Source: a virus. Taken from it: a stretch of DNA of 64,000 nucleotides. This document shows, piece after piece, positions 1 to 64,000 of the stretch (its first letter is position 1; each line of letters opens with the position of its first letter). The position numbers and the translations under genes are program-made. The stretch is taken from positions 24,336 through 88,335 of the IMG/VR virus record IMGVR_UViG_3300046703_000335; one strand, given 5' to 3'. The notes beneath the pieces are model-generated. The model saw only the letters and a program-made list of their open reading frames with translations. It did no database searches and had not been told where the DNA came from.

Positions 1-481
1 CTGACCCTACATAATTTACTATATTCTTTCTCTTTAGGTTAGCCCACTCAAAGTTTATTTCGTTTGGAAGCAAGTCTGTAGCCCATGGTTGATAGATAGC
101 GGAGCCCTCTATTATTGTATAATCATTTATTTTAGTAGTACCTTCAAGATTATATACTGGGTCTGTCAATACCTGGATATTAACAATACGGTCTAATACT
201 GTAATAAATACATCACGAGGGCAATTGTGCAAGATGTATAACCCATCTTTTCTTATGGGTATTTTAAGGCATTCTTCACTACCAGAAGTTAAAAAAAGAG
301 TATCTGAAAAATTAAAGTTTGACACGTCTATAGTATTGTTAAACCAATAGGTATCATACCCTAAAAATTTAAACGCTTTATAAAATGCCTCATGAATATA
401 CGAATGAGTATGTGTATCTTTAGGATAACCCCAGATGACTACTCTCTTTACGTTTAGTAAACGTGCATTTTTATCAGTCAT
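1..481 (-). CDS. Hypothetical protein, 3' end lies beyond the window start. Begins MTDKNARLLNVKRVVIWGYPKDTHTHSY, start codon at 479-481.
   Basis: Minus-strand frame stays open from 481 down to position 1. The ORF track omits it because no stop falls inside the window. Translated by hand. Confidence 0.4.
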   Translation of the reverse strand, partial: MTDKNARLLNVKRVVIWGYPKDTHTHSYIHEAFYKAFKFLGYDTYWFNNTIDVSNFNFSDTLFLTSGSEECLKIPIRKDGLYILHNCPRDVFITVLDRIVNIQVLTDPVYNLEGTTKINDYTIIEGSAIYQPWATDLLPNEINFEWANLKRKNIVNYVGS

Positions 482-484
482 ATT

Positions 485-1171
485 CTACACTTCCAATCTT
501 GCATAAATATCCCCAAAATCAATATGGTGGATATTTGTGTATAAGTATTCTGACATATCATTTTTAGTAAGCCAAGTATCATTACTAAATATTAAGGATT
601 CTCCCTCACTATACTTATAGGTATATCTTCCTACATTTTCCAAGATATTCATGCATGTAAGGGCATTTTCTTTCAATTCAGGTGTGTACTCAATGGATAT
701 ATATGGAATAGGATATGACAATCCTTTCAAAACCTCTACTTCACTACCCTCTACATCTATTTTACAGAAATTTGGAATGCCATAGTTTTCTATAAGATTA
801 TCTATTGTACTCGTTCTAATCTCAATAGGGGCATTCCATTCATAATTTTTGAATCTTTTTGACTTTGTCCTCTCAATAAAATCTTCTGAAAAGGTACTTA
901 AAGTAGAAGCACTAGATAATCTAAACATACGGGGTAAACCATCTGATGATAGCGCCAAAGGAATTATAATTACACAATCATTACTATAAAATTTATTAGT
1001 TAACTCTACTAAACATTTTTCTTGTGGTTCTATGCATATAACTTTTACGTTATATTTTAGAAAAAGTTCAGTCTTAGCTCCTGTGTTTGCTCCAATATCA
1101 AAGACAGTGTCTCCTGCCTTCAAAATTTCATCCAATATCATACCACGTACTCCTACTATGTATATATTCAC
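485..1171 (-). CDS. FkbM-family SAM-dependent methyltransferase
   Basis: FDIGANTGAKTELF, ICIEPQ and IDVEGSE motifs typical of Methyltransf_21/FkbM. Confidence 0.6.
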   Translation of the reverse strand: MNIYIVGVRGMILDEILKAGDTVFDIGANTGAKTELFLKYNVKVICIEPQEKCLVELTNKFYSNDCVIIIPLALSSDGLPRMFRLSSASTLSTFSEDFIERTKSKRFKNYEWNAPIEIRTSTIDNLIENYGIPNFCKIDVEGSEVEVLKGLSYPIPYISIEYTPELKENALTCMNILENVGRYTYKYSEGESLIFSNDTWLTKNDMSEYLYTNIHHIDFGDIYARLEV

Positions 1172-2415
1172 TACATGAGTTCTATTTTAAACACCCCAAC
1201 ACAGTGATGGTCAGTGTTATATCTTATGACCGCTTTATCACTCGTACCAAACGGATCATACTCTTTTAGAAATGATTCTACTAAATAATCCATATCTTTA
1301 AAGTACTTAGTATAAGCGTTACTTATGTGGACTTTCAATTTACGTACTATATCACCATATTCCTTTGTAATCTTATAAAACTTATTTATGATATCTTTTT
1401 CTGTAATATAAAAAGTTGGAATAGTTAAATCTTGAAGATCCACACTTTCCGCAAAATCTACACATTTAAAACAATATGAGATACTAATAAAAGGAGTTAA
1501 AACAGCTGCGGACAACACATTTGCATGTAACCTTGTACCAATTGTGAGAAAGCATTGAGAAGCTATTTTAAGTATGTCCTCAAAAGTTAGAGTATTAGGA
1601 AAATGTGTAACATAATTAATCAAACTTTCATGACTTTCTTTTATTTTATCATACATCAATTTACTTAGCTGCTTATCAGAACTATTAGACATATCAAAAA
1701 AAACTATATTATATTCGCCAGTCTCTAATAGCTTAATACAAACCTTATAGATCTCCTCAAATATCCTGCTATTATACTCTTCTATAGTCTCATTATCAGA
1801 AGAACCTAGCCTATGAGGACCAACAACATGTACAATACTAACTCCTATATTCTTCTTTTTTTGGCACAGCTCTATTGAGCTATCCCTAAAATTTATAAAA
1901 CAGTTACTAAGTAAACCTGCATCGTACATGTAAGAGCCAATGTCTGTATTATTCACTTTTTTAGAAAATAACACAGACATCGGACCTCTTAATCCTCCAC
2001 TTTTTACACCTGAGAGATTATTCAGGCTAACTTTTATGGTGTCATTAGTTATATAATCAATTTTGTCATATTCTCTATTTATAAAATGACAAATATTACT
2101 ATTATTTAAGTTAAAATCTGGATTAATGCCCGTACCAAAAGCCATGCTAAATTTACCATCGTTTATCATACCTGCATAGGTATTATCATAGTTATGTATA
2201 AGAGTCCCTCCACCAAATATCCTTATATCAGATAAATCTCTCCAACTTAAGGCATCTACTTTAAAGCTATTGTTATATACCTCAACAATGCTAAATTTTT
2301 TGTTTAATGAGCTCCTTAATAATAGAATAAAAATTAAATAGAGTATGTCATCCCCTATATTACCACTATTAATGCACCCTGTATAAAAACCTTTTATTTC
2401 TACAGATGGACTCAT
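1171..2415 (-). CDS. Polysaccharide pyruvyl transferase-like protein
   Basis: N-terminal GNIGDD motif and size fit the PS_pyruv_trans family. It sits next to glycosyltransferases. Confidence 0.4.
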   Translation of the reverse strand: MSPSVEIKGFYTGCINSGNIGDDILYLIFILLLRSSLNKKFSIVEVYNNSFKVDALSWRDLSDIRIFGGGTLIHNYDNTYAGMINDGKFSMAFGTGINPDFNLNNSNICHFINREYDKIDYITNDTIKVSLNNLSGVKSGGLRGPMSVLFSKKVNNTDIGSYMYDAGLLSNCFINFRDSSIELCQKKKNIGVSIVHVVGPHRLGSSDNETIEEYNSRIFEEIYKVCIKLLETGEYNIVFFDMSNSSDKQLSKLMYDKIKESHESLINYVTHFPNTLTFEDILKIASQCFLTIGTRLHANVLSAAVLTPFISISYCFKCVDFAESVDLQDLTIPTFYITEKDIINKFYKITKEYGDIVRKLKVHISNAYTKYFKDMDYLVESFLKEYDPFGTSDKAVIRYNTDHHCVGVFKIELM

Positions 2416-3119
2416 ACTTGATATACCTTATGATCCTTTTCCAATGCACATAACTTCTTTGTTGCCCTATAAGGATGCTCCTTAGCCCATTCTGCATCTT
2501 TAGGGAAACAATATGAAGGATCTAATATCACACTTGGAGGATTATCTATGAAGTATCGATTCATATGACTCTCATCATGCCATACAGCTACATACCCTTT
2601 ATTTATATCTTCTCCGATATTATTAGAAATAGTCTCTGACATCTTTAAGAAGTTTGCAGCTTTACCCCCGTTAAAACCTCCAGCATAATAGTGCTGACCG
2701 CACATAGGAGCTACATAAGCTCTTGATACAGGATTCCTATCATAGGATAATACATGGAGTGGAGCGTTCCAATAGCCTGGATGCAACGTAGCTACAGAAT
2801 CCCCAAGTATCTCATTACCCACATACCCTTCAAAGACCATATCAATATCACAATAAAAGAGGTAGTCCATATCTGATAATATCTTGGAATTCTTGCAAAA
2901 AATCTCATATCTACGTAAAGTCATCCCAGGCCATGGATAGTGTTCTTGAGGAATTACCGTAACATCATTTCTTTTTATGTCATTGGGTAGATTTGTAAAA
3001 AGGAAATAACTGATCTCATGACCCTCTTGGGATAAAAAATAATTCTTGGCTGAATCATACAGATTATCTATAAATTCAAGATATTTGTTCGTAGCTATAT
3101 TTAACAAACCTATCTTCAT
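2412..3119 (-). CDS. Family 6 glycosyltransferase (GT6, ABO/alpha-1,3-Gal transferase-like)
   Basis: NKYLEFIDNLYDSAKNYF..GHEISYFLFT, YCDIDMVF (DxD) and ATLHPGYWN resemble GT6 signatures. Confidence 0.6.
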   Translation of the reverse strand: MKIGLLNIATNKYLEFIDNLYDSAKNYFLSQEGHEISYFLFTNLPNDIKRNDVTVIPQEHYPWPGMTLRRYEIFCKNSKILSDMDYLFYCDIDMVFEGYVGNEILGDSVATLHPGYWNAPLHVLSYDRNPVSRAYVAPMCGQHYYAGGFNGGKAANFLKMSETISNNIGEDINKGYVAVWHDESHMNRYFIDNPPSVILDPSYCFPKDAEWAKEHPYRATKKLCALEKDHKVYQV

Positions 3120-3772
3120 ATGCTAAACCTAATCTTTCTTAATGTTTCTGACAGAGCGCTATTCTTTGTATTAAAAAAGGAATCACTATGAATTCGATGT
3201 CTAACCAGCACCATATCTATATTAAAAAAAGTCCAACCATCTTTAATTAATCTTATCCACAAATCATAATCCTCTACACCATCCCATGAGAAATCCCATG
3301 AAATATCTCTTCCTCTTCTATTAATCATTGATGAAGAGTTTATTATAGTATTTATATCTGAAAAGTTAGATTCAGAAATATCACCAGTGTACAACCTTGG
3401 GGTATCATCCGATTCCCCAAAATACTGACAATGTGTCCCTATGACATCATACCGGGCTGCATAAGCTATCTGTCTTTCTAATTTTTCTGGTAGCCAGACA
3501 TCATCAACGTCTAACAGACAAATAGAATCATATTTAGAAAAAAGTAAAAGCTTATTTAATGTTATAGATTTACCCTTAAACTCCGGGAACTCTCTGATAT
3601 GGATTTTATCTGAAGAATAGCTATTAGCTATTTTAAAAATTTCAGAATTTCCAGGGTGACCATTCACCCCTATAAGAAGTTCCCAGTCTATAAACGTCTG
3701 AGCTTTTATAGAAGATATACTCTCCTCAAGGAATTCTATACCATTATATATTGGCATTAATATCGAAACCAC
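3116..3772 (-). CDS. Family 2 glycosyltransferase
   Basis: VSILMPIYNGIEFLEESISSI..Q and LLDVDD motifs (GT-A, DxD). Confidence 0.65.
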   Translation of the reverse strand: MVSILMPIYNGIEFLEESISSIKAQTFIDWELLIGVNGHPGNSEIFKIANSYSSDKIHIREFPEFKGKSITLNKLLLFSKYDSICLLDVDDVWLPEKLERQIAYAARYDVIGTHCQYFGESDDTPRLYTGDISESNFSDINTIINSSSMINRRGRDISWDFSWDGVEDYDLWIRLIKDGWTFFNIDMVLVRHRIHSDSFFNTKNSALSETLRKIRFSI

Positions 3773-4476
3773 TATGATATTCCTCTTAGTACCTCAGTAG
3801 CTACAGTCACATAATACTCTTTATTTAATTCTAAAGTTCTTAGCATGCTATCGGGTCTTTCAGTGTGTTCATATATTAATGTAGGGAGATATTTAAACTT
3901 AGCACCTGCCATGAAACATCGACACCAGAAATTCCAATCCTCATAGTGTGCACCCTTTCTTACTTTATATCCAGACACTTTCTCCCACAAACTTTTACGA
4001 TAGAGAGAAGAACAAAAAATTGGATTATGTGACAAGAGTACTTCTTTTGTTATTTCTCCAATAAAGGGCTTGACTACTCTACCTGAACTAGTCATGTATC
4101 CGTAAAAGATATCAAAATCTTTGTCAATATAATGTGCAAGTGTCCGAAGACTTCTTGGGAAGAAAAAGTCGTCAGCATCTAAGGTTATAACAAATTCATA
4201 GTTAGAAGCTTTAATACCTGTATTTCGTGCGGCACTTAATCCCATATTTTTTTCATGTTGAATTACCCTAATAGCATCTCTATTCTCATTTATTAAACTC
4301 AGAGCCTCTTGATTAAAAGGCTTAGTAGAACAATCATCTACTAAGATTATCTCTTTCTCAATATTCTGTAATAAGCAACTACTAAGTGCTCTGTAAAGGA
4401 ATTCCGAATCATTATACGTGCACACTATTATGGATATCATAATCATTTCCATTCTAAGGGAATATCTTGATGACAA
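3772..4476 (-). CDS. Family 2 glycosyltransferase
   Basis: ISIIVCTYNDSEFLYRALSSCLLQ, ILVDDCS, TLDADD. Confidence 0.65.
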   Translation of the reverse strand: MSSRYSLRMEMIMISIIVCTYNDSEFLYRALSSCLLQNIEKEIILVDDCSTKPFNQEALSLINENRDAIRVIQHEKNMGLSAARNTGIKASNYEFVITLDADDFFFPRSLRTLAHYIDKDFDIFYGYMTSSGRVVKPFIGEITKEVLLSHNPIFCSSLYRKSLWEKVSGYKVRKGAHYEDWNFWCRCFMAGAKFKYLPTLIYEHTERPDSMLRTLELNKEYYVTVATEVLRGIS

Positions 4477-5252
4477 GATATGTTATATATTATATCCTTG
4501 TTTTTTAACATTTTATCATATGACAAGCTCTTACCATTTATATACTGCTCATTTATCTCATAAGCAGTTAATTTACCGTGCCTATTTCCATTTACATCCT
4601 GAACTTTATTAGCAGGTATATTTAATAGCTTTGATTCGGTGAAGCACATCATATAGGGGACAGGCAAGGGGCTATTAGCTAAATTACCCTCAAACGTATT
4701 TGGGTTTGAATATTCTAACTGTACTAATTTTGAGTAAATATCCTTTGTTCTAAATAGATGTCCATCAAGGGACATGGGGTATGACCAGTCACCGGGGCAA
4801 GCTTTATGCCAATCCCAGATCAATTTATCCCCAATAAAATTGGGGGGAGTCATCGGGATATTCATAGTATAACAGTAATTTATCCCTGGGTACAACCTAA
4901 GGGATAGGCAAGCAATATCCTCGTTATGTAAAAAATAATGCACTTCAGGGCTGTCAATATCAAACTTGTCTTTTAAAATTATATCATCCACAAAAAAGAT
5001 AGTAAATACATTTCCCATAGAAATTAGCTTTAACATATCACTTTTGAAACAACCCTTATTCTCAAAAGCGAAGTGAACATCTGGATGAAACATTATAGTT
5101 TTTACATAACCAGAACCAAAAGCTTCATTACTAAATGTATAAAGTACATGGATATTGCCTGGGGATATCCCACGAAACATTCTTTTTAGGCTATTAAGAA
5201 ATAAATCTAACTGACATCCACGATCTTTACTAAAAACCACTAAATTTATCAT
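4443..5252 (-). CDS. Hypothetical protein, possibly a nucleotide-sugar transferase fold
   Basis: ORF lies within the glycosylation island. No clear motif. Confidence 0.35.
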   Translation of the reverse strand: MINLVVFSKDRGCQLDLFLNSLKRMFRGISPGNIHVLYTFSNEAFGSGYVKTIMFHPDVHFAFENKGCFKSDMLKLISMGNVFTIFFVDDIILKDKFDIDSPEVHYFLHNEDIACLSLRLYPGINYCYTMNIPMTPPNFIGDKLIWDWHKACPGDWSYPMSLDGHLFRTKDIYSKLVQLEYSNPNTFEGNLANSPLPVPYMMCFTESKLLNIPANKVQDVNGNRHGKLTAYEINEQYINGKSLSYDKMLKNKDIIYNISCHQDIPLEWK

Positions 5253-5265
5253 ATTTATCCTTTAA

Positions 5266-6030
5266 TTAAAGAATAGCCCTATAAGTATAAGGTTGTTTAG
5301 CTGCAAAATAATCGGCAAACTGCATCTGCTCTTGAAGTCTCATTTTACCATCATTATAGGGAGATTCCTGATTATACACATAGATACGTTCATGTACAAA
5401 TTGAACCCTACTAAAGCCTGATAGTTCCAGCATAGGAAACATAATAGCAAGATCCCAAGTCACCCTAGCATATAAACCATCAGGACCCCTTAAATCTTCA
5501 TCCTTGACATGTTTCCACACCTTATATTTAAAAGTCCTTAAATGAGAAGCTCTCCAGTTAACTTTTCGAATTCCTATTTCCCAATCAGAAGCAGTATATG
5601 GAGCATTATTGGTATTAGCTCCCGGATCCGGATAAGATGCCCAAGATCCATGTGTCACCAGTAATTCTGGATTATTCTTATAATACCCATCTACAATGGA
5701 CAATGTATCAGGACCTGCAAACCAATCATCTGCATCAAGTGTAACAATGATATCGTTGTCTTCTGGTTGCTGCTCATTAATTGATCTAATAATATTTGCA
5801 GTAGCAAATAATTGGGTCTCATTTGCTATTACTTTTATTCGCGAATCCTTTTCCGCAAAACTTTTAGCAATCTCCACAGTTTTATCATCTGAAGGATCAA
5901 TTACAACACATGCTGTCCAATCTTTATTATCTTGGGATATAACAGAAGATAAACATCTCTCTATATATTTCTCTACTCTCCAGCCAATAATTACTATTCT
6001 ATACACATCACACCTCATCCCATCCAACAT
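5266..6030 (-). CDS. GT2-like glycosyltransferase
   Basis: VIIGWRVEKYIERCLSSVISQ, VVIDPSDD, TLDADDW. Confidence 0.5.
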   Translation of the reverse strand: MLDGMRCDVYRIVIIGWRVEKYIERCLSSVISQDNKDWTACVVIDPSDDKTVEIAKSFAEKDSRIKVIANETQLFATANIIRSINEQQPEDNDIIVTLDADDWFAGPDTLSIVDGYYKNNPELLVTHGSWASYPDPGANTNNAPYTASDWEIGIRKVNWRASHLRTFKYKVWKHVKDEDLRGPDGLYARVTWDLAIMFPMLELSGFSRVQFVHERIYVYNQESPYNDGKMRLQEQMQFADYFAAKQPYTYRAIL

Positions 6031-6736
6031 GAAAAACCGTTGTACCTCTTAAGTATAATTCTTTTTTCTTATCCTCATAAATTTTTAAATATGGGGTACT
6101 TGAATTCAAAGGATCATGTATCAGCCAGTCATCTTCACTATGAAGTACATACTTTTTCTGTGTAAGAAGACACATAGTAGCATCGTCCCTACCATAAACA
6201 CCACCATGATTCGTCCATGGATGATCATTCAAGAACTGATGATGAAAAAGCATCATCCCACCAGCTACACTCCAAGGGGTATAAAATTTATGACCCCCAT
6301 GATCCTTCGCCGAGCAATTTATCCGAACAGGGTCATGTGCCCAGAATCGAGCGCTACAAAATCCCATAATATCATAATCAATATTATCACATTGACTTAT
6401 ATAATGTAACCAGGGTTTAAGTATAACCATATCGTTATCCATAGTTATAACAAGATCAGCTTGATACCCATAAGTTTTAAATAGCACATTAAGTATTGCA
6501 GCTTTTCCAATATTGCTCGCATAAGGTATTGAGTCAAGCACTATACCTATATCATTAAATAGGGTACAGTATCTGCTAATTATCTGAATGTCTTCTGGGG
6601 AAGCTTGATTTAATCCAACTGCAATGCGAATGTCATACACATCCCCTTGTGGAGTATTATTAAGAAGACCATTCAAGGTAACATCTAAAACTTCAGGTCT
6701 CTTATATGAGGGTATAAGAATAGCTAACTTTTTCAT
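6008..6736 (-). CDS. Glycosyltransferase-like protein
   Basis: LAILIPSYKRPEVLDVTLNGLL and TMDNDM (DxD-like). Confidence 0.4.
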   Translation of the reverse strand: MKKLAILIPSYKRPEVLDVTLNGLLNNTPQGDVYDIRIAVGLNQASPEDIQIISRYCTLFNDIGIVLDSIPYASNIGKAAILNVLFKTYGYQADLVITMDNDMVILKPWLHYISQCDNIDYDIMGFCSARFWAHDPVRINCSAKDHGGHKFYTPWSVAGGMMLFHHQFLNDHPWTNHGGVYGRDDATMCLLTQKKYVLHSEDDWLIHDPLNSSTPYLKIYEDKKKELYLRGTTVFHVGWDEV

Positions 6737-8721
6737 ATCCAGTGTCTACCTTCGCAATTATCCGGGAGATTTGGACTATAAAAAGGATCCACAAAATTAG
6801 ACAAACACCACTTCTCATCCATATATGCTATAGCTTTTATAAAATTTTCATCTTTAGCAGAATCATATCCTCGGGTATGAGATTCACGATGATATAATCG
6901 AGCAAAAGGAGTATAAACAATCGATTTTCCATTTTTTCTTAATTTAAGACAAAGATCAATATCGTTAAATGCTGCAGGAAGCTTTGGATCAAAACCACCC
7001 ACTGCCAGAAAATCACCTTTACGAACCAACATGCATGCCCCAGTAACCGCAGAAATATCTTGAGTAAGATGAGGTCTTGAAAAATACCCAGGATCCCAAT
7101 CCCACAACATCTTATGACTGTGCCCTGCAACTCCATTATTTCCTACAATAACTCCTGCATGCTGTATCCGGTGATCTAAGTATAGGAGTTTAGCCCCTAC
7201 CGCAGCTACTTCTGGTTGTATGAAATGTTGCACCATGTTATAAAGCCAATCAGGATGCATGATCTCTATATCATTATTTAAGAACAGTACAAATTCTGAA
7301 TTATCTCCACAAACTGAAACAGCATAATTATTTATCTTAGAGAAATTAAACTCTTTCTCATATTTCAGTACTCTTATTTTCTTATTAGAAGATAATTTTG
7401 ATAAATATTTATGAGTTTCATTTTTCGTACTGTTATTATCTACCAGTATAATTTCATAATTCTTGTATGATGTCAATTTAAAAGTTTTTAAGAGATTATT
7501 AAGAACATAAATCTCATCTTTGAATGGTACAATAATAGAAATTTTAGGTTCTTTAGACAAGATATACCGTACATCATAATGCCCCGGAAAATTCCCAGCA
7601 GCCACTATAGCTTTTCTATTTATACGCTTGAGATGGTCCTCTAACGCTCTTGCACCATTAAACCTGGCATTAGGCTTATTTACGATGCTACTTGCTGTAG
7701 AAGAGGGGGTAATGCGCCAATGATATAGGATCTTAGGGACATGAAATATATTCTTTGTTTGCTCAATGAATCTCAACGCCAAATCATAATCTTGAGAACC
7801 ATCAAACCCCGTCCTGATTCCCCCAATATTATCAATAATATTTTTTCGATAAACTGAGAAATGACACATATACATTGAGGATAGAAAAAGGTTATAGTTC
7901 CAGTCAGGTTTATAAAAAGGACCCACAAATTTACCATCTTCCAAGACCTTATCTTCATCAGTGTATATTAAATCTGCTTCAGGATGTTCCTTACACATTA
8001 AAGCGATGTGTAAGAGGGCATCTTTATCCAAAAGATCATCATGATCCAGAAACCCTACAAAGCTCCCTGTAGCCATAGATAAGGCATCATTAGTAGAACT
8101 AACAATACCCCTATTCTTGTTATTAAGTAATACCTTGATCTTATCACTTTTTATAGATTTTAGATAATCTGTTAAAACCGGGTCACAAGATCCATCATCA
8201 ACTATACACCATTCCCAATTTTCATATGTCTGATTAATAACACTTTCTGCGGTGCTTTTAAAGTATGCAAGGTCTGTCTTATATGTAGGTGTAATTATGC
8301 TAAATATTGGTGCGTTATTAAACTCATATATTGATGTACGTTCTCCTTCTATATATAGACAGGGGCCATTACTATTGACTTTAATATTAAAGCTCCCCTC
8401 AGAATTTTCTCTAACAAAACTGAGAGAAGTATAGATCATACAATCTTGTTTAAATGAATGATCAATGGAAAGAATTATTGGACTCTCTGCTATAACTTGA
8501 TTTGGAGTAATAGTATACTTACGATGAGTTTTTTCGATATACATATCTACCGTAAGTTGACCCATTATATTTCCAGTAGAACTAAAAAATAATCCTATGG
8601 AGTTTACTTTACCCCTACTTATAGGGATATTAAAAGCATAACTGCTTAGTGGAGTATACTGAGAATCCTTATCAATATTACTATAAAGAATAGGATCAAT
8701 TTTGGTTAAGATATATGACAT
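6733..8721 (-). CDS. Two-domain family 2 glycosyltransferase
   Basis: Two GT2 modules: FSIITPTYKTDLAYFKSTAESVINQ..IVDDGS and KISIIVPFKDEIYVLNNLLKTF..ILVDNNS. Confidence 0.6.
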   Translation of the reverse strand: MSYILTKIDPILYSNIDKDSQYTPLSSYAFNIPISRGKVNSIGLFFSSTGNIMGQLTVDMYIEKTHRKYTITPNQVIAESPIILSIDHSFKQDCMIYTSLSFVRENSEGSFNIKVNSNGPCLYIEGERTSIYEFNNAPIFSIITPTYKTDLAYFKSTAESVINQTYENWEWCIVDDGSCDPVLTDYLKSIKSDKIKVLLNNKNRGIVSSTNDALSMATGSFVGFLDHDDLLDKDALLHIALMCKEHPEADLIYTDEDKVLEDGKFVGPFYKPDWNYNLFLSSMYMCHFSVYRKNIIDNIGGIRTGFDGSQDYDLALRFIEQTKNIFHVPKILYHWRITPSSTASSIVNKPNARFNGARALEDHLKRINRKAIVAAGNFPGHYDVRYILSKEPKISIIVPFKDEIYVLNNLLKTFKLTSYKNYEIILVDNNSTKNETHKYLSKLSSNKKIRVLKYEKEFNFSKINNYAVSVCGDNSEFVLFLNNDIEIMHPDWLYNMVQHFIQPEVAAVGAKLLYLDHRIQHAGVIVGNNGVAGHSHKMLWDWDPGYFSRPHLTQDISAVTGACMLVRKGDFLAVGGFDPKLPAAFNDIDLCLKLRKNGKSIVYTPFARLYHRESHTRGYDSAKDENFIKAIAYMDEKWCLSNFVDPFYSPNLPDNCEGRHWI

Positions 8722-9305
8722 GTCTTAATGTGCTCCTCAAATAAAACAATCAGGTTATGCAAAACTTCTTGCTCATCTCCAACAGCCTGAAGACAGATTA
8801 TAGGTACTTTTATGTATTCCCTGGTTTTAGCATAAGCTTCTAAGAGCTCCCTTTGATTATCAATATCAAGAGTCTCATCTCTTTCCGAACATATTTCTAT
8901 AGGAGTAGTAAGATAAATATAAAGGTCAGGCTGAACAAAAAGCTTTTCACTGGAGTAAAGTTCTTTTAAAAATCTGAAACAGTTTGAAGAATATTTATAA
9001 GCATAAGATAACCCTGACCATAGGTATCTTTCGCAAATAATATTTTTTGCTGCGATAATACCCTGATGTCTTAAACGAGATTCAAAAAATATTCTTTCTC
9101 TACGGTATTCATCTATATATCCAGGAGAGTTTAAGAGTTTTGCTTCCTCTATAGAAAAAGAGGGCTCTTTCGTCCATATGAAGTCCCCAAAATGGGGGTC
9201 TATTTTTAAGAGCCCATCAACTGTACAGCTGTTAAGATACTCGGCGAACTTAACAGACAGAGTGCTTTTACCAGCACGATCGATGCCTTCAAAGGCGATA
9301 AACAT
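8706..9305 (-). CDS. tmk: Thymidylate kinase
   Basis: MFIAFEGIDRAGKST P-loop and overall dTMP kinase layout. Confidence 0.8.
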   Translation of the reverse strand: MFIAFEGIDRAGKSTLSVKFAEYLNSCTVDGLLKIDPHFGDFIWTKEPSFSIEEAKLLNSPGYIDEYRRERIFFESRLRHQGIIAAKNIICERYLWSGLSYAYKYSSNCFRFLKELYSSEKLFVQPDLYIYLTTPIEICSERDETLDIDNQRELLEAYAKTREYIKVPIICLQAVGDEQEVLHNLIVLFEEHIKTCHIS

Positions 9306-9352
9306 ATAAAACCTCTAATTTTATTTAAATGTTATATTAATATACATGAAGC

Positions 9353-10162
9353 CTATTTATTGGCAAGTTTATCATTAACATCTTTTTCCGTACATGCCCT
9401 TTTTATTTTACCCTCTATTCGATATTTCAAAAACAAAGTATCATATTCTGCTTTTTTTCTCAAAACATTGGGGACATAATCCTTTGTTTCTTTAACTAAA
9501 CCTTCCTTTTTATTTTTATAATAATATGCCTGCCAGGGCCCACCATTATAATCTGCCAGGACTACATCCCAGGAATGGTGCTGAGCATATAATACATCAA
9601 AAAGCTTTACTGCAAATTTTGTACTTATACCAATATTATACAATAATGAGTCTGTGTATTCCATCCCAAAGTGCCCGGCTAATAATCGACCAGTCGATGG
9701 CATGAATTGATTTAATCCTAAAGCTCCCATAGAACTTCGTGCAAGTTTAGTAAATTTGGATTCTATACACTGTGTGGCAAGAATCAGAAAGGGGTCTATA
9801 TATGAATAATTTTCACACTCCCTCAGGTTGGCTTCAGCGATTTGATAAGCATCATCAAGATTAATTTTGATTCCACTTTTTTTCCACTGTAAAACTATTT
9901 GATCCCGCATAAAAAGGATCAACTGAGATCTTCTTGATGACCAATCTATTGTAGAGAGCAGAAATTGATTTGTTTCTGTATGCAATATAAACTGTTCATC
10001 CTGGACTTTCTTAATATCTGTGATCTCCTTATTCAGGTTCTTTGATAGAATTAAGATAAGAAATGTTAATCCAATGGAAACAATTAAGAAAAATAGGGCA
10101 AGAGACCAACCTATAGTGGTTGAGCTTTTCTTACCTCTTTTCTCTGTGTTATCCTCGTCCAT
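9353..10162 (-). CDS. Membrane-anchored lytic transglycosylase (SLT domain)
   Basis: N-terminal TM helix. ATQCIESKF..ALGLNQFMPSTG resembles the SLT catalytic E..S and GLMQ motifs. Confidence 0.55.
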   Translation of the reverse strand: MDEDNTEKRGKKSSTTIGWSLALFFLIVSIGLTFLILILSKNLNKEITDIKKVQDEQFILHTETNQFLLSTIDWSSRRSQLILFMRDQIVLQWKKSGIKINLDDAYQIAEANLRECENYSYIDPFLILATQCIESKFTKLARSSMGALGLNQFMPSTGRLLAGHFGMEYTDSLLYNIGISTKFAVKLFDVLYAQHHSWDVVLADYNGGPWQAYYYKNKKEGLVKETKDYVPNVLRKKAEYDTLFLKYRIEGKIKRACTEKDVNDKLANK

Positions 10163-10184
10163 TGATACATCCTTTCGAATAGGT

Positions 10185-10454
10185 TCATAAAACTTCCTTA
10201 CGTATAAATTTTCCGTTTTCCCAATATTCTTTATGATTATTTTTAGGATCTATCAATGCTGGACCACCAACCCTATGCAAAACTCCGTGCTTAAACCACG
10301 CCTGATAACCGGTTCGTTTGTTTATTTCAGCAGGACCACCCTGACGATGTTTCTTTCCGTCAAAGATGTACACATCCACATCACCAGTAAGAGCTTGCTT
10401 ACCATTAGGCAACTTCATCATTTTCCCGATATTCATACCTATGGATATAAACAA
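10185..10454 (-). CDS. Hypothetical small protein
   Basis: ORF only. Contains a duplicated GGPA motif. Confidence 0.3.
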   Translation of the reverse strand: MFISIGMNIGKMMKLPNGKQALTGDVDVYIFDGKKHRQGGPAEINKRTGYQAWFKHGVLHRVGGPALIDPKNNHKEYWENGKFIRKEVL

Positions 10455-10463
10455 ACATTCCCC

Positions 10464-11225
10464 CTACATCTTATATCTTGGTTCAGGCTCATATGTATCT
10501 TGATTTACTATCTCATACGTAAATGGCCTACCATATCCAGCTTTACGTGGGTCAAGTGCTATCTGTTCAGGGGTATACCCCCAGTTAGTACATTGACCTG
10601 CATGATAACAAAAGATATTTTTACAGAATGCTACTTCCCAGCCATCTTCCCTCATCATCTTAGACACTAATCCATCATCCCCATAGGCTCCGAGTGCCTG
10701 ATCCATTCTTTTTATTACCCTGTCAATACTTTCTCTTCTTATCAATTTTAAGGTATTTCCTACAGCCCCTGCATAAACTACATCGTGTGATATACGGATA
10801 GGCATTTGTAATCCTTGTGGAGGTAACTGGGGAGCCAGCATCCCAATTTCTGGATGCTTATTCATTATGTCAATCATACAACTAAGCCAATCGGGGGATA
10901 GCTTTGGGGGATAGACATCATTATCGGTTACGCAGTAATATTCATCTGAGGATTCCACCATAGCATGGAATATTATTTTATTGTACCTGCAGCCGGTATT
11001 TCTACTATCAAGTACTACTGAATTAATAATTTTTGAATCTATATACTCATTTAAAATATCACGAGTATTTTTATCACTTCCATTGTCATATACATTTATT
11101 GAAAATGTTCCAGGAGTAGTTCTTTCTACAAGATATCCAATTGTTTTTTTTAAAAAATCTGATCTCAACCAACTAGTTATGTATATCTGAGTAGGTTTAC
11201 TTACCATTATATGTGTACTCCCCAA
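10464..11225 (-). CDS. Hypothetical protein (GT-A-like?)
   Basis: SINVYDNGSD and DNDV are weakly glycosyltransferase-like. Confidence 0.35.
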   Translation of the reverse strand: MGSTHIMVSKPTQIYITSWLRSDFLKKTIGYLVERTTPGTFSINVYDNGSDKNTRDILNEYIDSKIINSVVLDSRNTGCRYNKIIFHAMVESSDEYYCVTDNDVYPPKLSPDWLSCMIDIMNKHPEIGMLAPQLPPQGLQMPIRISHDVVYAGAVGNTLKLIRRESIDRVIKRMDQALGAYGDDGLVSKMMREDGWEVAFCKNIFCYHAGQCTNWGYTPEQIALDPRKAGYGRPFTYEIVNQDTYEPEPRYKM

Positions 11226-11892
11226 AATATTTAAGTTCTGCGTTTTTTCTTGCTTTTATAGCATCTGACAATTCATAAAAATACCCCAAGTGTATACTTT
11301 TCTTTTGTACCATAATATTAGCGTAATATTTACCTGTCTCTTTTTTCTTACCCACACCAGTTACACCTATTTTATTCTTAGCCACCCGCTTATTTTCACA
11401 ATTTCTATAGTGCTCACAAACCCTTAAATTTACTTTTCTATTATCTAAGGTATCATGATTAATATGATCTACATCATATTTACTATTGTAAATTCCCATT
11501 ATAATTCTGTGCATTCTCACTATCTTACCAGATATTTTGCATCTTGATACAGCGTATCCTTCCGGGCCCCTAACAGCCCATTTGTATTCCCTAATTTTAT
11601 CTAAATCCTCTTTGTCTACTATAGCAAATTTATTCTTAGTAAGAGGTATTTGGTAATAGTCCTCCATGTCTATTGGCTCCCATAATTTAATTGAGGCCTT
11701 TGAAATTTGATCTCTCATATAACAACCACATGAATTAGAATTACCCGATTTTAAGTTTGCTCCTTGCACAATTATTATCTTACCACAAGAGCATTGACAA
11801 TTCCAAAATGTGGCACCACTTTTTATACAAGCCAAGGATAGCACAGTTAATCTACCAAAGAGTAGGCCTTCTAACTTTAGCTTCTTAGACAT
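11197..11892 (-). CDS. HNH homing-endonuclease-like protein
   Basis: VDHINHDTLDNRKVNLRVC and CEHYRNCENK (HNH motif). Confidence 0.6.
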   Translation of the reverse strand: MSKKLKLEGLLFGRLTVLSLACIKSGATFWNCQCSCGKIIIVQGANLKSGNSNSCGCYMRDQISKASIKLWEPIDMEDYYQIPLTKNKFAIVDKEDLDKIREYKWAVRGPEGYAVSRCKISGKIVRMHRIIMGIYNSKYDVDHINHDTLDNRKVNLRVCEHYRNCENKRVAKNKIGVTGVGKKKETGKYYANIMVQKKSIHLGYFYELSDAIKARKNAELKYFGEYTYNGK

Positions 11893-12104
11893 GGAGTCAT
11901 CTCTATTCGATAAAAATTGGTTATATAAATGTTTATTATCATATATTGTCTTTCTAATATTAATTGATTATCATAAAGTGTGCACATGTGTGCTTGATCT
12001 ACACACTTATTTGATTAAATAAATTGGTTTCTTATTTTTAATAATAGATAACTACAACTAAATACTATAAGTTGTTAACTTGTAAATTTTTATTGATTAG
12101 TTTA

Positions 12105-12485
12105 CTATCTCCCAATACGTAATCGGACGGTAGCTATATGCCCTGTTACCTTATTGTTAAGTAATAACGGCATCTTGTCAAAATCTATATGAAATAACAC
12201 ATTAAATATATCACCTCTATATTTTCCGAGTATCTCCCTTTGTTCATTATAGAGTTTACTATTTTTTCTCTTTTGTTTAGCTATTAGTACCTCAAGATAA
12301 CCTTCGGATAGCGTCTTATAGTTTCTCTGGATTTCCTTAAGAATAACTCTAAGATCTTCTAAGGCAGTGCACTCATCACCAACGTCAAATGAGCTTATAC
12401 CTGTAAATGACTTTATGCTATTGCATGTCTCATTTAGCAAGATAGCAACTTCACCGTTCGAATAAATTATAGTAGGCTTATCCAT
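12105..12485 (-). CDS. Hypothetical protein
   Basis: ORF with minus-strand codon usage consistent with neighbours. Confidence 0.3.
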   Translation of the reverse strand: MDKPTIIYSNGEVAILLNETCNSIKSFTGISSFDVGDECTALEDLRVILKEIQRNYKTLSEGYLEVLIAKQKRKNSKLYNEQREILGKYRGDIFNVLFHIDFDKMPLLLNNKVTGHIATVRLRIGR

Positions 12486-12496
12486 TTATATACACC

Positions 12497-12982
12497 TTAA
12501 TATGAGCAGTATAACACGGAATATAATCCAAATCTACTTTCATCCCACAAGCCATGTGGCTCCAAAGTTCTTTTTAATTTTTCTTTTAATCCATTTATAT
12601 CCGGAATAGGAATGAATCCTTCTTCATCACCCCCATTGGAACTTCCTGTTCCCACTGCACAACCGAGATACCAACTGTCATTATCCGTACCAGATGCCAC
12701 ATCAAGACTCTCAGGAAATACAACAAGAGTCTGCCCCTCTTCTAAATCGCTTACATCGTCATCTAAATTATAAACATAAGCGGGATAATCTGCTTCTATC
12801 TCCTCTTTTTCATTCAGCCATAACTTACGACCATCTTTAGGATGAAATTCCATTTCACCATCATCTGTGTATGTATGCTTAAATGCCCTTTTTCTTACAG
12901 GTATTTTAGCTCTTGGTATTTTCTCTTCATCAATTAATAACCGTACTCCTATAATCGCTTTTGAGTAATAATCTGCTCCCAT
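12497..12982 (-). CDS. Hypothetical protein
   Basis: ORF only. Confidence 0.3.
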   Translation of the reverse strand: MGADYYSKAIIGVRLLIDEEKIPRAKIPVRKRAFKHTYTDDGEMEFHPKDGRKLWLNEKEEIEADYPAYVYNLDDDVSDLEEGQTLVVFPESLDVASGTDNDSWYLGCAVGTGSSNGGDEEGFIPIPDINGLKEKLKRTLEPHGLWDESRFGLYSVLYCSY

Positions 12983-13018
12983 TACTTTGTACTCCTTTCT
13001 ATATGCTATTAGTTACAA

Positions 13019-13414
13019 TCAATTTCCATCAATATTAGAATTATCTAATTCATCAATATCTTCTTCCATGATTGCTCTGGGATCTTCTATTACTTCCTCT
13101 ATTATCCCTGAAAAACCTGTGGTCTCTTTAACTTCTCGATCATTAGCTAATACCATTCTTGGTTCAAGGATATCTTTTCGGTACTGCTCCTGATTGTATA
13201 AATAAAATTGAACTGCAGTGTTTAAAGCACTGGCAATTTCCATAGCTTCACACGGGGTCATATATATAGAAGTCTTTTTTCCTTCTATTTCTGTAAAGTT
13301 AAGTTTAAGAACATCACATTTAGGCTGTCCCTCATCTTCAGGAAAAAGAGTAACAGATAACTGTTCATTTATCTCCATATCCATCCGATCTTTAATAATC
13401 TCTGGTAATTGCAT
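13019..13414 (-). CDS. Hypothetical acidic protein
   Basis: ORF only. Confidence 0.3.
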   Translation of the reverse strand: MQLPEIIKDRMDMEINEQLSVTLFPEDEGQPKCDVLKLNFTEIEGKKTSIYMTPCEAMEIASALNTAVQFYLYNQEQYRKDILEPRMVLANDREVKETTGFSGIIEEVIEDPRAIMEEDIDELDNSNIDGN

Positions 13415-13424
13415 ACCTTCTCCT

Positions 13425-14222
13425 TTATAAATATTTGTCCAACCCTAAAATTGATTTTTTTTCTGATAAATCTTCTAATATTGGAACCTCTTCAACCCAT
13501 CGTTCAGTGTAACTTCGATCCTGTGATATAATTGGCATATCAAGATCAACTACCCACTTATTCCTGACAACACACCCAACCGGATAAGTAATCTTAAATG
13601 CTGATGTCCCTCTTTTATATGAAGTCTCTATATCATTCCAGTTGATACCCAATTGAAGCATTAACATATCCTGTTTTTGACTTCCATTTTTACCCATAAG
13701 TTGCTTATGTGAAAAATGTGCCATAGCCACTTGAGAGACTGAATTTTTTTCACAATCTCTTTCTCGCCAAATAAAATAGTTGGTAACTTCTTCCTTTGGG
13801 AGATTCCAGGCACGGGCGTCAAATATCGCAGGACCCTTTTTCTTGTATTGCTCTGGAAGATATGTCAAGCAAGCATGGTTAAACGCCGCAGTGCATATAG
13901 AAGCAGCCACGCTCTCAATCTTATTCGCCCTATTATCAAACCACGCCTCAGTACCTATACTTTGATAATCACACATTAATATGGATATCTCATCACTTTG
14001 ACAATATCCGAGTCTGGCACCCTCAATTTCACTACAGGTCTTTACCATAGCATAGTTCATGCACTTTTTTAGGTTACTATCAAACGGTCTAACTAAACCC
14101 CTTGTCCATGTATGAAATGCCTTTCCGTCAATTCTTAGCATAATGGGAATTCTGCGAACTAATAAACGAAATGCACGTTGCTCATAATCCTTCATGCGAT
14201 CCCCAAGAGAATCCTTACTCAT
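13425..14222 (-). CDS. Thg1-like protein (tRNA-His guanylyltransferase family, 3'-5' nucleotidyltransferase)
   Basis: N-terminus MKDYEQRAF..RIDGKAFHTW matches the Thg1/TLP signature (MKDYE .. R.DG.AFH). Confidence 0.7.
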   Translation of the reverse strand: MSKDSLGDRMKDYEQRAFRLLVRRIPIMLRIDGKAFHTWTRGLVRPFDSNLKKCMNYAMVKTCSEIEGARLGYCQSDEISILMCDYQSIGTEAWFDNRANKIESVAASICTAAFNHACLTYLPEQYKKKGPAIFDARAWNLPKEEVTNYFIWRERDCEKNSVSQVAMAHFSHKQLMGKNGSQKQDMLMLQLGINWNDIETSYKRGTSAFKITYPVGCVVRNKWVVDLDMPIISQDRSYTERWVEEVPILEDLSEKKSILGLDKYL

Positions 14223-14869
14223 TTTATCTCCTCAATACCTCTAAAAGCATTTTTTGTAATTGCTTCATATATAATCCTGAATCTTACAATTATAATCCGT
14301 AGGACTTTACCAACAAAGTCATCAATTAATGACCAAATAGCGGATATAGGCCAATAAAGTACCCAATGTGATATAGTCTTCTTATGCTGAATAGCTTTGG
14401 GGATTTCTCTATTACCATAACCATAATGTCTAAGCCAATCATCCTGCATATTATATGGAACATTAGTATCGAGAGTTATTTCTGGTGGACCACCCGCGTC
14501 ACTATATCTTTTTCCCAGGTCTTCTTTTCGGGATAAGAGCCATGCACATCTTTTTTCTTTATATGCAATAGCTTTCTTATTTACAAAAAGCCACCACTTA
14601 ACAAAAGACCAAAGAAATCCTATTATTATATACACAAGGATAAATATAAGAGTCCTCACTGGGTGTGAAACTACTCCATCAAAAATATTATTTTTTATTG
14701 TGAAGTTAAGAAATAAAATGTATAACAGGATATTAATTCCTGACCACACTATAAATTCTTTTTCTACCCAATAAAATAGGATAATAATCCAAAGTGTGGT
14801 AAGTATAATAGACCATACACTACCAAAGGCAAGATAAGCCCCCACTGCTTCCATAAAAATACCTCCCAT
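14219..14869 (-). CDS. Multi-pass membrane protein
   Basis: Several hydrophobic helices. Confidence 0.35.
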   Translation of the reverse strand: MGGIFMEAVGAYLAFGSVWSIILTTLWIIILFYWVEKEFIVWSGINILLYILFLNFTIKNNIFDGVVSHPVRTLIFILVYIIIGFLWSFVKWWLFVNKKAIAYKEKRCAWLLSRKEDLGKRYSDAGGPPEITLDTNVPYNMQDDWLRHYGYGNREIPKAIQHKKTISHWVLYWPISAIWSLIDDFVGKVLRIIIVRFRIIYEAITKNAFRGIEEIK

Positions 14870-14897
14870 AAAAAATTCCTCTAATTTTATATACTAT

Positions 14898-15185
14898 CTA
14901 AATAGAATAAGATGCATCTCTCGCTTTTTGATTGATACATCTGCCAATATCATTTGAGCATGCCAGCCCCATTATCCCAGAAGTTACTGTAGAACAGACA
15001 TCCTTATTAATGCAATCTTCTGGAAATTTTAATCTTTTTTTAGGAGCTATCCCCAGTTCTTTTTGTCTATTATATATCAGATTCCTAAGAGCATAGCATT
15101 CAAGTTCCTTAACCCTAAGTTCCTCCTGCATTGCGATAAGATCACAGTGACATGAATCATATCCCCCACACTTTGAACAAGCCAT
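14898..15185 (-). CDS. Cys-rich small protein
   Basis: CSKCGGYDSCHCD. Confidence 0.3.
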   Translation of the reverse strand: MACSKCGGYDSCHCDLIAMQEELRVKELECYALRNLIYNRQKELGIAPKKRLKFPEDCINKDVCSTVTSGIMGLACSNDIGRCINQKARDASYSI

Positions 15186-15198
15186 GTATAACTCTTTC

Positions 15199-15888
15199 CT
15201 ATATTATATCTGAGACATCAATATCCAGAACACCCTCATTATCTATAGTGTCAGCAAGTATAACCTGCTTAATATTCTTACAATATTCATATGCCTTTAA
15301 AATATCTTTTAATACTACCTTGTCGTACTCACTTAAGCACACGTCATTAAATTTTGGAGCAGTTCGCATCACATATGATGGATGGTATGTTGACATAGCG
15401 TTTATATGCCCAAATATCTCATTTGAGAAATTAGATATTTTTCCATGTTCTATTACCATCGCTCCAGACTGAGGAAAAAACGCTGACTTAGAAGCATTTC
15501 CTAAAAGAACAATAATACCAAGACCACGTTTTTTAAGTTCCGCTATATCTTTATAAAGATGCTTCAGACAATGTTTGTATTCCTGTGGAGTTGGTATCCT
15601 ATTACCATCCGGGTTATCTCTTATCGTATTGGAAAAAGCTACTCCAATATGTTTTTTTAGCTTTTTACGAATGAATAGAACTTGCTGACGAAGTCGTGAG
15701 CCTGCTCTCCCAATAAATGGTCTTCCTACTTTTCTTTCATCCGATCCCCCACCTTGACCAATAAATAATATGGACACCTTACCTTCTATATCAGGATGAC
15801 ATTCTGTGGGAAGAAAGCAGCATCTTGAAAAAGCAGGACAACTGTTTTCTATACAGGTACATTTCATAAGTTCGTGTTCAATTACCAT
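15199..15888 (-). CDS. Uracil-DNA glycosylase, family 4 (Fe-S type)
   Basis: Cys cluster at N-terminus. ILFIGQGGGSDE..GRPFIGRAGSRL matches the family 4 UDG motifs (GEAPG..GxPFvG.AG). Confidence 0.7.
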   Translation of the reverse strand: MVIEHELMKCTCIENSCPAFSRCCFLPTECHPDIEGKVSILFIGQGGGSDERKVGRPFIGRAGSRLRQQVLFIRKKLKKHIGVAFSNTIRDNPDGNRIPTPQEYKHCLKHLYKDIAELKKRGLGIIVLLGNASKSAFFPQSGAMVIEHGKISNFSNEIFGHINAMSTYHPSYVMRTAPKFNDVCLSEYDKVVLKDILKAYEYCKNIKQVILADTIDNEGVLDIDVSDII

Positions 15889-15894
15889 AGATAT

Positions 15895-17526
15895 CTATTC
15901 GAAAGAGTGTTTTGCATAAGGTGTTTGTGGAGATGGAACTTTTTCAGATTTTTCATATCCCTTGCTAATTTCCACGGTATCCTCAGAAGTATACCTAAAA
16001 GGATCAGTCCCACCAAAGTTACATTCCCTCAGGGCTTTTTTTGATTCTTCAAGGCTCTTAATACTCTCTTCTATAGCTTCATTTGTTAACATATTGTCAA
16101 AGAGTAATGACTTTTCTACTATTTCACAAATATCTGCTTGAGTAAACTTTTTTACGATAATGTCATTTAAAAGCTGCTTATTAATGTACGTAAAAGATAT
16201 GAAATCTTCTGTTAAATCAGGATCACCTTTTTTATTCTTATCATACCGGCACTTCAATATCTCATATACTTCCTCTATATCTTGAGGAGTTTTTACCATA
16301 ATAACTTCATCAAATCTACCAGGTCTATTTATAAGAGAATAATGGACAAGGCTAGTATCATTAACAGTAGCTAATAAAACAATATTTAATGTGTTATCTA
16401 CATCATCGATTTGTTCAAGAAATTCTCCAAGAGATTGGTGCTTATCTTTAAGTTCACATGAATCAAGATCCTCAATAACCACCACACAGGGTTGTATGTA
16501 TCGAATTGTTTGAAAGGTCTCTTTTACAACTGAGGAGGTAATAAAACAATTGGGGCTTATATATACAACAGGATATTCTGTTATTGTAGTCTCCAGACAA
16601 TGTATAATTGTAGATTTACCCGTACCCGGAACACCCACAAAAACAAAACCTCGCTTTTTCTTTCTTTTTAGCACTTTTCTAATCTCTGAAGATAATTTAC
16701 TTGTGCTAAATTGCTTTGGTTTTTCTACAATCTCCTGTCTAGGATATGTACTTAAATCATTTGCAGATAAAAGTATAACATTATTACTCACATCAAAGTG
16801 TTCTATGAATTCCCGATAAATAAAACTTTTTAATTCTTTAATTTTTGACATATTATCTCTTGATGTATATATGTCAGAAAATCTGATATAGTGATCTCCT
16901 TCAGATGTCATGTAGCTCCTAACCATCCAGGCAAACTTAACATCTTTTACTTCAAATATTGTTATTAATGTGCTATCATCTTCTCTGTATATATCAGGTA
17001 AAATCTGTAAATTTTCATATTTATAATAACCCAGTATATTAAAAAATTTAGTCTTGGGTCTTTGAAGAAGCCATCTTGTAACCTCACTACCCAGTGTAAA
17101 ACACTCACTATCTAAAAAAACGTTATTATCAGTTATGCCAAAGAGCTCTTTAACTTTTTCTACAGATTCATTGCATATTATCTCCTTACCAGCCTTAATA
17201 GCTAAATACCTTTTAACTTTTGATGCTAATTCTGTGATTAGCATAGTTGCGGGAATACCATATTTCAATAAGGTAAGCATAGCTTGATATCTTTTATTAT
17301 TTTTCTTAAACCTCTTTAATAAATCAATTGAATTATCTGCTATATCAAGAACAAATTCAAGACTCCCATATTCTTGTAACAGAAATTGAAAGAACTTAAC
17401 ATTCTGCGAATATCCTGCTGTAACGGGGGCCTCATTTACCTTGGCTTGATTATTCGAACTTTTGAATCTTCGTATATTACTCATATTGTATATAACTTTC
17501 CTATTTTCCGAATGTCCCTTTACCAT
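15895..17526 (-). CDS. AAA+ ATPase
   Basis: Walker A GFVFVGVPGTGKST, Walker B VVVIEDLD, sensor NRPGRFDEV. Confidence 0.6.
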   Translation of the reverse strand: MVKGHSENRKVIYNMSNIRRFKSSNNQAKVNEAPVTAGYSQNVKFFQFLLQEYGSLEFVLDIADNSIDLLKRFKKNNKRYQAMLTLLKYGIPATMLITELASKVKRYLAIKAGKEIICNESVEKVKELFGITDNNVFLDSECFTLGSEVTRWLLQRPKTKFFNILGYYKYENLQILPDIYREDDSTLITIFEVKDVKFAWMVRSYMTSEGDHYIRFSDIYTSRDNMSKIKELKSFIYREFIEHFDVSNNVILLSANDLSTYPRQEIVEKPKQFSTSKLSSEIRKVLKRKKKRGFVFVGVPGTGKSTIIHCLETTITEYPVVYISPNCFITSSVVKETFQTIRYIQPCVVVIEDLDSCELKDKHQSLGEFLEQIDDVDNTLNIVLLATVNDTSLVHYSLINRPGRFDEVIMVKTPQDIEEVYEILKCRYDKNKKGDPDLTEDFISFTYINKQLLNDIIVKKFTQADICEIVEKSLLFDNMLTNEAIEESIKSLEESKKALRECNFGGTDPFRYTSEDTVEISKGYEKSEKVPSPQTPYAKHSFE

Positions 17527-17627
17527 ATTTTTTCTTAGTAGGATCTTTTTTAACAGGTTCCTTATCCTCTGTAAAATCCTTCTTAAGATCTATTTTCATC
17601 TGCTGTCTTATTCTCTTTTTCTCTTCT

Positions 17628-18089
17628 TCAGTTCTCATTCCAATTTAATGCTCCTATACCATCTTCAAGTTCTTTGGTCACTTCTATTACAGTAAGGCTA
17701 TCCCGTGCAAAGCCACTATGAATCACATTGGCGATCTTTAATGTATTTTCACTGTTTAACCACCAATCATCTTCACCACGGAACTTCACATGTCCTTTTA
17801 CAAAAAGAGCTTCCTTATACTGACTTAGTGAATATAAAGGAGTCCCATCACAATCTCGATCGTGGCTTATTACCCATAATCTGGCATGTATCTTTTCACA
17901 ACTACCCCCACCATGCCATTTATCAAACTTAACTTCTACTAAAGATCCAATAGGAATATCGTGAACTATATCGAGATTGTTCTCTCGAATAGTCCTCCCA
18001 TTTTCTTCGATAATGTCCGCTATATTAATTGCTATCGCAGGTATTGTTTGTGGGTTCGGAGGGCTCACAAGGTGCCTCCGAAGCAGCAT
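17628..18089 (-). CDS. Hypothetical protein
   Basis: ORF only. Confidence 0.3.
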   Translation of the reverse strand: MLLRRHLVSPPNPQTIPAIAINIADIIEENGRTIRENNLDIVHDIPIGSLVEVKFDKWHGGGSCEKIHARLWVISHDRDCDGTPLYSLSQYKEALFVKGHVKFRGEDDWWLNSENTLKIANVIHSGFARDSLTVIEVTKELEDGIGALNWNEN

Positions 18090-18540
18090 AGGACTTGTCG
18101 CATTTTTTTGAGTTCCTTCTTATCTTATATAATTTTATTTTGAGTTTAAGATCCTTAATTGCGTAAATGATACAAAATTTTAGAGTACCAAAAAGAATCC
18201 GGAGTACATTAAACTTTTTAGCTTCAAGAATTCTAATTTTTTCATTATCATGAAGCTTCCATCCTATCGAATCAAAATCTATCCTATATTCATTACCCCG
18301 CCAGGTATCCTCCTCTTTAAGAAGATCTGTCTTATGTGGGGCATGCCCATTATATGAAATTATTGGTCTGAAATCCCCATCCCCATCAGCAAAAAAAGAT
18401 GTCCATCGACTGCAACCGGCACTACCTAATTGTTGCCAGGTAGCCAACAGATCTTCTAATGCCATAGACTGCTGTATAGATAGATTTTTTATTAAGATTA
18501 CAGAATCAAACTTTTTACCTTTTAAACTATTTTTTTTCAT
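18025..18540 (-). CDS. Hypothetical protein
   Basis: ORF only. Confidence 0.3.
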   Translation of the reverse strand: MKKNSLKGKKFDSVILIKNLSIQQSMALEDLLATWQQLGSAGCSRWTSFFADGDGDFRPIISYNGHAPHKTDLLKEEDTWRGNEYRIDFDSIGWKLHDNEKIRILEAKKFNVLRILFGTLKFCIIYAIKDLKLKIKLYKIRRNSKKCDKSYAASEAPCEPSEPTNNTCDSN

Positions 18541-19061
18541 TTAATCAAACTCGTTCCACCAAATAGAGCATAACTTGTCAGTATTGATGTAGCTATACCT
18601 GCCGCAAAACCAATATATCCCATATTTTTTTCAAGCCAACTCCGCTCGGATTTCTTCTCCAGCTTCACAATCTTATCCTGGTATAACGTCTCAGCTGCTT
18701 TAGCCTTGCTATAATATTCTGACATTAAATACTTCGTATATTTAAGTTCCGTCTGCTGACGCTCCCAGGAAGCTTTATAAAAGGAGTAGAGCATCGCTTT
18801 ACGATCACTTATTAGGACTCCTGGAGGCACTACCATAGAGTCTTTCTTTGTCATTCTAAGCATCCCGCCATCAAGAGGGATAGAGACAAAATCTTTTAGG
18901 GTAGAATCAACTACCCTATTAGTATCATCAAGATGAAAAGGTTGAATGCTATCAATGTTAAGATATGCAGGCATGAAGCTATACCCAAGAGGAGATTCTT
19001 TCATTTCTTTAGTAGTACAGGAAGTCAGGAGCAATACAAAAATAAAAATAGTATTCTTCAT
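18537..19061 (-). CDS. Putative lipoprotein
   Basis: Signal peptide with lipobox: MKNTIFIFVLLLTSC. Confidence 0.45.
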   Translation of the reverse strand: MKNTIFIFVLLLTSCTTKEMKESPLGYSFMPAYLNIDSIQPFHLDDTNRVVDSTLKDFVSIPLDGGMLRMTKKDSMVVPPGVLISDRKAMLYSFYKASWERQQTELKYTKYLMSEYYSKAKAAETLYQDKIVKLEKKSERSWLEKNMGYIGFAAGIATSILTSYALFGGTSLIK

Positions 19062-19066
19062 GATTA

Positions 19067-19459
19067 TTACCCTATCATTGCTGCTAAACGTTTACGACGC
19101 TCTGATGTATCCTCAATCTGCTTAATTCCCTCAAGCTGTTTGATTGTCTCTTCATTCTTATTTTTAGCTGCGGATATCTCGATTGCAGTTTCCATTTGGA
19201 CCTCTACAAGCTTGTCCTTAAGATTCTCAATAGATTTACTCGTATCATCATTTGGTTTATCACCGGATGACGATTTGATATCCGTTTTACCTTTTGAATC
19301 AGCAATGATTTTAAGTATTATAAGAATTGCCAGAGGAGCGAGAATTATAAAATACTTCCAGTTACTCTTAACGAAGGTAGTATTTCGAAAAATTATAAGA
19401 AGTATTCCGATTATAAGTATCCCAAATAGTGATAGCCATTCCCAGGACATAATCACCAC
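19067..19459 (-). CDS. Small membrane protein with coiled coil
   Basis: N-terminal TM helix, charged C-terminal half. Confidence 0.35.
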   Translation of the reverse strand: MVIMSWEWLSLFGILIIGILLIIFRNTTFVKSNWKYFIILAPLAILIILKIIADSKGKTDIKSSSGDKPNDDTSKSIENLKDKLVEVQMETAIEISAAKNKNEETIKQLEGIKQIEDTSERRKRLAAMIG

Positions 19460-19548
19460 CTTTCAGCTATAAAATGAAAAAGTGCCGAGAATCTTATGAC
19501 TCCGACACTGTAACATAATAACTGACAAAGATTATTTAAACCTAAATT

Positions 19549-20664
19549 TTAATTTTCTTCAAGAATTCTTTTTAATCGAGTAGAACACTCTACAGAATCC
19601 GGCAGGGTATTAAAGTTGGGACGAACTCTCCGGTGGATATTTTTCCATAGTTTAAGACTATTTCCCTTATGATAATACATAAGATCTGAGACAAGATCTG
19701 GATATCGCTCAGTTACCATAAAAAACAAAGTTTTATGGCTTATGTCCGCAGGAATATCTTTCATAACTTCCTCATAAGTTTCCTTAACCCTAATATAGTC
19801 ATTATGGTGGATATCGTATATCTGCCGATACAAGAGGTCTGTAAGCTCTCTAAACTCTTCGGGTACCTCTGCTATGAAACTACGGGGGATATCCGCTTTA
19901 TCGAAGTCCCAGGCACCCCAGAATGATAGTAGAGTCATATGTGATAGAATTCTATGAATTTTACAGTATTCTGATCCCTTAACCTTAATCTTAAGACCAT
20001 TGTGGAAAGTAATAACAAAACCCTCCTCAGTCGCCGGTAGAGTCTTACAATAAGCATATAACTCATCCAGGCTATTGAACTCTACAGCCTCTACCACAGT
20101 GGCTCCTATGCGCTTTCCTTCCTCTTTAAGGGAGGTGTAGGATATCTCTTCTCCGGTTTCATTATTGATGACACCTAAAAGTATCAAATCCTCTGTATCA
20201 CCATAGTCTATTACAATTTTATTTTCTGGATAGACCATCTCAAAAAGATATGTATGCCCTTTAAGCATTTCTGTTGACCTTATATGCTTCCGGAACCATA
20301 TAGTAGCCCACTGCGCCTGATCTGATAAGAAAGATCCCTTGGTCGCTATATAATCTTGACCTTCATATCTAAAGTAAATCGCTAAGCTACCGTCAATCTT
20401 CTTAAGGGAAATAAAAGGCTTCTTCGCCAAGTCACAAAGATCAATCTTACCCATAAGCTCGGAGGCATTAAAGAATTTCTTAAAGGAACGTGAAACCACC
20501 TCTCCAGTGATCCTATTAAATATGATACCCCGTGCAGCCATAGTGATATCATCCCAATGCCCGTCATATTGACATTCCCGTGAATAGCAAAAAAGAACAA
20601 GATCATTCCACTCAGTATGTCTGACATAAGGATGGTCATAAAATTTCTTAATATCAAAAGTCAT
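19549..20664 (-). CDS. ATP-dependent RNA ligase (Rnl-type KxDG nucleotidyltransferase)
   Basis: KKIDGSLAI motif I (KxDG). N-terminal segment and size resemble the T4 Rnl / PF09414 family. A separate NAD-dependent DNA ligase is present in this window. Confidence 0.5.
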   Translation of the reverse strand: MTFDIKKFYDHPYVRHTEWNDLVLFCYSRECQYDGHWDDITMAARGIIFNRITGEVVSRSFKKFFNASELMGKIDLCDLAKKPFISLKKIDGSLAIYFRYEGQDYIATKGSFLSDQAQWATIWFRKHIRSTEMLKGHTYLFEMVYPENKIVIDYGDTEDLILLGVINNETGEEISYTSLKEEGKRIGATVVEAVEFNSLDELYAYCKTLPATEEGFVITFHNGLKIKVKGSEYCKIHRILSHMTLLSFWGAWDFDKADIPRSFIAEVPEEFRELTDLLYRQIYDIHHNDYIRVKETYEEVMKDIPADISHKTLFFMVTERYPDLVSDLMYYHKGNSLKLWKNIHRRVRPNFNTLPDSVECSTRLKRILEEN

Positions 20665-21116
20665 GGTATATACTCCAGTGCGTATTTTGCAAATTCAGGA
20701 AAGTCATGTATTATTAAAGGTAAATCTTGCTTATTTTGCCCATAAGACATCATAAAGGGAAGAGCTCTTTTACAAAATATATCTGAATTAACCTTGTTAA
20801 AGGGATCACTTTGTGCCCCATCGCTATATTCATCACCTTCACAAAAAACAAATCTATAGATATATTCATCAGTTATTTCATCTTTTTCCCAGTACTTTTT
20901 TAGAGACCCCAGCCCAATAGTGTAAAATTCTACATAGTATATATGATCAATGCAATAATGCAGCTGTACCCCATTCTGACCGTACTGAGCAGATCTGTAT
21001 AGCTCTTCAAAGTACAAAATATTCTTAGGGAATATCTGAAACATAAACATAACCTTATCCTCATAAGACATGGCATCTATTTTAAGTAGATCTTCATGAT
21101 TTATAATTCTGCTCAT
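20661..21116 (-). CDS. Hypothetical protein
   Basis: ORF only. Confidence 0.3.
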   Translation of the reverse strand: MSRIINHEDLLKIDAMSYEDKVMFMFQIFPKNILYFEELYRSAQYGQNGVQLHYCIDHIYYVEFYTIGLGSLKKYWEKDEITDEYIYRFVFCEGDEYSDGAQSDPFNKVNSDIFCKRALPFMMSYGQNKQDLPLIIHDFPEFAKYALEYIP

Positions 21117-21117
21117 A

Positions 21118-23118
21118 TTAACCCTTTTGTAATTCCCTTAAACAATTGCCACAAAGACGAAAATTAACATAATATGCTGGGACATTCCGTTGATTAAACT
21201 GAATGTCACCAAGTCTATCCATAACAGCAACAAACCAGGGATTTTTTATCAATGCAATTGGGTCAATGTCATCCAAAATTGAATTCCCAAAATACTGTGT
21301 TGAAGATAAATTTAAATATTTTTTTATTTGGTCCGGAATAAGGGAGAGTTCTTCTTCTTTAATTTCAAAGAATGCTCTGAAGATATCCCAGTCAAGAAAT
21401 TGCAATGTATAAAAATGTCGGGCTATAGCATCATCACAATAGCAGCATAAGTGCTTATATCCCTTTATGGTCGAAGAAGGATATGAAAAAGATCGATCGT
21501 CACTTGAATAGTAATGCTGATGCAATTGTGTATAGCCAGTTAAACGGAAAGTATTTAAATAGGAGCCATGCTCATTTTTTACTTTTTTATCTATAGAATT
21601 TAGTATCGTGGTATCTATATAACCTTGTTCATTAGCTTTAGATACTGTACCAAACTGACGATATACTCGAAGTGGGTAAGTTAAATTTTTCAAGCTTTTC
21701 TGGGCTAAAAATTTTAAACCTTTATTAGTTATAAATGAAGCGAGCTCTTCAGAAACATTATTATGATTTTTCTTAAAATCTTCAAGCCACATCTCTTGGA
21801 GCGCTTCAGCTCTATTAAGTCTATTTCTAAATATTATTGATCGTCTCAAATGTTCTATAGAAGTCAAGCTACCTTGGGACAATCCCGACAAGTCAGTAGC
21901 TTGTACCATAGGGAGTTCCGCTTCAACTCCCTTTAAGGTATCTGATACATCATCCACACCAGCTTTATCCGGAGACCATGAGATATCCAAAGCACCAAGT
22001 GCGGGTAATAAAGATGCAGCAATCGCTGGAACATTCTCTGTAGAACCTTTCAAGAGCTGGTCTACGAACCCAGCACAGGATGTATTTGATATTTTTGATG
22101 CAAATTCCTGATCCTTAAAAAATGTAATGCAGTTATCGACAAAAGCATACGTATATAGCACAGTATGTGGAGAGCATTTAGTAAGTTCCCCTATGGATGT
22201 AAAGACGCTTTCTTCAAATATATTAACTGCTTTACTTGTAGTTTCCCCCGCAAAAAAGTTCATTACAATCTCTACAGGGAGATAGCATGTCTCGTACTTA
22301 CGATCAAGCCAAGCATCCTTACCAACAGTACCATTTGATTTATTTCTATAGTACTGATCTCGAAAAGAGTGCTTAGAATTTTCTACGAGGTATGCATAAC
22401 CTTTTTGACGAAATAGTACATAAAAAGCAGTCTCTGCATGATTACCATAGGGGACATTTGCAATAATATACACCCCAGGTTTAGCCCTATTAGCAAATGC
22501 GATTATTTGCTCTGGTTTATCTGTATAAAAAATATGGGTATTAAGTACTAATTCCGTGTCAAAAGGATGTTCTTCGCTTATAGGTATTTTAGATACTAAA
22601 AATTCACGACACCCATAATGATGCAAAGAGATATACATAGCATGTTTAAGTGCCTTTAAAATTTCAAATATATTCTTCCCTGAATTCAATATCTCTATAC
22701 AAGATTCATAATAAATACCTAAGTTTCGCATGCCCCTTTTTACATAAATTTTTAAAATATCAAGGTGTATTGTTAAATCTACGTACCTTTTAGTTTTCTC
22801 TTCAAATGCTTTGTGATCAAATTTTCTACGATGAATAAATTCCTTAGGGTCTAAGGATACCTCGTATACTTCACTAAAATAATGTAGATAAATTAATGAT
22901 TCAAAAATAAGTTGAAGAGTTAAAGAATGAAATCCACCCTTCATAACTTTAGAAAATTCTGCGTAATCAAAAGAAGGATCTCCAGCATAACCGGACATTG
23001 TACCTGTCTCATGGTATCTTGATATCTTTTCTATAATTTCTGAACCATAATCATAGAATTGTTCTCTTACTTTGTCAAGAGATTCCAACATTATTTTTAA
23101 TTCTATATTCTTTTTCAT
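21118..23118 (-). CDS. Large hypothetical protein
   Basis: 666-aa ORF ending in a CGNC Zn-ribbon-like motif. Confidence 0.35.
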   Translation of the reverse strand: MKKNIELKIMLESLDKVREQFYDYGSEIIEKISRYHETGTMSGYAGDPSFDYAEFSKVMKGGFHSLTLQLIFESLIYLHYFSEVYEVSLDPKEFIHRRKFDHKAFEEKTKRYVDLTIHLDILKIYVKRGMRNLGIYYESCIEILNSGKNIFEILKALKHAMYISLHHYGCREFLVSKIPISEEHPFDTELVLNTHIFYTDKPEQIIAFANRAKPGVYIIANVPYGNHAETAFYVLFRQKGYAYLVENSKHSFRDQYYRNKSNGTVGKDAWLDRKYETCYLPVEIVMNFFAGETTSKAVNIFEESVFTSIGELTKCSPHTVLYTYAFVDNCITFFKDQEFASKISNTSCAGFVDQLLKGSTENVPAIAASLLPALGALDISWSPDKAGVDDVSDTLKGVEAELPMVQATDLSGLSQGSLTSIEHLRRSIIFRNRLNRAEALQEMWLEDFKKNHNNVSEELASFITNKGLKFLAQKSLKNLTYPLRVYRQFGTVSKANEQGYIDTTILNSIDKKVKNEHGSYLNTFRLTGYTQLHQHYYSSDDRSFSYPSSTIKGYKHLCCYCDDAIARHFYTLQFLDWDIFRAFFEIKEEELSLIPDQIKKYLNLSSTQYFGNSILDDIDPIALIKNPWFVAVMDRLGDIQFNQRNVPAYYVNFRLCGNCLRELQKG

Positions 23119-23202
23119 ATTTTGTTACCAGGGAATATTTGAAGGTACAATGAGTATCTATAGTATAATTTAACCCTCATAGATAAAACTCCGAAACCCA
23201 AT

Positions 23203-23862
23203 TTACGATATAAGAAAATCCCAACCTTTAACAAGCCATTCTACATAAAGATCATCTTGTTTACCATACCAACCACAAGCATAGGGGGAATTAGCTTCTA
23301 CCAAAGCCATTTCTCCAGAATCCAACAATCCGAAATCCACTGCTCCACAATAACCTTTAGGAATATCTATATCTAATTCGGGAGCATCTGGAGTATTTAG
23401 CTCATCACCAGAATACCATTCTCCTGTTAGAATCTTTCCATCAGCGATATAGTATCTCCACTCATTTATAAAGGTAACGATATCTGAACACCAATAGGGG
23501 CCTCGTTTTTTCTTTCTATAGCCCCCTACTGTAATAAAACCATTAAATCTTTTATGACGATCTGCTGGCTTAATAAATACGCCCCTATTTTGGGGCCATA
23601 AAGTCGATTTCCATACTTTTCTATAAAGGTGGTCTTTTAAAAAATCAGGATAATAATCTGGTATAGTCTTTTCACTGGGTAAGAACTTTTCGCACCAATC
23701 CACCCGACCAGAAGGAATATATCCTTCTGGTCTATCTCCCAGTCTATTACAAAGTTTATAGGGGATCCTTTTTAAGATACAGTAGCTTATGATGGCTTTC
23801 TCTTCATTAGCACAGGAACCATAAACTAAATGTGATTGTAATGCAAATCCTTTAATATCCAT
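23203..23862 (-). CDS. ATP-grasp-like protein
   Basis: The C-terminal half (FIKPADRH .. GYCGAVDFGLLDSGEMALVEANSPY) resembles ATP-grasp carboxylate-amine ligases. Confidence 0.45.
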   Translation of the reverse strand: MDIKGFALQSHLVYGSCANEEKAIISYCILKRIPYKLCNRLGDRPEGYIPSGRVDWCEKFLPSEKTIPDYYPDFLKDHLYRKVWKSTLWPQNRGVFIKPADRHKRFNGFITVGGYRKKKRGPYWCSDIVTFINEWRYYIADGKILTGEWYSGDELNTPDAPELDIDIPKGYCGAVDFGLLDSGEMALVEANSPYACGWYGKQDDLYVEWLVKGWDFLIS

Positions 23863-23926
23863 TTTTCAAAAAATCCCTAATAATGTGGACTACCCGCTCA
23901 CTCTATTTTTTAAGGGGAGCATGCCT

Positions 23927-24409
23927 TCATAGTTCGATTACCCATATATCTGGATACTTTAATAAGACACCGGTAATCTCTGGAAATTCATTTATCAAAA
24001 GAGGGATATCGATAAGTTTTCCAGTATATACCGAACGAATCAACATACCAAGTGTTCTAATCTTATTTTTTACAACATCATCCCATTTACTTGAATAGTA
24101 CTCATACTCTTTTTCTGAAAAAAGAGCATCAGATATATGAATCTTATAGATACTATCTATCATAGTCACTACTCTATTAATACCTGAAGATTGTTGACAT
24201 TGATTAGTCATGAAAGATCTTGAAGTACTAATATTTAGTGATCTTATAGTGTCTATTCTGTCCATAGTACTTAATGCAGAATAATCAAAAAATTTAAGCT
24301 CAGCATGCTTTTTCAGAATATTATATATTTTAAATTCTGTTAAATGAGGACTATTCTGCCCAAATACTAAGGCTACCGCATGGTAGTTAAACTCATCATT
24401 GTTATCCAT
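23927..24409 (-). CDS. Hypothetical protein
   Basis: ORF only. Confidence 0.3.
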   Translation of the reverse strand: MDNNDEFNYHAVALVFGQNSPHLTEFKIYNILKKHAELKFFDYSALSTMDRIDTIRSLNISTSRSFMTNQCQQSSGINRVVTMIDSIYKIHISDALFSEKEYEYYSSKWDDVVKNKIRTLGMLIRSVYTGKLIDIPLLINEFPEITGVLLKYPDIWVIEL

Positions 24410-24416
24410 GCTATAC

Positions 24417-24668
24417 CTACTTTAATTCCAGGTACATTTTATTACACGTAGCACAATAAGAAGCAGGTACATTTCCACCTTTAAATCCCCAATTTCTTAA
24501 AAGATTTTCAATCTTCATTACTCTTTTTCCACCACAAAGAGCTTCACGGGAATATTCTCCTGAAACAGATAGATAATAGTGCCACATACCACTCATACTA
24601 TCCACAACTTTTAATAAATGTTTTTTTTGATTCTTCTGTTTCATCTTTTTTTCTTTCGTTTCATGCAT
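24417..24668 (-). CDS. Hypothetical small protein
   Basis: ORF only. Confidence 0.25.
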   Translation of the reverse strand: MHETKEKKMKQKNQKKHLLKVVDSMSGMWHYYLSVSGEYSREALCGGKRVMKIENLLRNWGFKGGNVPASYCATCNKMYLELK

Positions 24669-24928
24669 ATCCCAAAATTTTTTTGCTTTCTAACCCATTT
24701 AACCCATTTTTGGACACTCGGTTGAGATCTAAGCAGATTTATATTATAGTAGAGATCTCTCAGCTCATTATTAGTAAAAAGCATGTGAATTTGATCTCCA
24801 CAATCGATGCAAACCAGCTCAGTATCCCTACCTCCCTTTGCTACCGGAGTAGTATGATGTTTTTCCTGATAACGTGTATCTGGGATCTCTCTACCGCACA
24901 GGGAACAGTATATTTCTTCTTTACGCAT
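24641..24928 (-). CDS. Small HNH endonuclease
   Basis: CSLCGREIP..EKHHTTPVAKGG..CIDCGDQIH (HNH with two CxxC pairs). Confidence 0.45.
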   Translation of the reverse strand: MRKEEIYCSLCGREIPDTRYQEKHHTTPVAKGGRDTELVCIDCGDQIHMLFTNNELRDLYYNINLLRSQPSVQKWVKWVRKQKNFGICMKRKKKR

Positions 24929-25204
24929 AAATCATTTAGGGATATCTTCAACTTTTTTATACCAGAATTCAAACCCCGTGACTTGAAGACCATGCTCTCT
25001 AGCTATTTCGATCAGATCATCCTCTGTGGCATCATCTTCAACTTCCATTTCCTCTGTATCAGCTTCGCTCATACCATTACATCGAGCACCAACGATTATT
25101 TTCAAGATTTTTTCTCCTAAAAAATATAAATGAGTACATCTATAATTAATATACTGTTATAAAACATGGGACAAAAGTGCTATCTATAAAATACTGAGGA
25201 TTTA

Positions 25205-25837
25205 TTACGAGAGATTAAGAGTCTTCTTAATACCTATCTGATAGTTATCTATGATCCAATCAAACTGACCTCGATAGATATTTAAGAATGCATCGATAGC
25301 AATGCGCGGGTGAGTGAATCGTAACTTTGGGTTATCTTTATTAAATTCTGCATGACTTATGTAGTGCCATGGATCTGTGGTCTCCATTTCATAATCATCA
25401 ATAAGCATTATCCCACCAACTTTTAAAAGTTTCCAGGATAATATCAAATCCTCAAGGAGATTACAGGCATTATGATCCCCATCCACATAAATAAAATCAA
25501 ATCTAAAGATATTATCCTTTATAAGATCGATAAGAACTTTTCCGGAAGGTTCCCTATAAAATATAATGTCTCCTAAATGCTGTCTTAGGTTATATTCTCC
25601 ATTTTTAGCGATATAAGGATCAATACAATGTAACATCCCCTTACTTCTGTGGATACTTTCAATACTTAAGATATTATCAATCAACCAACAGGAAGTTCTT
25701 CCCTCAAAAACTCCTATTTCTAAGAAATTCAACTGAGATTCTTCTGTATTACTAAAAAGCTGTTTGATATACGCAAAATTAGTATGATGATCGGCATTCC
25801 AAAAATTTATTTTTTTTGTAAACTTATACTTATTCAT
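25205..25837 (-). CDS. Class I SAM-dependent O-methyltransferase-like (TylF/MycF type)
   Basis: LEIGVFEGRTSCWL, IYVDGDH. Confidence 0.55.
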   Translation of the reverse strand: MNKYKFTKKINFWNADHHTNFAYIKQLFSNTEESQLNFLEIGVFEGRTSCWLIDNILSIESIHRSKGMLHCIDPYIAKNGEYNLRQHLGDIIFYREPSGKVLIDLIKDNIFRFDFIYVDGDHNACNLLEDLILSWKLLKVGGIMLIDDYEMETTDPWHYISHAEFNKDNPKLRFTHPRIAIDAFLNIYRGQFDWIIDNYQIGIKKTLNLS

Positions 25838-26312
25838 TTATTATAAATTCTCTCATTTTTGGTAAGTATTTAATTACAAAGGTATCTGTATAGTACCATT
25901 TATCTTGAAGACACCTAAGCATATAAATACTTACTTTAAATGTATAAAAATTATAAGTGTCAAGTATCGAATCCAATAGAAACTGATGAGTCTGAGAAAC
26001 TTTACAAATATCTAACTCAATTAGTCTATCTCGAGTCCAACTTATTAAGTGCTCAGATTTAAACTTATTTGCTAATGTCAGAAACATCGTCTTATCTTCA
26101 GCTAATAATTCGTATTCATCATCTTTATACATATTAGAATACATATAGAGATACCATCGATATGTCCCGGGAACCAGATCCGGAGGAATATACCCTGGAA
26201 CGTTATCATCCAATGAGCAATTCAGGTGATCAACTGATAATGCTAATAATCTATTTAAATATTCTGGATTAATCATTTCCACAGCCCTTAGGCTTGTATA
26301 TGCCTTTTTCAC
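25830..26312 (-). CDS. Hypothetical protein
   Basis: ORF only. Confidence 0.3.
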   Translation of the reverse strand: MKKAYTSLRAVEMINPEYLNRLLALSVDHLNCSLDDNVPGYIPPDLVPGTYRWYLYMYSNMYKDDEYELLAEDKTMFLTLANKFKSEHLISWTRDRLIELDICKVSQTHQFLLDSILDTYNFYTFKVSIYMLRCLQDKWYYTDTFVIKYLPKMREFIINE

Positions 26313-27144
26313 GAACTATTTTGTCATAATAATATACTGCGGGGACTCCTACTACTTCTACTCCAGTTTTAGTACGCTTGACAGTAGAATTATGGTTAAA
26401 TTCATTCCTGGCTATATTACCTATTATTTTCATATCCTCAAAGCATGCAAAGACATTCCCACCTAAAGTATGCCCCCCAATAAGTATGGTCTTATATCCT
26501 CGAGTGCATGTACAAAAATCATTACACTTTTTATATTCAAAGTCTACAAGATACCAATCTTCTCCATCATAATCCTTGACTTCATGGAAATCCTTGCCAC
26601 GATCATACCCTTTAAAATCCTGAATCTTAAAAGGTATACCAAATGCCTTCCATTTACGTTTATTTTCTTTTATTACTTCCTTATCATTATGCACCAGTAG
26701 CTCTTTAACATATACGGGGACGCCATTATCATGAAGGAAGTGTACGTTGTCTTCGTACATTTTTACTAAACTTGGAATATGACCCATCATTTTTCGATGA
26801 AAAGTAAATCCTACACGGTGTATCCTATCTTTATAGGGTAATAACCGTGCATAATTTTCACGACTCTGAAGGCCATTTGTGAGAAAATCAAAGCGTTCTA
26901 TTGAAGTCGATCGAATAACTGTGCAGATAGTATTAATATTTGTGGAGATGAAAGGCTCACCACCGTGAAAATGCATCAAAATATCTTCAGCGGGTAAAAG
27001 ATGTGTGTCCCTGAATAGTTTATATTGGTCAATTGAGAAAGATTGATGCTTTGTGTAATTAGAATAGAAACGTTCATGATGGAAGCAATAACTGCAACGG
27101 AGATTACAGTCAAAAAAAATTGGGTATGCAATAAATAGCTTCAA
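26269..27144 (-). CDS. Radical SAM enzyme (QueE-like cluster motif)
   Basis: CNLRCSYC (CxxxCxxC) at N-terminus and an HFHGGEPF SAM-binding motif. Confidence 0.65.
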   Translation of the reverse strand: MKLFIAYPIFFDCNLRCSYCFHHERFYSNYTKHQSFSIDQYKLFRDTHLLPAEDILMHFHGGEPFISTNINTICTVIRSTSIERFDFLTNGLQSRENYARLLPYKDRIHRVGFTFHRKMMGHIPSLVKMYEDNVHFLHDNGVPVYVKELLVHNDKEVIKENKRKWKAFGIPFKIQDFKGYDRGKDFHEVKDYDGEDWYLVDFEYKKCNDFCTCTRGYKTILIGGHTLGGNVFACFEDMKIIGNIARNEFNHNSTVKRTKTGVEVVGVPAVYYYDKIVREKGIYKPKGCGND

Positions 27145-27185
27145 AGTATATTATCTTTTATTTATATTATATGTTAATTTACAAA

Positions 27186-27586
27186 TGGAGGAGAGGGGAG
27201 TTGAACCCCTGTGTCAAGTATGATCCCTATTAATCTCTACATGCTTAGTTTAATTTGCACTACCCCTCTGTAAATATCAATTAAACAAAATTTTTAACAG
27301 AGTGCATTAAGTAATTTCGGTCCCCTTCTCTATTATGCTTTTCGGGTACCCTACTTCGTGATCTTTTAAGAGATCGGATCCCACGATTGTCCGATACTCT
27401 TTGCTACCTTTAATTAGGCAGCGATTGAGCTTGCAACACCTAAACTGATATTATCAGCAAAGGCGAGAGCAAACTTAACAGCATAATCTTTTGCAATTAT
27501 ACTTTAACGGATGATTTACGAGGCCAACCGTTATCCTCAACATGCAATTAATACTTCACCTACCTGATCGAAACCAGTACTCCCCC
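27186..27586 (-). ncRNA. ssrA: tmRNA (ssrA), about 401 nt, one-piece
   Basis: Minus-strand 5' end GGGGGAGTACTGGTTTCGATCAGG resembles the E. coli tmRNA 5' end. An internal CGGTTGGCCTCGTAAA block matches the PK1 region. The 3' end ..CACAGGGGTTCAACTCCCCTCTCCTCC-A forms a T-arm plus acceptor. The acceptor pairs 7/7 with the 5' GGGGGAG, including a G3-U70 pair and an A discriminator, which are alanine identity elements. Candidate tag ORF: GCA AAA GAT ... GCT GCC TAA. Confidence 0.8.
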
Positions 27587-27698
27587 AAAACGTTCAAAGA
27601 ACACTTTTAATATACATTCATGAAAAACAGGACGCCCAATTATTTATAAATTAACTTCCTAATAGAATGTTAATTCCCTGCTTCTCTCAACCCATACC

Positions 27699-27782
27699 CG
27701 CGTGTATGTGACACACTTATGGATCTTTTTATAAATACTACATTCAATCGGTACATCCCCGCGTGTATGTGGCACACACCAA
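27699..27782. repeat. Two ~20-bp direct repeats (CCGCGTGTATGTGRCACAC) 64 bp apart, upstream of tmRNA
   Basis: cccgcgtgtatgtgacacac at 27699-27718 and cccgcgtgtatgtggcacac at 27763-27782. Each has an internal GTGT..ACAC dyad. Confidence 0.5.
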
Positions 27783-28055
27783 CCTATGGTATAGTTATTC
27801 TGTAAAAACATATATGCAATGTGTTTTACTCTCACACAAATAATGGTGCGCCCAATATGTCAATGAGCATGTGTCTTATATACGCGAGACATTTCACGCT
27901 TCAACACCCCAGTTACCCGGCAGCTCAGCGCGCCCACCCCGGCAAACCTGCCGGTGAGTGTATTTATCTATGCAACACATTAAGTGCTGCATTAATGGCT
28001 ATATCATTTGTAGATTTTCATTTCAGACATGTAATCTTATGTGTAATCCCGATAT

Positions 28056-28730
28056 TTAATTAACTCTACATATTTTAAAGTCCTTCAAGCTTATAAGATA
28101 ATTTTCTTTTACACCAGTATCAACAAATCTTATTAAAGATTCTGTACCGACAATTACAGCCAAAAGTGCAGTATTGCGTGCAAGGGGATACTCACAAACA
28201 TCTATCCCTGTACCTTTTTTAGGTACACGATATCTCTCGTTCCAGGTAACTTCTGCGCAATCCTCTGATAAGCCTATGTGCATACAATCGATCTTATTAA
28301 CTAAGCAATGATCCATAACTATTTTACGACTCTCCGGATTATCAAAGCCATCAATTACTATCGAATCAGCTTTTAAAAATTTTCGAACATTGGAAGCCTC
28401 AAGTTTTTTATCGATAGGATCTATAGTAACTTTCATAACATTGAAGAGATGTGACCGGATAGCTGCAACTTTCAGTTGACCTACATCCCGACTATTCCAA
28501 ATTTGAGTATTTCGGTTATGTTCCTCTACTCTATCAAAATCGATTACAGTCATTCTCTGAAAACCCTGACGTACCAGATTATCTGCGAGGTTCGAACCGA
28601 TCGCACCTACCCCGCATAACGTGATATGCTGTGCAGCTATCTTCTTTAAAAGATCTTCCCCACGGTAAGCTCCCTCATGTACAAAAGTTTTCATTATCTC
28701 ACCTTTTTTATATTTTCTATGACATTGCAT
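28056..28730 (-). CDS. ThiF/MoeB/E1-like adenylyltransferase
   Basis: TLCGVGAIGSNLADNL Rossmann motif, VIDFDRVEEHNRNTQ, C-terminal IDVCEY cysteine. Confidence 0.7.
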   Translation of the reverse strand: MQCHRKYKKGEIMKTFVHEGAYRGEDLLKKIAAQHITLCGVGAIGSNLADNLVRQGFQRMTVIDFDRVEEHNRNTQIWNSRDVGQLKVAAIRSHLFNVMKVTIDPIDKKLEASNVRKFLKADSIVIDGFDNPESRKIVMDHCLVNKIDCMHIGLSEDCAEVTWNERYRVPKKGTGIDVCEYPLARNTALLAVIVGTESLIRFVDTGVKENYLISLKDFKICRVN

Positions 28731-29263
28731 GCAATTAAAAAATCACTAAGATAATCCAAGTTATACCTTGAAACTGCATATGTGGTCCCATTATTGTCTT
28801 GTTTTAATAATACTACCCAATGACTGAATGTCAATTCCATCCCAGGCAGAGCAGAGATATAGGGTCCCGATATAACATCCTGTTCCCAATTTGAATTTTC
28901 TTTCAATATCTTAAGAGTATGATGAATGAGATTCAGCCATTTTCTTTCCTCAAGAAGATCTTCCAAAAAAACATGAGGGTATCCTTCCCAATCATCAATA
29001 GGCTCCAATTCATATACAAAAAAGTCAGTCTCATATCCTGTTCGGGGTATTCTAACAGTATTGCTTATAGCTCGATTACCAGACAGCATTTCATTGTAAA
29101 TATTACGAATTTTAGGATGCCATTCCTTGTTTATATACAAAGGCAATTCCAATTTTTGTAAGTTACTCAGAAAGTATAAATCTTCCACCATCTGGTAACT
29201 ATTAATTCTCGTCAGATGTCTTGTTAAATTTTCAAAATCTATACTATGAGAATATGTAAACAT
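28694..29263 (-). CDS. Hypothetical protein, overlaps and is probably co-transcribed with the E1-like gene
   Basis: ORF overlapping ThiF by 37 bp. No E2-like HPN-Cys motif found. Confidence 0.3.
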   Translation of the reverse strand: MFTYSHSIDFENLTRHLTRINSYQMVEDLYFLSNLQKLELPLYINKEWHPKIRNIYNEMLSGNRAISNTVRIPRTGYETDFFVYELEPIDDWEGYPHVFLEDLLEERKWLNLIHHTLKILKENSNWEQDVISGPYISALPGMELTFSHWVVLLKQDNNGTTYAVSRYNLDYLSDFLIACNVIENIKKVR

Positions 29264-29269
29264 ATAAAA

Positions 29270-29890
29270 CTATCCCTGACAGATATTATCTCTTCTTTTT
29301 AAATTTTTTGCTGTCCCACTATTTTCTCTGCCCTGACGAACCCAAGCGATATCATGTATTGATGCAAGCGTCATAGCATTATCTCGTTCTTCATCACTTT
29401 TAAATCCATAAACTGTGTTATGGTTACCAACATTATTTCTGGGCTTATCAAACATATGATACACTGTTACGTTCTGATAGTTTTTCAGGAATTCTTGTGC
29501 CAAAGTATCAGTACCCCGTGCATCCCCAACTATAAAAGAATAATTACCTGCTATCACATTCTCTATCATAGGCTGATAGTGCTCTTTAAATTCATCAGTA
29601 GTTAAGTCTAAATGACCCGATATAAAATAGGTATGTTCTCTACTTTTTTCTTTTTCAAGCCACAAAAGATCTTCTTTGGAAATCACTTCATCAAATAAAA
29701 ACTGTGATCGATCTCCATAATCGATAACTCTACCATCCCGGGAACGACAACCTATAAGATTATTACTGTCCCATCCAGGGCATTTATCTATAAATGCATA
29801 TAGACCTTTCAATGTGGGAGGATTAATCTCTGGCATATCCTCCCAAGGAGTCACCACTGCATCATTAATAACTTTTCGATGTCGTATCAT
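29270..29890 (-). CDS. Putative SLOG/DprA-like Rossmann-fold protein
   Basis: ISGH .. FIVGDARGTD resembles the DprA/SLOG GxARGxD signature. Weak. Confidence 0.35.
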   Translation of the reverse strand: MIRHRKVINDAVVTPWEDMPEINPPTLKGLYAFIDKCPGWDSNNLIGCRSRDGRVIDYGDRSQFLFDEVISKEDLLWLEKEKSREHTYFISGHLDLTTDEFKEHYQPMIENVIAGNYSFIVGDARGTDTLAQEFLKNYQNVTVYHMFDKPRNNVGNHNTVYGFKSDEERDNAMTLASIHDIAWVRQGRENSGTAKNLKRRDNICQG

Positions 29891-29975
29891 TTTTACTCCA
29901 ATACAAAAAAGCTAATGAATGCAAATTTCTATAGTTCATTCTACTATTTAATATACTATTTTAAAATTAGCTATA

Positions 29976-30015
29976 CAATAAAAAAGAAAGGGGAAGACTT
30001 TTCCCGGTCTTCCCC
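29976..30015 (-). terminator. Rho-independent terminator
   Basis: Minus strand GGGGAAGAC-CGGGAAAA-GTCTTCCCC followed by TTTCTTTTTTATT. Confidence 0.7.
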
Positions 30016-30101
30016 CTCAAATTATATCTCACCCGAGAGTTGTAATCTCAGGATTAGATAGTGATGGTCAATAAATAATACCCTCGCCCTTTATAATAAG
30101 T

Positions 30102-30192
30102 CTCCCACTCTACCGCTGAGCTATAGACCCCCGAAGTTATCTATTACAAAATAACTTAGAGGGTCTAAATGGATTTGAACCACTGACAGGAG
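30102..30192 (-). tRNA. Candidate circularly permuted tRNA gene B. The 3' half (anticodon-stem 3' strand CTCCT, T-arm AGTGG-TTCAAAT-CCATT, acceptor TAGACCC) at 30160-30192 precedes the 5' half (GGGTCTA-TA-GCTC-AGCGGTA-GAGT-GGGAG) at 30102-30130.
   Basis: Acceptor strands pair 7/7 (GGGTCTA/TAGACCC). Anticodon-stem strands pair 5/5 (GGGAG/CTCCT). D-loop carries GG and the T-loop is TTCAAAT. The T-arm lies upstream of the D-arm on the coding strand, the reverse of a normal gene. The 29-nt linker contains a hairpin, AAGTTAT..ATAACTT. Confidence 0.5.
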
Positions 30193-30313
30193 TGTTTTAA
30201 GGCTACCTATTCTTTATTAACCACCTTCAATTTTGAATCTTGGACATTCAAAACACTAATCATCAACTTAAATCTGGTATGCAAAAAAATAAAAATAATC
30301 TTTTGCCTTTTAC

Positions 30314-30392
30314 AGAAGTACTCTACCAAACTGAGCTACCTTCTCCATATTTTTTAGGGGAGAAGGAGAGGAATCGAACCTCCGCGTCTTCT
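30314..30392 (-). tRNA. Candidate circularly permuted tRNA gene A. The 3' half (AGAAG-ACGC-GGAGG-TTCGATT-CCTCT-CCTTCTC-C) at 30359-30392 precedes the 5' half (GAGAAGG-TA-GCTC-AGTTTGGTA-GAGT-A-CTTCT) at 30314-30345. Linker is 13 nt.
   Basis: Acceptor pairs 7/7 (GAGAAGG/CCTTCTC). Anticodon stem pairs 5/5 (CTTCT/AGAAG). Canonical GTTCGATTCC T-arm and GCTCAGTTTGGTAGAG D-arm. No matching partner exists in the canonical gene order. Leader and trailer are complementary (AAAAG/CTTTT repeats) next to the anticodon stem. Confidence 0.55.
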
Positions 30393-30441
30393 GATATAGA
30401 AAAAGACAAAAGTGCTTTTAGGATAATTAACCTACTCGGGG

Positions 30442-31215
30442 CTAATTAACTTTAAACCCCTGATTAATATAATTAAAAAATTTCAGTCCAACTTTTGCTG
30501 ACTCAGTTTCCTGAGCATTTGCTTTTGACCGGGCGATCTTCACACCAGAGATCAGGCAATCAATACGATTGAGCAACTGACTCTTCTGTTTTGGAGATAA
30601 ACCTCCACTAGCGTAGGTTTGTGTCCAAGTTCCAACTGCTTCATCCGACATAACAATCTCAGTTTGTGCTTGAAACTTATCAGTAGCTTCAGCCTTGGTA
30701 ATAACCTTTGGAATTTTCTTTGTTCTGATACGTTCTATTGGTTCAGATTTCCATACCCCTGTTCGAGTTACATCATCTGACCAAACCTTTGAGGGATCAA
30801 TTGTAGGAATCTCTTCATAGACCTTCCTAACTCTTTCCAGAGCGGATTCCATCTGTACCAGAAATGTTACAGGGGCCTTTTCAAGAATAATCTCTGTAGT
30901 GCCATCAGGAAGCTCTACAACGACATCCGCAGAGGCACTCTGATTACCACGTTCTTTCTGAAGTTCAATATCAATAAAACGAACTATCGATGCTTGAGAA
31001 TAATCAAGTTTATCCTTAACTGTTGTGACCATAGGAGTAAACTCTTCATCAGGGCGATCCTTATCCTGGTCATTGAAAGGAGAATAACTCTTACGTGATT
31101 CAATGAAGTGTGCCGAGCGCTGATTGAATGTTTTAAGAGTTTCATCAATAATCTTGGCAAAGACATCCTTTGCATCTTTTTCTACTGCAAGAAGCTCATA
31201 CAATTTACCACCCAT
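30442..31215 (-). CDS. Hypothetical protein (possibly structural)
   Basis: ORF only. Confidence 0.35.
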   Translation of the reverse strand: MGGKLYELLAVEKDAKDVFAKIIDETLKTFNQRSAHFIESRKSYSPFNDQDKDRPDEEFTPMVTTVKDKLDYSQASIVRFIDIELQKERGNQSASADVVVELPDGTTEIILEKAPVTFLVQMESALERVRKVYEEIPTIDPSKVWSDDVTRTGVWKSEPIERIRTKKIPKVITKAEATDKFQAQTEIVMSDEAVGTWTQTYASGGLSPKQKSQLLNRIDCLISGVKIARSKANAQETESAKVGLKFFNYINQGFKVN

Positions 31216-31309
31216 TAAAAACCTCCTGAGAATATTATGTATATTTTATCTATCTAATAGGATATCTAAAGGATATTATTAAATATAATTAAAACTCTAA
31301 GGTAATAAC

Positions 31310-31350
31310 ATATAAAAATAAAAAAGAGTCCTGCTTTGGCGGGACTCTTT
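31310..31350 (-). terminator. Rho-independent terminator (hairpin usable on both strands)
   Basis: AGAGTCC-TGCTTTGGC-GGGACTCT. On the minus strand it is followed by TTTTTTATTTTTAT. Confidence 0.7.
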
Positions 31351-31375
31351 TGAAAAAGCATATAAACATCAAATC

Positions 31376-32569
31376 TTATCTCTGAGCAGTATTATTCTTA
31401 CCTGCCATTCCCATATTAATACCGAGATCCATAGCTGTCTTAGCATTCAGCATATTAATGAGATCAGTTGCTCCATTTGCACCTTTACTATTTTCACCCA
31501 TAATAACAGAAGGAACCCAGTTACCTTTATATTCAGAGATAGCTTTAGCATAATTAGCGTTAACTTCTTTATAAGCCTCTAATTTTTTATCCAAAGCACC
31601 ATCAGCTGTCATAACAAGTTTCTTACGTTCAGCCTCTCCCTGCCCCAGAAGAATCTGTTCTGCTTTCTTAAATTCAGCAGCCTCTTTGTTAAGTTTAGCA
31701 ACCTCTTTTTCTTGCTCCCCAAGAGTGACTGCGCGCGCCTTGACAACTTCCTGTTCCCAGCGACTTCTTGCAGCATTAGCCTCCCCCTGCTTTGCAACAG
31801 TAATTGCATTCTGTTCTGCTTTTTTAGCATCGGCTATTGAAGTTTGAACATCCATAGTAATCTGCTGTTGACTCTGAATTTGCTTTTCAATTGCCCCATC
31901 ATAAGGGAGGGCATTAATCGCGAAGTTAAATGTTTTTATGCCAAAAATAGCCATAGCAGCATCTTCTTGACGTTCAGGCACTCCATTTTTCATTATTATA
32001 TCAACTACAGTTACGGTTTTTTCAGCGCCAGTCATTTGGTCTATAGTCTTTGCTTCCTTAGAAACAGTTCGGTACACACCATTTTGAATCTGATCCTCTA
32101 CATACTGAATAAGATAGTTTCTTTTTTCGGCATATGACTCTTTGGAAGACATAAGTGGTCCAGTCATATAAATGGCTTTATTTACTACTGTTGCTACTAA
32201 CTGATTTTCAAGAGCTTGGATGCTACCAAATTTTGAATGAATATTAGAAAGATTAATGGGATCCACAGGTAATTCATAACTTACACTGCCGTCCATTGTT
32301 CCATGTCCACCATCATTAAATCTTACTTGAGTTTTAAAGGAGTATATTTCTCTTTTAGGGTACTTAGATACCTTACCAAAACCTTGCCATTTTACACCGG
32401 CAGTTACATGCCAGGTAAGCTTACCAGAAATCGGACTTTGAACTACTAAGATCTGATTAGCATTATTGACCTCAACAAATTGAAAAATTGACCACAAGCC
32501 TATTATGCATATGATCCCCCCAACGATTAATTTAAAAACTCCAGCAGGACTTTCCTGGGCTCTTGCCAT
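31376..32569 (-). CDS. SPFH/band-7 (stomatin/prohibitin/HflK-like) membrane protein
   Basis: N-terminal TM helix, central SPFH-like region, C-terminal Ala/Glu/Lys-rich coiled coil. Confidence 0.55.
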   Translation of the reverse strand: MARAQESPAGVFKLIVGGIICIIGLWSIFQFVEVNNANQILVVQSPISGKLTWHVTAGVKWQGFGKVSKYPKREIYSFKTQVRFNDGGHGTMDGSVSYELPVDPINLSNIHSKFGSIQALENQLVATVVNKAIYMTGPLMSSKESYAEKRNYLIQYVEDQIQNGVYRTVSKEAKTIDQMTGAEKTVTVVDIIMKNGVPERQEDAAMAIFGIKTFNFAINALPYDGAIEKQIQSQQQITMDVQTSIADAKKAEQNAITVAKQGEANAARSRWEQEVVKARAVTLGEQEKEVAKLNKEAAEFKKAEQILLGQGEAERKKLVMTADGALDKKLEAYKEVNANYAKAISEYKGNWVPSVIMGENSKGANGATDLINMLNAKTAMDLGINMGMAGKNNTAQR

Positions 32570-32619
32570 AAGACACTCCTTAATATAAATGTTATTTGAT
32601 TTGGAAGATTCACTCCCTG

Positions 32620-32886
32620 TTATTTATTATCGTTTGTTTCTTCTTTTTTAAGATCTTCTATAGACTTTAATTTTTCATCATTTATTTTTCTTTGCTGCAC
32701 TATATCCTGGATTAAATCTAATTCTACTGAACTCTGCTTTACCTCTTCCAATTTTTTAAGTATAACTCTTTCTTTTGTAAATATCGGGAAATATGAAGTA
32801 CCCCTTAAAAAAGGGTAAATAATTTGAGTAACCAGCACAGAAGCTATAATGCAAAACATACCGAGTTCTAATACAAAAAAAATCAT
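32620..32886 (-). CDS. Small membrane protein
   Basis: N-terminal TM helix. Confidence 0.3.
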   Translation of the reverse strand: MIFFVLELGMFCIIASVLVTQIIYPFLRGTSYFPIFTKERVILKKLEEVKQSSVELDLIQDIVQQRKINDEKLKSIEDLKKEETNDNK

Positions 32887-32917
32887 AAAACTCCTTTTAA
32901 TATTGTCTTAATCCAAG

Positions 32918-33172
32918 TTAATTACTGCCGAATTGCTTGACTTCAGTATCACTGTCAAGAACGCAAGCACAATCTTTAATATTAGGATCACAAATTGCAC
33001 CTATTGCAATAATATCTATTCTCAATCTCTCCAAATTAATCTTAAGATCATTAACAGGTATAATAACTCTATCCATATCAATGTCTTCACAAATAGCGCT
33101 ATCTAAAGAACTTATAACATGATTATAATCTTTGATAAGTTTTTTTCTTAGGATATTAAAGTCTATTTCCAT
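32918..33172 (-). CDS. Hypothetical small protein
   Basis: ORF only. Confidence 0.25.
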   Translation of the reverse strand: MEIDFNILRKKLIKDYNHVISSLDSAICEDIDMDRVIIPVNDLKINLERLRIDIIAIGAICDPNIKDCACVLDSDTEVKQFGSN

Positions 33173-33184
33173 TGCATTTCCCTT

Positions 33185-33406
33185 TTATAAACTTTGAATA
33201 GGCTCTATGGTAGAGCTTTTAGGGCAGACAGTATCTATTTTTTTATTTTTTACTTTTAAACTATTTTTCTTCTTATCCAGTTGAATAATGTAATCATGAA
33301 GTTCATGAAATTCTGAAGCTGAAAATTTTGAATGTGGGTTGCCTACAGCAACTAATCTCTCGGTCAATTCTCTAAATCTGCTATCCATAAAATACCTTCC
33401 ATACAA
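33185..33406 (-). CDS. Hypothetical small protein
   Basis: ORF only. Confidence 0.25.
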   Translation of the reverse strand: MYGRYFMDSRFRELTERLVAVGNPHSKFSASEFHELHDYIIQLDKKKNSLKVKNKKIDTVCPKSSTIEPIQSL

Positions 33407-33622
33407 AAATTAAATGTCATTGTAAAAAATCAGAAATCTGTGCTTCACAAGATGATTGAAATTCTTTAATAACAGCTATTGCATCTTTAACACGCTGAGC
33501 ATCTTCTGGATTTGAGCATATAAGATCAGGATTAAGATATCCACCATCAGCTAAATCATACCAGAAATCACTGGATGATGCCCCACATTTTTTATTTACT
33601 TTCATAAGAAACCTTATATGAA

Positions 33623-34036
33623 TTAAATTGGTAGCCAACAAATAAAAAATGGACCATAAGACCAAAAGTCTACAGAAGATTTTTTTACAATAGTGGATCT
33701 ATCTTTACGAAGACCTCCTACAGAATAGCAATAATACGCAGAATGATTCCCGCACCCAATCCCACAGAGATATGTCTTATATATTGATTTCACCCAAGAT
33801 CTCATTGTAGAATTATCTGTGGCACTTGGTGTGACATTTGATATACCTGGATGAGTATGATACCACCCAATTACCCAAGGACTATTCGCTTTTGAATAAT
33901 TCATTTCCACTTTAGCAGAAGATCCTATAGCATGATATCTACGAATCCCAATGAAAAATCTTATACCTGGAAGAAACTTTTCCAAGCGAATTCCATACAA
34001 GAACCAGCATTCTTCTTTAAAGTTTAGTTTCGACAT
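33623..34036 (-). CDS. JAB/MPN (JAMM) metalloprotease domain protein
   Basis: E .. WYHTHPGISNVTPSATD matches the JAMM motif E-HxHx7Sx2D. Confidence 0.6.
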   Translation of the reverse strand: MSKLNFKEECWFLYGIRLEKFLPGIRFFIGIRRYHAIGSSAKVEMNYSKANSPWVIGWYHTHPGISNVTPSATDNSTMRSWVKSIYKTYLCGIGCGNHSAYYCYSVGGLRKDRSTIVKKSSVDFWSYGPFFICWLPI

Positions 34037-34244
34037 CCGGAGATTCTTTCTTAGCTATTGCATCAATCAAAGCATCTAACCTTACTCGGTCAAATTTTTT
34101 ATCACAAAACCGACAATTTACACGAGAATAATCTTTATGTCCTATAGCATGTGGATGCTTAGCAATTGATAATCCTTTTCTTTTACATGCAGGGCACTCA
34201 ATTCCCCTATAATTTAATCGCATCATATGACCGACTCTAATCAA
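34017..34244 (-). CDS. Zinc-ribbon small protein
   Basis: CPACKRKG .. CRFCDKKF (two CxxC pairs). Confidence 0.3.
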   Translation of the reverse strand: MIRVGHMMRLNYRGIECPACKRKGLSIAKHPHAIGHKDYSRVNCRFCDKKFDRVRLDALIDAIAKKESPDVETKL

Positions 34245-34632
34245 TTATGTCCCCTATTTCCTTTTTCAGCGCTTCTTTGTCTGAATGAGTATTCTTTTCG
34301 TTTATTTTAATGAAATCTTTATTCCTAACCATCTCCCATAACCCACAGTCTTTCAAATCCTCAATTATTGAAAATACCGTACGTTTATCCCTGGACCATC
34401 TTTGCTCACTACCTTTAAAGTCATAATGGGATATCTTTGAATAGTATTGATAAGTTGGATTTTGTATTTCAAGATACTCATCATCTATAAAAAACAACTG
34501 ATAGCATGTTATACGGGTACTCTCTTCAACTGTGATTTCTATAATAGGATATGCTGCAGTTATACGCCTCTTCTTCCTACCATACTTATGCATAAGATTG
34601 TCTACAGCATCTAATATAATAGGAGGGAACAT
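34237..34632 (-). CDS. Hypothetical protein
   Basis: ORF only. Confidence 0.3.
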   Translation of the reverse strand: MFPPIILDAVDNLMHKYGRKKRRITAAYPIIEITVEESTRITCYQLFFIDDEYLEIQNPTYQYYSKISHYDFKGSEQRWSRDKRTVFSIIEDLKDCGLWEMVRNKDFIKINEKNTHSDKEALKKEIGDIID

Positions 34633-34634
34633 TC

Positions 34635-35009
34635 TTACCTAATCTCCCGAATCTCTATAATATCAGGATTTTTACATTCCATAAATTGAAGTCTAGCTCT
34701 TCCAAGACTATTCAAAGTACCTACAAATTCTTTTAGTAATGCTTTTGACTCTTCTGAATATTTATCTGCGGGTATAGAGAATAGTGTAATATAGAGTTTT
34801 AATCGATGATCCTTTTTTTCAGTAAGTTTTGAAAAGTAATCTTTTAGCTTCTTATCACTATCTAAAATGAACTCACGAAAGCCTTCATGTTGAACTTTTA
34901 TGGTATAATCTACTTTCTCGGAAAAGCTTAAAGTAGCCCACTCAAGTGGAAGAAGATTACTATATGCACTCTTATCAGATCTTTTTTTAAGCATCATGCC
35001 TCCTATCAA
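34635..35009 (-). CDS. Hypothetical protein
   Basis: ORF only. Confidence 0.3.
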   Translation of the reverse strand: MIGGMMLKKRSDKSAYSNLLPLEWATLSFSEKVDYTIKVQHEGFREFILDSDKKLKDYFSKLTEKKDHRLKLYITLFSIPADKYSEESKALLKEFVGTLNSLGRARLQFMECKNPDIIEIREIR

Positions 35010-35526
35010 AATGAGGAAGTCTCACTTCACTTAGCATATACCAACCCTCATCAATATACTTAAATATCCTAAAATACCCTGTTCCTTTTAATCTACTTAG
35101 AATCTTTGAAAATTGATATTTAATCTTTATTTGATTCATAGCCTGAACACCAGTAAGATTAAACAAGGTATTTAATATATGCGCAGAATATGATTGACTA
35201 GTAGTCCTATATACAGCTTTTAGCAAAGCTATCTCAAAAGGGTCACAATATTGTTTTAGCTCTTTAAATATTTTTTCTGAATCACCTTCACACAATCTAT
35301 CTAAAGTTTCAAGAAAAGTTACCCGGGCACGTAATTTTGCCAATCGATGTGAGATAGCCCCCTGGGTCAATCCTGTAATGTCTGCTATTTCAACTTGCCC
35401 TAAATTAAAGATACAATAGTACTTGTAAATGTCACGTTCTAAAGAAGGTATCTTATCATAGAATCTTAAGAAATTCTCATAAGATATCTGAGATGCATTA
35501 GCATTGCTATGTTGGCTCAGCATCAT
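34987..35526 (-). CDS. HTH protein resembling sigma-70 region 4 (possible sigma or anti-termination factor)
   Basis: VEIADITGLTQGAISHRLAKLRARV helix-turn-helix. Confidence 0.4.
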   Translation of the reverse strand: MMLSQHSNANASQISYENFLRFYDKIPSLERDIYKYYCIFNLGQVEIADITGLTQGAISHRLAKLRARVTFLETLDRLCEGDSEKIFKELKQYCDPFEIALLKAVYRTTSQSYSAHILNTLFNLTGVQAMNQIKIKYQFSKILSRLKGTGYFRIFKYIDEGWYMLSEVRLPHFDRRHDA

Positions 35527-35700
35527 TTTCCTGGGGATTTAATCGCTTTAAGATATTATCCATTTTAGATTTATATACACCCTGCTCAGCCCAGGTGTAT
35601 CTTGCGCTAATATCAAAAAATTTAGATAGGACTGTAGCGAGTTCTATAATTTCTTTCTTTATAGCACATGTATTACATTGTTCTGGCATATGCAACCCTC

Positions 35701-36558
35701 TTATTGAACATTATTAAATCGATGCAACACACCCGTCTGTTGAGCTTCCCTAACCACAGTGATTAAGCTCTTCAAGTCAAACCTGTGATCATTTCCAGAT
35801 AAACAAATACCTGCGGCAATGACCATTCGCTTGTTATCTTTCGAAATATGGCTGGTGAACTCCTCACCATCCACCTTATATGTCACACTAAAGTGGTCAC
35901 TTCTTTCTACGAACCGAACAAACTCTCCCCCGGCATGTTCCACATCTTTTTTTAAGACATTTTCTTTCTTATCCTCCAAAAACCTTTTATCAAAGGTCGT
36001 TCGAAGAGAATAAGCCATTTTTTCCTCAAATGAGAGATTTGCAAACTTAATCTCACCAGGGTCCACTAACTTTTCCAAACTATCCCGAAGATATTCCGCT
36101 TTAGTAGGGTCATTCCCTGTATCTACACTCTCAAACCAGAAATTAGCACCGTCATAACGAACGATAACACGGTCAAAATTCATGACCGTATCATCAAATA
36201 ATAGCACCGGTATCAGCCCACGGAATGGCAACCCATATTTATTAGCCTTATCCGGGATAGCTAGGAATTCTTTGTCTCTTCTCAGAGTCAGAGTCACTCT
36301 TAGCCTACCAAGACGGCGTAAATAGAGCTCACGTTCAGTAAAGTCTGCATCACCGGTTATTTTAGCAGAAATAGAATTTAAAGGGCGGATTTTATACCAC
36401 CCAGGATCAACATTAGGAACTTTGAATGTATATACCAGCCCATCGATAGTAGTTACTACAGAGTTATTATAGAAAATAGGAGAAATGAACTCCAGATTTG
36501 TGATCTGTTGTTCTTTCCTTCCTAAATTACTAATAATATCAAGGACATTAATAGACAT
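35701..36558 (-). CDS. Hypothetical protein
   Basis: ORF only. Confidence 0.35.
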   Translation of the reverse strand: MSINVLDIISNLGRKEQQITNLEFISPIFYNNSVVTTIDGLVYTFKVPNVDPGWYKIRPLNSISAKITGDADFTERELYLRRLGRLRVTLTLRRDKEFLAIPDKANKYGLPFRGLIPVLLFDDTVMNFDRVIVRYDGANFWFESVDTGNDPTKAEYLRDSLEKLVDPGEIKFANLSFEEKMAYSLRTTFDKRFLEDKKENVLKKDVEHAGGEFVRFVERSDHFSVTYKVDGEEFTSHISKDNKRMVIAAGICLSGNDHRFDLKSLITVVREAQQTGVLHRFNNVQ

Positions 36559-36573
36559 ACAATCTCCCGAGTA

Positions 36574-38136
36574 TTACCTAAAAGATCCACGAGAAATCAA
36601 AGGCGTTTCCATGATCTCGAAAACCAGGTCAAGCTTAGATTTACGAGATAAAAGAGGGATCAATCCCGGTAATGCATAATAATCATTACCTTCAGGGGTA
36701 TAGATATCATATTCAATACCCGCCCTCTTCAAGTTACTAGAAAAGGTATTATCCGCAGGTCCTATATGAATGATCACCACATTTGGACGAACATTAAATG
36801 TCTTTGCATACTGTTCGTACACTGTAGTAAACATAGGACTAGCATTTTCACCCTCATCCGTTATCACCACAATAGTTTCCACACTCTTTTTCTTTAACAA
36901 CAAATAATTAAGTGCACAACCCATCGAAGTTGACCCTCCGGCACGTATGGGTCTAAATGCATTCTCCCAGTCGGTCAAAGAAGTTCCTTTTGCCTCAATC
37001 ACTGCTGGAGTTGTATCAAATGCTACCACAGTAAGTTCTGCTATTGTAGCACCAGAAATCAATGCTGCGGTATTCTTACCAACTTCAATTGCTTTATCCA
37101 TTGATCCGGACCGGTCAACAAATACAGCGGTTGATACTGAAATCTGACCACTCTTTTTGACCTGAGCATCTGCTACTTTATCCAATTGTGCTAAAACATC
37201 TACATCAAGGATACGACCAGTTTTAGCAGCTGTTTTGGACTTAAGTGTCGACACATTCTTTGACTTTTCAGCCTTTTTCAATTTTTCCTGAATAAGTGCT
37301 TTTGTAGCTTCATTAGCCATAGCACCCTTCTCTTCAAGAGAAGCCATGTTATTAATGACTTCCATAGAAGACATGCTATTGATAAGAGCCACGAGTATAG
37401 TTGGAGTAATTTTATCGATCAACCCAATTGCGATCGTATATGGAATTTTATTTTCCACAATCATCTTTGCTGCATCAGCCGGTTCTGCTTCTGATATCTT
37501 TTTCAAGATAGTCAGCTTAGAGTCTTCTGGTATTTTCCCATCAAAAAGAATAGCTTGAGCTTGTGCTGAAGGTTTTACTTTAATTTTCTTGTAAAGGCTC
37601 TTCAAATCAGCTCGATTCTTCAAAGCGACTGTATCAAATCGATCCTTATCCGCTTCCAACCAACGCAAATAATTTTTGATTTCAGTTTCAAAAGAGGAAG
37701 TGGTATTTCTTTTCATACCTACAGTCTTCTCTTCGATCCGAACTTCATCGATTGACTTCTTATCGATCTTGATCTTTTTACCTGTCTTTATCCGAATCTT
37801 AACCTTTTTACCTCGGATAAAACCAAGTATTTTATTCTTCATGAAAACCGCATGTTTTCTGAAAAGAGCAAGACCGACTTCACGATTATCGATAAAGGGA
37901 TCCGTAATAAGCATGGCTGCAAAGATCTCGTTATGATCCCTGATCTCGCCCTTAGCGAGATACCAGCAAGCAAGATGCGCATAGAACAACGGATCATTAT
38001 CCCGAATATCCTCATGGATCTTTTTTAAAACGTCCGTATCACGATGAGGACAAGTCATGAATGAATTGAGCACCCTAACACGGATATCCCCTTCAACTAC
38101 AGGAGCTGCAGGGGGAATAACTCTACGAGTTGTCAT
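36574..38136 (-). CDS. Ro60/Rsr-like protein (TROVE domain plus C-terminal vWA domain)
   Basis: N-terminal DNDPLFYAHLACW resembles the conserved Ro60/Rsr block NDPALFALALC. C-terminal vWA MIDAS motif VFVDRSGSM. Length of 520 aa is typical of Ro60. Confidence 0.6.
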   Translation of the reverse strand: MTTRRVIPPAAPVVEGDIRVRVLNSFMTCPHRDTDVLKKIHEDIRDNDPLFYAHLACWYLAKGEIRDHNEIFAAMLITDPFIDNREVGLALFRKHAVFMKNKILGFIRGKKVKIRIKTGKKIKIDKKSIDEVRIEEKTVGMKRNTTSSFETEIKNYLRWLEADKDRFDTVALKNRADLKSLYKKIKVKPSAQAQAILFDGKIPEDSKLTILKKISEAEPADAAKMIVENKIPYTIAIGLIDKITPTILVALINSMSSMEVINNMASLEEKGAMANEATKALIQEKLKKAEKSKNVSTLKSKTAAKTGRILDVDVLAQLDKVADAQVKKSGQISVSTAVFVDRSGSMDKAIEVGKNTAALISGATIAELTVVAFDTTPAVIEAKGTSLTDWENAFRPIRAGGSTSMGCALNYLLLKKKSVETIVVITDEGENASPMFTTVYEQYAKTFNVRPNVVIIHIGPADNTFSSNLKRAGIEYDIYTPEGNDYYALPGLIPLLSRKSKLDLVFEIMETPLISRGSFR

Positions 38137-38194
38137 ATCTTATCTCCAATCTTATATAGTATCTTATCTGTTATGGCACTCTATATAAAGTACC

Positions 38195-38461
38195 TTAGCT
38201 TTTACCAAACGGAGTATTAGCCCTTACTGTTATGTTCCCGTTTGAGCTAATTTCTATAGCATGGTCCCTGAATTCATCCATGCCTACATCATATTTCTGG
38301 GCTAATGCCATACGAATTTGATCATGATTAACAGATGATGGTGTTATCACTGTTCCGATAGTGATACCCAATGCTTCAAATCGATCTTGTGAAAAAAGAT
38401 CGCTAAACTTAAGATCATCCTGTCTTCCTCGAAACATTACATGGATATCCTGCATACACAC
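38195..38461 (-). CDS. Hypothetical small protein
   Basis: ORF only. Confidence 0.3.
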   Translation of the reverse strand: MCMQDIHVMFRGRQDDLKFSDLFSQDRFEALGITIGTVITPSSVNHDQIRMALAQKYDVGMDEFRDHAIEISSNGNITVRANTPFGKS

Positions 38462-38510
38462 CTCCTATAGATGTTGTTAATATAATGTTGTGTCAAAATT
38501 TTTTAAACTT

Positions 38511-38822
38511 TTATTTACAAATTTTTAATCGCCATTGAACAAATATATTAAGTTTTGAATTATTGATATATAATGCCACATTATCAAATTCAGTTTCATA
38601 GAGAAATTCATGTATTTTATTACCATCACCATAAAAATTCTTAAGTAACCATCTTATTAACAATTCTTCTATATCCCATCCTTTAAGCTCTCTGAACTCC
38701 AATATCTTAATTGCTTTATGCACTACTTCTTCATAAAACTCAATAGAGCCCGTAGCACCCTTACGACCTTTAAGAATATTATGTAACACTAAACAATCAG
38801 TTATAAGATAAGTATTCTTCAT
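38511..38822 (-). CDS. Hypothetical small protein
   Basis: ORF only. Confidence 0.3.
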   Translation of the reverse strand: MKNTYLITDCLVLHNILKGRKGATGSIEFYEEVVHKAIKILEFRELKGWDIEELLIRWLLKNFYGDGNKIHEFLYETEFDNVALYINNSKLNIFVQWRLKICK

Positions 38823-38852
38823 ACTATAACTAATATACTTTTATAAAACGAG

Positions 38853-38902
38853 AATACAAAGTAAAAAAGAAACCCCGATAGAACTTTTTGCTCTACCGGG
38901 GT
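38853..38902. terminator. Bidirectional rho-independent terminator
   Basis: GAAACCCCG-16 nt-CGGGGTTTC perfect 9-bp stem, flanked by an A-run and a T-run. Confidence 0.65.
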
Positions 38903-39100
38903 TTCTTTTATGAAGATCGTAAGAAAAATCAATAAGAAGTAGAGCACCTTATGGGTGGAGCAGTTGGGTTACTTTGGGATACCCACTTATGGTATCCAAG
39001 AAACTTTTTTAATGCTGATGTTTTGTAACTTTTTCTCATATCCGTGCTATCCTAAAATATTTAAAAAATTACGCAGAAGTTAGGGATGCTAATTTTTTGG

Positions 39101-39173
39101 CTTCTAATGATGGACTTGAACCATCGACGCATTTCTTATAAGGAAATTGCCCTACCAACTGGGCTAATTAGAA
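39101..39173 (-). tRNA. tRNA, anticodon UAU (Ile, AUA codon). CCA encoded at 39098-39100.
   Basis: Minus strand TTCTAAT-TA-GCCC-AGTTGGTA-GGGC-A-ATTTC-CTTATAA-GAAAT-GCGTC-GATGG-TTCAAGT-CCATC-ATTAGAA-G-CCA. All stems pair perfectly. Confidence 0.75.
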
Positions 39174-39536
39174 AATGTAAGCAACCAAAGTAATTGCGTA
39201 ATTTTTATTATTGTTTGTTTCAATCCGCGCTTTTCAGCGACTATATAAAAATGAGCTAATATAAGAATCTCTACCTAAGTCGTTCGTACTATATGATGAC
39301 CAGATACCCATACTGGGCAGTGATCATCAAGTTTTTTTTACCCAAAAAAAATGTAAGTCCAAACTATAATGGTAAAAATTCTATTAATTCGTTTGTTCGT
39401 TTCAATCCACGCTTTTCAGCGACTGTACAAAAGTAAAAAAGTTGAAACTACAGAAGTCGTGCATGCTAGTCTGAGGGATTTGAACCCCCTACCTATTGAT
39501 TAGAAGTCAATTGCTCTACCAAATGAGCTAATGTAA
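39174..39536 (-). repeat. Degenerate tandem array of ~175-bp units, each starting (minus strand) with CTTACATT
   Basis: AATGTAAG on the plus strand at 39174-39181, 39346-39353 and 39529-39536. Conserved AGTCGCTGAAAAGCGYGGATTGAAAC segments at about 39214-39247 and 39394-39430, each carrying a CGCT-GAAA-AGCG tetraloop hairpin. Confidence 0.45.
39464..39536 (-). tRNA. tRNA-Arg(UCU)-like element whose 5' acceptor strand does not pair. Positions 1-8 are replaced by the CTTACATT unit motif. Possible pseudogene or repair substrate.
   Basis: Good D-arm GCTC-ATTTGGTA-GAGC, anticodon arm ATTGA-CTTCTAA-TCAAT, T-arm GGGGG-TTCAAAT-CCCTC. The 3' acceptor AGACTAG has no complementary 5' strand. Confidence 0.45.
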
Positions 39537-39679
39537 GCCTTCACTGTAATTGTAGTTTCAACCAAGTACCCTATTCATCAGGGTTACATCTTAATAATAC
39601 TAAATAATTTTATATTATGCAAATACTATTTTAAAATGAAATCCAATGGATATATAATATAGATCGTATTAAAATATTT

Positions 39680-40060
39680 TTATTCATCCTCGGATATTTT
39701 AATACTCGGGAATCTACTCCTTACTGCGCTATACACTTTTGCCTTGAGTTCCTTTAAAGAACCATCATACCATACAGGAACTGAAGAATATTGATTAACT
39801 CTGGATATGGCATTTCTAGCATGGGCAGCATCTGGAATAGGAAAATGATCTTTACCATCTTTTACTTTTGAGCTCTTATCAGAAAATATAGGAGCAGGTC
39901 GATTTGATCCTGCTGGAATATCTCCCGCCATCTTCTCGAGAGTATTTGAAACAACATCAATAGATTCAGCTTCACTGAATAACCCGTTTGCCTCAACACT
40001 ACTTGCTACATTATCAAGGCTCTCTATAATAGAAGCCAATCTTTCTTTAGGTGATGACAT
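39680..40060 (-). CDS. Hypothetical protein
   Basis: ORF only. Confidence 0.3.
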   Translation of the reverse strand: MSSPKERLASIIESLDNVASSVEANGLFSEAESIDVVSNTLEKMAGDIPAGSNRPAPIFSDKSSKVKDGKDHFPIPDAAHARNAISRVNQYSSVPVWYDGSLKELKAKVYSAVRSRFPSIKISEDE

Positions 40061-40083
40061 ATGTGTGCCCTTTTTTAAAAAGT

Positions 40084-40401
40084 TTATAGATTTATTCTTT
40101 GTAGCCGTTCTTCATCAAAAGGTCGGCAACATTCTTCTCTACTATTACAGGCAGAGCAGAGACCACAATGAGTGCATTCGAAAGGAATAGTTTCTGCCCA
40201 TTCTCGAAATGTGGTAGCATACTTCTGTACCCATTCCAGTGTGGCTTTTTCAGAAACATCTCTCCCGGCACGTTCAGATTCGATCCATTTATAGATCTCA
40301 ATCTGTCTTTTTTGCTCACAATTGACCTGTTTAACATGATCTTTTGGTTCCATAGCATACCACCCCAAGTAATCTTGTAGATCATATAACCAAAGGGACA
40401 T
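40084..40401 (-). CDS. Cys-rich hypothetical protein
   Basis: CTHCGLCSACNSREECC. Confidence 0.3.
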   Translation of the reverse strand: MSLWLYDLQDYLGWYAMEPKDHVKQVNCEQKRQIEIYKWIESERAGRDVSEKATLEWVQKYATTFREWAETIPFECTHCGLCSACNSREECCRPFDEERLQRINL

Positions 40402-40425
40402 ATTAAAAGATTATAGTTTATGCTA

Positions 40426-40466
40426 CAAATATAAAAGGCGATACAGGACTATGTCCTATACCGCCT
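40426..40466 (-). terminator. Rho-independent terminator
   Basis: Minus strand GGCGGTATAGGAC-ATA-GTCCTGTATCGCC followed by TTTTATATTTG. Confidence 0.6.
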
Positions 40467-40505
40467 CACCTTCATCACACACACATGTATAATATATAAT
40501 TATTA

Positions 40506-41633
40506 TTACCCTACAGGCAACCCATTTAACATGCCTTCTTTACAATCTTTGAAATTCTTAAAACCACCCGCAGCCATATTTTTAAATTCTTCCTGGAACA
40601 CAAAATAAATGGTCATAACGGCATCAGGGGTATCCTTCCAACTATCTACTGGATAGATATCAATTGGAAGCTCTTGATGTATCTTTGCTCCAGCCCCTAC
40701 AGCCACTTCTTTCTGAGGAGTAAAACTTCGTTCTTGATCAACCGGGTAATCTTTTAACATATCCGCAGAGCACTCTTCTGAGGGGGGGAAACCACGGTCC
40801 CTTTCCAATCCCGGTACATCTAACATTGATGCCCCAATATAAGACTCTGTTGACTGCCCTCCAGCAGAGTATAATGCGTCCAATGAAATAGATCGAGAGG
40901 ACTTAGATTTACATCTCATGCCTCTATCTTTACCTAAAGCGCCATTCAATCCCTTAAGAGAATCAAATGAAGTTTTCACATTATTCAGTGATGGGGAAGA
41001 ATAATAAACAGTGTTTATTATTGGGGCTGTGAAGACATTTCTCACAATCGCAACTTGTCTTGGGACCTTTGGACTATAAAAAGCGAAGCCAAAAGCGGGC
41101 ACAGTATTCTCTTTGCCAATCATATGTGTTGCTACATCTCGCACCATATCTTCAGTAAAAAAGAATTGACGTATGCAACCATCTTCACTGCGAAATCCAT
41201 CCCACCACATAGGATTACCGCTCACGTATCCCCTATCAGGCCATTTATACCCACATTCTGGACAAAATCTATCTGCCTCAAAAGCACAACCATGCTTTGG
41301 ACATTTTGTATCATAGCGCTCCAAATGAAATCCTGTAGTCTGCATACCCGTAAGAGGATTACATCCTTTGACTGTAGGTATAACTGCGGTATTACTATAA
41401 TCATTACCTCTCCAGTCAAACCATAAACCTTTATTGGTTTGTACAGGCACTACAAACACTCCCGGACCTTTCATCCAATTTTCTGGATAGGTTACAAAAG
41501 AATCTGCATGATAAACGGCAAGAGGGCGTCCCGGTGGGAGTTCAAAAACTCTATCACCTACAAGTCGCTCAGCTTCCATTATCTTTGCTTTATAACCTTT
41601 ATATTCCATTATTTCTGATGTATTATTTTGCAT
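40506..41633 (-). CDS. Hypothetical protein
   Basis: ORF. Contains a CPKHGC .. CPECGYKW zinc-ribbon-like segment. Confidence 0.35.
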   Translation of the reverse strand: MQNNTSEIMEYKGYKAKIMEAERLVGDRVFELPPGRPLAVYHADSFVTYPENWMKGPGVFVVPVQTNKGLWFDWRGNDYSNTAVIPTVKGCNPLTGMQTTGFHLERYDTKCPKHGCAFEADRFCPECGYKWPDRGYVSGNPMWWDGFRSEDGCIRQFFFTEDMVRDVATHMIGKENTVPAFGFAFYSPKVPRQVAIVRNVFTAPIINTVYYSSPSLNNVKTSFDSLKGLNGALGKDRGMRCKSKSSRSISLDALYSAGGQSTESYIGASMLDVPGLERDRGFPPSEECSADMLKDYPVDQERSFTPQKEVAVGAGAKIHQELPIDIYPVDSWKDTPDAVMTIYFVFQEEFKNMAAGGFKNFKDCKEGMLNGLPVG

Positions 41634-41697
41634 ATTATATCTCCCATAAGTAATAATTATTTGAAGAGGGGCTGTTTAATAAGCCCCTTACTTAAGA

Positions 41698-42666
41698 TTA
41701 GAATTGACGATTACCCGAGACATGAAAGGGATCTGCAGGAGCTTTTGATGGACGATTTGCAATTTTCCTTAACTTTGGAAGATTGCCTGTAAGACGAAGT
41801 TCTTCGAATTCTTTAATGATACCAGGCCATGTGCATTTAAGATCGTCAATACCTTTTGCAGCACTCACTACCACTGCTTTGCGATCAGAAGCTGTTTTAT
41901 TGTTGATTTTACCGGATTCTACTATCAGTTTAACATATGCTCTCTCATCATCACCGATACCTGCAAAGTTAGAATCACATTCAGCACAATATCCCTTCCA
42001 GAGGATTTCTCCACAGAGGGGGCATAACTCAATGACACGGTCATTAAGGTTCAATTCCGAAATCTTATACACAGTTGCAAAGGTATTATCAAGATAGGGA
42101 ATAATAGTAGGATTGGTTCGCTTACGAGCAGATCTGAGCATTTCCAAAGTATACTCAATATCAATAGCTTCTTTACCAGGAATTTGAGTACCAGATTTCA
42201 AGACAATGAAAGATTGTCCCTTAGCTCTTCTGTTAAGTTCCTGCTCAGTTTGCTCACTTCTATTCTTATCCCATATAGACAGCAATTCAGAATCAGTCAT
42301 TTGACCAATAGGTTTGTTTGCCTGGATAAATTCCATGAGAGCAGAATTTGATGAACTTCCAGATTCTTGAGCTTCAGGTTTAACTATTACTGGGAGTACT
42401 TCCTCGAAAGGATCTTGCCCCTTGAGGTATGTAGCAGCAGCTCTGACGCAGAACATTCCTTTACCATCAAAATTTACTTGGAGGACATTCTGCAAGTCTT
42501 CCTGAGTAACCATCATAGAATTGAGATATCTCAAACCAGAGTCATCTTCAGAAATGCCATGATCATTAAGAATTTGTTTTAGCTTGGGTACTTCTAAATC
42601 TTTGAGCTTGAGAGATTCTGCAGCTTTTTCAAAACGTACAGATACTGAGGTAAGATCGATGGACAT
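41698..42666 (-). CDS. Hypothetical protein
   Basis: ORF only. Confidence 0.35.
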   Translation of the reverse strand: MSIDLTSVSVRFEKAAESLKLKDLEVPKLKQILNDHGISEDDSGLRYLNSMMVTQEDLQNVLQVNFDGKGMFCVRAAATYLKGQDPFEEVLPVIVKPEAQESGSSSNSALMEFIQANKPIGQMTDSELLSIWDKNRSEQTEQELNRRAKGQSFIVLKSGTQIPGKEAIDIEYTLEMLRSARKRTNPTIIPYLDNTFATVYKISELNLNDRVIELCPLCGEILWKGYCAECDSNFAGIGDDERAYVKLIVESGKINNKTASDRKAVVVSAAKGIDDLKCTWPGIIKEFEELRLTGNLPKLRKIANRPSKAPADPFHVSGNRQF

Positions 42667-42846
42667 AAAACTTCTCCTGTGTTTGCTAACGTATAACGGT
42701 CAGCGGATTTTGAGCATCTCGACAACAGCGGCTCACCTGCACATGCCTTCAAACCTGCATGTTCGGTTTTGTGAGTCTTAATGAAATTTTAAGACTCACG
42801 TTAATTAATATAGCTAATACCAAAATAAAAAGTCAATAACTTTTTA

Positions 42847-43245
42847 TTAACTATTATCTACTATCATTATAATATCACTGAGAATTTTTACATGAAGAGG
42901 AGTCATAGGTTCTCTGCTGTCGATTTTTATCTTTCCAGATAATGCTAAATCAATACCTTCCTCATCAATTTCATTCAATTCTTTAGTACACAGATCCTGC
43001 AATTCAGGAGTCTCAAAAATAAGATTCCCATTTACATCAGATATAGGCTTTCCGTCACTATTCTTTGTGCAGTACTTATCGGCAATTGCTCTTTTAGCTC
43101 GTCCAACAATTTGATACTGACCCATAACATCATCAATGCAAGAAGATACTTCGAGGCATTGCTTAGCAGGCATTTTCAAGACCATAAGACTTGAAAAACC
43201 TTCAATAAATGCCTTATGTGTGATCTGAGAATTTTTAATAAACAT
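42847..43245 (-). CDS. Hypothetical protein
   Basis: ORF only. Confidence 0.3.
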   Translation of the reverse strand: MFIKNSQITHKAFIEGFSSLMVLKMPAKQCLEVSSCIDDVMGQYQIVGRAKRAIADKYCTKNSDGKPISDVNGNLIFETPELQDLCTKELNEIDEEGIDLALSGKIKIDSREPMTPLHVKILSDIIMIVDNS

Positions 43246-43291
43246 TTTAAGTTCCTTATGTTATTTGTTATTATGTAATAAAATATCTAAT

Positions 43292-45034
43292 TTATGGGTT
43301 TAAAATACCGCCACAAACATAAACTCTTACTGGGAGTCCAGTTGATTGATCCCTTAAGTATATCGCCTCATAACCCGATCCTGTGCTTCCTATGTACGTT
43401 CCTGTAGGGGAACTTGGGTAAATATCTAAGGAATATACTGGTTCGTACATTTCAATAAATGTATCACAAATGCCAATTTTAGTATCACCAGAAACTTTAA
43501 TATTCAAATTTGGTCCACAGATTGTCCATGCAGTACTCGTATCATTAAACAATCCAAAGCGAGCATTCAATTGTGAAGTGTAAATTGTATTATACGCTAA
43601 AGAGGCGGATCCGATATTATTAGAGACATCTGTTTTAGGTAAAATGTCTAGGGAAGTCATACATACACGTGCTTCTATAGTTGCACTATTTATCAGCAAA
43701 ACATCCATATTACTTATAGAATTTTTAATATTTAAATTAGGACCGCATATCTCCCAATTAGTAGCATTAGAGCTATACAGGCCATTTTCAGTGTATAATC
43801 TATTTGCATAGATTGTGCTGTATTTAAGAATTGAGGAACCTACATTATAGCTATTATCAGCGTCTGGCATAATCGCTTTAGTAGTTAGAGTGCCCGCAAA
43901 GGTACCTGTCCCGGAATTAATATTACCAACCCATATGCCATCAAAACCTACGCCAGGACCCCCAAGATTAACACCACAAGGTAATCCTGATATAACTGTT
44001 TTGTTTAATATAAGATTAGATGCATTTGAAGAAAATACTGCAGTAGCTGGATCAGACGAATAAACGCTAAATGTACCTGCTTGTACTTTTACATCATAAT
44101 CATATGCAGTAGTCCCTAAGAAAATAGTATTACTATTTAATGAAATAGCCGATAAAGCATCACTATTATTATAGAGTTTAAAATTCCCGGATCTTATGTT
44201 AATATCAGTTGAATTATCAAGATCACCAATTGTCACACTACTACAAAGATATGGTAAAATAGTATTGGTATTGGTATTGGGGCTATTAAGATTTGTAGCA
44301 AACACATCACTAGCATATATCTCTCTATAGATTAACGAACTTGATCCTATAGAGTACCCGCATGTAGAGACAGGATAAACATTATTGGTAATAAGATCCC
44401 CGGTAAGCTTCAGCTTACCCCCTGTAGGTAATTCAAGTTGAGGAACGCCCCCTACCTCTCCAAAAACATACTGACTACCATTTACACTAATGGTGTATTT
44501 GTATATCGTAGAATTATCATATAACTCTGTATAAACATTTTTAAAAGCAATAGTACCGGTAGAACTCGTACCACTTAAACTAAAATTAGTACTGAGCGTT
44601 AAGTTATTCGCAGAAGCTTCAAAATCACTGCCTATGTAAATAGCATTATCAGGACCGCTTATAACAACCCCACAAATAGCCATAGTCGGAAGAGATAAAT
44701 CAAAAATTCCAACATCAACACCTGATCTACCTACAAGTTTAACCATATTTTTGGCAACATTGATCTCAGATCCAGCTTCTCCAGGAGTAAGGCTTATATC
44801 AGATAATGCATTATATGGGTCAAATAGAGTTTTATAAATCTTTGCAATAAAATCATAAGTTCTTTCACCAGCTATTCTCTCAGTACGTCCCCATTCATCG
44901 TCTGTATCAGTTTGGGGCACATTGAGGATAGCACCAGGAAGCATCTCATCACCAACACCATAATATATGCTCTTTGGTCCTTTTGAAAAAGTTTCATATA
45001 TTGAGCTATATGAAAGAAAATCACTGTCAGCCAT
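43292..45034 (-). CDS. Tail fiber / receptor-binding-like structural protein with internal repeats
   Basis: Ser/Thr/Asn/Gly-rich beta-rich sequence. Duplicated ~50-aa module: W(E/T)ICGPNLNIK .. twice. Confidence 0.45.
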   Translation of the reverse strand: MADSDFLSYSSIYETFSKGPKSIYYGVGDEMLPGAILNVPQTDTDDEWGRTERIAGERTYDFIAKIYKTLFDPYNALSDISLTPGEAGSEINVAKNMVKLVGRSGVDVGIFDLSLPTMAICGVVISGPDNAIYIGSDFEASANNLTLSTNFSLSGTSSTGTIAFKNVYTELYDNSTIYKYTISVNGSQYVFGEVGGVPQLELPTGGKLKLTGDLITNNVYPVSTCGYSIGSSSLIYREIYASDVFATNLNSPNTNTNTILPYLCSSVTIGDLDNSTDINIRSGNFKLYNNSDALSAISLNSNTIFLGTTAYDYDVKVQAGTFSVYSSDPATAVFSSNASNLILNKTVISGLPCGVNLGGPGVGFDGIWVGNINSGTGTFAGTLTTKAIMPDADNSYNVGSSILKYSTIYANRLYTENGLYSSNATNWEICGPNLNIKNSISNMDVLLINSATIEARVCMTSLDILPKTDVSNNIGSASLAYNTIYTSQLNARFGLFNDTSTAWTICGPNLNIKVSGDTKIGICDTFIEMYEPVYSLDIYPSSPTGTYIGSTGSGYEAIYLRDQSTGLPVRVYVCGGILNP

Positions 45035-45092
45035 AGCGGACTCCTTATTGATATCTCGATAACCGTACTATCAATAACATATTCGCATTAAG

Positions 45093-45125
45093 AGATTATT
45101 AAACAAAAAAGGCTCTGTAATTACA
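45093..45125 (-). terminator. Rho-independent terminator
   Basis: Minus strand AAGGTTCTGTAATTACAGAGCCTT hairpin followed by TTTTTTGTTTAAT. Confidence 0.65.
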
Positions 45126-45166
45126 GAACCTTAGTTTATAATAAAAGTTTATTAGCCCCTATAAGA

Positions 45167-46078
45167 TCAATCTACTGGAACAACCTTCAACTTAAACGTG
45201 ACATAACATTTAAATTTTTCTGGGTGCCGTAGGTATTCCAGATAATGTTCGATAGGTACTTCTTGATCCTCTTCCTTACCAAAAACTTTAAGAGTCTCTA
45301 CATCTCCATGCTTCTCTAATCTAAGCTCCCCCTTATGCGTATATTCTATAGGGCTATCCGCAGTAGGGGTAGTATTAACCGGTTCATCATCAAGTGCTGC
45401 ATGATTCCCAGAACCTCCTGTAGAATCAGGATCGATGTTCTCCTGCTTATAATTCTTTTCAACAGCTTTAAGGATAGAAGGAACTTCTCTTGGAGGAGTA
45501 TCATGCTCAAGAATAAAATCTACAGTATCCTTGATTATATCCGGATCCTCGGTACTACTGGAGATTTTTTCCCAATGTAAATCATTAAACTTGGATTCCC
45601 CAGCAGGTTTAGAAAGTTCTACCCGAGCATTCTCAGGAATACGCCCCATATCAGCAGATAATGTCGCTAATCTCTTTAACCGATGGGGAGTAACATGGAG
45701 GATATCTGAAATTTCCTTATCTTTTTTTCCAAGACCATTTAATCGAAGATATGCACGATTGAGGTCTATTGGACTGAGATTTACACGATTGATATTTTCG
45801 TCCAAAGAAATTAGATAAGCTTCTTCCTCATCAGCTTCTATAACTACAAATTCATCTTCAGGAAGTTCATGGTCATTCCCGAAAGATTCTTTTAACGCTT
45901 TAAGTCTTCGCTGTCCTGCGACCACTTCAAAAACTCCATCAGAATTTTTTCTGAGAATAAGTTTTGAAATAAGTTTATGCTTTTTTATAGAAGTAGAGAG
46001 AGACGTGATATCATCAGCATCCCCATCAACAACTGTACGGGCGTTACACTGGGAAATAACAAGTTCACCAATTTTCAT
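45167..46078 (-). CDS. ParB-like nuclease domain protein
   Basis: N-terminal ParB/Srx fold motif VVAGQRRLKAL. Confidence 0.55.
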   Translation of the reverse strand: MKIGELVISQCNARTVVDGDADDITSLSTSIKKHKLISKLILRKNSDGVFEVVAGQRRLKALKESFGNDHELPEDEFVVIEADEEEAYLISLDENINRVNLSPIDLNRAYLRLNGLGKKDKEISDILHVTPHRLKRLATLSADMGRIPENARVELSKPAGESKFNDLHWEKISSSTEDPDIIKDTVDFILEHDTPPREVPSILKAVEKNYKQENIDPDSTGGSGNHAALDDEPVNTTPTADSPIEYTHKGELRLEKHGDVETLKVFGKEEDQEVPIEHYLEYLRHPEKFKCYVTFKLKVVPVD

Positions 46079-46101
46079 TTGAATCTTCCTTTAACAAAGG
46101 T

Positions 46102-48054
46102 TTAAAAAAGTTTTTCGGATACAATCGTCAAACCTTCTTTTTTTTCTATTTTTTTAATTTCTTCTTTTTCAGGGAGTCCACCGATAAATTTCAGGAACTC
46201 ATCCTCATTAATGATCTTAACTCCAAGCTTAGCAGCCTTCTCATTCTTTTTGGACCCCGTATCTTTATCATTTGTGACAAGGTAAGTCAAGCCCTCTGAT
46301 ACTGTATCCTTTGCTGTACCACCTCTATCAACCACTAATGCCTGAAATTCTTTTCTTCCCATGGAGGTCAGTGACCCAGTAACACAAAAAGAGAAGCCGG
46401 TCAGAATTCCCTTTTTCTTTTCCTTAATTTTAATAACTTTAAGCAGATCTTCCGCCATATCTTTAATCTCAGCTATCCCCTCACAAACTGTTCGAGCAGA
46501 AGTCTCTGCAAAACCAGATAACTTTTCCAGATCTGAAGGTTTTATAGAAATAATTCTATCCCAAGAACCAAACTTTTCTACTAAAATTTCAGCGGTAGAT
46601 TTAGAACAAGTAGGGATCCCCAAAGCAGTGATAAATTTTTCCAGATAAAGTTCAGAGGTATCTTTCATAGTTTCAAAGAAGGATAATATGGTTTTTTCCC
46701 CAATCCCTTCCACAGCAATGAAATCATCTGTGGTCAGTTTATAAAGATCTGATACCATTCGAATCTTATTAAGATCCCACAGCCTCTCTACAAATTTATC
46801 TGAAAAGCCTTTCATGCCCAGAGTTTGTATCCAGTATACAATTCTATTCACATCTCTTTCTTTACAAACCAAATTTCGACACCAAATGTTTACGCCATCA
46901 TCTTCCAAAGGACCACCACATGAAGGACATTTAGTAGGTTTCTCAAAGGGATCTCCTTCAGTAATGACTTCGGTTACCTGAGGGATAATGTCCCCCTTTT
47001 TTTCAATAACGACTTCTGCTCCAATCCCTATACCCATCTCTATCATGTAAGAGAAGTTATGTACAGAAGCTTTTTTGATGGTACTCCCCATAAGTTCAGC
47101 ATCTTCAAGCATTACAACAGGCGTAAATTTACCCGTACGACCTATCTGAAGTTTAAGACCTATGATCGTCGTAATAATTTTTTCTGAATCAAATTTTAGA
47201 GCTACCTGACCTTCAGGACGATTCTTCTTTACTCCTAATTTTTCCTGAAGATTAAGATCATTAAGTTTTAAAACTAAGCCATCGATATCATATGAAAATT
47301 TATTACGTTGATCATCCCGAATAGATTTGTAGATAGCCAATATTTCTTCAATTGAGTGACAGATAAAAGTTTCTACTGTTGTAAATCCTAATTTCTTAAG
47401 TATCTCAATCTTCTCAGTCTCTTTGCTCACCTTAGCATTGATGTCATAAGCAATGACACGGATATACTTACTATGTGTTCCATCTAATCTTCGACTTATA
47501 CCACTGGCAGCATTTCTGGCATTCTTATAATGCCCGCCACTTTCTTCTTGTATAAGATCATAATCCTTTTTTGAAAGAACACCCTCTCCACGGCATACCA
47601 CAGCATTTTTTATTGGAATGATCCCCGGTAGTTGCCTGAACAGTCTGGCATTCTGGTATATGTCCGCTCCTACTTGTCCGTCTCCTCTTGTTAGACTACT
47701 CTCAAGCCTACCTTGTGAATAGCACATTTCTAACGAAAACCCATCAATTTTATGTTGAAGAACAAATTCAAGAGCAGTAGTTTTAAGCTCCAGGGTAACT
47801 CTTGTATACCACTCTACTATAGCATTTATAGAGGATACCTTATTTTGAGATCCCATAGCTATTGTATGCTTCTTTTTAGGCCATAAGCTACACTCACTAT
47901 GCCCCACTTTATTCAATCTTGGGTGATCTGGTGGTAGATGCCTATAAATAAAATCCTTGAAGGTATCATATTCAGGGTCATCAATTAAAGATTGCTTATT
48001 ATAGTAGGCATCATCATATTCGTCTAATAATTTTAATTTATCTTGGATATTCAT
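46102..48054 (-). CDS. ligA: NAD-dependent DNA ligase
   Basis: KIDGFS adenylation motif, CPSCGGPL..CRNLVC zinc finger, HhH region, C-terminal BRCT (GFSFCVTGSL). Confidence 0.85.
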   Translation of the reverse strand: MNIQDKLKLLDEYDDAYYNKQSLIDDPEYDTFKDFIYRHLPPDHPRLNKVGHSECSLWPKKKHTIAMGSQNKVSSINAIVEWYTRVTLELKTTALEFVLQHKIDGFSLEMCYSQGRLESSLTRGDGQVGADIYQNARLFRQLPGIIPIKNAVVCRGEGVLSKKDYDLIQEESGGHYKNARNAASGISRRLDGTHSKYIRVIAYDINAKVSKETEKIEILKKLGFTTVETFICHSIEEILAIYKSIRDDQRNKFSYDIDGLVLKLNDLNLQEKLGVKKNRPEGQVALKFDSEKIITTIIGLKLQIGRTGKFTPVVMLEDAELMGSTIKKASVHNFSYMIEMGIGIGAEVVIEKKGDIIPQVTEVITEGDPFEKPTKCPSCGGPLEDDGVNIWCRNLVCKERDVNRIVYWIQTLGMKGFSDKFVERLWDLNKIRMVSDLYKLTTDDFIAVEGIGEKTILSFFETMKDTSELYLEKFITALGIPTCSKSTAEILVEKFGSWDRIISIKPSDLEKLSGFAETSARTVCEGIAEIKDMAEDLLKVIKIKEKKKGILTGFSFCVTGSLTSMGRKEFQALVVDRGGTAKDTVSEGLTYLVTNDKDTGSKKNEKAAKLGVKIINEDEFLKFIGGLPEKEEIKKIEKKEGLTIVSEKLF

Positions 48055-49139
48055 GCAAACAATCCTTGTAGAGTTAATTTAGAGTAGCTACTTTTGTAAA
48101 ATTCCTCTTCAGTTCTAAAGTTCTTAATTGCATTTATGCTAAAAGAGCATACGCACAAATTATTGGAATGTCCAATTTTTTCAGGAGAGATATTGTTTCT
48201 ATAACCATAAATCATGCTTATTTTATGGTCGATGGACGGTTGCTTCCCTCTACCTTGATCCAAAAGTAAATCTTCACCAGTATAATAACATGTCCCAAAA
48301 AATAACATCCATCCTTCTACTAATTCCTTTGCCCATTTTCTTGTCTCTTGCTGTACCATCAATTTATAATTAGCGTATTCTGATCTCTTTTCTTTCGGAA
48401 GCCAATGTCCCTGAGCTATCATTAATGCCCTTTTATAATTAGAATACGCTATATTGTAAACACCATATTTTCTATAGATAGTTTCCTTTATCTTATCTTT
48501 TATAGCTGGTAACTTAAATACATTATCTACCCCATATATAGCTAATATAGCCTGATTCCTTTTTGCTATATACTCTGCCCTTATAGCACTATCTTTCCAC
48601 CTATCTTTCATATCTGTAGAGGACTTAAGTAGTATAGCACTACTTTTATTTTTAAGTTTATTAATTACAGCAGGTATCTTAGAGGGATTATCAACACCAT
48701 ACCTTTTTATAAAGGTTTCTTTCCTTTTAGCATTAATACTGTCAATATTTTTTTTATTTTTTTTCTGTATATTATGAATAACTTCTTTAATCTGAAATGG
48801 ATTCTCAACACCATAACGATCTAAAAAATGAAGCTTATTCTTATCGTTTTGCAATCTAATAGCTTCAACCTGACTTCTTGTTATTTTTAAATAATCTACC
48901 AGATACTTTAAAACAATATAAGGAATCTTTTTTTCTCTTGATATGCTTCTTAAACCTTTTTCTAATTCGAGATAATCATATTTTAAATCTGATATAGGAT
49001 AGCCATAAAAAGAACAGTAAAAATTTATACGATCTTCTACACTATGGTATCTTGAATAGTGCTGCACTACAGAAGAAATAACTTTGAACTCTTTTTTACA
49101 TACACTACAGATTATATTTTTTTTAAGTTTATATAACAT
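48051..49139 (-). CDS. HNH homing-endonuclease-like protein with four YGV(D/E)NP repeats
   Basis: C-terminal SIDHKISMIYG .. HSNNLCVC HNH motif. Repeats RYGVENPFQI, RYGVDNPSKI, IYGVDNVFKL, KYGVYNIAYS. Overlaps the ligA stop by 4 bp. Confidence 0.55.
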   Translation of the reverse strand: MLYKLKKNIICSVCKKEFKVISSVVQHYSRYHSVEDRINFYCSFYGYPISDLKYDYLELEKGLRSISREKKIPYIVLKYLVDYLKITRSQVEAIRLQNDKNKLHFLDRYGVENPFQIKEVIHNIQKKNKKNIDSINAKRKETFIKRYGVDNPSKIPAVINKLKNKSSAILLKSSTDMKDRWKDSAIRAEYIAKRNQAILAIYGVDNVFKLPAIKDKIKETIYRKYGVYNIAYSNYKRALMIAQGHWLPKEKRSEYANYKLMVQQETRKWAKELVEGWMLFFGTCYYTGEDLLLDQGRGKQPSIDHKISMIYGYRNNISPEKIGHSNNLCVCSFSINAIKNFRTEEEFYKSSYSKLTLQGLFA

Positions 49140-49173
49140 AACTACTTTTACCCCTTCCCTGTATATACTACTC

Positions 49174-49677
49174 CTAAATTTTCTCCGTACATGTCATTTC
49201 TACCACAATATTTTGCATATCATTAGCCAGAATATGCTTATCTTTTTTTAGCATGCTTTTTATTGTACAAGGACATGGAAACAGCACTGTCCAAAATTTA
49301 CCCTTTTTTTCTTCTTCTATAACAGCCATTTTCTGCTCTTCCGTTAAACCCTTCAGAGGGACAGAAGCAAGTATTATAAAATCTTCTGTATTAGAAATCT
49401 TTTTCTTATCCATATATACTATTTTTTTACCCGTGCCATAACAATTCTTGCAGCTTTGATTAGCACATGACATTGTCTCCACAATCCCAATATGACGTGC
49501 TGATATCACATATGTTTTTTCTCCAGCAACTCTCTCTATAGAGGTATATGTAAATAGATCATCACTAACATATTTCCGTGAATCCATGAGCTCTTTATAA
49601 ATCAATTTAGTTACCGTAGAGTTAAATAACTCCTCGACAGCATAAACTTCTTTATCATTCGGAATCTTGAGTGTCAT
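49174..49677 (-). CDS. Hypothetical protein
   Basis: ORF only. Confidence 0.3.
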   Translation of the reverse strand: MTLKIPNDKEVYAVEELFNSTVTKLIYKELMDSRKYVSDDLFTYTSIERVAGEKTYVISARHIGIVETMSCANQSCKNCYGTGKKIVYMDKKKISNTEDFIILASVPLKGLTEEQKMAVIEEEKKGKFWTVLFPCPCTIKSMLKKDKHILANDMQNIVVEMTCTEKI

Positions 49678-50914
49678 TCGTAATAACCCCTTCAGAAAAG
49701 AACAAGTTTAGATATATCCCAATCGCTTTTTCTATTTGAACTCTCTTTAAAATTTCAAAATCTTTTGCGACTAATCCCACATGCATGGCAAGATCCCAGG
49801 GGGAACTTATATCTTCAATGCATTCTGAAATTTGGTGATATATTGCTTTTTTTATCGATGAAGTCATCCCTTTAGCCTTACAAATTTCCATAGCATCAGA
49901 TTCAACACAAAAAACAGAATTTGTATAGCTCCTTTGCTTTTTATCTAACCGGGATAATATCTCTGGAATTTCATCTTCAAATCTGGTAAGCATTAACGGG
50001 AGTATTTCCTTTAAACTTGAAGATTGTAACCCCTTATAATCTGATTTGAAGAATGATTCACCACCATAGAGTGCAATACAATTAGTCTTTGATATTTTAT
50101 TATATAATAATACATCTATGGACAGGGGACATGCATCTAATTCCGAGGCAGTTATTGAAAAACCAAGACAAATCGGACCATTAAAAGTATATTCTTTTTC
50201 AAATATAAAACGAGCATGAAATACTAAATCATCTTTTTCATCCCCATAAGCTTCTTCTATCTTAAAAGGCACATTCAAAGAATCCTTAATAATCTGTATC
50301 AACTCATATAGAGGGATGAATGATTTTGTTGTTGGAGTGACTGCTCTAATTATAGTGCATGCTTTCGATTCTCGTATTTTAAAAACATTTTGAGATTTTT
50401 TTACATCATCAACTAAACCTGCCTGCCAGGTCCGAACAATATTTTTCTTTAAAGAGGGTCTATTAGCTGCAAAGAATGTATAAGGGATTCCTATAATCTT
50501 ACAAAGTTGCTTCGTAGCATGTACCACTTTTGCATCTTTTGGATTTTGAAGATCTACTTTGAAATATAATCGCTGTTCATAATAATTCTTATCTTTAAAT
50601 TCTATATACGTATCATCTTCTGTTATCTCATAATTAACAGTCCGAAGATCTACCAAAAGATCCCGGCAGTTTTCATGCCAGGTCTTTAATCTCCCACATA
50701 AATCTGAGATATCTCGTGGAACTTCGGATTCTATCTCTGTAACATTATTAGAATCGATCTTATCTGGCAAATCTTTTGAAGGGAGTTTGTCTTTCTTGAT
50801 TCGATCTAATATATCTTTTTCGGAGAATTCCTCATTGAGAATATCTGTTATATCAACTTCCATAATTCCAATTCCATCTCTTTTATAAAAGAAATTGTAC
50901 CAGTACTCATCCAA
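49655..50914 (-). CDS. Hypothetical protein
   Basis: ORF only. Confidence 0.3.
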   Translation of the reverse strand: MDEYWYNFFYKRDGIGIMEVDITDILNEEFSEKDILDRIKKDKLPSKDLPDKIDSNNVTEIESEVPRDISDLCGRLKTWHENCRDLLVDLRTVNYEITEDDTYIEFKDKNYYEQRLYFKVDLQNPKDAKVVHATKQLCKIIGIPYTFFAANRPSLKKNIVRTWQAGLVDDVKKSQNVFKIRESKACTIIRAVTPTTKSFIPLYELIQIIKDSLNVPFKIEEAYGDEKDDLVFHARFIFEKEYTFNGPICLGFSITASELDACPLSIDVLLYNKISKTNCIALYGGESFFKSDYKGLQSSSLKEILPLMLTRFEDEIPEILSRLDKKQRSYTNSVFCVESDAMEICKAKGMTSSIKKAIYHQISECIEDISSPWDLAMHVGLVAKDFEILKRVQIEKAIGIYLNLFFSEGVITNDTQDSE

Positions 50915-51405
50915 GATACTATCTGCTCGATATCCCTTTTAAAATATAAATTAAAAATTGGTATCTTGTAATGCTGTGCAATACGTATCGCCTGACCTGT
51001 CCCACCTTCTGCTTTTCCATGAGGGGTATAACAAATAACAACATCTACTGGAGTATCCAAAGAGTCCCCCAGCACTTGGTATCCGTTTCTAGCAATCAAT
51101 ATCTTTGCAGCATATGATAGGGTATCCCAAGAGGGGTGGAATGCCTTAGCCAAAGCTATAGCTTTTTCTGACACGCCATATAACATGGAGATATTACTAT
51201 TGAATCCCTTCCAGGGTAAAAAAATCTTTTTCATGTCTGTATTATGCACCCCGAGCTCAAAAGCATTATCTGCTCCCTCCGCCCCTCCGGAATGTAGAAT
51301 ATATCCCTGCTTTTCCATAAAGGAAGCTATGGAAGTCATCAATTCTAATATCTCAGACTGACTCCGCCTGCTTCCTATACCACTATATATTTTTTGTTTC
51401 AGCAT
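50848..51405 (-). CDS. DprA/Smf-like (SLOG Rossmann) protein
   Basis: GIGSRR .. YILHSGGAEGADNAFELG matches the DprA GSR / SGGAxGxD motifs. Confidence 0.55.
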   Translation of the reverse strand: MLKQKIYSGIGSRRSQSEILELMTSIASFMEKQGYILHSGGAEGADNAFELGVHNTDMKKIFLPWKGFNSNISMLYGVSEKAIALAKAFHPSWDTLSYAAKILIARNGYQVLGDSLDTPVDVVICYTPHGKAEGGTGQAIRIAQHYKIPIFNLYFKRDIEQIVSWMSTGTISFIKEMELELWKLI

Positions 51406-51595
51406 ACTTTTGTCGAACTTTCTTACTTGTTGTTCGTTGCAGATTTCTTAGATAAGCTAACTTTTTAATCGCTTCCGCATAGCTCATATCCCCGACATTT
51501 TCGGAACCTGTATGAAGATATTTTTTGATATCCTTTTTAAGATCCAAGATATTCTCCACCAATTTTTTATAACGATCTAATTCAAAGTCTTCCAT
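51383..51595 (-). CDS. Hypothetical small protein
   Basis: ORF only. Confidence 0.25.
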   Translation of the reverse strand: MEDFELDRYKKLVENILDLKKDIKKYLHTGSENVGDMSYAEAIKKLAYLRNLQRTTSKKVRQKYAETKNI

Positions 51596-52224
51596 CTATC
51601 AAATTTCCTCTGAAGTTTTTGTTTGATAAATTTTACCATATTATCTGAGACTCCTAATATAGCTGCTACATCAGAAGAATTGCACCCAATCTTCTTACAA
51701 TCCAGAAAAGTAATCATCTGATTAGCGCTATTTCTTGATTCTGTATTTTTAACATAATCTTTAAATTCATTCAAATATTGATTAAATGTACTCTCCTCTT
51801 CTTCATCAAAAACCCGAGGAGTACAAGGGGAAAAGTCAATTTTGTAGGGTCCATTAAATGCTCCTATATGTTCCCAGACATCATCTGCATCAAAAATAGT
51901 TTGCATACCAATTCTTACTTTAGTTATGAAGTCATATTGCACCGAAACATTTTTCTTTGCCTTAACGGGAAGAAGCCAGCATAACAGGGTTGATATATAG
52001 GTATCAAAAGAACCTTTATCTTCTTTGTATAATTCAAGAGCTTTAGTTTGAATCATCCTAAGATAAAAATCTTGAAGGTGTTCCTGGATCAATTCACGAT
52101 CTCTGATCCCTGTTTTATATATAAAAAAATTTTGTAGTTGCTTACCATTTTTTTTCACAAACGATTTAACATCCCGGACGATTTCCATAAAAACCCCATA
52201 GTGTGATATGATATTTTTAGACAC
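51577..52224 (-). CDS. Sigma-70-family-like transcription factor
   Basis: Region-2-like ELIQEHLQDFYLRMI and C-terminal HTH NSSDVAAILGVSDNMVKFIKQK. Confidence 0.4.
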   Translation of the reverse strand: MSKNIISHYGVFMEIVRDVKSFVKKNGKQLQNFFIYKTGIRDRELIQEHLQDFYLRMIQTKALELYKEDKGSFDTYISTLLCWLLPVKAKKNVSVQYDFITKVRIGMQTIFDADDVWEHIGAFNGPYKIDFSPCTPRVFDEEEESTFNQYLNEFKDYVKNTESRNSANQMITFLDCKKIGCNSSDVAAILGVSDNMVKFIKQKLQRKFDRWKTLN

Positions 52225-55200
52225 TTAACATAAGACATAATGCCAAAAACGAATCTACAGAAAATTCTTCTGTAGATTTGTACAAAATTTCCCCATCCTT
52301 ATTCATAAGACAAAGTTTATTCCTGGGTCCTACAAATAAGTTATTTCCTGATCTCAGTACTTCCAAAATGAACTTTATTTTTTGAGCTGAAATAATATTT
52401 ATATCTATTGTGTAATTGAAAGAGCCATCTTTATCAATATTCTTTTCAATTTGTATGTCTTTACAAAAAGAAGTATCTATTTTTTCAGGTACTCGTCCAA
52501 GAATCTTAGGTACTTCCTTCCCAATATCCCTCTCCCCAACCACCGAATTCTGATAATAGCTATGTGCTTCATTTGTTGTTGACCCAGTAATACTGGAAGT
52601 TTTATTTATTTCTGAGTCTATTTCTTTTTTTTCCCCATTATTGATCAGATCATTTTCCAAGGTTGGTACTGTAATATCTGGTTTAACAGGTTCCTCAGGT
52701 TTAAGGGGCTTCTCAGGAAGACATTCAGAGGGTAATTCTGAAGATTGTAAAACAGATACTGGACTTGATACATCTGCCATTTTCGCTTCCATTTCTTTCC
52801 AATAATCATGATCTACATGAAAAGAGTCCCCATATTCGGCATCAACTTCAAGTGGGACTACCCACTTCAATTTATCTGTGATATCTCTAATTTTCATTAG
52901 TCTACATAATTCCGGAACAATCATATCCATCTTCTCTTCCCGTACCTCATAAAGCACTTCATCATGTACAGGAAGGAGAATTTTTACATCATCCTGAAGA
53001 TTATTATCATATATCCACTTATATACTCTCCACAAAGCAATTTTTATTACATCTGCGCCAGTATTTTTACTTATTATTCCTACTGAATCAAATCTATGAA
53101 GATCAGAATGCACCGCTAAAGTATAGGTATCTTCAATTTTATCTATTACAGTTTTTCGTTTTAATTTATAATGGTAGTAAATCTCTGATGGGAGCTCACA
53201 AGTATATTTCTCCATCAAAGATATCATCCCTGGTAAAGTCACAACTTTACCTGTATTGAGTTTACAAAAATATGCACAATCATTAGCATTTTTTCGATCA
53301 TATACAGAGTGCAAATTTGATCGGATAACTTCTCTTAAAAAGTTAGGCAAAATCATTTTATTAATAGTATTTCGCAGTTTCCATATCGTAGGAGGCAAAT
53401 CTAATAAATCTTCTACCTTTTTAAGATCTTGCCATTCCAATTTAAAATTTCCATTAGTGACAGATCTAACAATTGAAGATAATCCTAATGTCCAACCTAT
53501 AAGCTGAACATCCCGTAATAATGCTATATTAGGGGTATGGTACCCATATCTATTCTTTCTTTTTTTACACCCATCTGTATCAAAGTATCCTTGTAAGAAA
53601 GCTTTCCGCATAGCTACAGGTGCTTTATATATTACTTCAGGTATTCTCTTTCCTCGGGCATCAGCAGGTATATAGCCCAATTTTATAAATAAATCTACTA
53701 ATCCTTTTGAGTTTATCTGTACTTGATATGACTCCCCTTTAGCCGAATTAGTTTTCCTCATATTTGAAAGACATAAGCCAAGATCTTTCAAAGATTCCTC
53801 AATGGTAGGAAGATACTTTTTAATTTTTTCTGCACCCAGGCATAAAGTTAAGGACTGTCTTGAATCAGTTCTTATACCTCCATCTCCTATAATATAACCC
53901 ATCAAATAGCCAATAAAATCCCATTGTTCCTTAGTTTTTATACAAAAGGATTTTCCATTATGTACTTGAGACTCATAGGTATAATCCGCAGGATATTCAC
54001 CAAATTGTTTTATGGTAGGTATAGACACACATATCTCTGTATCTTCATTAAGATCACTAAAATGTCTAAACTCATAACCCTCTTTACCTACGACTAATAC
54101 TTCATGTCTTGTATCACAGTTTAAAACCATACCATTAGATAATTCTAATTGAGCAAGCTGTGCTTTACCTCTATTTATTACATCAAAGGTCTCCCAAGAA
54201 GTACCCGTCCAAATCTTTAATTTTCTTAATAACTCTATAGGTAGAATATAAAGTTCACCTATAGGTATATATCCTTTATTAGTTAGTACTCTCTCTTCCT
54301 TTGTCAAGCACCCTTGAATTGCTGAATTTATAGCGCATCTGTCACCTTTGGATTGTATACCTTTATCTGGTGAATTATAAAATTCTTCCAGGGGTCTTCT
54401 TCTTCCAAAAGCAGTCTTACTATATCCCCTCTTTCGGGATGCCGCCCATTCTCTTTTGATCCAGCTATTTAAACCTACATATTCTTTAAAAAAGTTAAGA
54501 ATCATTTTCTTGGCAGTCTCAAAAGGTATTTTTGCCTGTGCAGCAAAGCCCCCTGCGCCTCCTCCGTACATTGTCAAGAAGTTTACCGTTTTGCCAAGAG
54601 AGCGTTCTTTCTTTGTAATTTCAGTTTTACCTGTTATAATTTTACCTGTGATAGTATGAAGATCTCCTGTGCCATGTAAAAACTCTTGAACCCATTTTGG
54701 CTCTTTTGAAAAATTTGTGGCTATTCTAAGCTCTTCTCCACTATAGTCAATGGACACCATTTTGAATCCAAAATGAGCAATCATAGCTCTTCTCAAGTTT
54801 ACAGCGTAAGGGTTACTCTTATCATAGGTAGGAATGTTCTGACAGTTTACTCCACAATATCCATCAATTTCTAAACCTTGACCCCCGGACCCACTAAATC
54901 TACCGGTATCTGCCTGAACCTGATTAAGCTGAAATTTAACCTCATCATTTTCATCGGCGTTAGTCAGCCAATTATATAGATAAGTGCTTTGAATTTTAAC
55001 ATAGCCACGATAAGTCAAGATTAAATTAATGATCGGATTTTTAGTAGAAATCATCTCAAGTATTTCACTATTTGTCTGATAATGCCCAGTTTTTGTTTTT
55101 TCTGCTTTAGGAGGATAAGGTAATTTTAATTCATTAAAAAGTATGGAGCCAAGCTGCTGTGTGGAATTAATATCAAACTCATGTCCGACTATTGAGAAAA

Positions 55201-56065
55201 TCTCTTTTATTAACTTTGACATCATAATTTCTACTTCAGCATTAATCTTTATAAGATACTGCTTATCTATTTTTACTAAGTTGCGCTCCATTTCCATAGT
55301 GACAAAGAGACACCGTTTTTCTACCTTATAAATTGCCCACGGTCCTTCTTTTCCTGTAGGATCTATGGCATTAAGTTTACCTTTAAGATATAAATATAAT
55401 GCCATAGTATTCATTCCATCACCACCTCCATAATAAACTGCTTTCTGTGGTGGGACCAGATAAAATGCAACTACTCCTTTTTTTGTACCTTGTATTCCAA
55501 GATCGTCAATTTCAAGCTGAGGCCTATCAAGAAGTGCCCCAGAAAGATATTTCAAATTTTTTGTTTTTCTTGATGCATCCTCAATTGCTGCCATAAGATA
55601 TGTATCTTCATACATATCTTCATTAGTAAATTCCACTCCATGGGTTAATAATATTTGACCATCATATTTAAAGTTATGGAAAATAAGTACACAATTAGCA
55701 GCAAGTTTTTTTGTTTGTCGTATCATAAAATTTAATGATACATTAAATTCCTCAGCATGTTCATGAGCTACAGGGATATAGATACCTTCATCGGGATCGT
55801 GTGAAAGACATATTCCTACTATCTTTGCATGACAGCCATTATCTGCATCTTTACGGGTATTAAGGCTGTTAGTTTCAAGATCATATACGCATAATCCCTT
55901 CTGAACGCACTTATCGATATACTCTTCAATTTCTGTTTGTTTTGTAAGAAGTATGAAACGTTTTGTTTTCATCCAAGGACGAAGTTCAATAAGTTCTTTT
56001 ACTTTTATACTGGTAAAGTCGTCTAATAATGTCGTAGCTACCGCTATGTTATCTGATTTACTCAT
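52217..56065 (-). CDS. Family A DNA polymerase with 3'-5' exonuclease, interrupted by an intein
   Basis: Exo I VYDLETNSL. Motif A VSIDYSGEELR. Motif B KERSLGKTVNFLTMYG. Motif C LLPVHDEVLYEV. The extein junction INSAIQG | intein | TGADVIKIAL matches the PolA QG-TAADIIK region. Confidence 0.9.
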   Translation of the reverse strand: MSKSDNIAVATTLLDDFTSIKVKELIELRPWMKTKRFILLTKQTEIEEYIDKCVQKGLCVYDLETNSLNTRKDADNGCHAKIVGICLSHDPDEGIYIPVAHEHAEEFNVSLNFMIRQTKKLAANCVLIFHNFKYDGQILLTHGVEFTNEDMYEDTYLMAAIEDASRKTKNLKYLSGALLDRPQLEIDDLGIQGTKKGVVAFYLVPPQKAVYYGGGDGMNTMALYLYLKGKLNAIDPTGKEGPWAIYKVEKRCLFVTMEMERNLVKIDKQYLIKINAEVEIMMSKLIKEIFSIVGHEFDINSTQQLGSILFNELKLPYPPKAEKTKTGHYQTNSEILEMISTKNPIINLILTYRGYVKIQSTYLYNWLTNADENDEVKFQLNQVQADTGRFSGSGGQGLEIDGYCGVNCQNIPTYDKSNPYAVNLRRAMIAHFGFKMVSIDYSGEELRIATNFSKEPKWVQEFLHGTGDLHTITGKIITGKTEITKKERSLGKTVNFLTMYGGGAGGFAAQAKIPFETAKKMILNFFKEYVGLNSWIKREWAASRKRGYSKTAFGRRRPLEEFYNSPDKGIQSKGDRCAINSAIQGCLTKEERVLTNKGYIPIGELYILPIELLRKLKIWTGTSWETFDVINRGKAQLAQLELSNGMVLNCDTRHEVLVVGKEGYEFRHFSDLNEDTEICVSIPTIKQFGEYPADYTYESQVHNGKSFCIKTKEQWDFIGYLMGYIIGDGGIRTDSRQSLTLCLGAEKIKKYLPTIEESLKDLGLCLSNMRKTNSAKGESYQVQINSKGLVDLFIKLGYIPADARGKRIPEVIYKAPVAMRKAFLQGYFDTDGCKKRKNRYGYHTPNIALLRDVQLIGWTLGLSSIVRSVTNGNFKLEWQDLKKVEDLLDLPPTIWKLRNTINKMILPNFLREVIRSNLHSVYDRKNANDCAYFCKLNTGKVVTLPGMISLMEKYTCELPSEIYYHYKLKRKTVIDKIEDTYTLAVHSDLHRFDSVGIISKNTGADVIKIALWRVYKWIYDNNLQDDVKILLPVHDEVLYEVREEKMDMIVPELCRLMKIRDITDKLKWVVPLEVDAEYGDSFHVDHDYWKEMEAKMADVSSPVSVLQSSELPSECLPEKPLKPEEPVKPDITVPTLENDLINNGEKKEIDSEINKTSSITGSTTNEAHSYYQNSVVGERDIGKEVPKILGRVPEKIDTSFCKDIQIEKNIDKDGSFNYTIDINIISAQKIKFILEVLRSGNNLFVGPRNKLCLMNKDGEILYKSTEEFSVDSFLALCLMLSV
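53063..54310 (-). mobile_element. Intein (416 aa, protein residues 586-1001) with LAGLIDADG homing endonuclease, inserted in the polA finger/palm region
   Basis: N-terminal Cys (CLTKEERVLT). Two LAGLIDADG motifs (LMGYIIGDGG and LQGYFDTDG). C-terminal block G TYTLAVHSDLHRFDSVGIISKN ending in Asn, followed by Thr +1. Confidence 0.8.
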
Positions 56066-56066
56066 A

Positions 56067-56621
56067 TTATTTTTTATTCAACCTTTCAAACACTCGAAGC
56101 ATCCCACTCTTAAGTTTCGCACATTGTTCCAGAAATTGCTCTTCTGGTACAGCATACTTTAGAATCATATACGCATATACTATCTTAGCATAGGTAGGTA
56201 AATCAACATCCCCCCTGACAACTATAATAGCCTGGTTGATTTTTTCTAAAGCTAACTTTTTAGTATCTACTTTAGATTCTGTAACACGCTGAATCTTACG
56301 AATATGCTCTTCTGTAGCTTCTGGTAAAACAGATACATCAATATTATAGTCTTTAACAATATGATTTATAGCTTCACCAAAACCGATGCCTTGCTTCTTA
56401 CATATATAAGAAATGGAATCCCATCTCTCTTTACAAACCCAACAATATGCTGAATCTGTTACTCTATAATATCTGGCACTCTTTTTTCTATCAATACCAT
56501 GGAAATTACATCCGAATTGTTCTTCCTCAAGAGTATTAGTAATACGACCATCTATTCTTAGGAGTTCCCCTAAAGAAACATGTTGTTTTATTAATTCTTT
56601 AAGACTTTCAATATCTTTCAT
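56067..56621 (-). CDS. Primase-like CHC2 zinc-finger domain protein
   Basis: CNFHG .. CWVCKERW resembles the DnaG CHC2 zinc-binding domain. No TOPRIM domain recognised. Confidence 0.4.
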   Translation of the reverse strand: MKDIESLKELIKQHVSLGELLRIDGRITNTLEEEQFGCNFHGIDRKKSARYYRVTDSAYCWVCKERWDSISYICKKQGIGFGEAINHIVKDYNIDVSVLPEATEEHIRKIQRVTESKVDTKKLALEKINQAIIVVRGDVDLPTYAKIVYAYMILKYAVPEEQFLEQCAKLKSGMLRVFERLNKK

Positions 56622-58156
56622 CTTAATACTTCTGAAACATCTGTGATATTATCTGCGTTCTCTATAGCATGGGTGTAATTCCAAATGAAACCTGTTTCAA
56701 AATCTATACATGCATCAAACGGCTTAAAAAAGCTATTTCTTCGATTCTTAAGACAACAGTATTTTAATCTGTTATTATCTCCATCAGTATCAAATTTATA
56801 AGAGGATATAACGAGATCAGCACTTCGCTCAACTTCATGGTTATTACTGAGTGCTGTTAAATCATATAGCCCTTCATTCTTCTTAGCTTCACGATATCCA
56901 TCACGATTACACTGATGGGGGGATAACATCCTAATCCCCATACCATTATTAAACGTAAGGCAAAATCTTTTTAAATTTTTTACAATATTATTTGTTGTCT
57001 CGTTATGATCACGAGAGCGTTCCCCTTCATCAGCACCCATAAGACTTATATAATCTATTACACCAAAATCCAAATTTCTTCCAGTCAATTGCAAATCCTG
57101 TTGATATTGCCGAAATTTAAGATCTATCTCAGAAAGTGTAGTAACTGTTTTATCTGGTTGCCATACAAAGAATCTTCCGTAAGGTGAGTTCTCCGAAGTG
57201 TTATCAAGGTCATCACAAACTTTAAAAAAATATTCTTTCTCTTCTTTATTGAGTCTACCATACAAAACATCATTGTAGGAAATCTTACCAACAAGATGAG
57301 CATATTTAGGCCATTCTATTCTAAATTTTGGATTACAACTATGAAGGATATATATCTTATTTCTAATTTCTTGAAAGCTCATTTCCAAAGTAACAAAAGC
57401 AGTATTCCATCCCCCGTAAAGTGCTCGGTAAGCTTGATTAAGTGCAAAAGTTGTTTTACAATGACCTGTGAATGCCGTAATAATCATTAGCTCACCAGAC
57501 TTAAGACCTCCAGTAGACTCATCTATCTCTCGTAACCAAGTTTGTATCCCAATAGAATCAGTGGGATTCGCTTCTGATTTGTTGTACTGCTCTTTAACTT
57601 CCCGTGCATCTTCTTCACTGACGATCTGACTCTCTGTTTTTATACCAGCTTTTTGTTGACTAAAAGCCCGAGTTTCTCGTGCAATATAGCTAATAGAGTC
57701 AGAGATCCCTTTTAATTTTGTTTTAACTTTCCCCTTTACTATATCAAAACCTGTTGAAGCTATTTTCTGTGCATTATTGAGAATCTTATCTAATTCTAGG
57801 ATCTGCTGCTGTTCATTGTACTGCTTAAGTATAGTCCGGTAATCCATCCCTACATAAGGCTGTTGACTTTTAATTTTATCCAGAATTACAAGAGTTGATT
57901 CACTTCCTTCGACAGTCTGAAAATGATTTTTAATAAATTCAAAGGAAGGTACGGATAACTCTGTAGTATCACAACTTTTTATATATTCTAATATAAAGTA
58001 GTAAAGATTTTTATAAGCTTTTTCTTCAGGAGATTTAGGTATAATATCCTGCATAGCTCTAAAATTCTTTACGCAGTCTCTCTGAGATATTGTCTCAATA
58101 CCCTCAGCAGTTTTTATATATATAATTGATCTAAATAGCGCGTCAATTTCTATCAT
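56618..58156 (-). CDS. DnaB-family replicative helicase
   Basis: Walker A ITAFTGHCKTTFAL and TLEMS motif. RecA-like C-terminal domain. Confidence 0.75.
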   Translation of the reverse strand: MIEIDALFRSIIYIKTAEGIETISQRDCVKNFRAMQDIIPKSPEEKAYKNLYYFILEYIKSCDTTELSVPSFEFIKNHFQTVEGSESTLVILDKIKSQQPYVGMDYRTILKQYNEQQQILELDKILNNAQKIASTGFDIVKGKVKTKLKGISDSISYIARETRAFSQQKAGIKTESQIVSEEDAREVKEQYNKSEANPTDSIGIQTWLREIDESTGGLKSGELMIITAFTGHCKTTFALNQAYRALYGGWNTAFVTLEMSFQEIRNKIYILHSCNPKFRIEWPKYAHLVGKISYNDVLYGRLNKEEKEYFFKVCDDLDNTSENSPYGRFFVWQPDKTVTTLSEIDLKFRQYQQDLQLTGRNLDFGVIDYISLMGADEGERSRDHNETTNNIVKNLKRFCLTFNNGMGIRMLSPHQCNRDGYREAKKNEGLYDLTALSNNHEVERSADLVISSYKFDTDGDNNRLKYCCLKNRRNSFFKPFDACIDFETGFIWNYTHAIENADNITDVSEVLR

Positions 58157-58163
58157 ACTTTAC

Positions 58164-58844
58164 CTACATATTTGCGAGTTTATCGTTCGCTTTTTGTTCC
58201 AAATTAATTAAGTTAGATTTACGAGGTACATAACCTTTTAAATCTTTAATAGTACTTAAATTTACAGTCTTATAATTTTCAAAATAAATTTTTAGGTCAT
58301 CACTATATTCACGGGCATCTTTTAAGTGAATAGATGAATGAGCAAATATCCAAGTAGGTTTCGCAAGACGGCCCCTATTTTTTATTACTTCTAGTACACA
58401 ATCCTTGAGGCTAGCATACCGGGCACTTGTTGTGAACATTAATGCCAACATATCATATTGATTAAGATGTGATGTAGTCAACCAATCTCCACTCGAATCC
58501 TTAGGTACATTATACTGCTCAACAATAGTGCCTCCTTCAAGAATTATATAATTCTTATACATAAAGCCTGTTAAAAAATAGCACTTTACGATATACAAGT
58601 ATAAGTCTTCTAATCCATGAAAGATAATATCATTATTCCCGAACAGTTTATGAACAGTAGCAGAGTCTGTCGGATTAGCAGGACTTACAGGAGACAAGAT
58701 ACCAAACTTCTTACTGATACTAGCATTTATTCGGCAATAACATGGCTCTGTATGAGGATAGATCACTCTATGACCAGATTCATTCTTTTCAGTAAAACCA
58801 GTTCCTATAAAACCGGTGTCACCACAATACGGGCACTTTCCCAT
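58164..58844 (-). CDS. Hypothetical protein with N-terminal zinc ribbon (possible helicase-associated factor)
   Basis: CPYCGDTG .. CYC. Confidence 0.3.
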   Translation of the reverse strand: MGKCPYCGDTGFIGTGFTEKNESGHRVIYPHTEPCYCRINASISKKFGILSPVSPANPTDSATVHKLFGNNDIIFHGLEDLYLYIVKCYFLTGFMYKNYIILEGGTIVEQYNVPKDSSGDWLTTSHLNQYDMLALMFTTSARYASLKDCVLEVIKNRGRLAKPTWIFAHSSIHLKDAREYSDDLKIYFENYKTVNLSTIKDLKGYVPRKSNLINLEQKANDKLANM

Positions 58845-58847
58845 AAA

Positions 58848-60632
58848 CTATACCACTTTGCTAAAAACAGAATTATATAGAGCGTTAACGGAACTCTCAT
58901 CTTCCTGAAACAATACATCATCATTTTTAAAATCGATGGCTCCTTGAGCAATATCACCAACAATTTGGTTTATAAGATTTTTCTTACCTTCAAGGATACC
59001 TAAAACATGTTCATCAATAGTATCTCTATTGATCATATGGAGCAATAAAATGTGCTCCTGAATGCTACCAATACGTTGGGCTCTACCTATTGATTGGTAA
59101 AGATCCCCATAAGACCAGGGCGTATCATAATATAGTATTACCCCCGCAGCTTGCAAGTTAATAGCTGCAGACCCTGCTTGAGTGATGAAGATAATATTAC
59201 AATCCTGGCTCATATCCTGAAAGAGTTTACGAGCATTAGTTCTTGCATTAATATCCTCATCACCAGTAATCTTAACATGCTTCAATTCAAGATCATTGAG
59301 GATAGCTGATAATCTCTTAATACCTGATTTAAAACGCGTAAATACAATAACTTTTTCATCTGAAAGTTCCTGATCAAAGAGTCTTCTAAATTCAGTTTCT
59401 TTTGAACTTTCTCCATCCTCATTAAGCCATCCTGGACCATTTGACACAAGCTGGCAATAGGATAATGAAGCTATTTTATTTTTAGCCATTCCCTCTTTTG
59501 TTAATGACTCTTCATATTTAATTTTAAGTAAATCATACATCATACTCTCTTTGTCAGTAAGATCCTCTACTTTACTATTAGCATACTCTTCAAACTTAAA
59601 ATATCTCTCTTTTATTAATTTCTGATATAGCTCTCCGCTTAGAGCCTTACGATAAAGCTGCTTCTGAGCTTCTGACATTTCAAGTATAAGTTTTCGAGAT
59701 ATAAGCTGGGGAAGTTCACTAGCCACATCTCGAGTCCTACGAATTAAGAAAAAGGGATCAATAGTATCTTTAAATTGAACAAGATTCTTATATCCTGTTA
59801 CTTTATTGAAATAACGCTTTCTACCTTTTTCCCATCTTGTCATCTTTTTACGAACAGTATACTCGGAAAAAAACTTTATTTTACCGGGGAATAAACCTGG
59901 CACGATCACACGATATATATAGTAAGCCTCTTCTAATCTGTTTTTTATAATCGTGGCAGACATTCCATAGCAGTATTTAGCCTTACTTGATAATTCACTG
60001 GCACCAAACCAAGTTTTGGTTTTCATGTTTTTGAACTCTTGGCACTCATCAAGAGCAATCTGAAACACTGGTCCACGATTTTCTGAAAGAAACGTATAAT
60101 CTTCTTGAACTGCATGGTAATTAACTATTAATACGTGAGCATCTACGGTTGTATATTGCGCTTTCCTCGCCTCAAAACCACTAATAATACGGCACTTTTT
60201 ACCTGCAGCTTTTAGATCTTCAATTTTACCATATTCTTGTTTACTCTGCATTTTTCCAAATTCATCTTTATACCTAACCTGCCCATAATCATTAGTCAGT
60301 ACATGAGTAGTAATACCATTGCAGAACTTTTCAAATTCCTCAGCCCACTGTGCCATAGCTGATTTTGGCGTAACTACTATAAGTTTAAGATTTGGTTCGG
60401 ACATGAGTCGATAGACATATGCAGTTATCATTTGTAAAGTTTTGCCCAGTCCGACGCCATCTCCAAGAATCATTCGAGAAAGGGACAGAAAATGAAGGAC
60501 ACCTATAACTTGATAATCGCGCAATTGAGTAGTGGGTTTCAAATATGAACAGGGTTTCAGTGTGGCTTTTTTTGCCTGGCGAAGTTTTTGTAGGAATGGG
60601 TAATTAGAAGGTCTGCTAGAAAAACCAGCCAT
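58848..60632 (-). CDS. SNF2-family helicase
   Basis: LGDGVGLGKT (motif I), ALDECQEFKN (motif II), C-terminal helicase motifs including QSIGRAQRIG. Confidence 0.8.
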   Translation of the reverse strand: MAGFSSRPSNYPFLQKLRQAKKATLKPCSYLKPTTQLRDYQVIGVLHFLSLSRMILGDGVGLGKTLQMITAYVYRLMSEPNLKLIVVTPKSAMAQWAEEFEKFCNGITTHVLTNDYGQVRYKDEFGKMQSKQEYGKIEDLKAAGKKCRIISGFEARKAQYTTVDAHVLIVNYHAVQEDYTFLSENRGPVFQIALDECQEFKNMKTKTWFGASELSSKAKYCYGMSATIIKNRLEEAYYIYRVIVPGLFPGKIKFFSEYTVRKKMTRWEKGRKRYFNKVTGYKNLVQFKDTIDPFFLIRRTRDVASELPQLISRKLILEMSEAQKQLYRKALSGELYQKLIKERYFKFEEYANSKVEDLTDKESMMYDLLKIKYEESLTKEGMAKNKIASLSYCQLVSNGPGWLNEDGESSKETEFRRLFDQELSDEKVIVFTRFKSGIKRLSAILNDLELKHVKITGDEDINARTNARKLFQDMSQDCNIIFITQAGSAAINLQAAGVILYYDTPWSYGDLYQSIGRAQRIGSIQEHILLLHMINRDTIDEHVLGILEGKKNLINQIVGDIAQGAIDFKNDDVLFQEDESSVNALYNSVFSKVV

Positions 60633-60702
60633 ATCAGGTATCCGTTCTATAAAATTTATAAAAATTTACCATACGAGTAAATTTTATATTTATTTCCTGC
60701 TT

Positions 60703-61908
60703 CTATGAAACTGCTCTTAGATCTGATGTCTCCAAAAGTCTTACACTTTCTCCACAGGCTTGAATTCCTCTCGAACTGAGAGTATCTATTCCGAAATCTT
60801 CTATATTTATTGATGCATTTAAATCTCTGTCTTCAATATGACCACATTCACAAATATAAATTCTATCCTCTAATTTTAAATCCTCCTTTATATTTCCACA
60901 TACCCTACAAAGTTTAGAACTTGGATAAAATCTATCTACGTCTATGATTTCACCACCATACCATGCAGTCTTATACAATGATTGACGCTTTATCTCATTG
61001 AATGAAGCATCAGCTAAAGCACCTGCAAGTTTATGGTTTTTCACCATACCTAAGACATTTAAATCCTCTAATGCAATGTATCTCGGCTTGGTTTTCGTCA
61101 AGATACTTGTCATCTTATGGATTGCATCTTTTCGTTGATTACTTATTCTACTATAAATTTTCTGTATTTTTAACTTAATCTTATATCTATTATTTGAGGA
61201 CCTTTTAGTTTTTTTATCAAATTTCTTTCTTGCTAAATTCTTTTGTGCATGAGCTAATCTTTTTTTTGATTTTCTTAAATACTTGTTATTTTTAAAAACT
61301 TGACCATTAGAACATGTAGCTAAATTTTTTATACCGACATCAATGCCCAAGACAGTTTCTAATTGATTTGTTATTTCAGGTATCTCTACCTCACAATTAA
61401 CAGAAACGAACCACTTGCCTGTTATTTTAGAAATAGTCAAAGAGTTATACTTAACATTTTCAGTAGGTATATACCCTTTTTCCTTTAACTTAACTATACC
61501 AATTTTAGCTAATTTAATTTTATCGATAGTAACATGCAAATTACTACTGTCTAAGTGGTAGGTAGGTATACTTTTATGCTTAGATTTAAATTTGGGAAAG
61601 CCAATCTTTTTTCCTTTTTTAAGTCCTCGAAAAAAGTTTTTAAAAGCTTTATCTAAATCTATCAAAGCTAATTGAGGAGCACACTTAGAAACTTCGTACA
61701 TCCAAGGAAATTCTTTTTTTTTGCGAGCACATAATGATTTATGTTGGTCTATAGCTGATAAAGATCTCTTTTCACTCTCGTATAGAGATATACGCTCCGA
61801 AAGACCTAAATTATAAGCAAAACGAGCTACACCGGCACTCTTCTCGAAAAGAGTACGTTGTTTGTTATTTGGTTTTATCTCAGTTTTATATGATCTATTT
61901 ATTATCAT
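60703..61908 (-). CDS. tnpB: IS200/IS605-family TnpB (OrfB) RNA-guided nuclease-like transposase accessory protein
   Basis: N-terminal YKTEIKPNNKQRTLFEKSAGVARFAYN. RuvC-I GIDVGIKNLA, RuvC-II ALEDLN, zinc finger CRVCGN .. CECGH, RuvC-III EDRDLNASINI. All catalytic residues intact. Confidence 0.8.
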   Translation of the reverse strand: MIINRSYKTEIKPNNKQRTLFEKSAGVARFAYNLGLSERISLYESEKRSLSAIDQHKSLCARKKKEFPWMYEVSKCAPQLALIDLDKAFKNFFRGLKKGKKIGFPKFKSKHKSIPTYHLDSSNLHVTIDKIKLAKIGIVKLKEKGYIPTENVKYNSLTISKITGKWFVSVNCEVEIPEITNQLETVLGIDVGIKNLATCSNGQVFKNNKYLRKSKKRLAHAQKNLARKKFDKKTKRSSNNRYKIKLKIQKIYSRISNQRKDAIHKMTSILTKTKPRYIALEDLNVLGMVKNHKLAGALADASFNEIKRQSLYKTAWYGGEIIDVDRFYPSSKLCRVCGNIKEDLKLEDRIYICECGHIEDRDLNASINIEDFGIDTLSSRGIQACGESVRLLETSDLRAVS

Positions 61909-62034
61909 GTATTATAATAGGCTATCATTAGCATTTAACAGCCTCCCTGACCATGTTTCCAAAAACAAATCCATCTAATCTATAAGATTTGATAGACAGC
62001 TAATAAATTTCCAAAAATTGATAAGTCTATAGTA

Positions 62035-62081
62035 ATGAATTTAAAGTATAAGACTCTATAGCTTATACTTTAAATTCATTA
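62035..62081. repeat. Perfect 19-bp inverted repeat with a 9-nt spacer
   Basis: aatgaatttaaagtataag-actctatag-cttatactttaaattcatt. Confidence 0.6.
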
Positions 62082-62196
62082 CTGGATTTTAAAGTACGTA
62101 ATAAATAATTACTATACTTTTAAAATCAATTCAAAAACATTCTTAGTTAAATCTATATATAGAAAAAAGTTTTGTCAATACTACTTTAGAAGTAAA

Positions 62197-63459
62197 TTAT
62201 CGATTCATTCGTGCCAGCTCATCAGCGACACTTTTTAATTTTTTACCAGCTTTTGTGTGCTGCTCTGATTCTTCATATAAGTCCTTTGCAACTCCACTAG
62301 ACCCCCCACTATATCCTCCCGTAGACCCGCCAATTCCTCCCTGGGACATGCTCATCGCTGCATCCTCTTCCATAGAGGCTTCCTCTTCGATGTATCCTGC
62401 AAGAACTTTTCGAGCCATACGTTTAATCTTATACTTATTTGAGGAAAATCTTTCATTATTTGTCATAGGACTCCCCGTTGGTTTATCTAACTCATCCCCA
62501 CGTACTCTGTCTTTACTCTGTTCATCTACAGGTTCAAAAGGAGATTTTTCAGTAGGAGGTTGTTGATCTGCTTTATCTTTTAAAGAAGGCTGTTGAGGCT
62601 GCTCTTTTTGCTGAATATCCTGAAGATATGGTCCTACTATCTTATTAAAATAGTTAGGACCTCCCATATAATGACCCCCTGGTACACCATCTGTTTTTGG
62701 GATACTATGATCAGGATAAACTAATTGATTTAAACTTAAAGACCAAATTCTAAATTCATCAAATATCCCAAAGAAACTTTGATAATTCAAAGGGGGGAAT
62801 TGCCCTCTTGATGGCACCCCGCCATTCAAAAGGATATTAACGGTATTACTAGGGGGTTCCTTCACATTACAATATACTGATTCACCTGAATTATCTATAG
62901 AAATAACATTAGAATTGCTGCCAGGAAAAAGATCAATATCCTTCTCAAATACTTCTGGTGTAACATTGGAACTCTTAGGATATATATTAGCAGTACCTTC
63001 ACTTTTTGTCCCATCCGGATTTAGCATTACTTCGTATACCACTAAGGATTTTCCATCCTGAGAATACTGTGTTGTAGATATGACTACTTTAAGCCAAATA
63101 AAATAATCCGCAAAATATTTACCGTGATTACCACCCTTAAGACTATTAACAAGACTGATTCTTTTATCATTATTGCTATTATCTTCTAATATGCTTGTGA
63201 TACCCTTAAAATTTATGCTATTTGAAGGAAGAGCATTGTAGTAATAATATCTTTTTCTTGTGACCGGTTTATCTACATTCATATCTGGAGCCGGGGAAAG
63301 TGAATCCTGTGCAGGAGTCCCAGGGGATTGAGGAGAAATTCCTGATGCAGGAACCGGAGCACTTTGAGGAGACACTTCTTTTCCCGCTACTACATTTCTT
63401 AAAACGTTATTTAAAATTTTTCTATTCAGCATGCTATCCTCTAATGATTGGTCTACCAA
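62197..63459 (-). CDS. Hypothetical protein with a Pro/Gln/Ser-rich N-terminal region (possibly structural)
   Basis: ORF. Low-complexity PQ-rich segments. Confidence 0.35.
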   Translation of the reverse strand: MVDQSLEDSMLNRKILNNVLRNVVAGKEVSPQSAPVPASGISPQSPGTPAQDSLSPAPDMNVDKPVTRKRYYYYNALPSNSINFKGITSILEDNSNNDKRISLVNSLKGGNHGKYFADYFIWLKVVISTTQYSQDGKSLVVYEVMLNPDGTKSEGTANIYPKSSNVTPEVFEKDIDLFPGSNSNVISIDNSGESVYCNVKEPPSNTVNILLNGGVPSRGQFPPLNYQSFFGIFDEFRIWSLSLNQLVYPDHSIPKTDGVPGGHYMGGPNYFNKIVGPYLQDIQQKEQPQQPSLKDKADQQPPTEKSPFEPVDEQSKDRVRGDELDKPTGSPMTNNERFSSNKYKIKRMARKVLAGYIEEEASMEEDAAMSMSQGGIGGSTGGYSGGSSGVAKDLYEESEQHTKAGKKLKSVADELARMNR

Positions 63460-64000
63460 TCAGCTCAAAAATATCAACGACATCTTTATCCGAAAATGGG
63501 TTCAAATAATTCCGATTACTATCTATTGTTTCACCAGCTATAACCATAAGATATATCTTACCCAAAAGATCAGGGTTATTATGATACCCCATACCTGATC
63601 TCATAAATATATAAAATTGATATACTTTTTTATTATGCCCAGTAGGCACAGTATATGTTTCAGGGTAAGTCAAATAAGGTCTTCCTTCACCTACCTTAAA
63701 TGCTGGATTTCCACCCGTAGACATCTTAAAGTCATTTCTACCGCGCTTTGCATCCGTACCCTGCCCCAAGATATAATCATTTGTGAAAGCATTCAAAGGA
63801 TCTTGAAGTTTATTTCTAACTGAGACCATTACTATATCACTTGGGCCCCCGGAATACTCCAGAGCATCAGAATAACAGGTATAATCCAGGATATCCCCCG
63901 CCAAACTTGGACTGAATGCAGGGAGACGGTCTACTATATTTGATATTATAGAATTAGGGATATCATATCGAGTTATCTCATACGCAGTACCACTTTCTTC
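63434..64000 (-). CDS. Hypothetical protein, 5' end lies beyond the window end
   Basis: Reading frame remains open upstream of the listed TTG start through position 64000. Confidence 0.35.
   Translation of the reverse strand, partial: EESGTAYEITRYDIPNSIISNIVDRLPAFSPSLAGDILDYTCYSDALEYSGGPSDIVMVSVRNKLQDPLNAFTNDYILGQGTDAKRGRNDFKMSTGGNPAFKVGEGRPYLTYPETYTVPTGHNKKVYQFYIFMRSGMGYHNNPDLLGKIYLMVIAGETIDSNRNYLNPFSDKDVVDIFELIGRPIIRG

What the first reader, a model, noticed from the sequence alone, without database searches (positions are those of the whole stretch)
13425..39600. Dispersed RNA repair and quality-control toolkit: Thg1-like enzyme, RNA ligase, Ro60-like protein, tmRNA and non-canonical tRNA genes
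One virus encodes five related components. First, a Thg1-like 3'-5' nucleotidyltransferase (13425-14222), an enzyme family that repairs tRNA 5' ends. Second, an Rnl-type RNA ligase (19549-20664). Third, a Ro60-like RNA-binding protein. Fourth, a tmRNA. Fifth, tRNA genes that would need unusual maturation: permuted halves and a 5'-truncated Arg-like tRNA. Together these suggest a self-contained tRNA biogenesis and repair system. Its likely roles are to counter host anticodon nucleases or to mature its own oddly organised tRNAs. The combination with permuted tRNA genes is not a described system to my knowledge.
Basis: inference. Interest (0 to 1): 0.75.

Follow-up and report, generated by a model that had tools for sequence, protein, structure and literature searches.

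The report
Phage Ro60, Y RNAs, tRNA cassettes
A huge phage does carry the listed RNA-repair genes, but its "odd tRNA genes" are probably partner RNAs of a very divergent Ro60 protein, including an apparently undescribed array of tRNA and tRNA-like cassettes whose anticodons change rapidly between related phages.

Summary
All five listed components are in the sequence.
- Bacterial-type Thg1-like protein: 13425-14222.
- Rnl1-family RNA ligase: 19549-20664.
- tmRNA: 27183-27586.
- A 520-aa protein (36574-38136) that is Ro60-like by fold only.
- tRNA-like elements.

The genes are scattered among unrelated genes. This gene set is already described for jumbo phages (PMC7824862).

The "odd tRNAs" are not tRNA genes awaiting repair.
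- The "permuted halves" (30086-30410) are two YrlA-type Y RNAs: T arm, closed acceptor-like hairpin, D arm, and no anticodon arm.
- The "5'-truncated tRNA-Arg" (39472-39531) lacks both acceptor strands. It is the cargo of one of three cassettes (39064-39563) just upstream of the Ro60-like gene.

All three cassettes share a platform with strong covariation. I found 44 such cassettes in 12 related phage loci. Their cargo is a whole tRNA, an acceptor-less tRNA body, a permuted tRNA, or a hairpin.

The same tRNA body carries different anticodons in close relatives. Shortened type I-C CRISPR repeats separate the cassettes.

Nothing links Thg1 or the ligase to these RNAs. Verdict: a known toolkit, plus a new variant of the Ro60/Y-RNA system.

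The parts
13425..14222 (-). Bacterial-type Thg1-like protein (TLP), a 3'-5' nucleotidyltransferase, 265 aa
   Evidence: Pfam Thg1 6e-29 plus Thg1C. PHROG 4717 1e-90. PDB 4kgk (B. thuringiensis TLP) 1.5e-67, against 1e-10 to 1e-15 for eukaryotic Thg1. The RIDG and QSDEIS stretches line up with 4kgk.
19549..20664 (-). Rnl1-family (T4 RnlA-like) RNA ligase, 371 aa
   Evidence: Pfam PF09511 77 bits against cut-off 28. PHROG 562 7e-56. TIGR02308 82.6 bits, below its equivalog cut-off of 242. Motif I KIDGS present.
27183..27586 (-). tmRNA
   Evidence: Rfam RF00023 133 bits against cut-off 47. ARAGORN tag peptide AKDYAVKFALAFADNISLGVASSIAA. No cassette platform flanks it.
30300..30410 (-). YrlA-like Y RNA 1: terminal stem, T arm, closed acceptor-like hairpin, D arm, no anticodon arm
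   Evidence: Rfam YrlA 29.5 bits, E 2.9e-4, below the cut-off of 69. Orthologues score 38.2 and 36.5 bits. Consensus fold has 11 pairs with compensatory changes in 3 sequences.
30086..30203 (-). YrlA-like Y RNA 2: same module order, with an extended acceptor-like hairpin
   Evidence: T arm at 30184 lies 5' of the D arm at 30123. Consensus fold with 6 compensatory pairs. The L177 orthologue hits YrlA at 25.7 bits, E 0.0028.
29987..30018 (-). Intrinsic terminator closing the Y RNA locus
   Evidence: 12-bp G+C-rich stem followed by a T run.
36574..38136 (-). Very divergent Ro60-like protein: helical-repeat (TROVE-like) ring plus a C-terminal vWA domain, 520 aa
   Evidence: AlphaFold model pLDDT 83. 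The 13 best Foldseek PDB hits are all Ro60/TROVE, E about 1e-10, TM about 0.6, full length. A profile of the family finds only the phage phiLo TROVE protein, E 0.27. The pattern D341, S343, G344, S345 is invariant. Pfam VWA_2 is weak.
35701..36558 (-). Conserved 285-aa protein immediately downstream of the Ro60-like gene; function unknown, possibly tandem OB-like domains
   Evidence: Present next to the Ro60-like gene in L001, L004 and L005. Its 147 detected homologues include proteins on contigs of the same lengths as those carrying the Ro60-like gene. Foldseek matches are weak only (E at least 1.3e-3, TM at most 0.2).
38195..38822 (-). Two small conserved ORFs (88 and 103 aa) between the cassette array and the Ro60-like gene
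   Evidence: Same two ORFs in L001, L004 and L005. No family match.
38865..38909 (-). Intrinsic terminator closing the cassette array
   Evidence: 20-bp stem followed by a T run. Conserved in L001, L004 and L005.
39064..39206 (-). Cassette 3: platform carrying a complete tRNA-Ile(UAU) with encoded CCA (39098-39173)
   Evidence: ARAGORN and Rfam tRNA 62.8 bits. RNAfold gives outer stem, 6x6 loop, inner helix and cloverleaf, z -3.8.
39217..39241 (-). Shortened type I-C CRISPR repeat mimic, GTCGCTGAAAAGCGCGGATTGAAAC
   Evidence: Two copies against 0 expected by chance. A 15-mer taken from the other copy (R1, which has T at the variable position) ends genuine CRISPR repeats in many bacteria. It matches the published type I-C repeat (PMC5071653).
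39264..39382 (-). Cassette 2: same platform carrying two hairpins with no tRNA features
   Evidence: RNAfold z -4.9. Orthologous cargo shows compensatory changes in L001, L005 and L006. Absent from the closest relative L263.
39399..39423 (-). Shortened type I-C CRISPR repeat mimic, GTCGCTGAAAAGCGTGGATTGAAAC
39440..39563 (-). Cassette 1: platform carrying a tRNA body (D, anticodon UCU and T arms; 39472-39531) with no acceptor strands
   Evidence: Rfam tRNA positions 7-64 only, 51 bits. RNAfold z -3.9. The same architecture with other anticodons occurs in seven relatives.
39555..39587 (-). Degenerate repeat-like hairpin plus GGTTGAAAC; it overlaps the 5' strand of the cassette 1 outer stem
   Evidence: Read from the sequence. 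Counterparts in L001 and L004.
39594..39623 (-). Promoter-like site upstream of the array (TTTGCA, 18 nt, TATTAT)
   Evidence: Consensus scan. The flanking sequence is conserved in L001, L004, L005 and L263. Not evidence of function.

Best explanation
The region holds several separately encoded RNA-maintenance functions typical of huge phages. It is not one coupled pathway.

Inferred from family membership:
- The Thg1-like enzyme probably rebuilds damaged 5' ends of tRNAs.
- The Rnl1-type ligase probably reseals broken tRNAs.
- The tmRNA frees stalled ribosomes.

The non-canonical "tRNA genes" most likely belong to the fourth function, a very divergent Ro60 protein and its non-coding partner RNAs.
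- Two RNAs at 30.09-30.41 kb are YrlA-type Y RNAs: a terminal stem carrying a tRNA mimic made of a T arm, a closed acceptor-like hairpin and a D arm.
- Three RNAs at 39.06-39.56 kb lie directly upstream of the Ro60-like gene. They share a Y-RNA-like platform:
  - an outer stem of 10-27 bp formed by the two ends;
  - a conserved internal loop (5' AUUACA, 3' GACUUC);
  - a 9-bp inner helix;
  - the conserved bases UACAU just 5' of the cargo.
- The platform carries interchangeable cargo. In this window the cargo is a tRNA body without acceptor strands, a pair of hairpins, and a complete tRNA-Ile with CCA.

The array appears to be transcribed from one promoter to one terminator.

Shown here: family and fold assignments, RNA structures with covariation, adjacency to the Ro60-like gene and its conservation, and rapid anticodon change.

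Inferred only: that the platform binds the Ro60-like protein, and that the tRNA-like cargo tethers tRNA-binding factors or acts as a decoy in a conflict over tRNAs.
For: Family assignments.

Ro60 fold.

YrlA-like RNAs:
- YrlA is the best Rfam family in the window and in two related genomes.
- The consensus folds show compensatory pairs.

Platform:
- RNAfold predicts the same architecture independently for all three cassettes, z -3.8 to -4.9.
- 44 cassettes were found in 12 loci.
- 43 distinct outer stems pair at 96.5% within a cassette, against 48% between cassettes.
- The inner helix is 80.8% paired, against 64% in shuffles (0 of 500 shuffles reach it) and 31-43% when slid. It has 59 cells with changes on both sides.

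Link to Ro60:
- Cassettes lie 0.7-1.5 kb upstream of the Ro60-like gene in every relative with at least 54% identity that was examined, except L014, where none was detected.
- In IMG/VR, genuine cassettes occurred only on contigs that carry that gene.
- In metagenomes, 7 of 8 informative loci had the gene.

Published precedent: phage Ro60 with Y-like RNAs encoded upstream of its gene (PMC12135203), and YrlA tRNA mimics next to Ro60 in over 250 bacteria and phages (PMC4201824).

One promoter-like site and one terminator per locus.
Against: - No binding data exist.
- The platform lacks the conserved Ro-binding motif of YrlA (GNCGAAN0-1G). Only 2 of 44 cassettes have it.
- No cassette matches any Rfam family except tRNA.
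- About a third of the cargos (14 of 44) are ordinary-looking tRNAs, most with encoded CCA. This fits a pre-tRNA processing cassette as well as a Y RNA.
- More distant homologues of the Ro60-like gene sit in ordinary tRNA clusters without the platform. Adjacency may therefore only reflect where tRNA clusters lie.
- One genuine cassette (L234) has no Ro60-like gene within 4 kb downstream.
- The Ro60 assignment rests on a predicted fold at 12-14% identity.
- The YrlA hits are below Rfam's cut-off.
Confidence: 0.55

Rival explanations
1. The odd elements are real tRNA genes whose transcripts must be completed by the phage's own enzymes. The Thg1-like protein would fill in the missing 5' acceptor strand of the Arg-like tRNA. 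The RNA ligase would circularise permuted precursors to make normal tRNAs.
For: - Both enzymes are real.
- Thg1-like homologues occur on contigs of the same lengths as those carrying the Ro60-like gene or its 285-aa neighbour: 238919, 131126, 40335 and 85614 bp.
- In relatives, some platform cargos are permuted tRNAs that keep an anticodon arm. Two have an encoded CCA in the acceptor loop (L015:2135, L234).
- Some tRNA cargos have a mismatched pair 1-72 or lack CCA (L005:2459, L006:1624, L008:1154), by my reading of the sequences.
Against: - In this window the permuted elements have no anticodon arm at all.
- The Arg-like element has no 3' acceptor strand to act as template. The bases after its T arm (AGACUAGC) are the platform's conserved 3' arm, which also follows complete tRNAs after their CCA.
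- That element stays acceptor-less in seven relatives while its anticodon changes.
- No healing enzyme (kinase or phosphatase) was found in the window.
- The genes are 5-22 kb apart. The ORF overlapping the Thg1 gene encodes a membrane protein.
Confidence: 0.07
2. The platform is a pre-tRNA expression and processing cassette that has nothing to do with Ro60. The leader and trailer pair into a duplex that a host or phage nuclease cuts, for example RNase III, RNase P at UACAU, or Cas5 at the flanking repeats. The cut releases tRNAs and other small RNAs. The Ro60-like gene merely lies beside the phage's tRNA cluster.
For: - 14 of 44 cargos are canonical tRNAs, most with encoded CCA. The tRNA begins 0-1 nt after UACAU (and reading of the sequences).
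- Distant Ro60-like homologues lie inside ordinary tRNA clusters, up to 20 tRNAs in L025.
- Single promoter and terminator suggest a polycistronic precursor that must be cut.
- Processing-type CRISPR repeats lie between cassettes.
Against: - Six cargos are tRNA bodies that can never be aminoacylated, and about 15 are unrelated hairpins. Both kinds are conserved, with compensatory changes.
- The platform's unpaired bases are more conserved than a simple nuclease duplex would need.
- Genuine cassettes were found almost only beside the Ro60-like gene.
Confidence: 0.15
3. The array is mainly an anti-defence island that works without Ro60. The tRNA-like cargos would be decoys or replacements aimed at host nucleases that cut tRNA anticodon loops. 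The shortened type I-C repeats would be RNA anti-CRISPRs that trap Cas5 and Cascade.
For: - Anticodons are substitution hot spots on otherwise conserved bodies. Between the window and L263 (Ro60-like protein 93% identical) they change UCU to UAU and UAU to CAA.
- One tRNA body carries 5 different anticodons in 6 phages, with entropy peaking at the anticodon.
- Acceptor-less bodies cannot serve translation.
- The repeats match the type I-C repeat. A type I-C repeat mimic has been shown to inhibit CRISPR (PMC10651486).
Against: - No host, no nuclease target and no expression data are known.
- Anticodon change could also track the codon use of different hosts.
- The repeats are missing from several relatives that keep the cassettes (L001, L005, L006).
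- This reading does not explain the constant adjacency to the Ro60-like gene.
Confidence: 0.2

Closest known systems
Ro60 (Rsr) with YrlA-type Y RNAs of bacteria and phages (Chen et al. 2014, PMC4201824; Rfam RF02553); Thermus phage phiLo Ro60 with Yrl1 and Yrl2 (PMC12135203)
   Same: - A ring-shaped TROVE plus vWA protein, matched here by fold.
- Partner RNAs are encoded close to its gene, several per genome.
- Each RNA has a stem formed by its 5' and 3' ends, an internal loop, and then a tRNA-mimicking module.
- The two RNAs at 30086-30410 have exactly the YrlA module order (T arm, acceptor-like hairpin, D arm), and YrlA is their best Rfam match.
   Different: - The protein is not recognisable as TROVE by sequence (12-14% identity).
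- The YrlA-like RNAs score below Rfam's cut-off and lie 6 kb from the gene.
- The cassettes next to the gene use a different conserved platform without the GNCGAA motif.
- The cassettes carry cargo not described for Y RNAs: complete tRNAs with CCA, tRNA bodies with a full anticodon arm but no acceptor, and permuted tRNAs that keep the anticodon arm.
- The cassettes form arrays of up to about 7 per locus, some separated by CRISPR repeat mimics.
RNA repair gene sets of jumbo phages (Iyer, Anantharaman, Krishnan, Burroughs and Aravind 2021, PMC7824862, section 3.4.9)
   Same: The same inventory: Rnl1/Rnl2/RtcB ligases, a ROT/TROVE protein with a tRNA-like partner RNA, sporadic Thg1, and many phage tRNAs. 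It is interpreted there as a counter to host RNases that attack tRNAs.
   Different: - That survey does not describe the cassette platform, anticodon switching or repeat mimics.
- No polynucleotide kinase/phosphatase, RlaP or CCA-adding enzyme was found in this window.
Bacterial Thg1-like proteins (for example B. thuringiensis TLP, PDB 4kgk)
   Same: About 50% identity to Bacillus homologues. The match to 4kgk is full length, and the stretches I take to be catalytic are conserved. From general knowledge, these enzymes repair 5'-truncated tRNAs using the 3' strand as template.
   Different: It is phage-encoded. No substrate was identified here, and the proposed substrate lacks a template strand.
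Circularly permuted tRNA genes of Cyanidioschyzon merolae and some archaea (from general knowledge)
   Same: The T arm and 3' half are encoded upstream of the 5' half. In some relatives the cargo has a CCA-containing acceptor loop and an anticodon arm.
   Different: - The window's permuted elements have no anticodon arm.
- No bulge-helix-bulge junction or splicing endonuclease is evident.
- The junction in relatives lies at the variable loop and is occupied by the platform.
RNA anti-CRISPRs (Racr, solitary repeat units; Camara-Wilpert et al. 2023, PMC10651486)
   Same: A phage-encoded, spacer-less mimic of a CRISPR repeat. The GTCGC start and the last 12-14 bases match the type I-C repeat, with a hairpin in between.
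   Different: - The hairpin is shortened.
- The copies bracket structured RNAs of 120-140 nt instead of standing alone or beside anti-CRISPR protein genes.
- The function is untested.

Membership tests
Thg1 / Thg1-like protein (TLP) | Thg1 catalytic domain and C-terminal domain above the curated cut-offs | tested here: met
   PF04446 101 bits against 29.2, and PF14413 30.2 bits against 26.3. PHROG 4717 1.4e-90.
Thg1 / Thg1-like protein (TLP) | Belongs to the bacterial TLP branch rather than the eukaryotic G-1-adding Thg1 branch | tested here: met
   4kgk (B. thuringiensis TLP) 1.5e-67 over residues 4-243. Eukaryotic Thg1 structures score 1e-10 to 1e-15.
Thg1 / Thg1-like protein (TLP) | Template-dependent 3'-5' addition on a 5'-truncated tRNA | not testable with these tools
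Needs an enzyme assay.
Rnl1 (T4 RnlA) RNA ligase | Rnl1 nucleotidyltransferase domain with the lysine motif KxDG | tested here: met
   PF09511 77.4 bits against 28.3. KIDGS at residues 88-92.
Rnl1 (T4 RnlA) RNA ligase | Equivalog of T4 RnlA (NCBIfam TIGR02308 cut-off) | tested here: not met
   82.6 bits against a cut-off of 242. It is a family member, not a close equivalent of the T4 enzyme.
Ro60 / TROVE | TROVE domain detectable by sequence | tested here: not met
   No Pfam TROVE, PHROG or NCBIfam hit. No Ro60 by phmmer against PDB. The family profile finds only the phage phiLo TROVE protein, at E 0.27.
Ro60 / TROVE | Helical-repeat ring followed by a vWA domain with a D-x-S-x-S metal site | tested here: met
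   Foldseek ranks 1-13 are all Ro60/TROVE, E 1e-10 to 8e-8, TM 0.5-0.6, 530-585 aligned columns. D341, S343, G344 and S345 are invariant in 26 homologues. This rests on a predicted model (pLDDT 83).
Ro60 / TROVE | Binds Y RNAs or misfolded RNAs | not testable with these tools
   Needs immunoprecipitation or a gel-shift assay.
YrlA Y RNA (RF02553), elements at 30086-30410 | Module order: terminal stem, T arm, acceptor-like stem-loop, D arm, terminal stem | tested here: met
   Rfam alignment over model positions 1-114. Consensus folds with compensatory pairs.
YrlA Y RNA (RF02553), elements at 30086-30410 | Score at or above the Rfam gathering threshold (69 bits) | tested here: not met
   29.5 bits in the window. 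38.2, 36.5 and 25.7 bits in orthologues. YrlA is the best family each time.
YrlA Y RNA (RF02553), elements at 30086-30410 | Encoded near a Ro60 gene | tested here: inconclusive
   The elements lie 6 kb downstream of the Ro60-like gene, with about 15 ORFs between. Both are kept together in L177 and L178.
YrlA / Y RNA, cassettes at 39064-39563 | Conserved Ro-binding motif GNCGAAN0-1G in the 5' strand | tested here: not met
   Present in 2 of 44 cassettes. That position lies within a covarying helix.
YrlA / Y RNA, cassettes at 39064-39563 | Stem from the two ends, internal loop, effector module; encoded next to the Ro60 gene | tested here: met
   for structure. for adjacency.
5'-truncated tRNA (substrate for Thg1-like repair) | Intact 3' acceptor strand opposite a missing 5' strand | tested here: not met
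   The bases after the T arm (AGACUAGC) align with the platform's 3' arm (AAAUUAGC), which follows CCA in complete-tRNA cassettes. Only 3 of 7 acceptor positions could pair.
Circularly permuted tRNA gene | Both halves present, including the anticodon arm, so that rejoining gives a complete tRNA | tested here: not met
   No anticodon arm in either window element. Met by some cassette cargos in relatives only.
tmRNA | Rfam tmRNA above cut-off, with a tag reading frame | tested here: met
   133 bits against 47, full model 1-374. ARAGORN tag peptide ending in AA.
RNA anti-CRISPR (solitary repeat unit) | Spacer-less copy of a CRISPR repeat in a mobile element | tested here: met
   Two copies against 0 expected. 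The 15-mer is the 3' end of genuine repeats with a period of about 66 nt. It equals the published type I-C repeat end.
RNA anti-CRISPR (solitary repeat unit) | Inhibits the matching CRISPR-Cas system | not testable with these tools
   Needs a plaque or interference assay.

The most novel reading that the evidence does not exclude
The cassette platform may be a new class of modular phage RNA.
- It would be a plug-in stem-loop platform, bound by a very divergent Ro60, on which tRNAs, permuted tRNAs and acceptor-less tRNA bodies are displayed.
- The anticodons of these cargos switch rapidly between phages.
- Cassettes would be gained and lost by recombination at flanking type I-C CRISPR repeat mimics.
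- The system would serve to intercept or out-compete host nucleases that target tRNAs, and perhaps to hijack Cas5 for its own processing.
Probability: 0.3. Interest if true: 0.85.

Novelty: new variant of a known kind. Interest (0 to 1): 0.62.

Why it matters
What Ro60 and Y RNAs do is still unclear. In bacteria they are tied to tRNA damage and RNA repair operons (PMC7790460).

This phage lineage offers a natural experiment:
- a Ro60-like protein conserved at 56-86% identity among the 120 closest of 480 detected homologues, several on contigs of 130-470 kb;
- arrays of partner-like RNAs beside it whose only fast-changing part is the anticodon.

If the cargos are decoys or replacements for tRNAs attacked by host defences, the anticodon repertoire would show which host tRNAs are under attack. 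It would also tie Ro60 directly to the phage-host conflict over tRNAs.

The platform could also be useful as a stable display scaffold for tRNA-like RNAs.

The protein toolkit itself is ordinary for huge phages.

Tried and rejected
- Megablast of 25 kb against GenBank phages found no match.
- The search for related loci with single proteins (the Ro60-like protein and DUF7873) found nothing. An alignment query worked.
- Rfam found no family for the cassettes other than tRNA. Permuted cargos in relatives do not hit YrlA.
- The platform motif is not elsewhere in the window and does not flank the tmRNA.
- I first read the element at 39472-39531 as a 5'-truncated tRNA. I rejected this once alignment with other cassettes showed that its 3' "acceptor strand" is part of the platform.
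- I considered that CUGAUGA and GAAAC upstream of cassette 1 might form a hammerhead ribozyme core. I rejected this because relatives have other loop sequences there.
- I looked for RNA-repair partners next to Thg1 and the ligase. The 216-aa neighbour of Thg1 is a membrane protein. The 151-aa and 666-aa neighbours of the ligase have no matches.
- The 285-aa neighbour of the Ro60-like gene has no sequence match. Its model gives only weak OB/S1-like matches, so the result is inconclusive.
- No kinase/phosphatase, RtcB, CCA-adding enzyme or SmpB was found among the window ORFs scanned. ORFs from about 56 to 64 kb were not scanned.
- Metagenome hit L219 was a false positive.

Full report
**Setting.** The window is AT-rich (34.8% G+C) and nearly all genes lie on the minus strand. 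It looks like part of a huge phage.
- It encodes a family A DNA polymerase interrupted by a LAGLIDADG domain, an NAD-dependent DNA ligase, many glycosyltransferases and many ORFs with no family.
- It has no close relative in GenBank phages.
- Homologues of its proteins lie on metagenomic and IMG/VR contigs of 130-470 kb.

**Proteins and tmRNA.**
- ORF 13425-14222 is a Thg1-family enzyme (Pfam Thg1 6e-29 plus Thg1C; PHROG 4717 1e-90).
  - Its closest solved relative is the Bacillus thuringiensis Thg1-like protein 4kgk, at 1.5e-67 over the full length. Eukaryotic Thg1 scores only 1e-10 to 1e-15.
  - It is therefore a bacterial-type TLP. From general knowledge, that branch repairs 5'-truncated tRNAs in a template-dependent way.
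- ORF 19549-20664 is an Rnl1-family RNA ligase (Pfam 77 bits; PHROG 562 7e-56; motif KIDGS). It falls below the NCBIfam cut-off for a T4 RnlA equivalent.
- The tmRNA at 27183-27586 is unambiguous.

**The Ro60-like protein.** The only candidate is the 520-aa ORF at 36574-38136.
- By sequence it shows only a weak vWA match.
- Its AlphaFold model, built on 26 homologues, has pLDDT 83.
- The 13 best PDB matches are all Ro60/TROVE proteins, including Deinococcus Rsr, Xenopus and human Ro60, and the Ro60 of Thermus phage phiLo. E is about 1e-10, TM about 0.6, over the full length.
- A sequence profile of the family finds only the phiLo TROVE protein, and weakly (E 0.27).
- A D-x-S-G-S pattern typical of vWA metal sites is invariant.
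- I accept "Ro60-like" at the level of fold.

**The "permuted halves".** A scan for T arms and D-arm fragments found two elements at 30086-30410 in which the T arm precedes the D arm.
- Rfam's best match there is YrlA, the tRNA-mimicking Y RNA that partners bacterial Ro60. It scores 29.5 bits, E 2.9e-4, below the cut-off of 69.
- The locus is conserved downstream of the same DUF7873 gene in two related genomes.
- The orthologues again hit YrlA as the best family, at 38.2, 36.5 and 25.7 bits.
- Consensus folds give a terminal stem, T arm, closed acceptor-like hairpin and D arm, with 11 and 6 compensatory pairs.
- There is no anticodon arm, so these cannot become tRNAs. They are Y RNAs of a known kind (PMC4201824).

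**The "5'-truncated tRNA-Arg".** The element at 39472-39531 matches the tRNA model only at positions 7-64. It is one of three units in the 860-bp gap upstream of the Ro60-like gene: 39440-39563, 39264-39382 and 39064-39206.
- All three have the same build:
  - an outer stem of 12-13 bp formed by the two ends;
  - a 6x6 internal loop (5' AUUACA, 3' GACUUC);
  - an inner helix of about 9 bp;
  - the bases UACAU, then the cargo;
  - an A-rich stretch ending in WGC.
- RNAfold finds this architecture independently for each unit (z -3.9, -4.9, -3.8).
- The cargos are a tRNA body with D, anticodon (UCU) and T arms; two hairpins; and a complete tRNA-Ile(UAU) with CCA.
- The bases after the T arm of the first cargo (AGACUAGC) align with the platform's AAAUUAGC, which follows CCA in the tRNA cassette.
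- So the Arg-like element has neither acceptor strand, and nothing there could template a Thg1-like enzyme.

**Is the platform real?** Using relatives of the Ro60-like gene, I found 44 cassettes in 12 distinct loci, up to about 7 per locus.
- The 43 outer stems of at least 10 bp are all different in sequence. They pair at 96.5% within a cassette and 48% between cassettes.
- The inner helix is 80.8% paired. Shuffles give 64% (0 of 500 reach the observed value) and slid partners give 31-43%. It has 59 cells with changes on both sides, and its third pair runs through GCU/AGC, GCA/UGC, GCG/CGC and ACU/AGU.
- Cargo types are 14 canonical tRNAs, 6 acceptor-less tRNA bodies, 6 permuted tRNAs that keep an anticodon arm, 3 partial tRNA mimics and about 15 other hairpins.

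**Link to the Ro60-like gene.**
- In every relative with at least 54% identity that I examined except L014, where no cassette was detected, cassettes lie upstream of the gene within the 3 kb fetched, 0.7-1.5 kb where measured.
- A 19-base platform pattern found genuine cassettes in IMG/VR only on contigs that carry the gene. The other 12 hits had no outer stem.
- In metagenomes, 13 of 120 hits had an outer stem of at least 9 bp. Seven carried the gene, four were too short to tell, one was false and one was an exception.
- Against a specific link: more distant homologues of the gene lie in ordinary tRNA clusters without the platform. The platform also lacks the YrlA Ro-binding motif, which is present in 2 of 44 cassettes.

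**Rapid change.**
- In the closest relative (L263, Ro60-like protein 93% identical) the platforms are almost unchanged. Cassette 1 carries UAU instead of UCU, and cassette 3 carries CAA instead of UAU.
- Cassette 2 and one flanking repeat are exactly absent from L263.
- Across six phages, the cassette 3 tRNA body carries the anticodons UAU, CAA, UAC, GCA and CUU. Column entropy peaks at the anticodon.

**Repeats between cassettes.** GTCGCTGAAAAGCG(T/C)GGATTGAAAC occurs twice, against 0 expected. Related copies lie in the arrays of L004, L010 and L013.
- Its last 15 bases are the end of genuine CRISPR repeats in many phyla.
- They match the published type I-C repeat (PMC5071653).
- These are shortened type I-C repeat mimics. 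A type I-C mimic has been shown to act as an RNA anti-CRISPR (PMC10651486).

**Transcription.** Each RNA locus has one strong terminator. The cassette array has one conserved promoter-like site. This suggests polycistronic precursors.

**Is it one system?** The genes are 5-22 kb apart, among unrelated genes.
- The ORF overlapping Thg1 is a membrane protein.
- The ligase's neighbours have no matches.
- No end-healing enzyme was found among the ORFs scanned.
- Thg1-like homologues do sit on contigs of the same lengths as those carrying the Ro60-like gene or its neighbour. The set therefore appears conserved in the lineage, but that is co-inheritance and does not show coupling.
- The same inventory is described for jumbo phages as a counter to RNases that attack tRNAs (PMC7824862).

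**Verdict.**
- The toolkit is known.
- The permuted elements are Y RNAs of a known kind.
- The truncated tRNA is the cargo of a platform RNA.
- The platform array beside a divergent Ro60 was not found in Rfam or in the papers searched. I rate it a new variant of the Ro60/Y-RNA system.
- Binding to the Ro60-like protein, and a decoy or tether role, are inferences.

Noticed in passing
window 39399-39423, 39217-39241, degenerate copy 39555-39587 (all minus strand); also L004:3041-3067, L010 about 1830-1948, L013 about 2385-2558: Shortened mimics of the type I-C CRISPR repeat (hairpin plus GGATTGAAAC) separate the cassettes. They are candidates for RNA anti-CRISPRs, or for processing of the array by host Cas5.
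   Followed up: partly
window 39472-39531 and 39098-39173, compared with L263, L001, L006, L209, L182: Anticodons are substitution hot spots on otherwise conserved tRNA and tRNA-like bodies. Examples are UCU to UAU and UAU to CAA at 93% protein identity. One body carries five anticodons in six phages.
   Followed up: partly
window 39242-39423, compared with L263: Cassette 2 plus one repeat is exactly absent from the closest relative. The boundaries lie at the two repeats, which suggests that cassettes are gained or lost by recombination between repeats.
   Followed up: partly
window 38910-39063 (minus strand): A conserved stretch lies between cassette 3 and the terminator. In it, GCUCUAC can pair with GGUAGAGC in the 5' arm of the terminator. 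This looks like an attenuator and gives weak His and Thr leader hits. It is conserved in L001, L004, L005 and L263.
   Followed up: no
window 30215-30290 (minus strand): Between the two YrlA-like RNAs there is a conserved GCRUACCAG motif, resembling the platform's GCWUACAU, and a conserved hairpin. This may be a third small RNA.
   Followed up: no
L005:2459-2603, L006:1624-1764, L008:1154-1310: Some cassette tRNAs in relatives start with the platform's conserved U and have a mismatched pair 1-72 (U-U or U-C). Some lack CCA.
   Followed up: no
L015:2135-2292, L234:286-540, L010:2008-2161, L011:2441-2595, L012:2526-2676, L008:2352-2502: Relatives carry circularly permuted tRNAs inside the platform, with the order T arm, acceptor, D arm, anticodon arm. 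Two have an encoded CCA in the acceptor loop. The junction is at the variable loop.
   Followed up: partly
L020, L021, L022, L023, L025: More distant homologues of the Ro60-like gene (28-42% identity) lie inside ordinary tRNA clusters, up to 20 tRNAs. No platform is detectable there apart from single units in L019 and L020.
   Followed up: partly
window 28056-28730 and 33623-34036: A ThiF-family E1-like protein (1e-26) and a weak JAB-domain match (1e-3) suggest a ubiquitin-like conjugation module. Nearby are a radical SAM protein (26269-27144), an R2K ATP-grasp protein (23203-23862) and a DUF7873 protein (30442-31215).
   Followed up: no
window 52217-56065: The family A DNA polymerase contains a LAGLIDADG domain, probably an intein.
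   Followed up: no
L010:1109-1294: A HEARO RNA scores above the Rfam cut-off (90 bits) a few hundred bases upstream of the cassette array in a related phage.
   Followed up: no
window 35701-36558: A 285-aa protein always follows the Ro60-like gene; its detected homologues include ones on contigs of the same lengths as those carrying the Ro60-like gene. Its model has several beta-barrel domains with weak OB/S1-like matches. It may be an RNA-binding partner.
   Followed up: partly

Follow-up and report, generated by a model that had tools for sequence, protein, structure and literature searches.

A complete one-piece tmRNA gene in the probable genome of a large uncultured phage

The tmRNA gene and its flanks

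The stretch of DNA analysed here, referred to as the window, comprises 64,000 nucleotides of the IMG/VR virus record IMGVR_UViG_3300046703_000335 (positions 24,336 to 88,335). On its minus strand, positions 27186 to 27586 hold a complete one-piece (standard-form) tmRNA gene, 401 nt long up to the discriminator, which was identified with ARAGORN, with the Rfam model RF00023 and by covariation in seven homologues. ARAGORN called the gene at exactly these positions, with the tag AKDYAVKFALAFADNISLGVASSIAA followed by a stop. The match to RF00023 covers 27183 to 27586 on the minus strand and the full model (positions 1 to 374 of 374) with 133 bits and an E-value of 8.4e-52, the gathering score of the model being 47. 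An earlier note, made from the letters of the window alone, had proposed a complete one-piece minus-strand tmRNA at this place and had named the covariance model as a check; both programs bear the proposal out, and the score is far above the threshold.

The gene is located in a gap of 911 nt between the start of a radical-SAM gene (27144) and the stop of a ThiF/E1-like gene (28056), in which no minus-strand ORF of at least 60 aa was found; this agrees with the ORF-free region of 0.9 kb that had been described between a radical-SAM and an E1-like gene, and Pfam assigns the two flanking genes to Radical_SAM and ThiF. Both of them served as synteny anchors. The radical-SAM gene (26269 to 27144, minus strand; PF04055; 74 homologues) lies downstream, its start codon 41 nt past the 3' end of the tmRNA, and the ThiF/E1-like gene (28056 to 28730, minus strand; PF00899, 1e-27) lies upstream. 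By direct reading, the 3' flank of the tmRNA is UUUGUAAA, and the terminal CCA is not encoded.

Two other forms of tmRNA gene were considered for this locus and rejected. The model of the permuted (two-piece) form, RF04321, has a threshold of 47 and reached only 20.5 bits (E 0.08), and an intron form is contradicted by a continuous T-loop and by the lack of any RF00028 match in the window. An Rfam scan found no riboswitch at the window tmRNA, and no sigma-70-type promoter or intrinsic terminator was called at the ends of the gene. A conserved leader motif, GTGTTCTTTGAA, is located 7 to 18 nt upstream of the mature 5' end (27593 to 27604, minus strand) and is near-invariant in the window and in three related loci described below (L078, L081 and L083). 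Considered as a recurring phage promoter, this 12-nt motif showed no recurrence within the window; a possible role is that of a promoter or processing element specific to this gene. The upstream rest of the gap (27605 to 28055, minus strand) is non-coding. It contains a 24-nt direct repeat (copies at 27693-27716 and 27754-27777) and a patch of 72% GC near 27905-27955, and its fold has a z-score of -2.0; it has no ORF, no conservation in relatives and no Rfam match at E<=1.

Structural elements of the RNA

Direct reading together with the Rfam alignment showed the E. coli-like 5' end, PK1 and T-arm that had been remarked upon in the earlier note. The 5' strand of the acceptor stem, GGGGGAG (27580 to 27586, minus strand; direct reading and alignment), includes G3 of the G3.U70 alanine identity pair, and the 3' strand, CUCCUCC (27187 to 27193), is followed by the discriminator A at 27186 (together 27186 to 27193, minus strand; direct reading). 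The seven pairs are G1-C, G2-C, G3.U, G4-C, G5-C, A6-U and G7-C, so that the G3-U70 pair and the A discriminator are present as had been claimed. The pairing between 27580-27586 and 27187-27193, on which the earlier note had made its reading depend, is present and invariant in all homologues; in the homologue alignment, acceptor pairs 1 to 7 are 97.6% paired with two compensatory pairs, and the G.U at pair 3 is unchanged in all six full-length homologues. The T-arm, AGGGG-UUCAACU-CCCCU (27194 to 27210, minus strand), consists of a 5-bp stem and a 7-nt loop and corresponds to helix 10 of the alignment, which is 100% paired with two compensatory changes.

PK1 (27505 to 27539, minus strand) was located with the Rfam alignment and the homologue alignment and is formed by stem 1, UGAGG/CCUCG, and stem 2, UAACGG/CCGUUA. 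Stem 1, which is helix 5 of the homologue alignment, is 100% paired. Stem 2 had been mis-registered by MAFFT and was checked separately; it is paired in 6/6 full-length sequences, with compensatory changes at three positions. The mRNA-like domain (27414 to 27494, minus strand; ARAGORN and direct reading) contains the resume codon GCA, 26 codons encoding AKDYAVKFALAFADNISLGVASSIAA and the stop codon UAA, which is the tag reading frame ending in ..SSIAA before TAA that had been noticed beforehand. The stop codon is placed at the stem-loop junction of the helix 5 hairpin, GCUGCC-UAAUUAA-AGGUAGC (27403 to 27422, minus strand; 100% paired, two compensatory changes), helix 5 of the tmRNA family being helix 6 of the homologue alignment.

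In the long helix 2 region, represented by helices 2 to 4 of the alignment, compensatory changes affect 14 of the 23 pairs. Helices 7 to 9, in the PK2-PK4 region, are 88-95% paired with ten compensatory pairs, figures that refer to the helices only. The Rfam alignment has low posterior probability at PK2-PK4, and 40 nt that have no counterpart in the model are inserted in the PK3 region.

Homologous loci, covariation and selection

The radical-SAM protein has 74 metagenomic homologues, and the gene order ThiF, gap, radical SAM, small ORF, methyltransferase recurs on the contigs of relatives. In six homologous loci, on independent contigs from different samples, the gap between the ThiF and radical-SAM genes contains a tmRNA. 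These loci are L081 (identical to L082 and L087), L083 (on a contig of 281,798 bp), L090 (on a contig of 92,786 bp), L092 (identical to L093), L086 (5' truncated by the contig end) and L078, whose gene carries an intron and is identical to L088 over the compared 668-nt stretch of tmRNA plus intron. The tmRNAs of these relatives are 71-93% identical to that of the window, and their identity broadly follows that of the flanking proteins. CCA is unencoded in the window, L078, L081, L083 and L090, and encoded in L086 and L092. In L083, an IS605 TnpB gene abuts the 3' end of the tmRNA.

The tmRNA is absent from some relatives. L001 and L089 (the latter on a contig of 238,919 bp) keep the synteny and have no tmRNA at this locus, so the gene is accessory and dispensable, and no tmRNA was found within 6 kb in L001 to L005, the ThiF relatives in IMG/VR. 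A sigma-70 gene is present at the tmRNA locus in both L089 and L090.

An alignment of seven tmRNA versions, that of the window and those of the six homologues, was used for the analysis of the fold. The RNAalifold consensus has the canonical tmRNA layout, with 94 pairs, 34 of which show compensatory changes. A separate pair test covered 72 canonical pairs and left out the helices predicted inside the tag ORF. In this test, 95.5% of the cells were paired, against 38-52% when the 3' partners were slid by one to three columns, and changes on both sides were seen at 31 pairs, against 2-8 in the slid controls; none of 500 shuffles reached the observed measures.

None of the seven versions has an interrupted tag frame. 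Its variable columns are distributed over codon positions 1, 2 and 3 as 11, 8 and 21, the NG86 dN/dS among homologues is 0.20-0.36, and the three differences between the tags of the window and L078 are all synonymous. The encoded peptides are AKDYAVKFALAFADNISLGVASSIAA in the window and L078, VKNYAVKFALAFANNVNIGVASSIAA in L081, VKNYAVSFAVAFAENISLGVASTIAA in L086, ANNYAVKFAFAFANNVNIGVASAIVA in L090, AKNTAVDFALAFADNVRLSVAKFAIAA in L083 and AKNTAVDFALAFADNVRLSVANLAVA in L092. The tags of the lineage have 26-27 codons, share the motif A-V-x-F-A-[LFV]-A-F-A and end in -IAA, -IVA or -AVA. Thus, the RNA fold and the tag peptide are both under purifying selection, which argues against a relic or a chance match.

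Genomic context and affiliation of the window

Fifty-five of the 56 ORFs of at least 150 aa in the window are located on the minus strand, the genes are tightly packed and the GC content is about 34%. The window encodes a PolA-type polymerase of 1282 aa, a DnaB-like helicase, an SF2 helicase, an NAD-dependent ligase (LigA), an IS605-type transposase, a T4 Rnl1-type RNA ligase, a homing-endonuclease-like protein, a ParB-like protein, a Thg1-like tRNA repair enzyme, a UDG, an AAA ATPase, an SLT transglycosylase (lysin), a thymidylate kinase, an HNH endonuclease and a DnaG zinc ribbon, and PHROG matches are found among its genes. A tRNA-Ile gene with an encoded CCA is also present. A tRNA-like core without acceptor stem is located at 39472-39531, enclosed by a perfect 12-bp inverted repeat that is followed by a T-run.

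Among deposited sequences, the polymerase is best matched by that of a 485-kb uncultured phage, at 28% identity. The contig of L001 (131 kb), which is classified as viral in IMG/VR, is syntenic with the window over six genes at 27-57% identity, and relatives of the tmRNA region are found on contigs of 239-282 kb. LigA belongs to a metagenome-only clade that comprises over 100 sequences with identities of 46-91%, located on contigs of up to 469,535 bp; beyond this clade, identity falls sharply to 40% or less. The sole named cellular neighbour among the LigA relatives is a single MAG labelled Altiarchaeales, which is probably misbinned. Neither the DNA of positions 26000-29000 nor the radical-SAM protein gave a match against deposited phages. 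Capsid, portal and terminase genes were not found in the 64-kb window, which makes the assignment to a phage indirect, and the gene annotation has no integrase near the tmRNA. A tblastn search found no SmpB in the 64-kb window; the query was an E. coli SmpB sequence, which did detect SmpB in bacterial loci used as positive control.

From these data, the window is probably part of the genome of a large, probably 'huge', uncultured phage. The description of the tmRNA as virus-encoded in the earlier note, although indirect, is well supported by the co-oriented block of phage-type genes, the PHROG matches, the syntenic contig classified as viral in IMG/VR and the relatives on contigs of 239-282 kb. 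The tmRNA gene appears to reside in a viral genome, between viral genes together with which it is inherited.

Comparison with known phage and bacterial tmRNAs

Phage tmRNAs are known from Bxz1-like mycobacteriophages and Bacillus phage G (PMC4131195), and huge phages carry tmRNA, sometimes together with SmpB (PMC7162821). A survey reported tmRNA in 402 of 18,146 phage genomes (about 2.3%), including two-piece forms with riboswitches (PMC9004378). A phage tmRNA is therefore less of a novelty than the earlier note had suggested, such genes being already documented (PMC4131195, PMC7162821, PMC9004378). The tmRNA of the window is an already known sort of phage accessory gene and an ordinary instance of a known phenomenon. 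Like the known phage tmRNAs, it is a complete accessory tmRNA in a large phage with tRNAs and other translation-related genes; unlike them, its lineage is known from metagenomes only. SmpB, which some huge phages carry, was not seen in this window. The two-piece tmRNA of Melnitz and the pelagimyophages (PMC9004378) and the TLD-only mini-tmRNA of mycobacteriophage DS6A (PMC4131195) are likewise phage-borne derivatives of ssrA. In contrast to the former, the window gene is unpermuted and has no riboswitch, and in contrast to the latter, it possesses the full mRNA-like domain.

With the E. coli-type SsrA (RF00023), the window tmRNA shares the 7-bp acceptor stem with G3.U70, the A discriminator, the T-arm, the long helix 2, PK1 with the loop GGCCUCGUAAA, the GCA resume codon, a tag ending in two alanines and the UAA in helix 5. 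It differs from bacterial SsrA in its phage-like carrier, in its unencoded CCA, in its 5' domain, which reads GGUUUCGAU instead of the GGAUUCGAC of bacterial standard SsrA, and in its tag of 26 codons compared with the typical 10 aa, which is the most frequent tag length (PMC11915505).

Searched alone against deposited phages at E<=1, the tmRNA matched only Enterococcus phage tmRNAs, over 65 nt of its 3' end (E = 0.4), and thus showed no detectable relationship in sequence to the phage tmRNAs deposited so far. A scan of IMG/VR with a 24-mer from the 3' end of the tmRNA gave no match, and one with a 15-mer from PK1 gave 72 loci, nearly all of them chance matches; the only exception was L052, an unrelated phage tmRNA with 52% GC. 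A lineage-specific 29-mer gave no match in IMG/VR and three in metagenome contigs.

Bacterial relatives of the tmRNA

Bacterial genomes were scanned with the 5'-domain/PK1 signature of the lineage, a procedure that is biased towards this pattern. It yielded at least 120 bacterial contigs, the great majority of them from the PVC superphylum and the others from Fibrobacterota, Poribacteria and Nitrospirota. The tmRNAs of the PVC groups Chlamydiota, Omnitrophota, Lentisphaerota, Kiritimatiellota and Verrucomicrobiota have in common with the phage lineage the signature GGTTTCGA...GCATGNNGAGG...GGCCTCNTAAA. Those of Chlamydiota and Omnitrophota resemble the window tmRNA in being about 400 nt long, with tags of 20-33 aa, and a Victivallales tag beginning AKNNTVQF resembles the phage tag beginning AKNTAVDF.

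Among the matches listed, the best profile scores were those of Victivallales and Kiritimatiellota (best summed nhmmer score, 109 bits), and the next were those of four long-tag bacterial entries, three labelled 'uncultured bacterium' and one from Parachlamydiaceae. The best global identity among the matches listed was only 0.65-0.69, reached by long-tag tmRNAs of about 400 nt from Omnitrophota and Chlamydiota, which argues against a recent capture. LigA homologues gave no answer as indicators of the host. Taken together, the bacterial matches give a weak hint that the PVC superphylum may have supplied either the donor or the host, weak because the scan was pattern-biased and the comparison is with the matches listed only. 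To our knowledge, large dsDNA phages are essentially undescribed for PVC-superphylum hosts.

Probable function and possible role during infection

We consider it very likely that the gene is a functional ssrA of the standard one-piece form, carried by a large uncultured phage, probably a 'huge' one, and vertically inherited in a sub-clade of this phage lineage. Since everything that a standard tmRNA requires is present, ordinary trans-translation with host factors is the simplest reading of its function. The tmRNA would be transcribed along with the surrounding minus-strand genes, its 5' end would be matured by host RNase P and its 3' end trimmed just past the discriminator A. Since CCA is unencoded in the window gene, it would be added by the host CCA-adding enzyme, and host AlaRS would charge the RNA with alanine through the G3.U70 pair. 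The charged RNA would enter stalled ribosomes with EF-Tu and SmpB, either that of the host or a phage copy located elsewhere; given that the window has no SmpB, function would depend on a compatible host protein or on such a copy. Translation would resume at GCA, add alanine and 26 residues ending in SSIAA, and stop at UAA, the peptide appended in this way being AAKDYAVKFALAFADNISLGVASSIAA. The ribosome would be freed and the product marked for proteolysis of the ClpXP/Lon type. For the phage, the benefit is probably a usable pool of ribosomes in the course of infection, when decay of host mRNA or RNA-cleaving defences create non-stop complexes. The idea put forward in the earlier note, that a phage tmRNA manipulates host trans-translation during infection, is a reasonable hypothesis. 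The presence in the window of a tRNA gene, the Rnl1-type ligase and the Thg1-like enzyme suggests a toolkit for translation maintenance and RNA repair.

The RNA could also be functional without being a plain helper in ribosome rescue. It might compete with the host tmRNA for SmpB and stalled ribosomes in order to subvert or sense the host system, or its 26-codon tag might be specific to the phage, recognized by a phage adaptor or protease, used for the selective recycling of host proteins or acting as a non-degradative mark. Sensing and selective tagging have both been proposed as roles (PMC7162821, PMC9004378), and host tmRNA is inhibited by a TLD-only phage tmRNA (PMC4131195). At 26-27 codons, the lineage tags exceed the most frequent length, which is 10 aa (PMC11915505), their motif A-V-x-F-A-[LFV]-A-F-A is conserved under purifying selection, no closely similar tag occurs among the bacterial tmRNA matches listed, and the window has no SmpB. 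Yet the tags end in a canonical hydrophobic, degron-like terminus (-IAA, -IVA or -AVA), the elements of ordinary trans-translation are all intact and covarying, and bacterial tmRNAs of the PVC group have long tags as well, so that length alone is not phage-specific. We regard a role of this kind as unlikely. It is very unlikely that the window is not viral at all and represents a large plasmid, another mobile element or a misbinned cellular fragment, with the tmRNA as a second cellular or plasmid ssrA allele. Such an origin would account for the missing capsid, portal and terminase genes, the lack of DNA or radical-SAM protein matches to deposited phages and the ParB-like and IS605 genes, and large plasmids with translation genes have been reported (PMC7162821); it fits poorly with the T4 Rnl1-type ligase, the homing endonuclease, the SLT lysin and the phage-type replication genes, with tightly packed genes on one strand, with the syntenic contig classified as viral in IMG/VR, with a 485-kb uncultured phage as the source of the best deposited polymerase match, and with a Hcp/tail-tube-like protein on the contig of a relative.

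Two further explanations appear highly improbable, one no less than the other. tmRNA genes are classic integration sites of islands and prophages (PMC11915505, PMC9004378), and the gene might be the ssrA of the host itself beside a prophage or genomic island, or an attP-associated copy that restores ssrA after integration. However, it is located in the middle of a co-oriented 64-kb block, is bordered to the left and right by homologous phage-type genes in six independent contigs, has no integrase in its vicinity according to the annotation, and is full-length and not a 3' fragment. Because the tmRNA forms part of this block, has diverged roughly in parallel with the phage genes beside it and has no bacterial counterpart more than 69% identical among the matches listed, we reject a host ssrA at a prophage junction. 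The other explanation is a decaying, non-functional relic of a captured host ssrA, to which the loss of the tmRNA in L001 and L089, the unencoded CCA and the weak Rfam alignment at PK2-PK4 might be taken to point. It is opposed by 31 compensatory pairs with 95.5% pairing, by the invariant G3.U70 pair, by a tag frame open in 7/7 versions at a dN/dS of 0.2-0.36, and by the tolerance in L078 of a self-splicing intron at the canonical T-loop site, where splicing in silico restores a 7-nt T-loop. The prophage junction is strongly disfavoured, and the covariation disfavours the pseudogene, which we likewise reject.

The gene adds one more well-supported, evolutionarily constrained case to the small set of phage tmRNAs; its clade of very large phages is known from metagenomes only and is unrepresented in reference phage collections. 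It does not change current understanding. It is a rare RNA marker of host origin and gives a hint that the hosts of the clade belong to the PVC superphylum, and its conserved long tag is a concrete peptide for metaproteome searches. The occurrence of tRNA-repair enzymes alongside the tmRNA supports the view that the toolkits of large phages sustain translation under RNA-targeting defence. A more speculative and rather unlikely proposal is that, as the 5'-domain/PK1 signature and the long tag would suggest, the phage has a PVC host, from Chlamydiota, Lentisphaerota, Omnitrophota or a similar group, and that the lineage-specific, selectively maintained tag of 26-27 codons (A-K-N/D-x-A-V-x-F-A-L-A-F-A...) has a phage-specific role, as an adaptor or degron tuned to the host proteases or as a mark on host proteins, joined with the Rnl1-type ligase and the Thg1-like enzyme in counter-defence against RNA-cleaving immunity.

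A group I intron in a related tmRNA gene

The tmRNA gene shared by L078 and L088 is interrupted by a group I intron of 227 nt (RF00028, 96 bits), inserted at position 7 of the T-loop, after UUCGAU and before U. A U.G pair is formed at the 5' splice site of the intron (P1 UUCGAU/GUCGAG), its last nucleotide is G, and its removal in silico restores a 7-nt T-loop. The T-loop is the canonical site of group I introns in 883 bacterial tmRNA genes (PMC11915505). Those intron-form genes are bacterial, whereas the carrier of the L078 and L088 intron is a phage, and the gene of the window is intronless. In L078, an ORF encoding a DUF559 endonuclease lies outside the intron, just downstream of the tmRNA.

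Group I intron in the tmRNA gene of close relatives

The tmRNA gene homologous to that of the window (27186-27586, minus strand) is interrupted in the close metagenomic relative L078 by a group I intron of 227 nt (RF00028, 96 bits; L078:1446-1672), which is inserted at T-loop position 7, with the 5' exon ending in ...GGGGUUCGAU and the sequence resuming after the intron with UCCCCUCUCCUCCA. The 5' splice site of the intron carries a U.G pair. ARAGORN made no call of this intron-split gene in L078. The same arrangement is found in a second relative, L088, where a 668-nt stretch covering tmRNA plus intron (9300-9967, reversed) is identical to that of L078. Within the L078 region holding tmRNA, intron, and endonuclease (1059-2393), an ORF encoding a DUF559 endonuclease (1749-2393) is located outside the intron, directly past the tmRNA 3' end. 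This layout resembles that of an ORF-less intron and a free-standing homing endonuclease acting together.

Variation at the tmRNA 3' end and a tmRNA on an unrelated contig

Within the tmRNA lineage, the genomes differ in whether the 3' CCA is encoded. It is encoded in the relatives L086 and L092 (3' ends CCUCCACCA) and is not encoded in the window (27183-27186), L078, L081, L083, or L090, in which the 3' ends read CCUCCA-UUU or -AUU. In L083, carried on a 282-kb contig, the tmRNA (2949-3351) lies in a region (2949-4532) that also contains an IS605-type TnpB gene, called from position 3318 and matching HTH_OrfB_IS605, OrfB_IS605, and Cas12f1-like TNB. The terminal ~34 nt of the tmRNA also fall within the TnpB call, so in this relative the 3' end of the tmRNA either borders on a transposon or is the site where one has inserted.

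A full tmRNA with an encoded CCA was also detected adjoining tRNA-Met on the 124.8-kb IMG/VR contig L052, which is unrelated to the window (L052:11054-11461; RF00023, 107 bits, 52% GC). The tag that ARAGORN called for it (AHLQNARVSTTSG) looks doubtful.

Gene context of the tmRNA locus

The conserved gene cluster at 23203-28730 of the window, comprising ThiF/E1-like, radical SAM, small ORF, SAM-methyltransferase, and ATP-grasp (R2K clade) genes among its members, is syntenic in all relatives, with or without the tmRNA, and may constitute a pathway modifying peptides or nucleotides. In the 911-nt gap that holds the tmRNA, the upstream half (27605-28055) contains no ORF, is not conserved in the relatives, and gave no match in an Rfam search; its RNA fold z-score is -2.0. 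It includes a 24-nt direct repeat (27693-27716 and 27754-27777; 92% identity, 61-nt spacing) and, near 27905-27955, a patch of 72% GC in a genome of 34% GC. In relatives its place is taken by a small ORF or by a sigma-70-family gene with regions 2, 3, and 4, situated between the ThiF and radical SAM genes. The sigma-70-family gene of L090 (2824-4122) is immediately upstream of the tmRNA; that of L089 (4517-5809) is on a 239-kb contig from which the tmRNA is missing at this locus.

For the radical-SAM protein (26269-27144) and the protein encoded at 46102-48054, the only homologues with an NCBI name are P0028 and P0107, respectively, both belonging to a MAG with the label 'Candidatus Altiarchaeales archaeon'. 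This archaeal MAG probably contains misbinned contigs of a related phage.

RNA-repair enzymes, tRNA genes, and other genes of the window

The window encodes a Thg1-like protein (13425-14222; PF04446, 6e-29, plus Thg1C) of the tRNA-His guanylyltransferase/3'-5' polymerase family and a T4 Rnl1-type RNA ligase (19549-20664; PF09511, phrog_562). Both are tRNA-repair enzymes, and the proximity of their genes to those of the tmRNA and the tRNAs suggests a toolkit for RNA repair and translation maintenance. Among the tRNA genes, tRNA-Ile(TAT) (39098-39173) is normal, with CCA encoded. At a distance of 300 nt, a tRNA-like core (39472-39531, minus strand) matches positions 7-64 of the Rfam tRNA model at 51 bits and has a TCT/Arg anticodon loop; it lacks a proper acceptor stem and was not called by ARAGORN. 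The core is surrounded by a perfect 12-bp inverted repeat, GTTGAAACTACA / TGTAGTTTCAAC, followed by TTTTTT (39441-39561).

In the PolA-type DNA polymerase of 1282 aa (52217-56065), PHROG polymerase matches are confined to residues ~20-586, and residues 720-838 match an endonuclease family; the protein may be a fusion, or an endonuclease or intein-like segment may have been inserted into it.

Genes for polysaccharide modification form a block at 1171-11225, with a pyruvyl transferase (1171-2415), a glycosyltransferase of 662 aa (6733-8721), and a GT2 (10464-11225); beside them are genes for a thymidylate kinase (8706-9305) and an SLT transglycosylase (9353-10162).

What the first reader, a model, noticed from the sequence alone, without database searches (positions are those of the whole stretch)
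30102..30392. Two apparently circularly permuted tRNA genes in a viral genome
Two minus-strand elements have canonical tRNA T-arms, D-arms and anticodon stems. In each, the half carrying the anticodon-stem 3' strand, T-arm and 3' acceptor strand lies upstream of the half carrying the 5' acceptor strand, D-arm and anticodon-stem 5' strand. Within each element the two halves pair perfectly: acceptor 7/7 and anticodon stem 5/5. No partner exists in the canonical order; upstream is a protein-coding gene. Leader and trailer sequences next to the anticodon stems are mutually complementary, as in processing helices of permuted or intron-containing pre-tRNAs. The unit is closed by a strong terminator at 29976-30015. 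Permuted tRNA genes are known from Cyanidioschyzon and a few algae and archaea, where BHB-dependent splicing endonuclease processes them. A viral instance, in a genome that also encodes its own RNA ligase and a Thg1-like enzyme, would imply a novel processing route.
Basis: partly seen in the sequence, partly recalled or inferred. Interest (0 to 1): 0.85.

Follow-up and report, generated by a model that had tools for sequence, protein, structure and literature searches.

The report
Phage tRNA-mimic (Y-RNA-like) RNA pair
The two "permuted tRNAs" are real, conserved structured RNAs, but they are best read as tRNA mimics of the bacterial Y-RNA (YrlA) type rather than as tRNA genes, and they belong to a previously undescribed cassette that follows a protein of unknown function (DUF7873) in many phages.

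Summary
Two minus-strand elements (cores 30314-30392 and 30102-30192) carry an anticodon-stem 3' strand, T-arm, acceptor hairpin, D-arm and anticodon-stem 5' strand in that permuted order. No canonical tRNA is present.

The interpretation as permuted tRNA genes is not the best one:
- Each element folds as a long terminal stem, an internal loop and a tRNA-like module with a closed acceptor. This is the YrlA (bacterial Y RNA) architecture, which its discoverers themselves describe as resembling circularly permuted tRNAs.
- Rfam YrlA is the top hit for the first element over the full model, but below threshold.
- There is no bulge-helix-bulge motif and no conserved anticodon loop.
- The second element's acceptor is capped by a hairpin that covaries.

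A divergent Ro60 orthologue, recognisable by fold only, lies 6 kb upstream on the same strand. A Band-7 gene, an Rnl1 ligase and Thg1 are nearby.

New here: such modules follow DUF7873 genes in 30 of 33 phage loci, including cultured Klebsiella, Ralstonia, Rhizobium, Gordonia and Arthrobacter phages. The same covariance model also finds them beside Ro60-like genes. About half of the relatives encode NCCA after the acceptor 3' strand, so processing at the acceptor end in those relatives is not excluded.

Verdict: a new variant of a known kind, of moderate interest.

The parts
30300..30414 (-). E1: the complete first RNA. It has a 12-bp terminal stem (30401-30414 with 30300-30311), an asymmetric internal loop and a tRNA-like module. 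A U-rich tract follows at 30283-30299.
   Evidence: MFE and centroid fold. Rfam YrlA matches the full model 1-114 at 30294-30406, 29.5 bits, E 2.5e-4. Model R1 scores 41.9 bits.
30314..30392 (-). E1 tRNA-like core: anticodon-like stem 3' strand, V loop, T-arm, acceptor closed by the loop C-CCU-AAAAAAUAU, D-arm, anticodon-like stem 5' strand.
   Evidence: Descriptor score 21/21. RNAalifold on 7 orthologues predicts the T-arm and closed acceptor, with 8 of 13 pairs showing compensatory changes.
30230..30284 (-). Conserved inter-element segment: the TTGCATACCAG motif (30274-30284) and the hairpin GUGUUUUGAAUGUCCAAGAUUCAAAAU (30230-30256). Its role is unknown; it may be a promoter or processing element for E2.
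   Evidence: Conserved in the syntenic loci L002-L004 and L006 in the MAFFT alignments and seen by eye in the raw sequences of L091-L096; coordinates.
30063..30225 (-). E2: the complete second RNA. It has a roughly 21-bp interrupted terminal stem, a large asymmetric internal loop and a tRNA-like module.
   Evidence: Fold z = -4.6. On 11 orthologues, 86.8% of cells are paired against 41-47% in slid controls, and 36 of 50 pairs are compensatory.
30102..30192 (-). E2 tRNA-like core, with a 9-bp acceptor helix extended by a capping hairpin (30134-30157).
   Evidence: Descriptor score 21/21. RNAalifold predicts all helices unaided. Helix 5 (acceptor plus cap) has 16 pairs, 98.8% paired, 11 of them compensatory.
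30081..30092 (-). Conserved purine-rich motif AAAGGGCGAGGG on the 3' side of E2's internal loop. The GGCGA is kept in L002 and L006. It is a candidate protein-binding site.
   Evidence: Alignments A2, A4 and A9. More distant relatives carry UAUAUCGUUA or AUCGU at the equivalent place.
29987..30018 (-). Intrinsic terminator closing the unit. It is preceded by a small hairpin at 30032-30052.
   Evidence: Terminator scan: 12-bp stem followed by a T-run. The equivalent GC-rich hairpin and T-run aligns at the same place in L002-L004.
30442..31215 (-). DUF7873 gene immediately upstream. It is the conserved genomic partner of the RNA modules.
   Evidence: Pfam PF25283, 230.7 bits. Modules lie within 800 nt downstream in 30 of 33 loci. 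No informative fold match.
31376..32569 (-). Band-7/SPFH protein gene directly upstream of DUF7873.
   Evidence: Pfam Band_7, 30.9 bits. Band-7 next to tRNA-like RNAs and YrlA is noted in bioRxiv 10.1101/312249.
36574..38136 (-). Divergent Ro60/Rsr orthologue (helical ring plus VWA domain with a DxSxS MIDAS motif), 6.2 kb upstream of the RNAs on the same strand.
   Evidence: AF2 model pLDDT 82.8. The top 13 Foldseek PDB hits are all Ro60/Rsr/TROVE over the full length (1yvp E 3.6e-11, TM 0.61; 2nvo; 9l5y phage Ro60). Pfam gives only a weak VWA_2 hit. D341, S343 and S345 are invariant.

Best explanation
E1 and E2 are two small non-coding RNAs of the Y-RNA-like (YrlA-type) tRNA-mimic class. They are not genes for translating tRNAs.

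Each RNA pairs its own 5' and 3' ends into a long stem. The stem opens through an internal loop into a module that copies the tRNA elbow: T-arm, D-arm with G18G19, a possible G15:C48 pair, a 7-9 bp acceptor helix and a 5-6 bp anticodon-like stem. The acceptor is closed by a loop (E1) or by an extra hairpin (E2), and there is no anticodon loop. This much is shown by sequence, folding and covariation.

Inferred from what is known of Ro60-Y RNA particles: the stem and internal loop bind a protein partner, either the phage Ro60-like ring or the adjacent DUF7873 protein. The tRNA-like module recruits, or is recognised by, tRNA-handling or RNA-repair and decay factors. The particle would therefore act in RNA quality control or repair during infection, in a genome region that also carries Band-7, Rnl1 ligase, Thg1, tmRNA and tRNAs.

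The pair is one instance of a conserved phage cassette: DUF7873 followed by one or two such RNAs.
For: - Architecture.
- YrlA is the best Rfam hit for E1 over the full model. It is also the hit for the orthologue in L006 (38.2 bits) and for DUF7873-adjacent RNAs in Rhizobium phage RHph_TM30 and Gordonia phage Ziko. Those score the same (31-36 bits) as the two RNAs next to the annotated TROVE gene of RHph_TM30 (36-37 bits).
- Covariation.
- A covariance model built only from E2 orthologues finds E1 (E 9e-10), the modules after DUF7873 genes, and modules no more than 1.5 kb upstream of Ro60-like genes in L050, L052, L054, L055, L061, L062, L008 and L098.
- A Ro60 fold is encoded 6 kb upstream on the same strand.
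- DUF7873 and Ro60/TROVE lie about 5-6 kb apart in this window and in RHph_TM30. In Arthrobacter phage Mimi, DUF7873 lies about 2-3 kb from a 432-aa ORF that I did not test but suspect is the Ro-like protein annotated in the relative Atuin.
- Positional enrichment: 30 of 33 loci, 38 modules against 0 elsewhere.
- Literature: YrlA occurs in 254 bacteria and 22 phages and is a tRNA mimic (PMC4201824). It has a closed acceptor, no anticodon loop, and 'resembles circularly permuted tRNAs' (10.1101/312249). TROVE protein plus a tRNA-like partner occurs in some jumbo phages (PMC7824862).
Against: - Rfam scores are far below the YrlA gathering score (29.5 against 69 bits), and E2 is not hit by YrlA at all.
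- YrlA's GNCGAAN0-1G motif near the 5' end is absent. E2 has only GGCGAGG, and on the 3' side.
- The RNAs are 6.2 kb from the Ro60-like gene, outside the 4-kb criterion of PMC4201824.
- In 28 IMG/VR DUF7873 loci no Ro60-like gene lies within about 10 kb of the DUF7873 gene (less where the contig ends). In one 424-kb genome the two are about 300 kb apart. The RNAs therefore track DUF7873, whose function is unknown.
- 18 of 38 related modules encode NCCA after the acceptor 3' strand. This hints at a real 3' end in those relatives.
- No expression or binding data exist.
Confidence: 0.7

Rival explanations
1. Genuine circularly permuted tRNA genes. In this view the leader-trailer helix brings the ends together, an endonuclease trims them, a phage ligase such as Rnl1 seals a 7-nt anticodon loop, and RNase P plus 3' processing open the acceptor linker to yield a working tRNA.
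For: - There is a complete tRNA core, and any rotation is called a tRNA by ARAGORN.
- The acceptor is 7 bp.
- NCCA follows the acceptor 3' strand in 18 of 38 relatives.
- U occupies the position-33 equivalent in 19 of 33 modules.
- The cassette sits inside tRNA arrays in RHph_TM30 and Mimi.
- Rnl1 and Thg1 are encoded in the window.
Against: - A BHB-like leader/trailer occurs in 1 of 33 modules.
- The junction is an asymmetric internal loop of variable size, with no conserved anticodon. Rotations give AUA or AAA for E1 and AAA, UAA or UUA for E2.
- E1 and E2 themselves lack CCA (C-CCU and U-CUA).
- E2's linker is a covarying hairpin coaxial with the acceptor, which is a poor RNase P substrate.
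- The conserved motif after the stem (AUCGU or GGCGA) sits at variable offsets, like a binding site rather than a loop.
Confidence: 0.07
2. Two-piece tRNA-like RNAs. RNase P cuts at G+1 inside the acceptor linker and the 3' tail is trimmed to, or repaired to, CCA, as reported for M. smegmatis YrlA. This would give a nicked mimic that carries a free CCA end but remains held together by the terminal stem.
For: - NCCA enrichment is 18 of 38 against an expectation of about 1 in 64.
- E1 has a 12-nt single-stranded loop after C-CC.
- There is a precedent in PMC4201824 and 10.1101/312249.
Against: - The window's two RNAs lack CCA.
- E2's acceptor continues as a helix.
- Nothing in the sequence shows cleavage.
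- This is a sub-variant of the best explanation rather than an exclusive alternative.
Confidence: 0.15
3. The elements are tRNA-like 3'-UTR or processing elements of the DUF7873 mRNA. In this view they act as punctuation or stabilisers cut by RNase P or Z, with no trans-acting role.
For: - They lie immediately downstream of DUF7873, always on the same strand, in 30 of 33 loci.
- The consensus scan finds no sigma-70-type promoter on the minus strand between the DUF7873 stop and E1/E2, and only one terminator, after E2.
Against: - The same RNA class occurs next to Ro60-like genes where no DUF7873 gene lies within the fetched locus.
- The long terminal stems, conserved internal-loop motifs and tandem duplication are not needed for simple punctuation.
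- FBKp24 has an annotated promoter between DUF7873 and the RNAs.
Confidence: 0.06
4. The elements are a permuted two-piece tmRNA, or remnants of tRNA fragment duplication at an attachment site.
For: There are weak partial hits to the permuted beta_tmRNA model, at 11-15 bits.
Against: - The gathering score for that model is 84.
- The elements have a full D-arm and anticodon-like stem, and no tag reading frame was identified (not searched for).
- A standard tmRNA is already present at 27183-27586.
- Covariation across distant phages excludes decaying fragments.
Confidence: 0.01

Closest known systems
YrlA (Rfam RF02553), the tRNA-like bacterial Y RNA that partners Ro60/Rsr
   Same: Both have a terminal stem made of the 5' and 3' ends, an anticodon-like stem, then T-arm, closed acceptor stem-loop and D-arm in the same order, with tRNA tertiary-contact nucleotides. 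YrlA also occurs in phages, and a Ro60 orthologue is encoded nearby on the same strand here.
   Different: - The Rfam score is less than half the gathering score.
- There is no GNCGAA motif at the 5' end.
- The RNAs are 6 kb from Ro60, not within 4 kb.
- They are a tandem pair tied to a DUF7873 gene.
- E2 has a much longer terminal stem and a capped acceptor extension.
- Many relatives encode NCCA.
[quoted passage not shown]
   Same: It is a tRNA-like RNA encoded beside a Band-7 protein in RNA-repair neighbourhoods. Here Band-7 lies two genes upstream. RtcB is nearby in L077 and L063.
   Different: b7a-tRNA is described as resembling an authentic tRNA in canonical order, whereas E1 and E2 are permuted with closed acceptors. 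I could not read the original paper.
Circularly permuted tRNA genes of Cyanidioschyzon merolae and some algae and archaea (own knowledge)
   Same: The 3' half precedes the 5' half, and leader and trailer pair with each other.
   Different: Those genes have a BHB motif, a reconstitutable anticodon loop and a disposable linker, and they rely on a splicing endonuclease. None of these features is seen here.
Two-piece (permuted) tmRNA
   Same: Both show the permuted order of T-arm and acceptor 3' strand before the acceptor 5' strand. The Rfam beta_tmRNA model partially matches this segment.
   Different: There is no mRNA-like tag. A full D-arm and anticodon-like stem are present. Scores are 11-15 bits against a gathering score of 84.

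Membership tests
YrlA / bacterial Y RNA | A module ordered T-arm, closed acceptor stem-loop, D-arm, set on an anticodon-like stem, with tRNA tertiary nucleotides | tested here: met
   G18G19, the UUCRANY T-loop, U8 and a possible G15:C48 pair can be read directly in both elements.
YrlA / bacterial Y RNA | The 5' and 3' ends pair into a terminal stem | tested here: met
   For E2 the outer helices have compensatory changes in 16 of 21 pairs.
YrlA / bacterial Y RNA | Reaches the Rfam RF02553 gathering score (69 bits) | tested here: not met
   E1 scores 29.5 bits (E 2.5e-4 in 601 nt). E2 has no YrlA hit at E up to 10. RNAs adjacent to the annotated TROVE gene of phage RHph_TM30 also score only 36-37 bits.
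YrlA / bacterial Y RNA | GNCGAAN0-1G Rsr-binding motif near the 5' end (PMC4201824) | tested here: not met
   The motif is absent from both 5' regions. E2 has GGCGAGG on the 3' side (30081-30092).
YrlA / bacterial Y RNA | Encoded within 4 kb of a Ro60 orthologue on the same strand (PMC4201824) | tested here: not met
   The strand is the same, but the RNAs lie 6.2 kb downstream of the Ro60-like gene. RNAs of the same class lie within 1.5 kb of Ro60-like genes in relatives.
YrlA / bacterial Y RNA | Binds Ro60/Rsr and is modified by TruB and DusA | not testable with these tools
   This needs RNP pull-down and modification mapping.
Circularly permuted tRNA gene | The 3' half is encoded upstream of the 5' half, and the halves pair with each other | tested here: met
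Circularly permuted tRNA gene | A bulge-helix-bulge motif is formed by leader and trailer | tested here: not met
   1 of 33 modules, against 0.1 expected by chance. Neither E1 nor E2 has it (folds).
Circularly permuted tRNA gene | A 7-nt anticodon loop and an anticodon conserved among orthologues can be reconstituted | tested here: not met
   Flanks differ among orthologues. The U33 equivalent is present in 19 of 33 modules only, and the anticodon depends on an arbitrary junction.
Circularly permuted tRNA gene | The linker between the acceptor ends is a disposable spacer | tested here: not met
   E2's linker is a hairpin kept by compensatory changes. E1's loop sequence is conserved among orthologues.
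Circularly permuted tRNA gene | A mature joined tRNA is detectable | not testable with these tools
   This needs RNA-seq or RT-PCR.
Ro60/TROVE protein (ORF 36574-38136) | A helical-repeat ring plus a C-terminal VWA domain with a MIDAS motif | tested here: met
   Full-length Foldseek matches to Ro60/Rsr structures. The DxSxS motif (D341, S343, S345) is invariant.
Ro60/TROVE protein (ORF 36574-38136) | Matches Pfam TROVE by sequence | tested here: not met
   Only VWA_2 matches, at 22 bits and below its cut-off. A profile against PDB TROVE chains gives E 0.29.

The most novel reading that the evidence does not exclude
The DUF7873-linked RNAs are not passive mimics. In this reading they are matured into tRNA-like molecules with a free CCA end, by an RNase P cut in the acceptor linker, as the NCCA in half of the relatives suggests. 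They may also be sealed at the anticodon side by a phage RNA ligase. That would make them a viral permuted or two-piece tRNA system with a new processing route, working together with the uncharacterised DUF7873 protein.
Probability: 0.08. Interest if true: 0.9.

Novelty: new variant of a known kind. Interest (0 to 1): 0.55.

Why it matters
Y RNAs and Ro60 are poorly understood outside a few bacteria. Three things here bear on that.

First, a Ro60 fold that sequence models miss is common in huge-phage contigs.

Second, tRNA-mimic RNAs of the YrlA architecture form a conserved cassette with an uncharacterised protein family (DUF7873) in dozens of phage lineages. These include culturable phages of Klebsiella, Ralstonia, Rhizobium, Gordonia and Arthrobacter. 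That gives tractable systems for asking what the tRNA-like module of Y RNAs is for, which is an open question in the cited papers. It also nominates DUF7873 as a candidate new RNA partner.

Third, there is a practical annotation point. These modules are invisible to tRNA finders or are mis-called, for example as 'tRNA-Sup-TTA' in FBKp24, or are covered by spurious small ORFs, as in Ziko gp126.

Tried and rejected
- blastn of the region against GenBank phages found no match.
- The search for related loci with the single DUF7873 protein found nothing. An alignment was needed.
- A T-arm/acceptor DNA pattern scan of IMG/VR returned mostly ordinary tRNAs ending in CCA; only 3 of 38 were true modules.
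- A perfect-looking module in LR756511 (L001 32342-32470) proved to be a tandem-tRNA artefact, tRNA-Asp followed by tRNA-Pro. This is the false-positive type that PMC4201824 warns about. Later scans excluded hits overlapping ARAGORN tRNAs.
- MAFFT could not align E1 with E2, nor the 3' part of the E1 orthologues. Formal pair counts were therefore made on the E2 orthologues and on the covariance-model alignment.
- The sequence-only test of the 520-aa protein against PDB and Pfam failed. Only the fold comparison identified Ro60.
- Burroughs & Aravind 2016 and the 2020 Annual Review on Ro60 could not be read.
- attP-type duplication and two-piece tmRNA were considered and rejected (see rival explanations).

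Full report
**1. Observation**

On the minus strand, 30392-30314 (E1) and 30192-30102 (E2) each read in this order: anticodon-stem 3' strand, short variable loop, 5-bp T-stem with a UUCRAUY loop, 7-nt acceptor 3' strand, linker, complementary 7-nt acceptor 5' strand, UA, D-arm with GG, and anticodon-stem 5' strand. Every helix position pairs, giving 21 of 21 in my descriptor.

ARAGORN and Rfam tRNA find nothing in the native order. After rotation, ARAGORN calls a tRNA for each of the eight ways of splitting a 7-nt junction between trailer and leader.

The flanks pair into terminal stems. A terminator lies at 29987-30018. The gene upstream is protein-coding. Rnl1-type RNA ligase (19549-20664) and Thg1 (13425-14222) are present.

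**2. What the structure is**

Folded with flanks, E1 consists of a 12-bp terminal stem, a 7x1 internal loop, a 6-bp anticodon-like stem, the T-arm, an 8-bp acceptor closed by a 12-nt loop, and the D-arm. E2 is the same with two differences: a roughly 21-bp interrupted terminal stem, and a 9-bp acceptor continued by a 9-bp capping hairpin (z = -4.6).

In an E-value scan of 29900-30500, the best Rfam family is YrlA (Y RNA-like). It matches E1 over the full model, terminal stem included, at 29.5 bits and E 2.5e-4. This is well below the gathering score of 69.

The YrlA papers describe exactly this topology: a tRNA mimic with T, acceptor and D stem-loops, no anticodon loop and a closed acceptor, 'resembling circularly permuted tRNAs'. 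They report YrlA in 254 bacteria and 22 phages near Ro60 genes (PMC4201824; bioRxiv 10.1101/312249).

**3. Protein context**

The 520-aa ORF at 36574-38136 lies on the same strand, 6.2 kb upstream. It has only a sub-threshold VWA_2 Pfam hit and no PDB sequence hit. An AF2 model built from 35 homologues has pLDDT 82.8. Its top 13 Foldseek PDB matches are all full-length Ro60, Rsr or TROVE structures, including a phage Ro60. The VWA MIDAS residues are invariant. It is therefore a divergent Ro60 orthologue. Its family has 480 detected homologues, many on contigs of 100-470 kb.

Directly upstream of the RNAs are DUF7873 (30442-31215) and a Band-7 protein (31376-32569). A tmRNA lies at 27183-27586.

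**4. Conservation and covariation**

Syntenic loci were fetched through the Ro60-like and DUF7873 proteins. All of them carry both RNAs in the 480-690-nt gap after DUF7873.

- On a plain MAFFT alignment of 11 E2 orthologues, RNAalifold predicts the whole module without guidance. 20 of 29 pairs are compensatory.
- With the terminal stem added, 86.8% of cells pair, against 41-47% when partners are slid. 36 of 50 pairs have double changes, and the covariation score is 0.58 against 0.13-0.16.
- The acceptor plus its capping hairpin is 98.8% paired, with 11 of 16 pairs compensatory.
- For E1, the T-arm and closed acceptor are predicted with 8 of 13 compensatory pairs.

**5. A wider cassette**

A descriptor scan, with hits overlapping ARAGORN tRNAs excluded, finds at least one module scoring 20 or more within 800 nt downstream of the DUF7873 stop, on the same strand, in 30 of 33 non-redundant loci. 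DUF7873 identity in these loci goes down to about 30%. That is 38 modules in 26 kb, and none in the remaining 998 kb (both strands) of the same loci.

A covariance model built only from E2 cores gave the following:
- It finds E1 at 41.9 bits (E 9e-10) and nothing else of substance in the window.
- It finds the DUF7873-linked modules broadly.
- It finds modules no more than 1.5 kb upstream of Ro60-like genes in L050, L052, L054, L055, L061, L062 and L008, and of the annotated TROVE gene of Rhizobium phage RHph_TM30.

On the 93 distinct hits, 94.7% of cells pair and every pair shows compensatory changes. This alignment is fitted to the model and includes some tandem-tRNA hits.

Cultured phages carry the cassette:
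- RHph_TM30, where DUF7873 sits in the tRNA array and TROVE is 5.7 kb away
- Gordonia phage Ziko
- Klebsiella phage FBKp24
- Ralstonia phage phiRSL1
- Arthrobacter phage Mimi

Rfam YrlA gives similar sub-threshold scores to the DUF7873-adjacent RNAs and the TROVE-adjacent RNAs of RHph_TM30: 35.9 against 36-37 bits.

However, DUF7873 and Ro60-like genes are not generally adjacent. No Ro60-like gene lies within about 10 kb of DUF7873 (less where the contig ends) in 28 IMG/VR loci. In one 424-kb genome they are about 300 kb apart. TROVE-bearing and DUF7873-bearing GenBank phages overlap only partly.

DUF7873 gives a confident model (pLDDT 88.7) with no informative structural relative.

**6. Permuted tRNA genes or mimics?**

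Against real tRNA genes:
- A BHB-like leader/trailer occurs in 1 of 33 modules, against 0.1 expected.
- The region beyond the anticodon-like stem is an asymmetric internal loop of variable size.
- The implied anticodon depends on an arbitrary cut and is not conserved.
- E2's 'linker' is selected as a helix.
- The motifs after the stem (GGCGA here, UAUAUCGUUA or AUCGU in relatives) sit at variable offsets, like protein-binding sites.

In favour of some end-processing in relatives:
- 18 of 38 modules encode NCCA right after the acceptor 3' strand.
- U occupies the position-33 equivalent in 58% of modules.
- E1 and E2 themselves have C-CCU and U-CUA.

I therefore put about 0.7 on 'Y-RNA-like tRNA mimics'. 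About 0.15 of related probability goes to a nicked, CCA-ended sub-variant in some members, about 0.07 to genuine permuted tRNAs, and the rest to 3'-UTR or processing elements.

**7. Mechanism**

Shown: two conserved structured RNAs, each with a tRNA-shaped module on a terminal stem, genomically coupled to DUF7873 and, at the family level, also to Ro60-like genes.

Inferred from the Ro60-Y RNA literature: the stem and internal loop dock a protein, and the tRNA-like module engages tRNA-recognising enzymes or effectors. Together they would form an RNP acting in RNA surveillance or repair during infection. This fits the surrounding Band-7, Rnl1, Thg1, tmRNA and tRNA genes, and RtcB in some relatives. 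Which protein binds is unknown.

**8. Novelty**

The RNA class is known. Three things look new, since 'DUF7873' appears in no paper of the library:
- the DUF7873-linked tandem cassette;
- its breadth, including in cultured phages;
- the fold-only Ro60 family of huge phages.

The RNAs fail several formal YrlA membership criteria: score, 5' motif and distance to Ro60. I file them as a new variant of a known kind, not as members.

Noticed in passing
window 39441-39562 (-); also L008 6269-6328 and L098 12016-12080: This is a tRNA-Arg(UCU)-like body with D-arm, anticodon arm and T-arm in normal order but no acceptor stem (Rfam tRNA model positions 7-64, 51 bits). It is held in a 13-bp terminal stem (GUUGAAACUACA / UGUAGUUUCAAC) followed by a U-run, about 1.3 kb upstream of the Ro60-like gene. 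Similar acceptor-less tRNA hits lie upstream of the Ro60-like gene in L008 and of the TROVE gene in RHph_TM30. It may be a second kind of Ro60-associated tRNA-like RNA.
   Followed up: partly
window 39217-39241 and 39399-39423 (-): There are two copies of a CRISPR-repeat-like 25-mer, GTCGCTGAAAAGCG[C/T]GGATTGAAAC, 182 nt apart. They occur nowhere else in the window (0 expected by chance). They are interleaved with the small RNAs of this cluster, each of which is preceded by a GCTTACAT-like motif and followed by AGCAT..ACTTCTG.
   Followed up: partly
window 39098-39173 (-): tRNA-Ile(UAU) with an encoded CCA end. It is the only canonical tRNA that ARAGORN finds in the 64 kb.
   Followed up: no
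window 27183-27586 (-); L008 19084-19669; L096 943-1303: The phage encodes a tmRNA (133 bits) with a long tag, AKDYAVKFALAFADNISLGVASSIAA. In relative L008 the 3' end of the tmRNA hit overlaps a group I intron hit (101 bits).
   Followed up: no
L100 3510-3594 (Klebsiella phage FBKp24) and L097 5979-6188 (Gordonia phage Ziko gp126): Public annotations mis-handle these modules. FBKp24's 'tRNA-Sup-TTA' is an ARAGORN call with a mismatched acceptor and a weak D-stem that borrows the T-arm and 3' acceptor strand of the second module. In Ziko, a 'hypothetical protein' ORF overlaps the start of the module.
   Followed up: partly
L095 2638-2707: A tRNA with anticodon UCA (opal-suppressor type; ARAGORN labels it 'SeC') sits directly after the E2 orthologue in one relative. 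This is a possible hint of stop-codon recoding in that lineage.
   Followed up: no
window 28056-28730 (-) and 23203-23862 (-); L008 14757-16399; L092 77-463: A ThiF/E1-like gene lies downstream of the RNA cassette, and JAB-domain genes are recorded in relatives (weak or faint hits; next to ThiF in L008). An R2K ATP-grasp gene is also present. Together these suggest a ubiquitin-like conjugation module next to the RNA genes.
   Followed up: no
window 60703-61908 (-) and 52217-56065 (-): There is a TnpB/IS605 OrfB-like gene (Cas12f-like TNB domain). There is also a family-A DNA polymerase interrupted by a LAGLIDADG (intein-like) insertion.
   Followed up: no
window 30230-30284 (-): The spacer between E1 and E2 is about as conserved as the RNAs themselves in the alignments with L002-L004 and L006. 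It contains the TTGCRTACCA motif and a GUGUUUUGAAUGUCC...hairpin. Its role (promoter, processing site or third small structure) is unexplained.
   Followed up: partly
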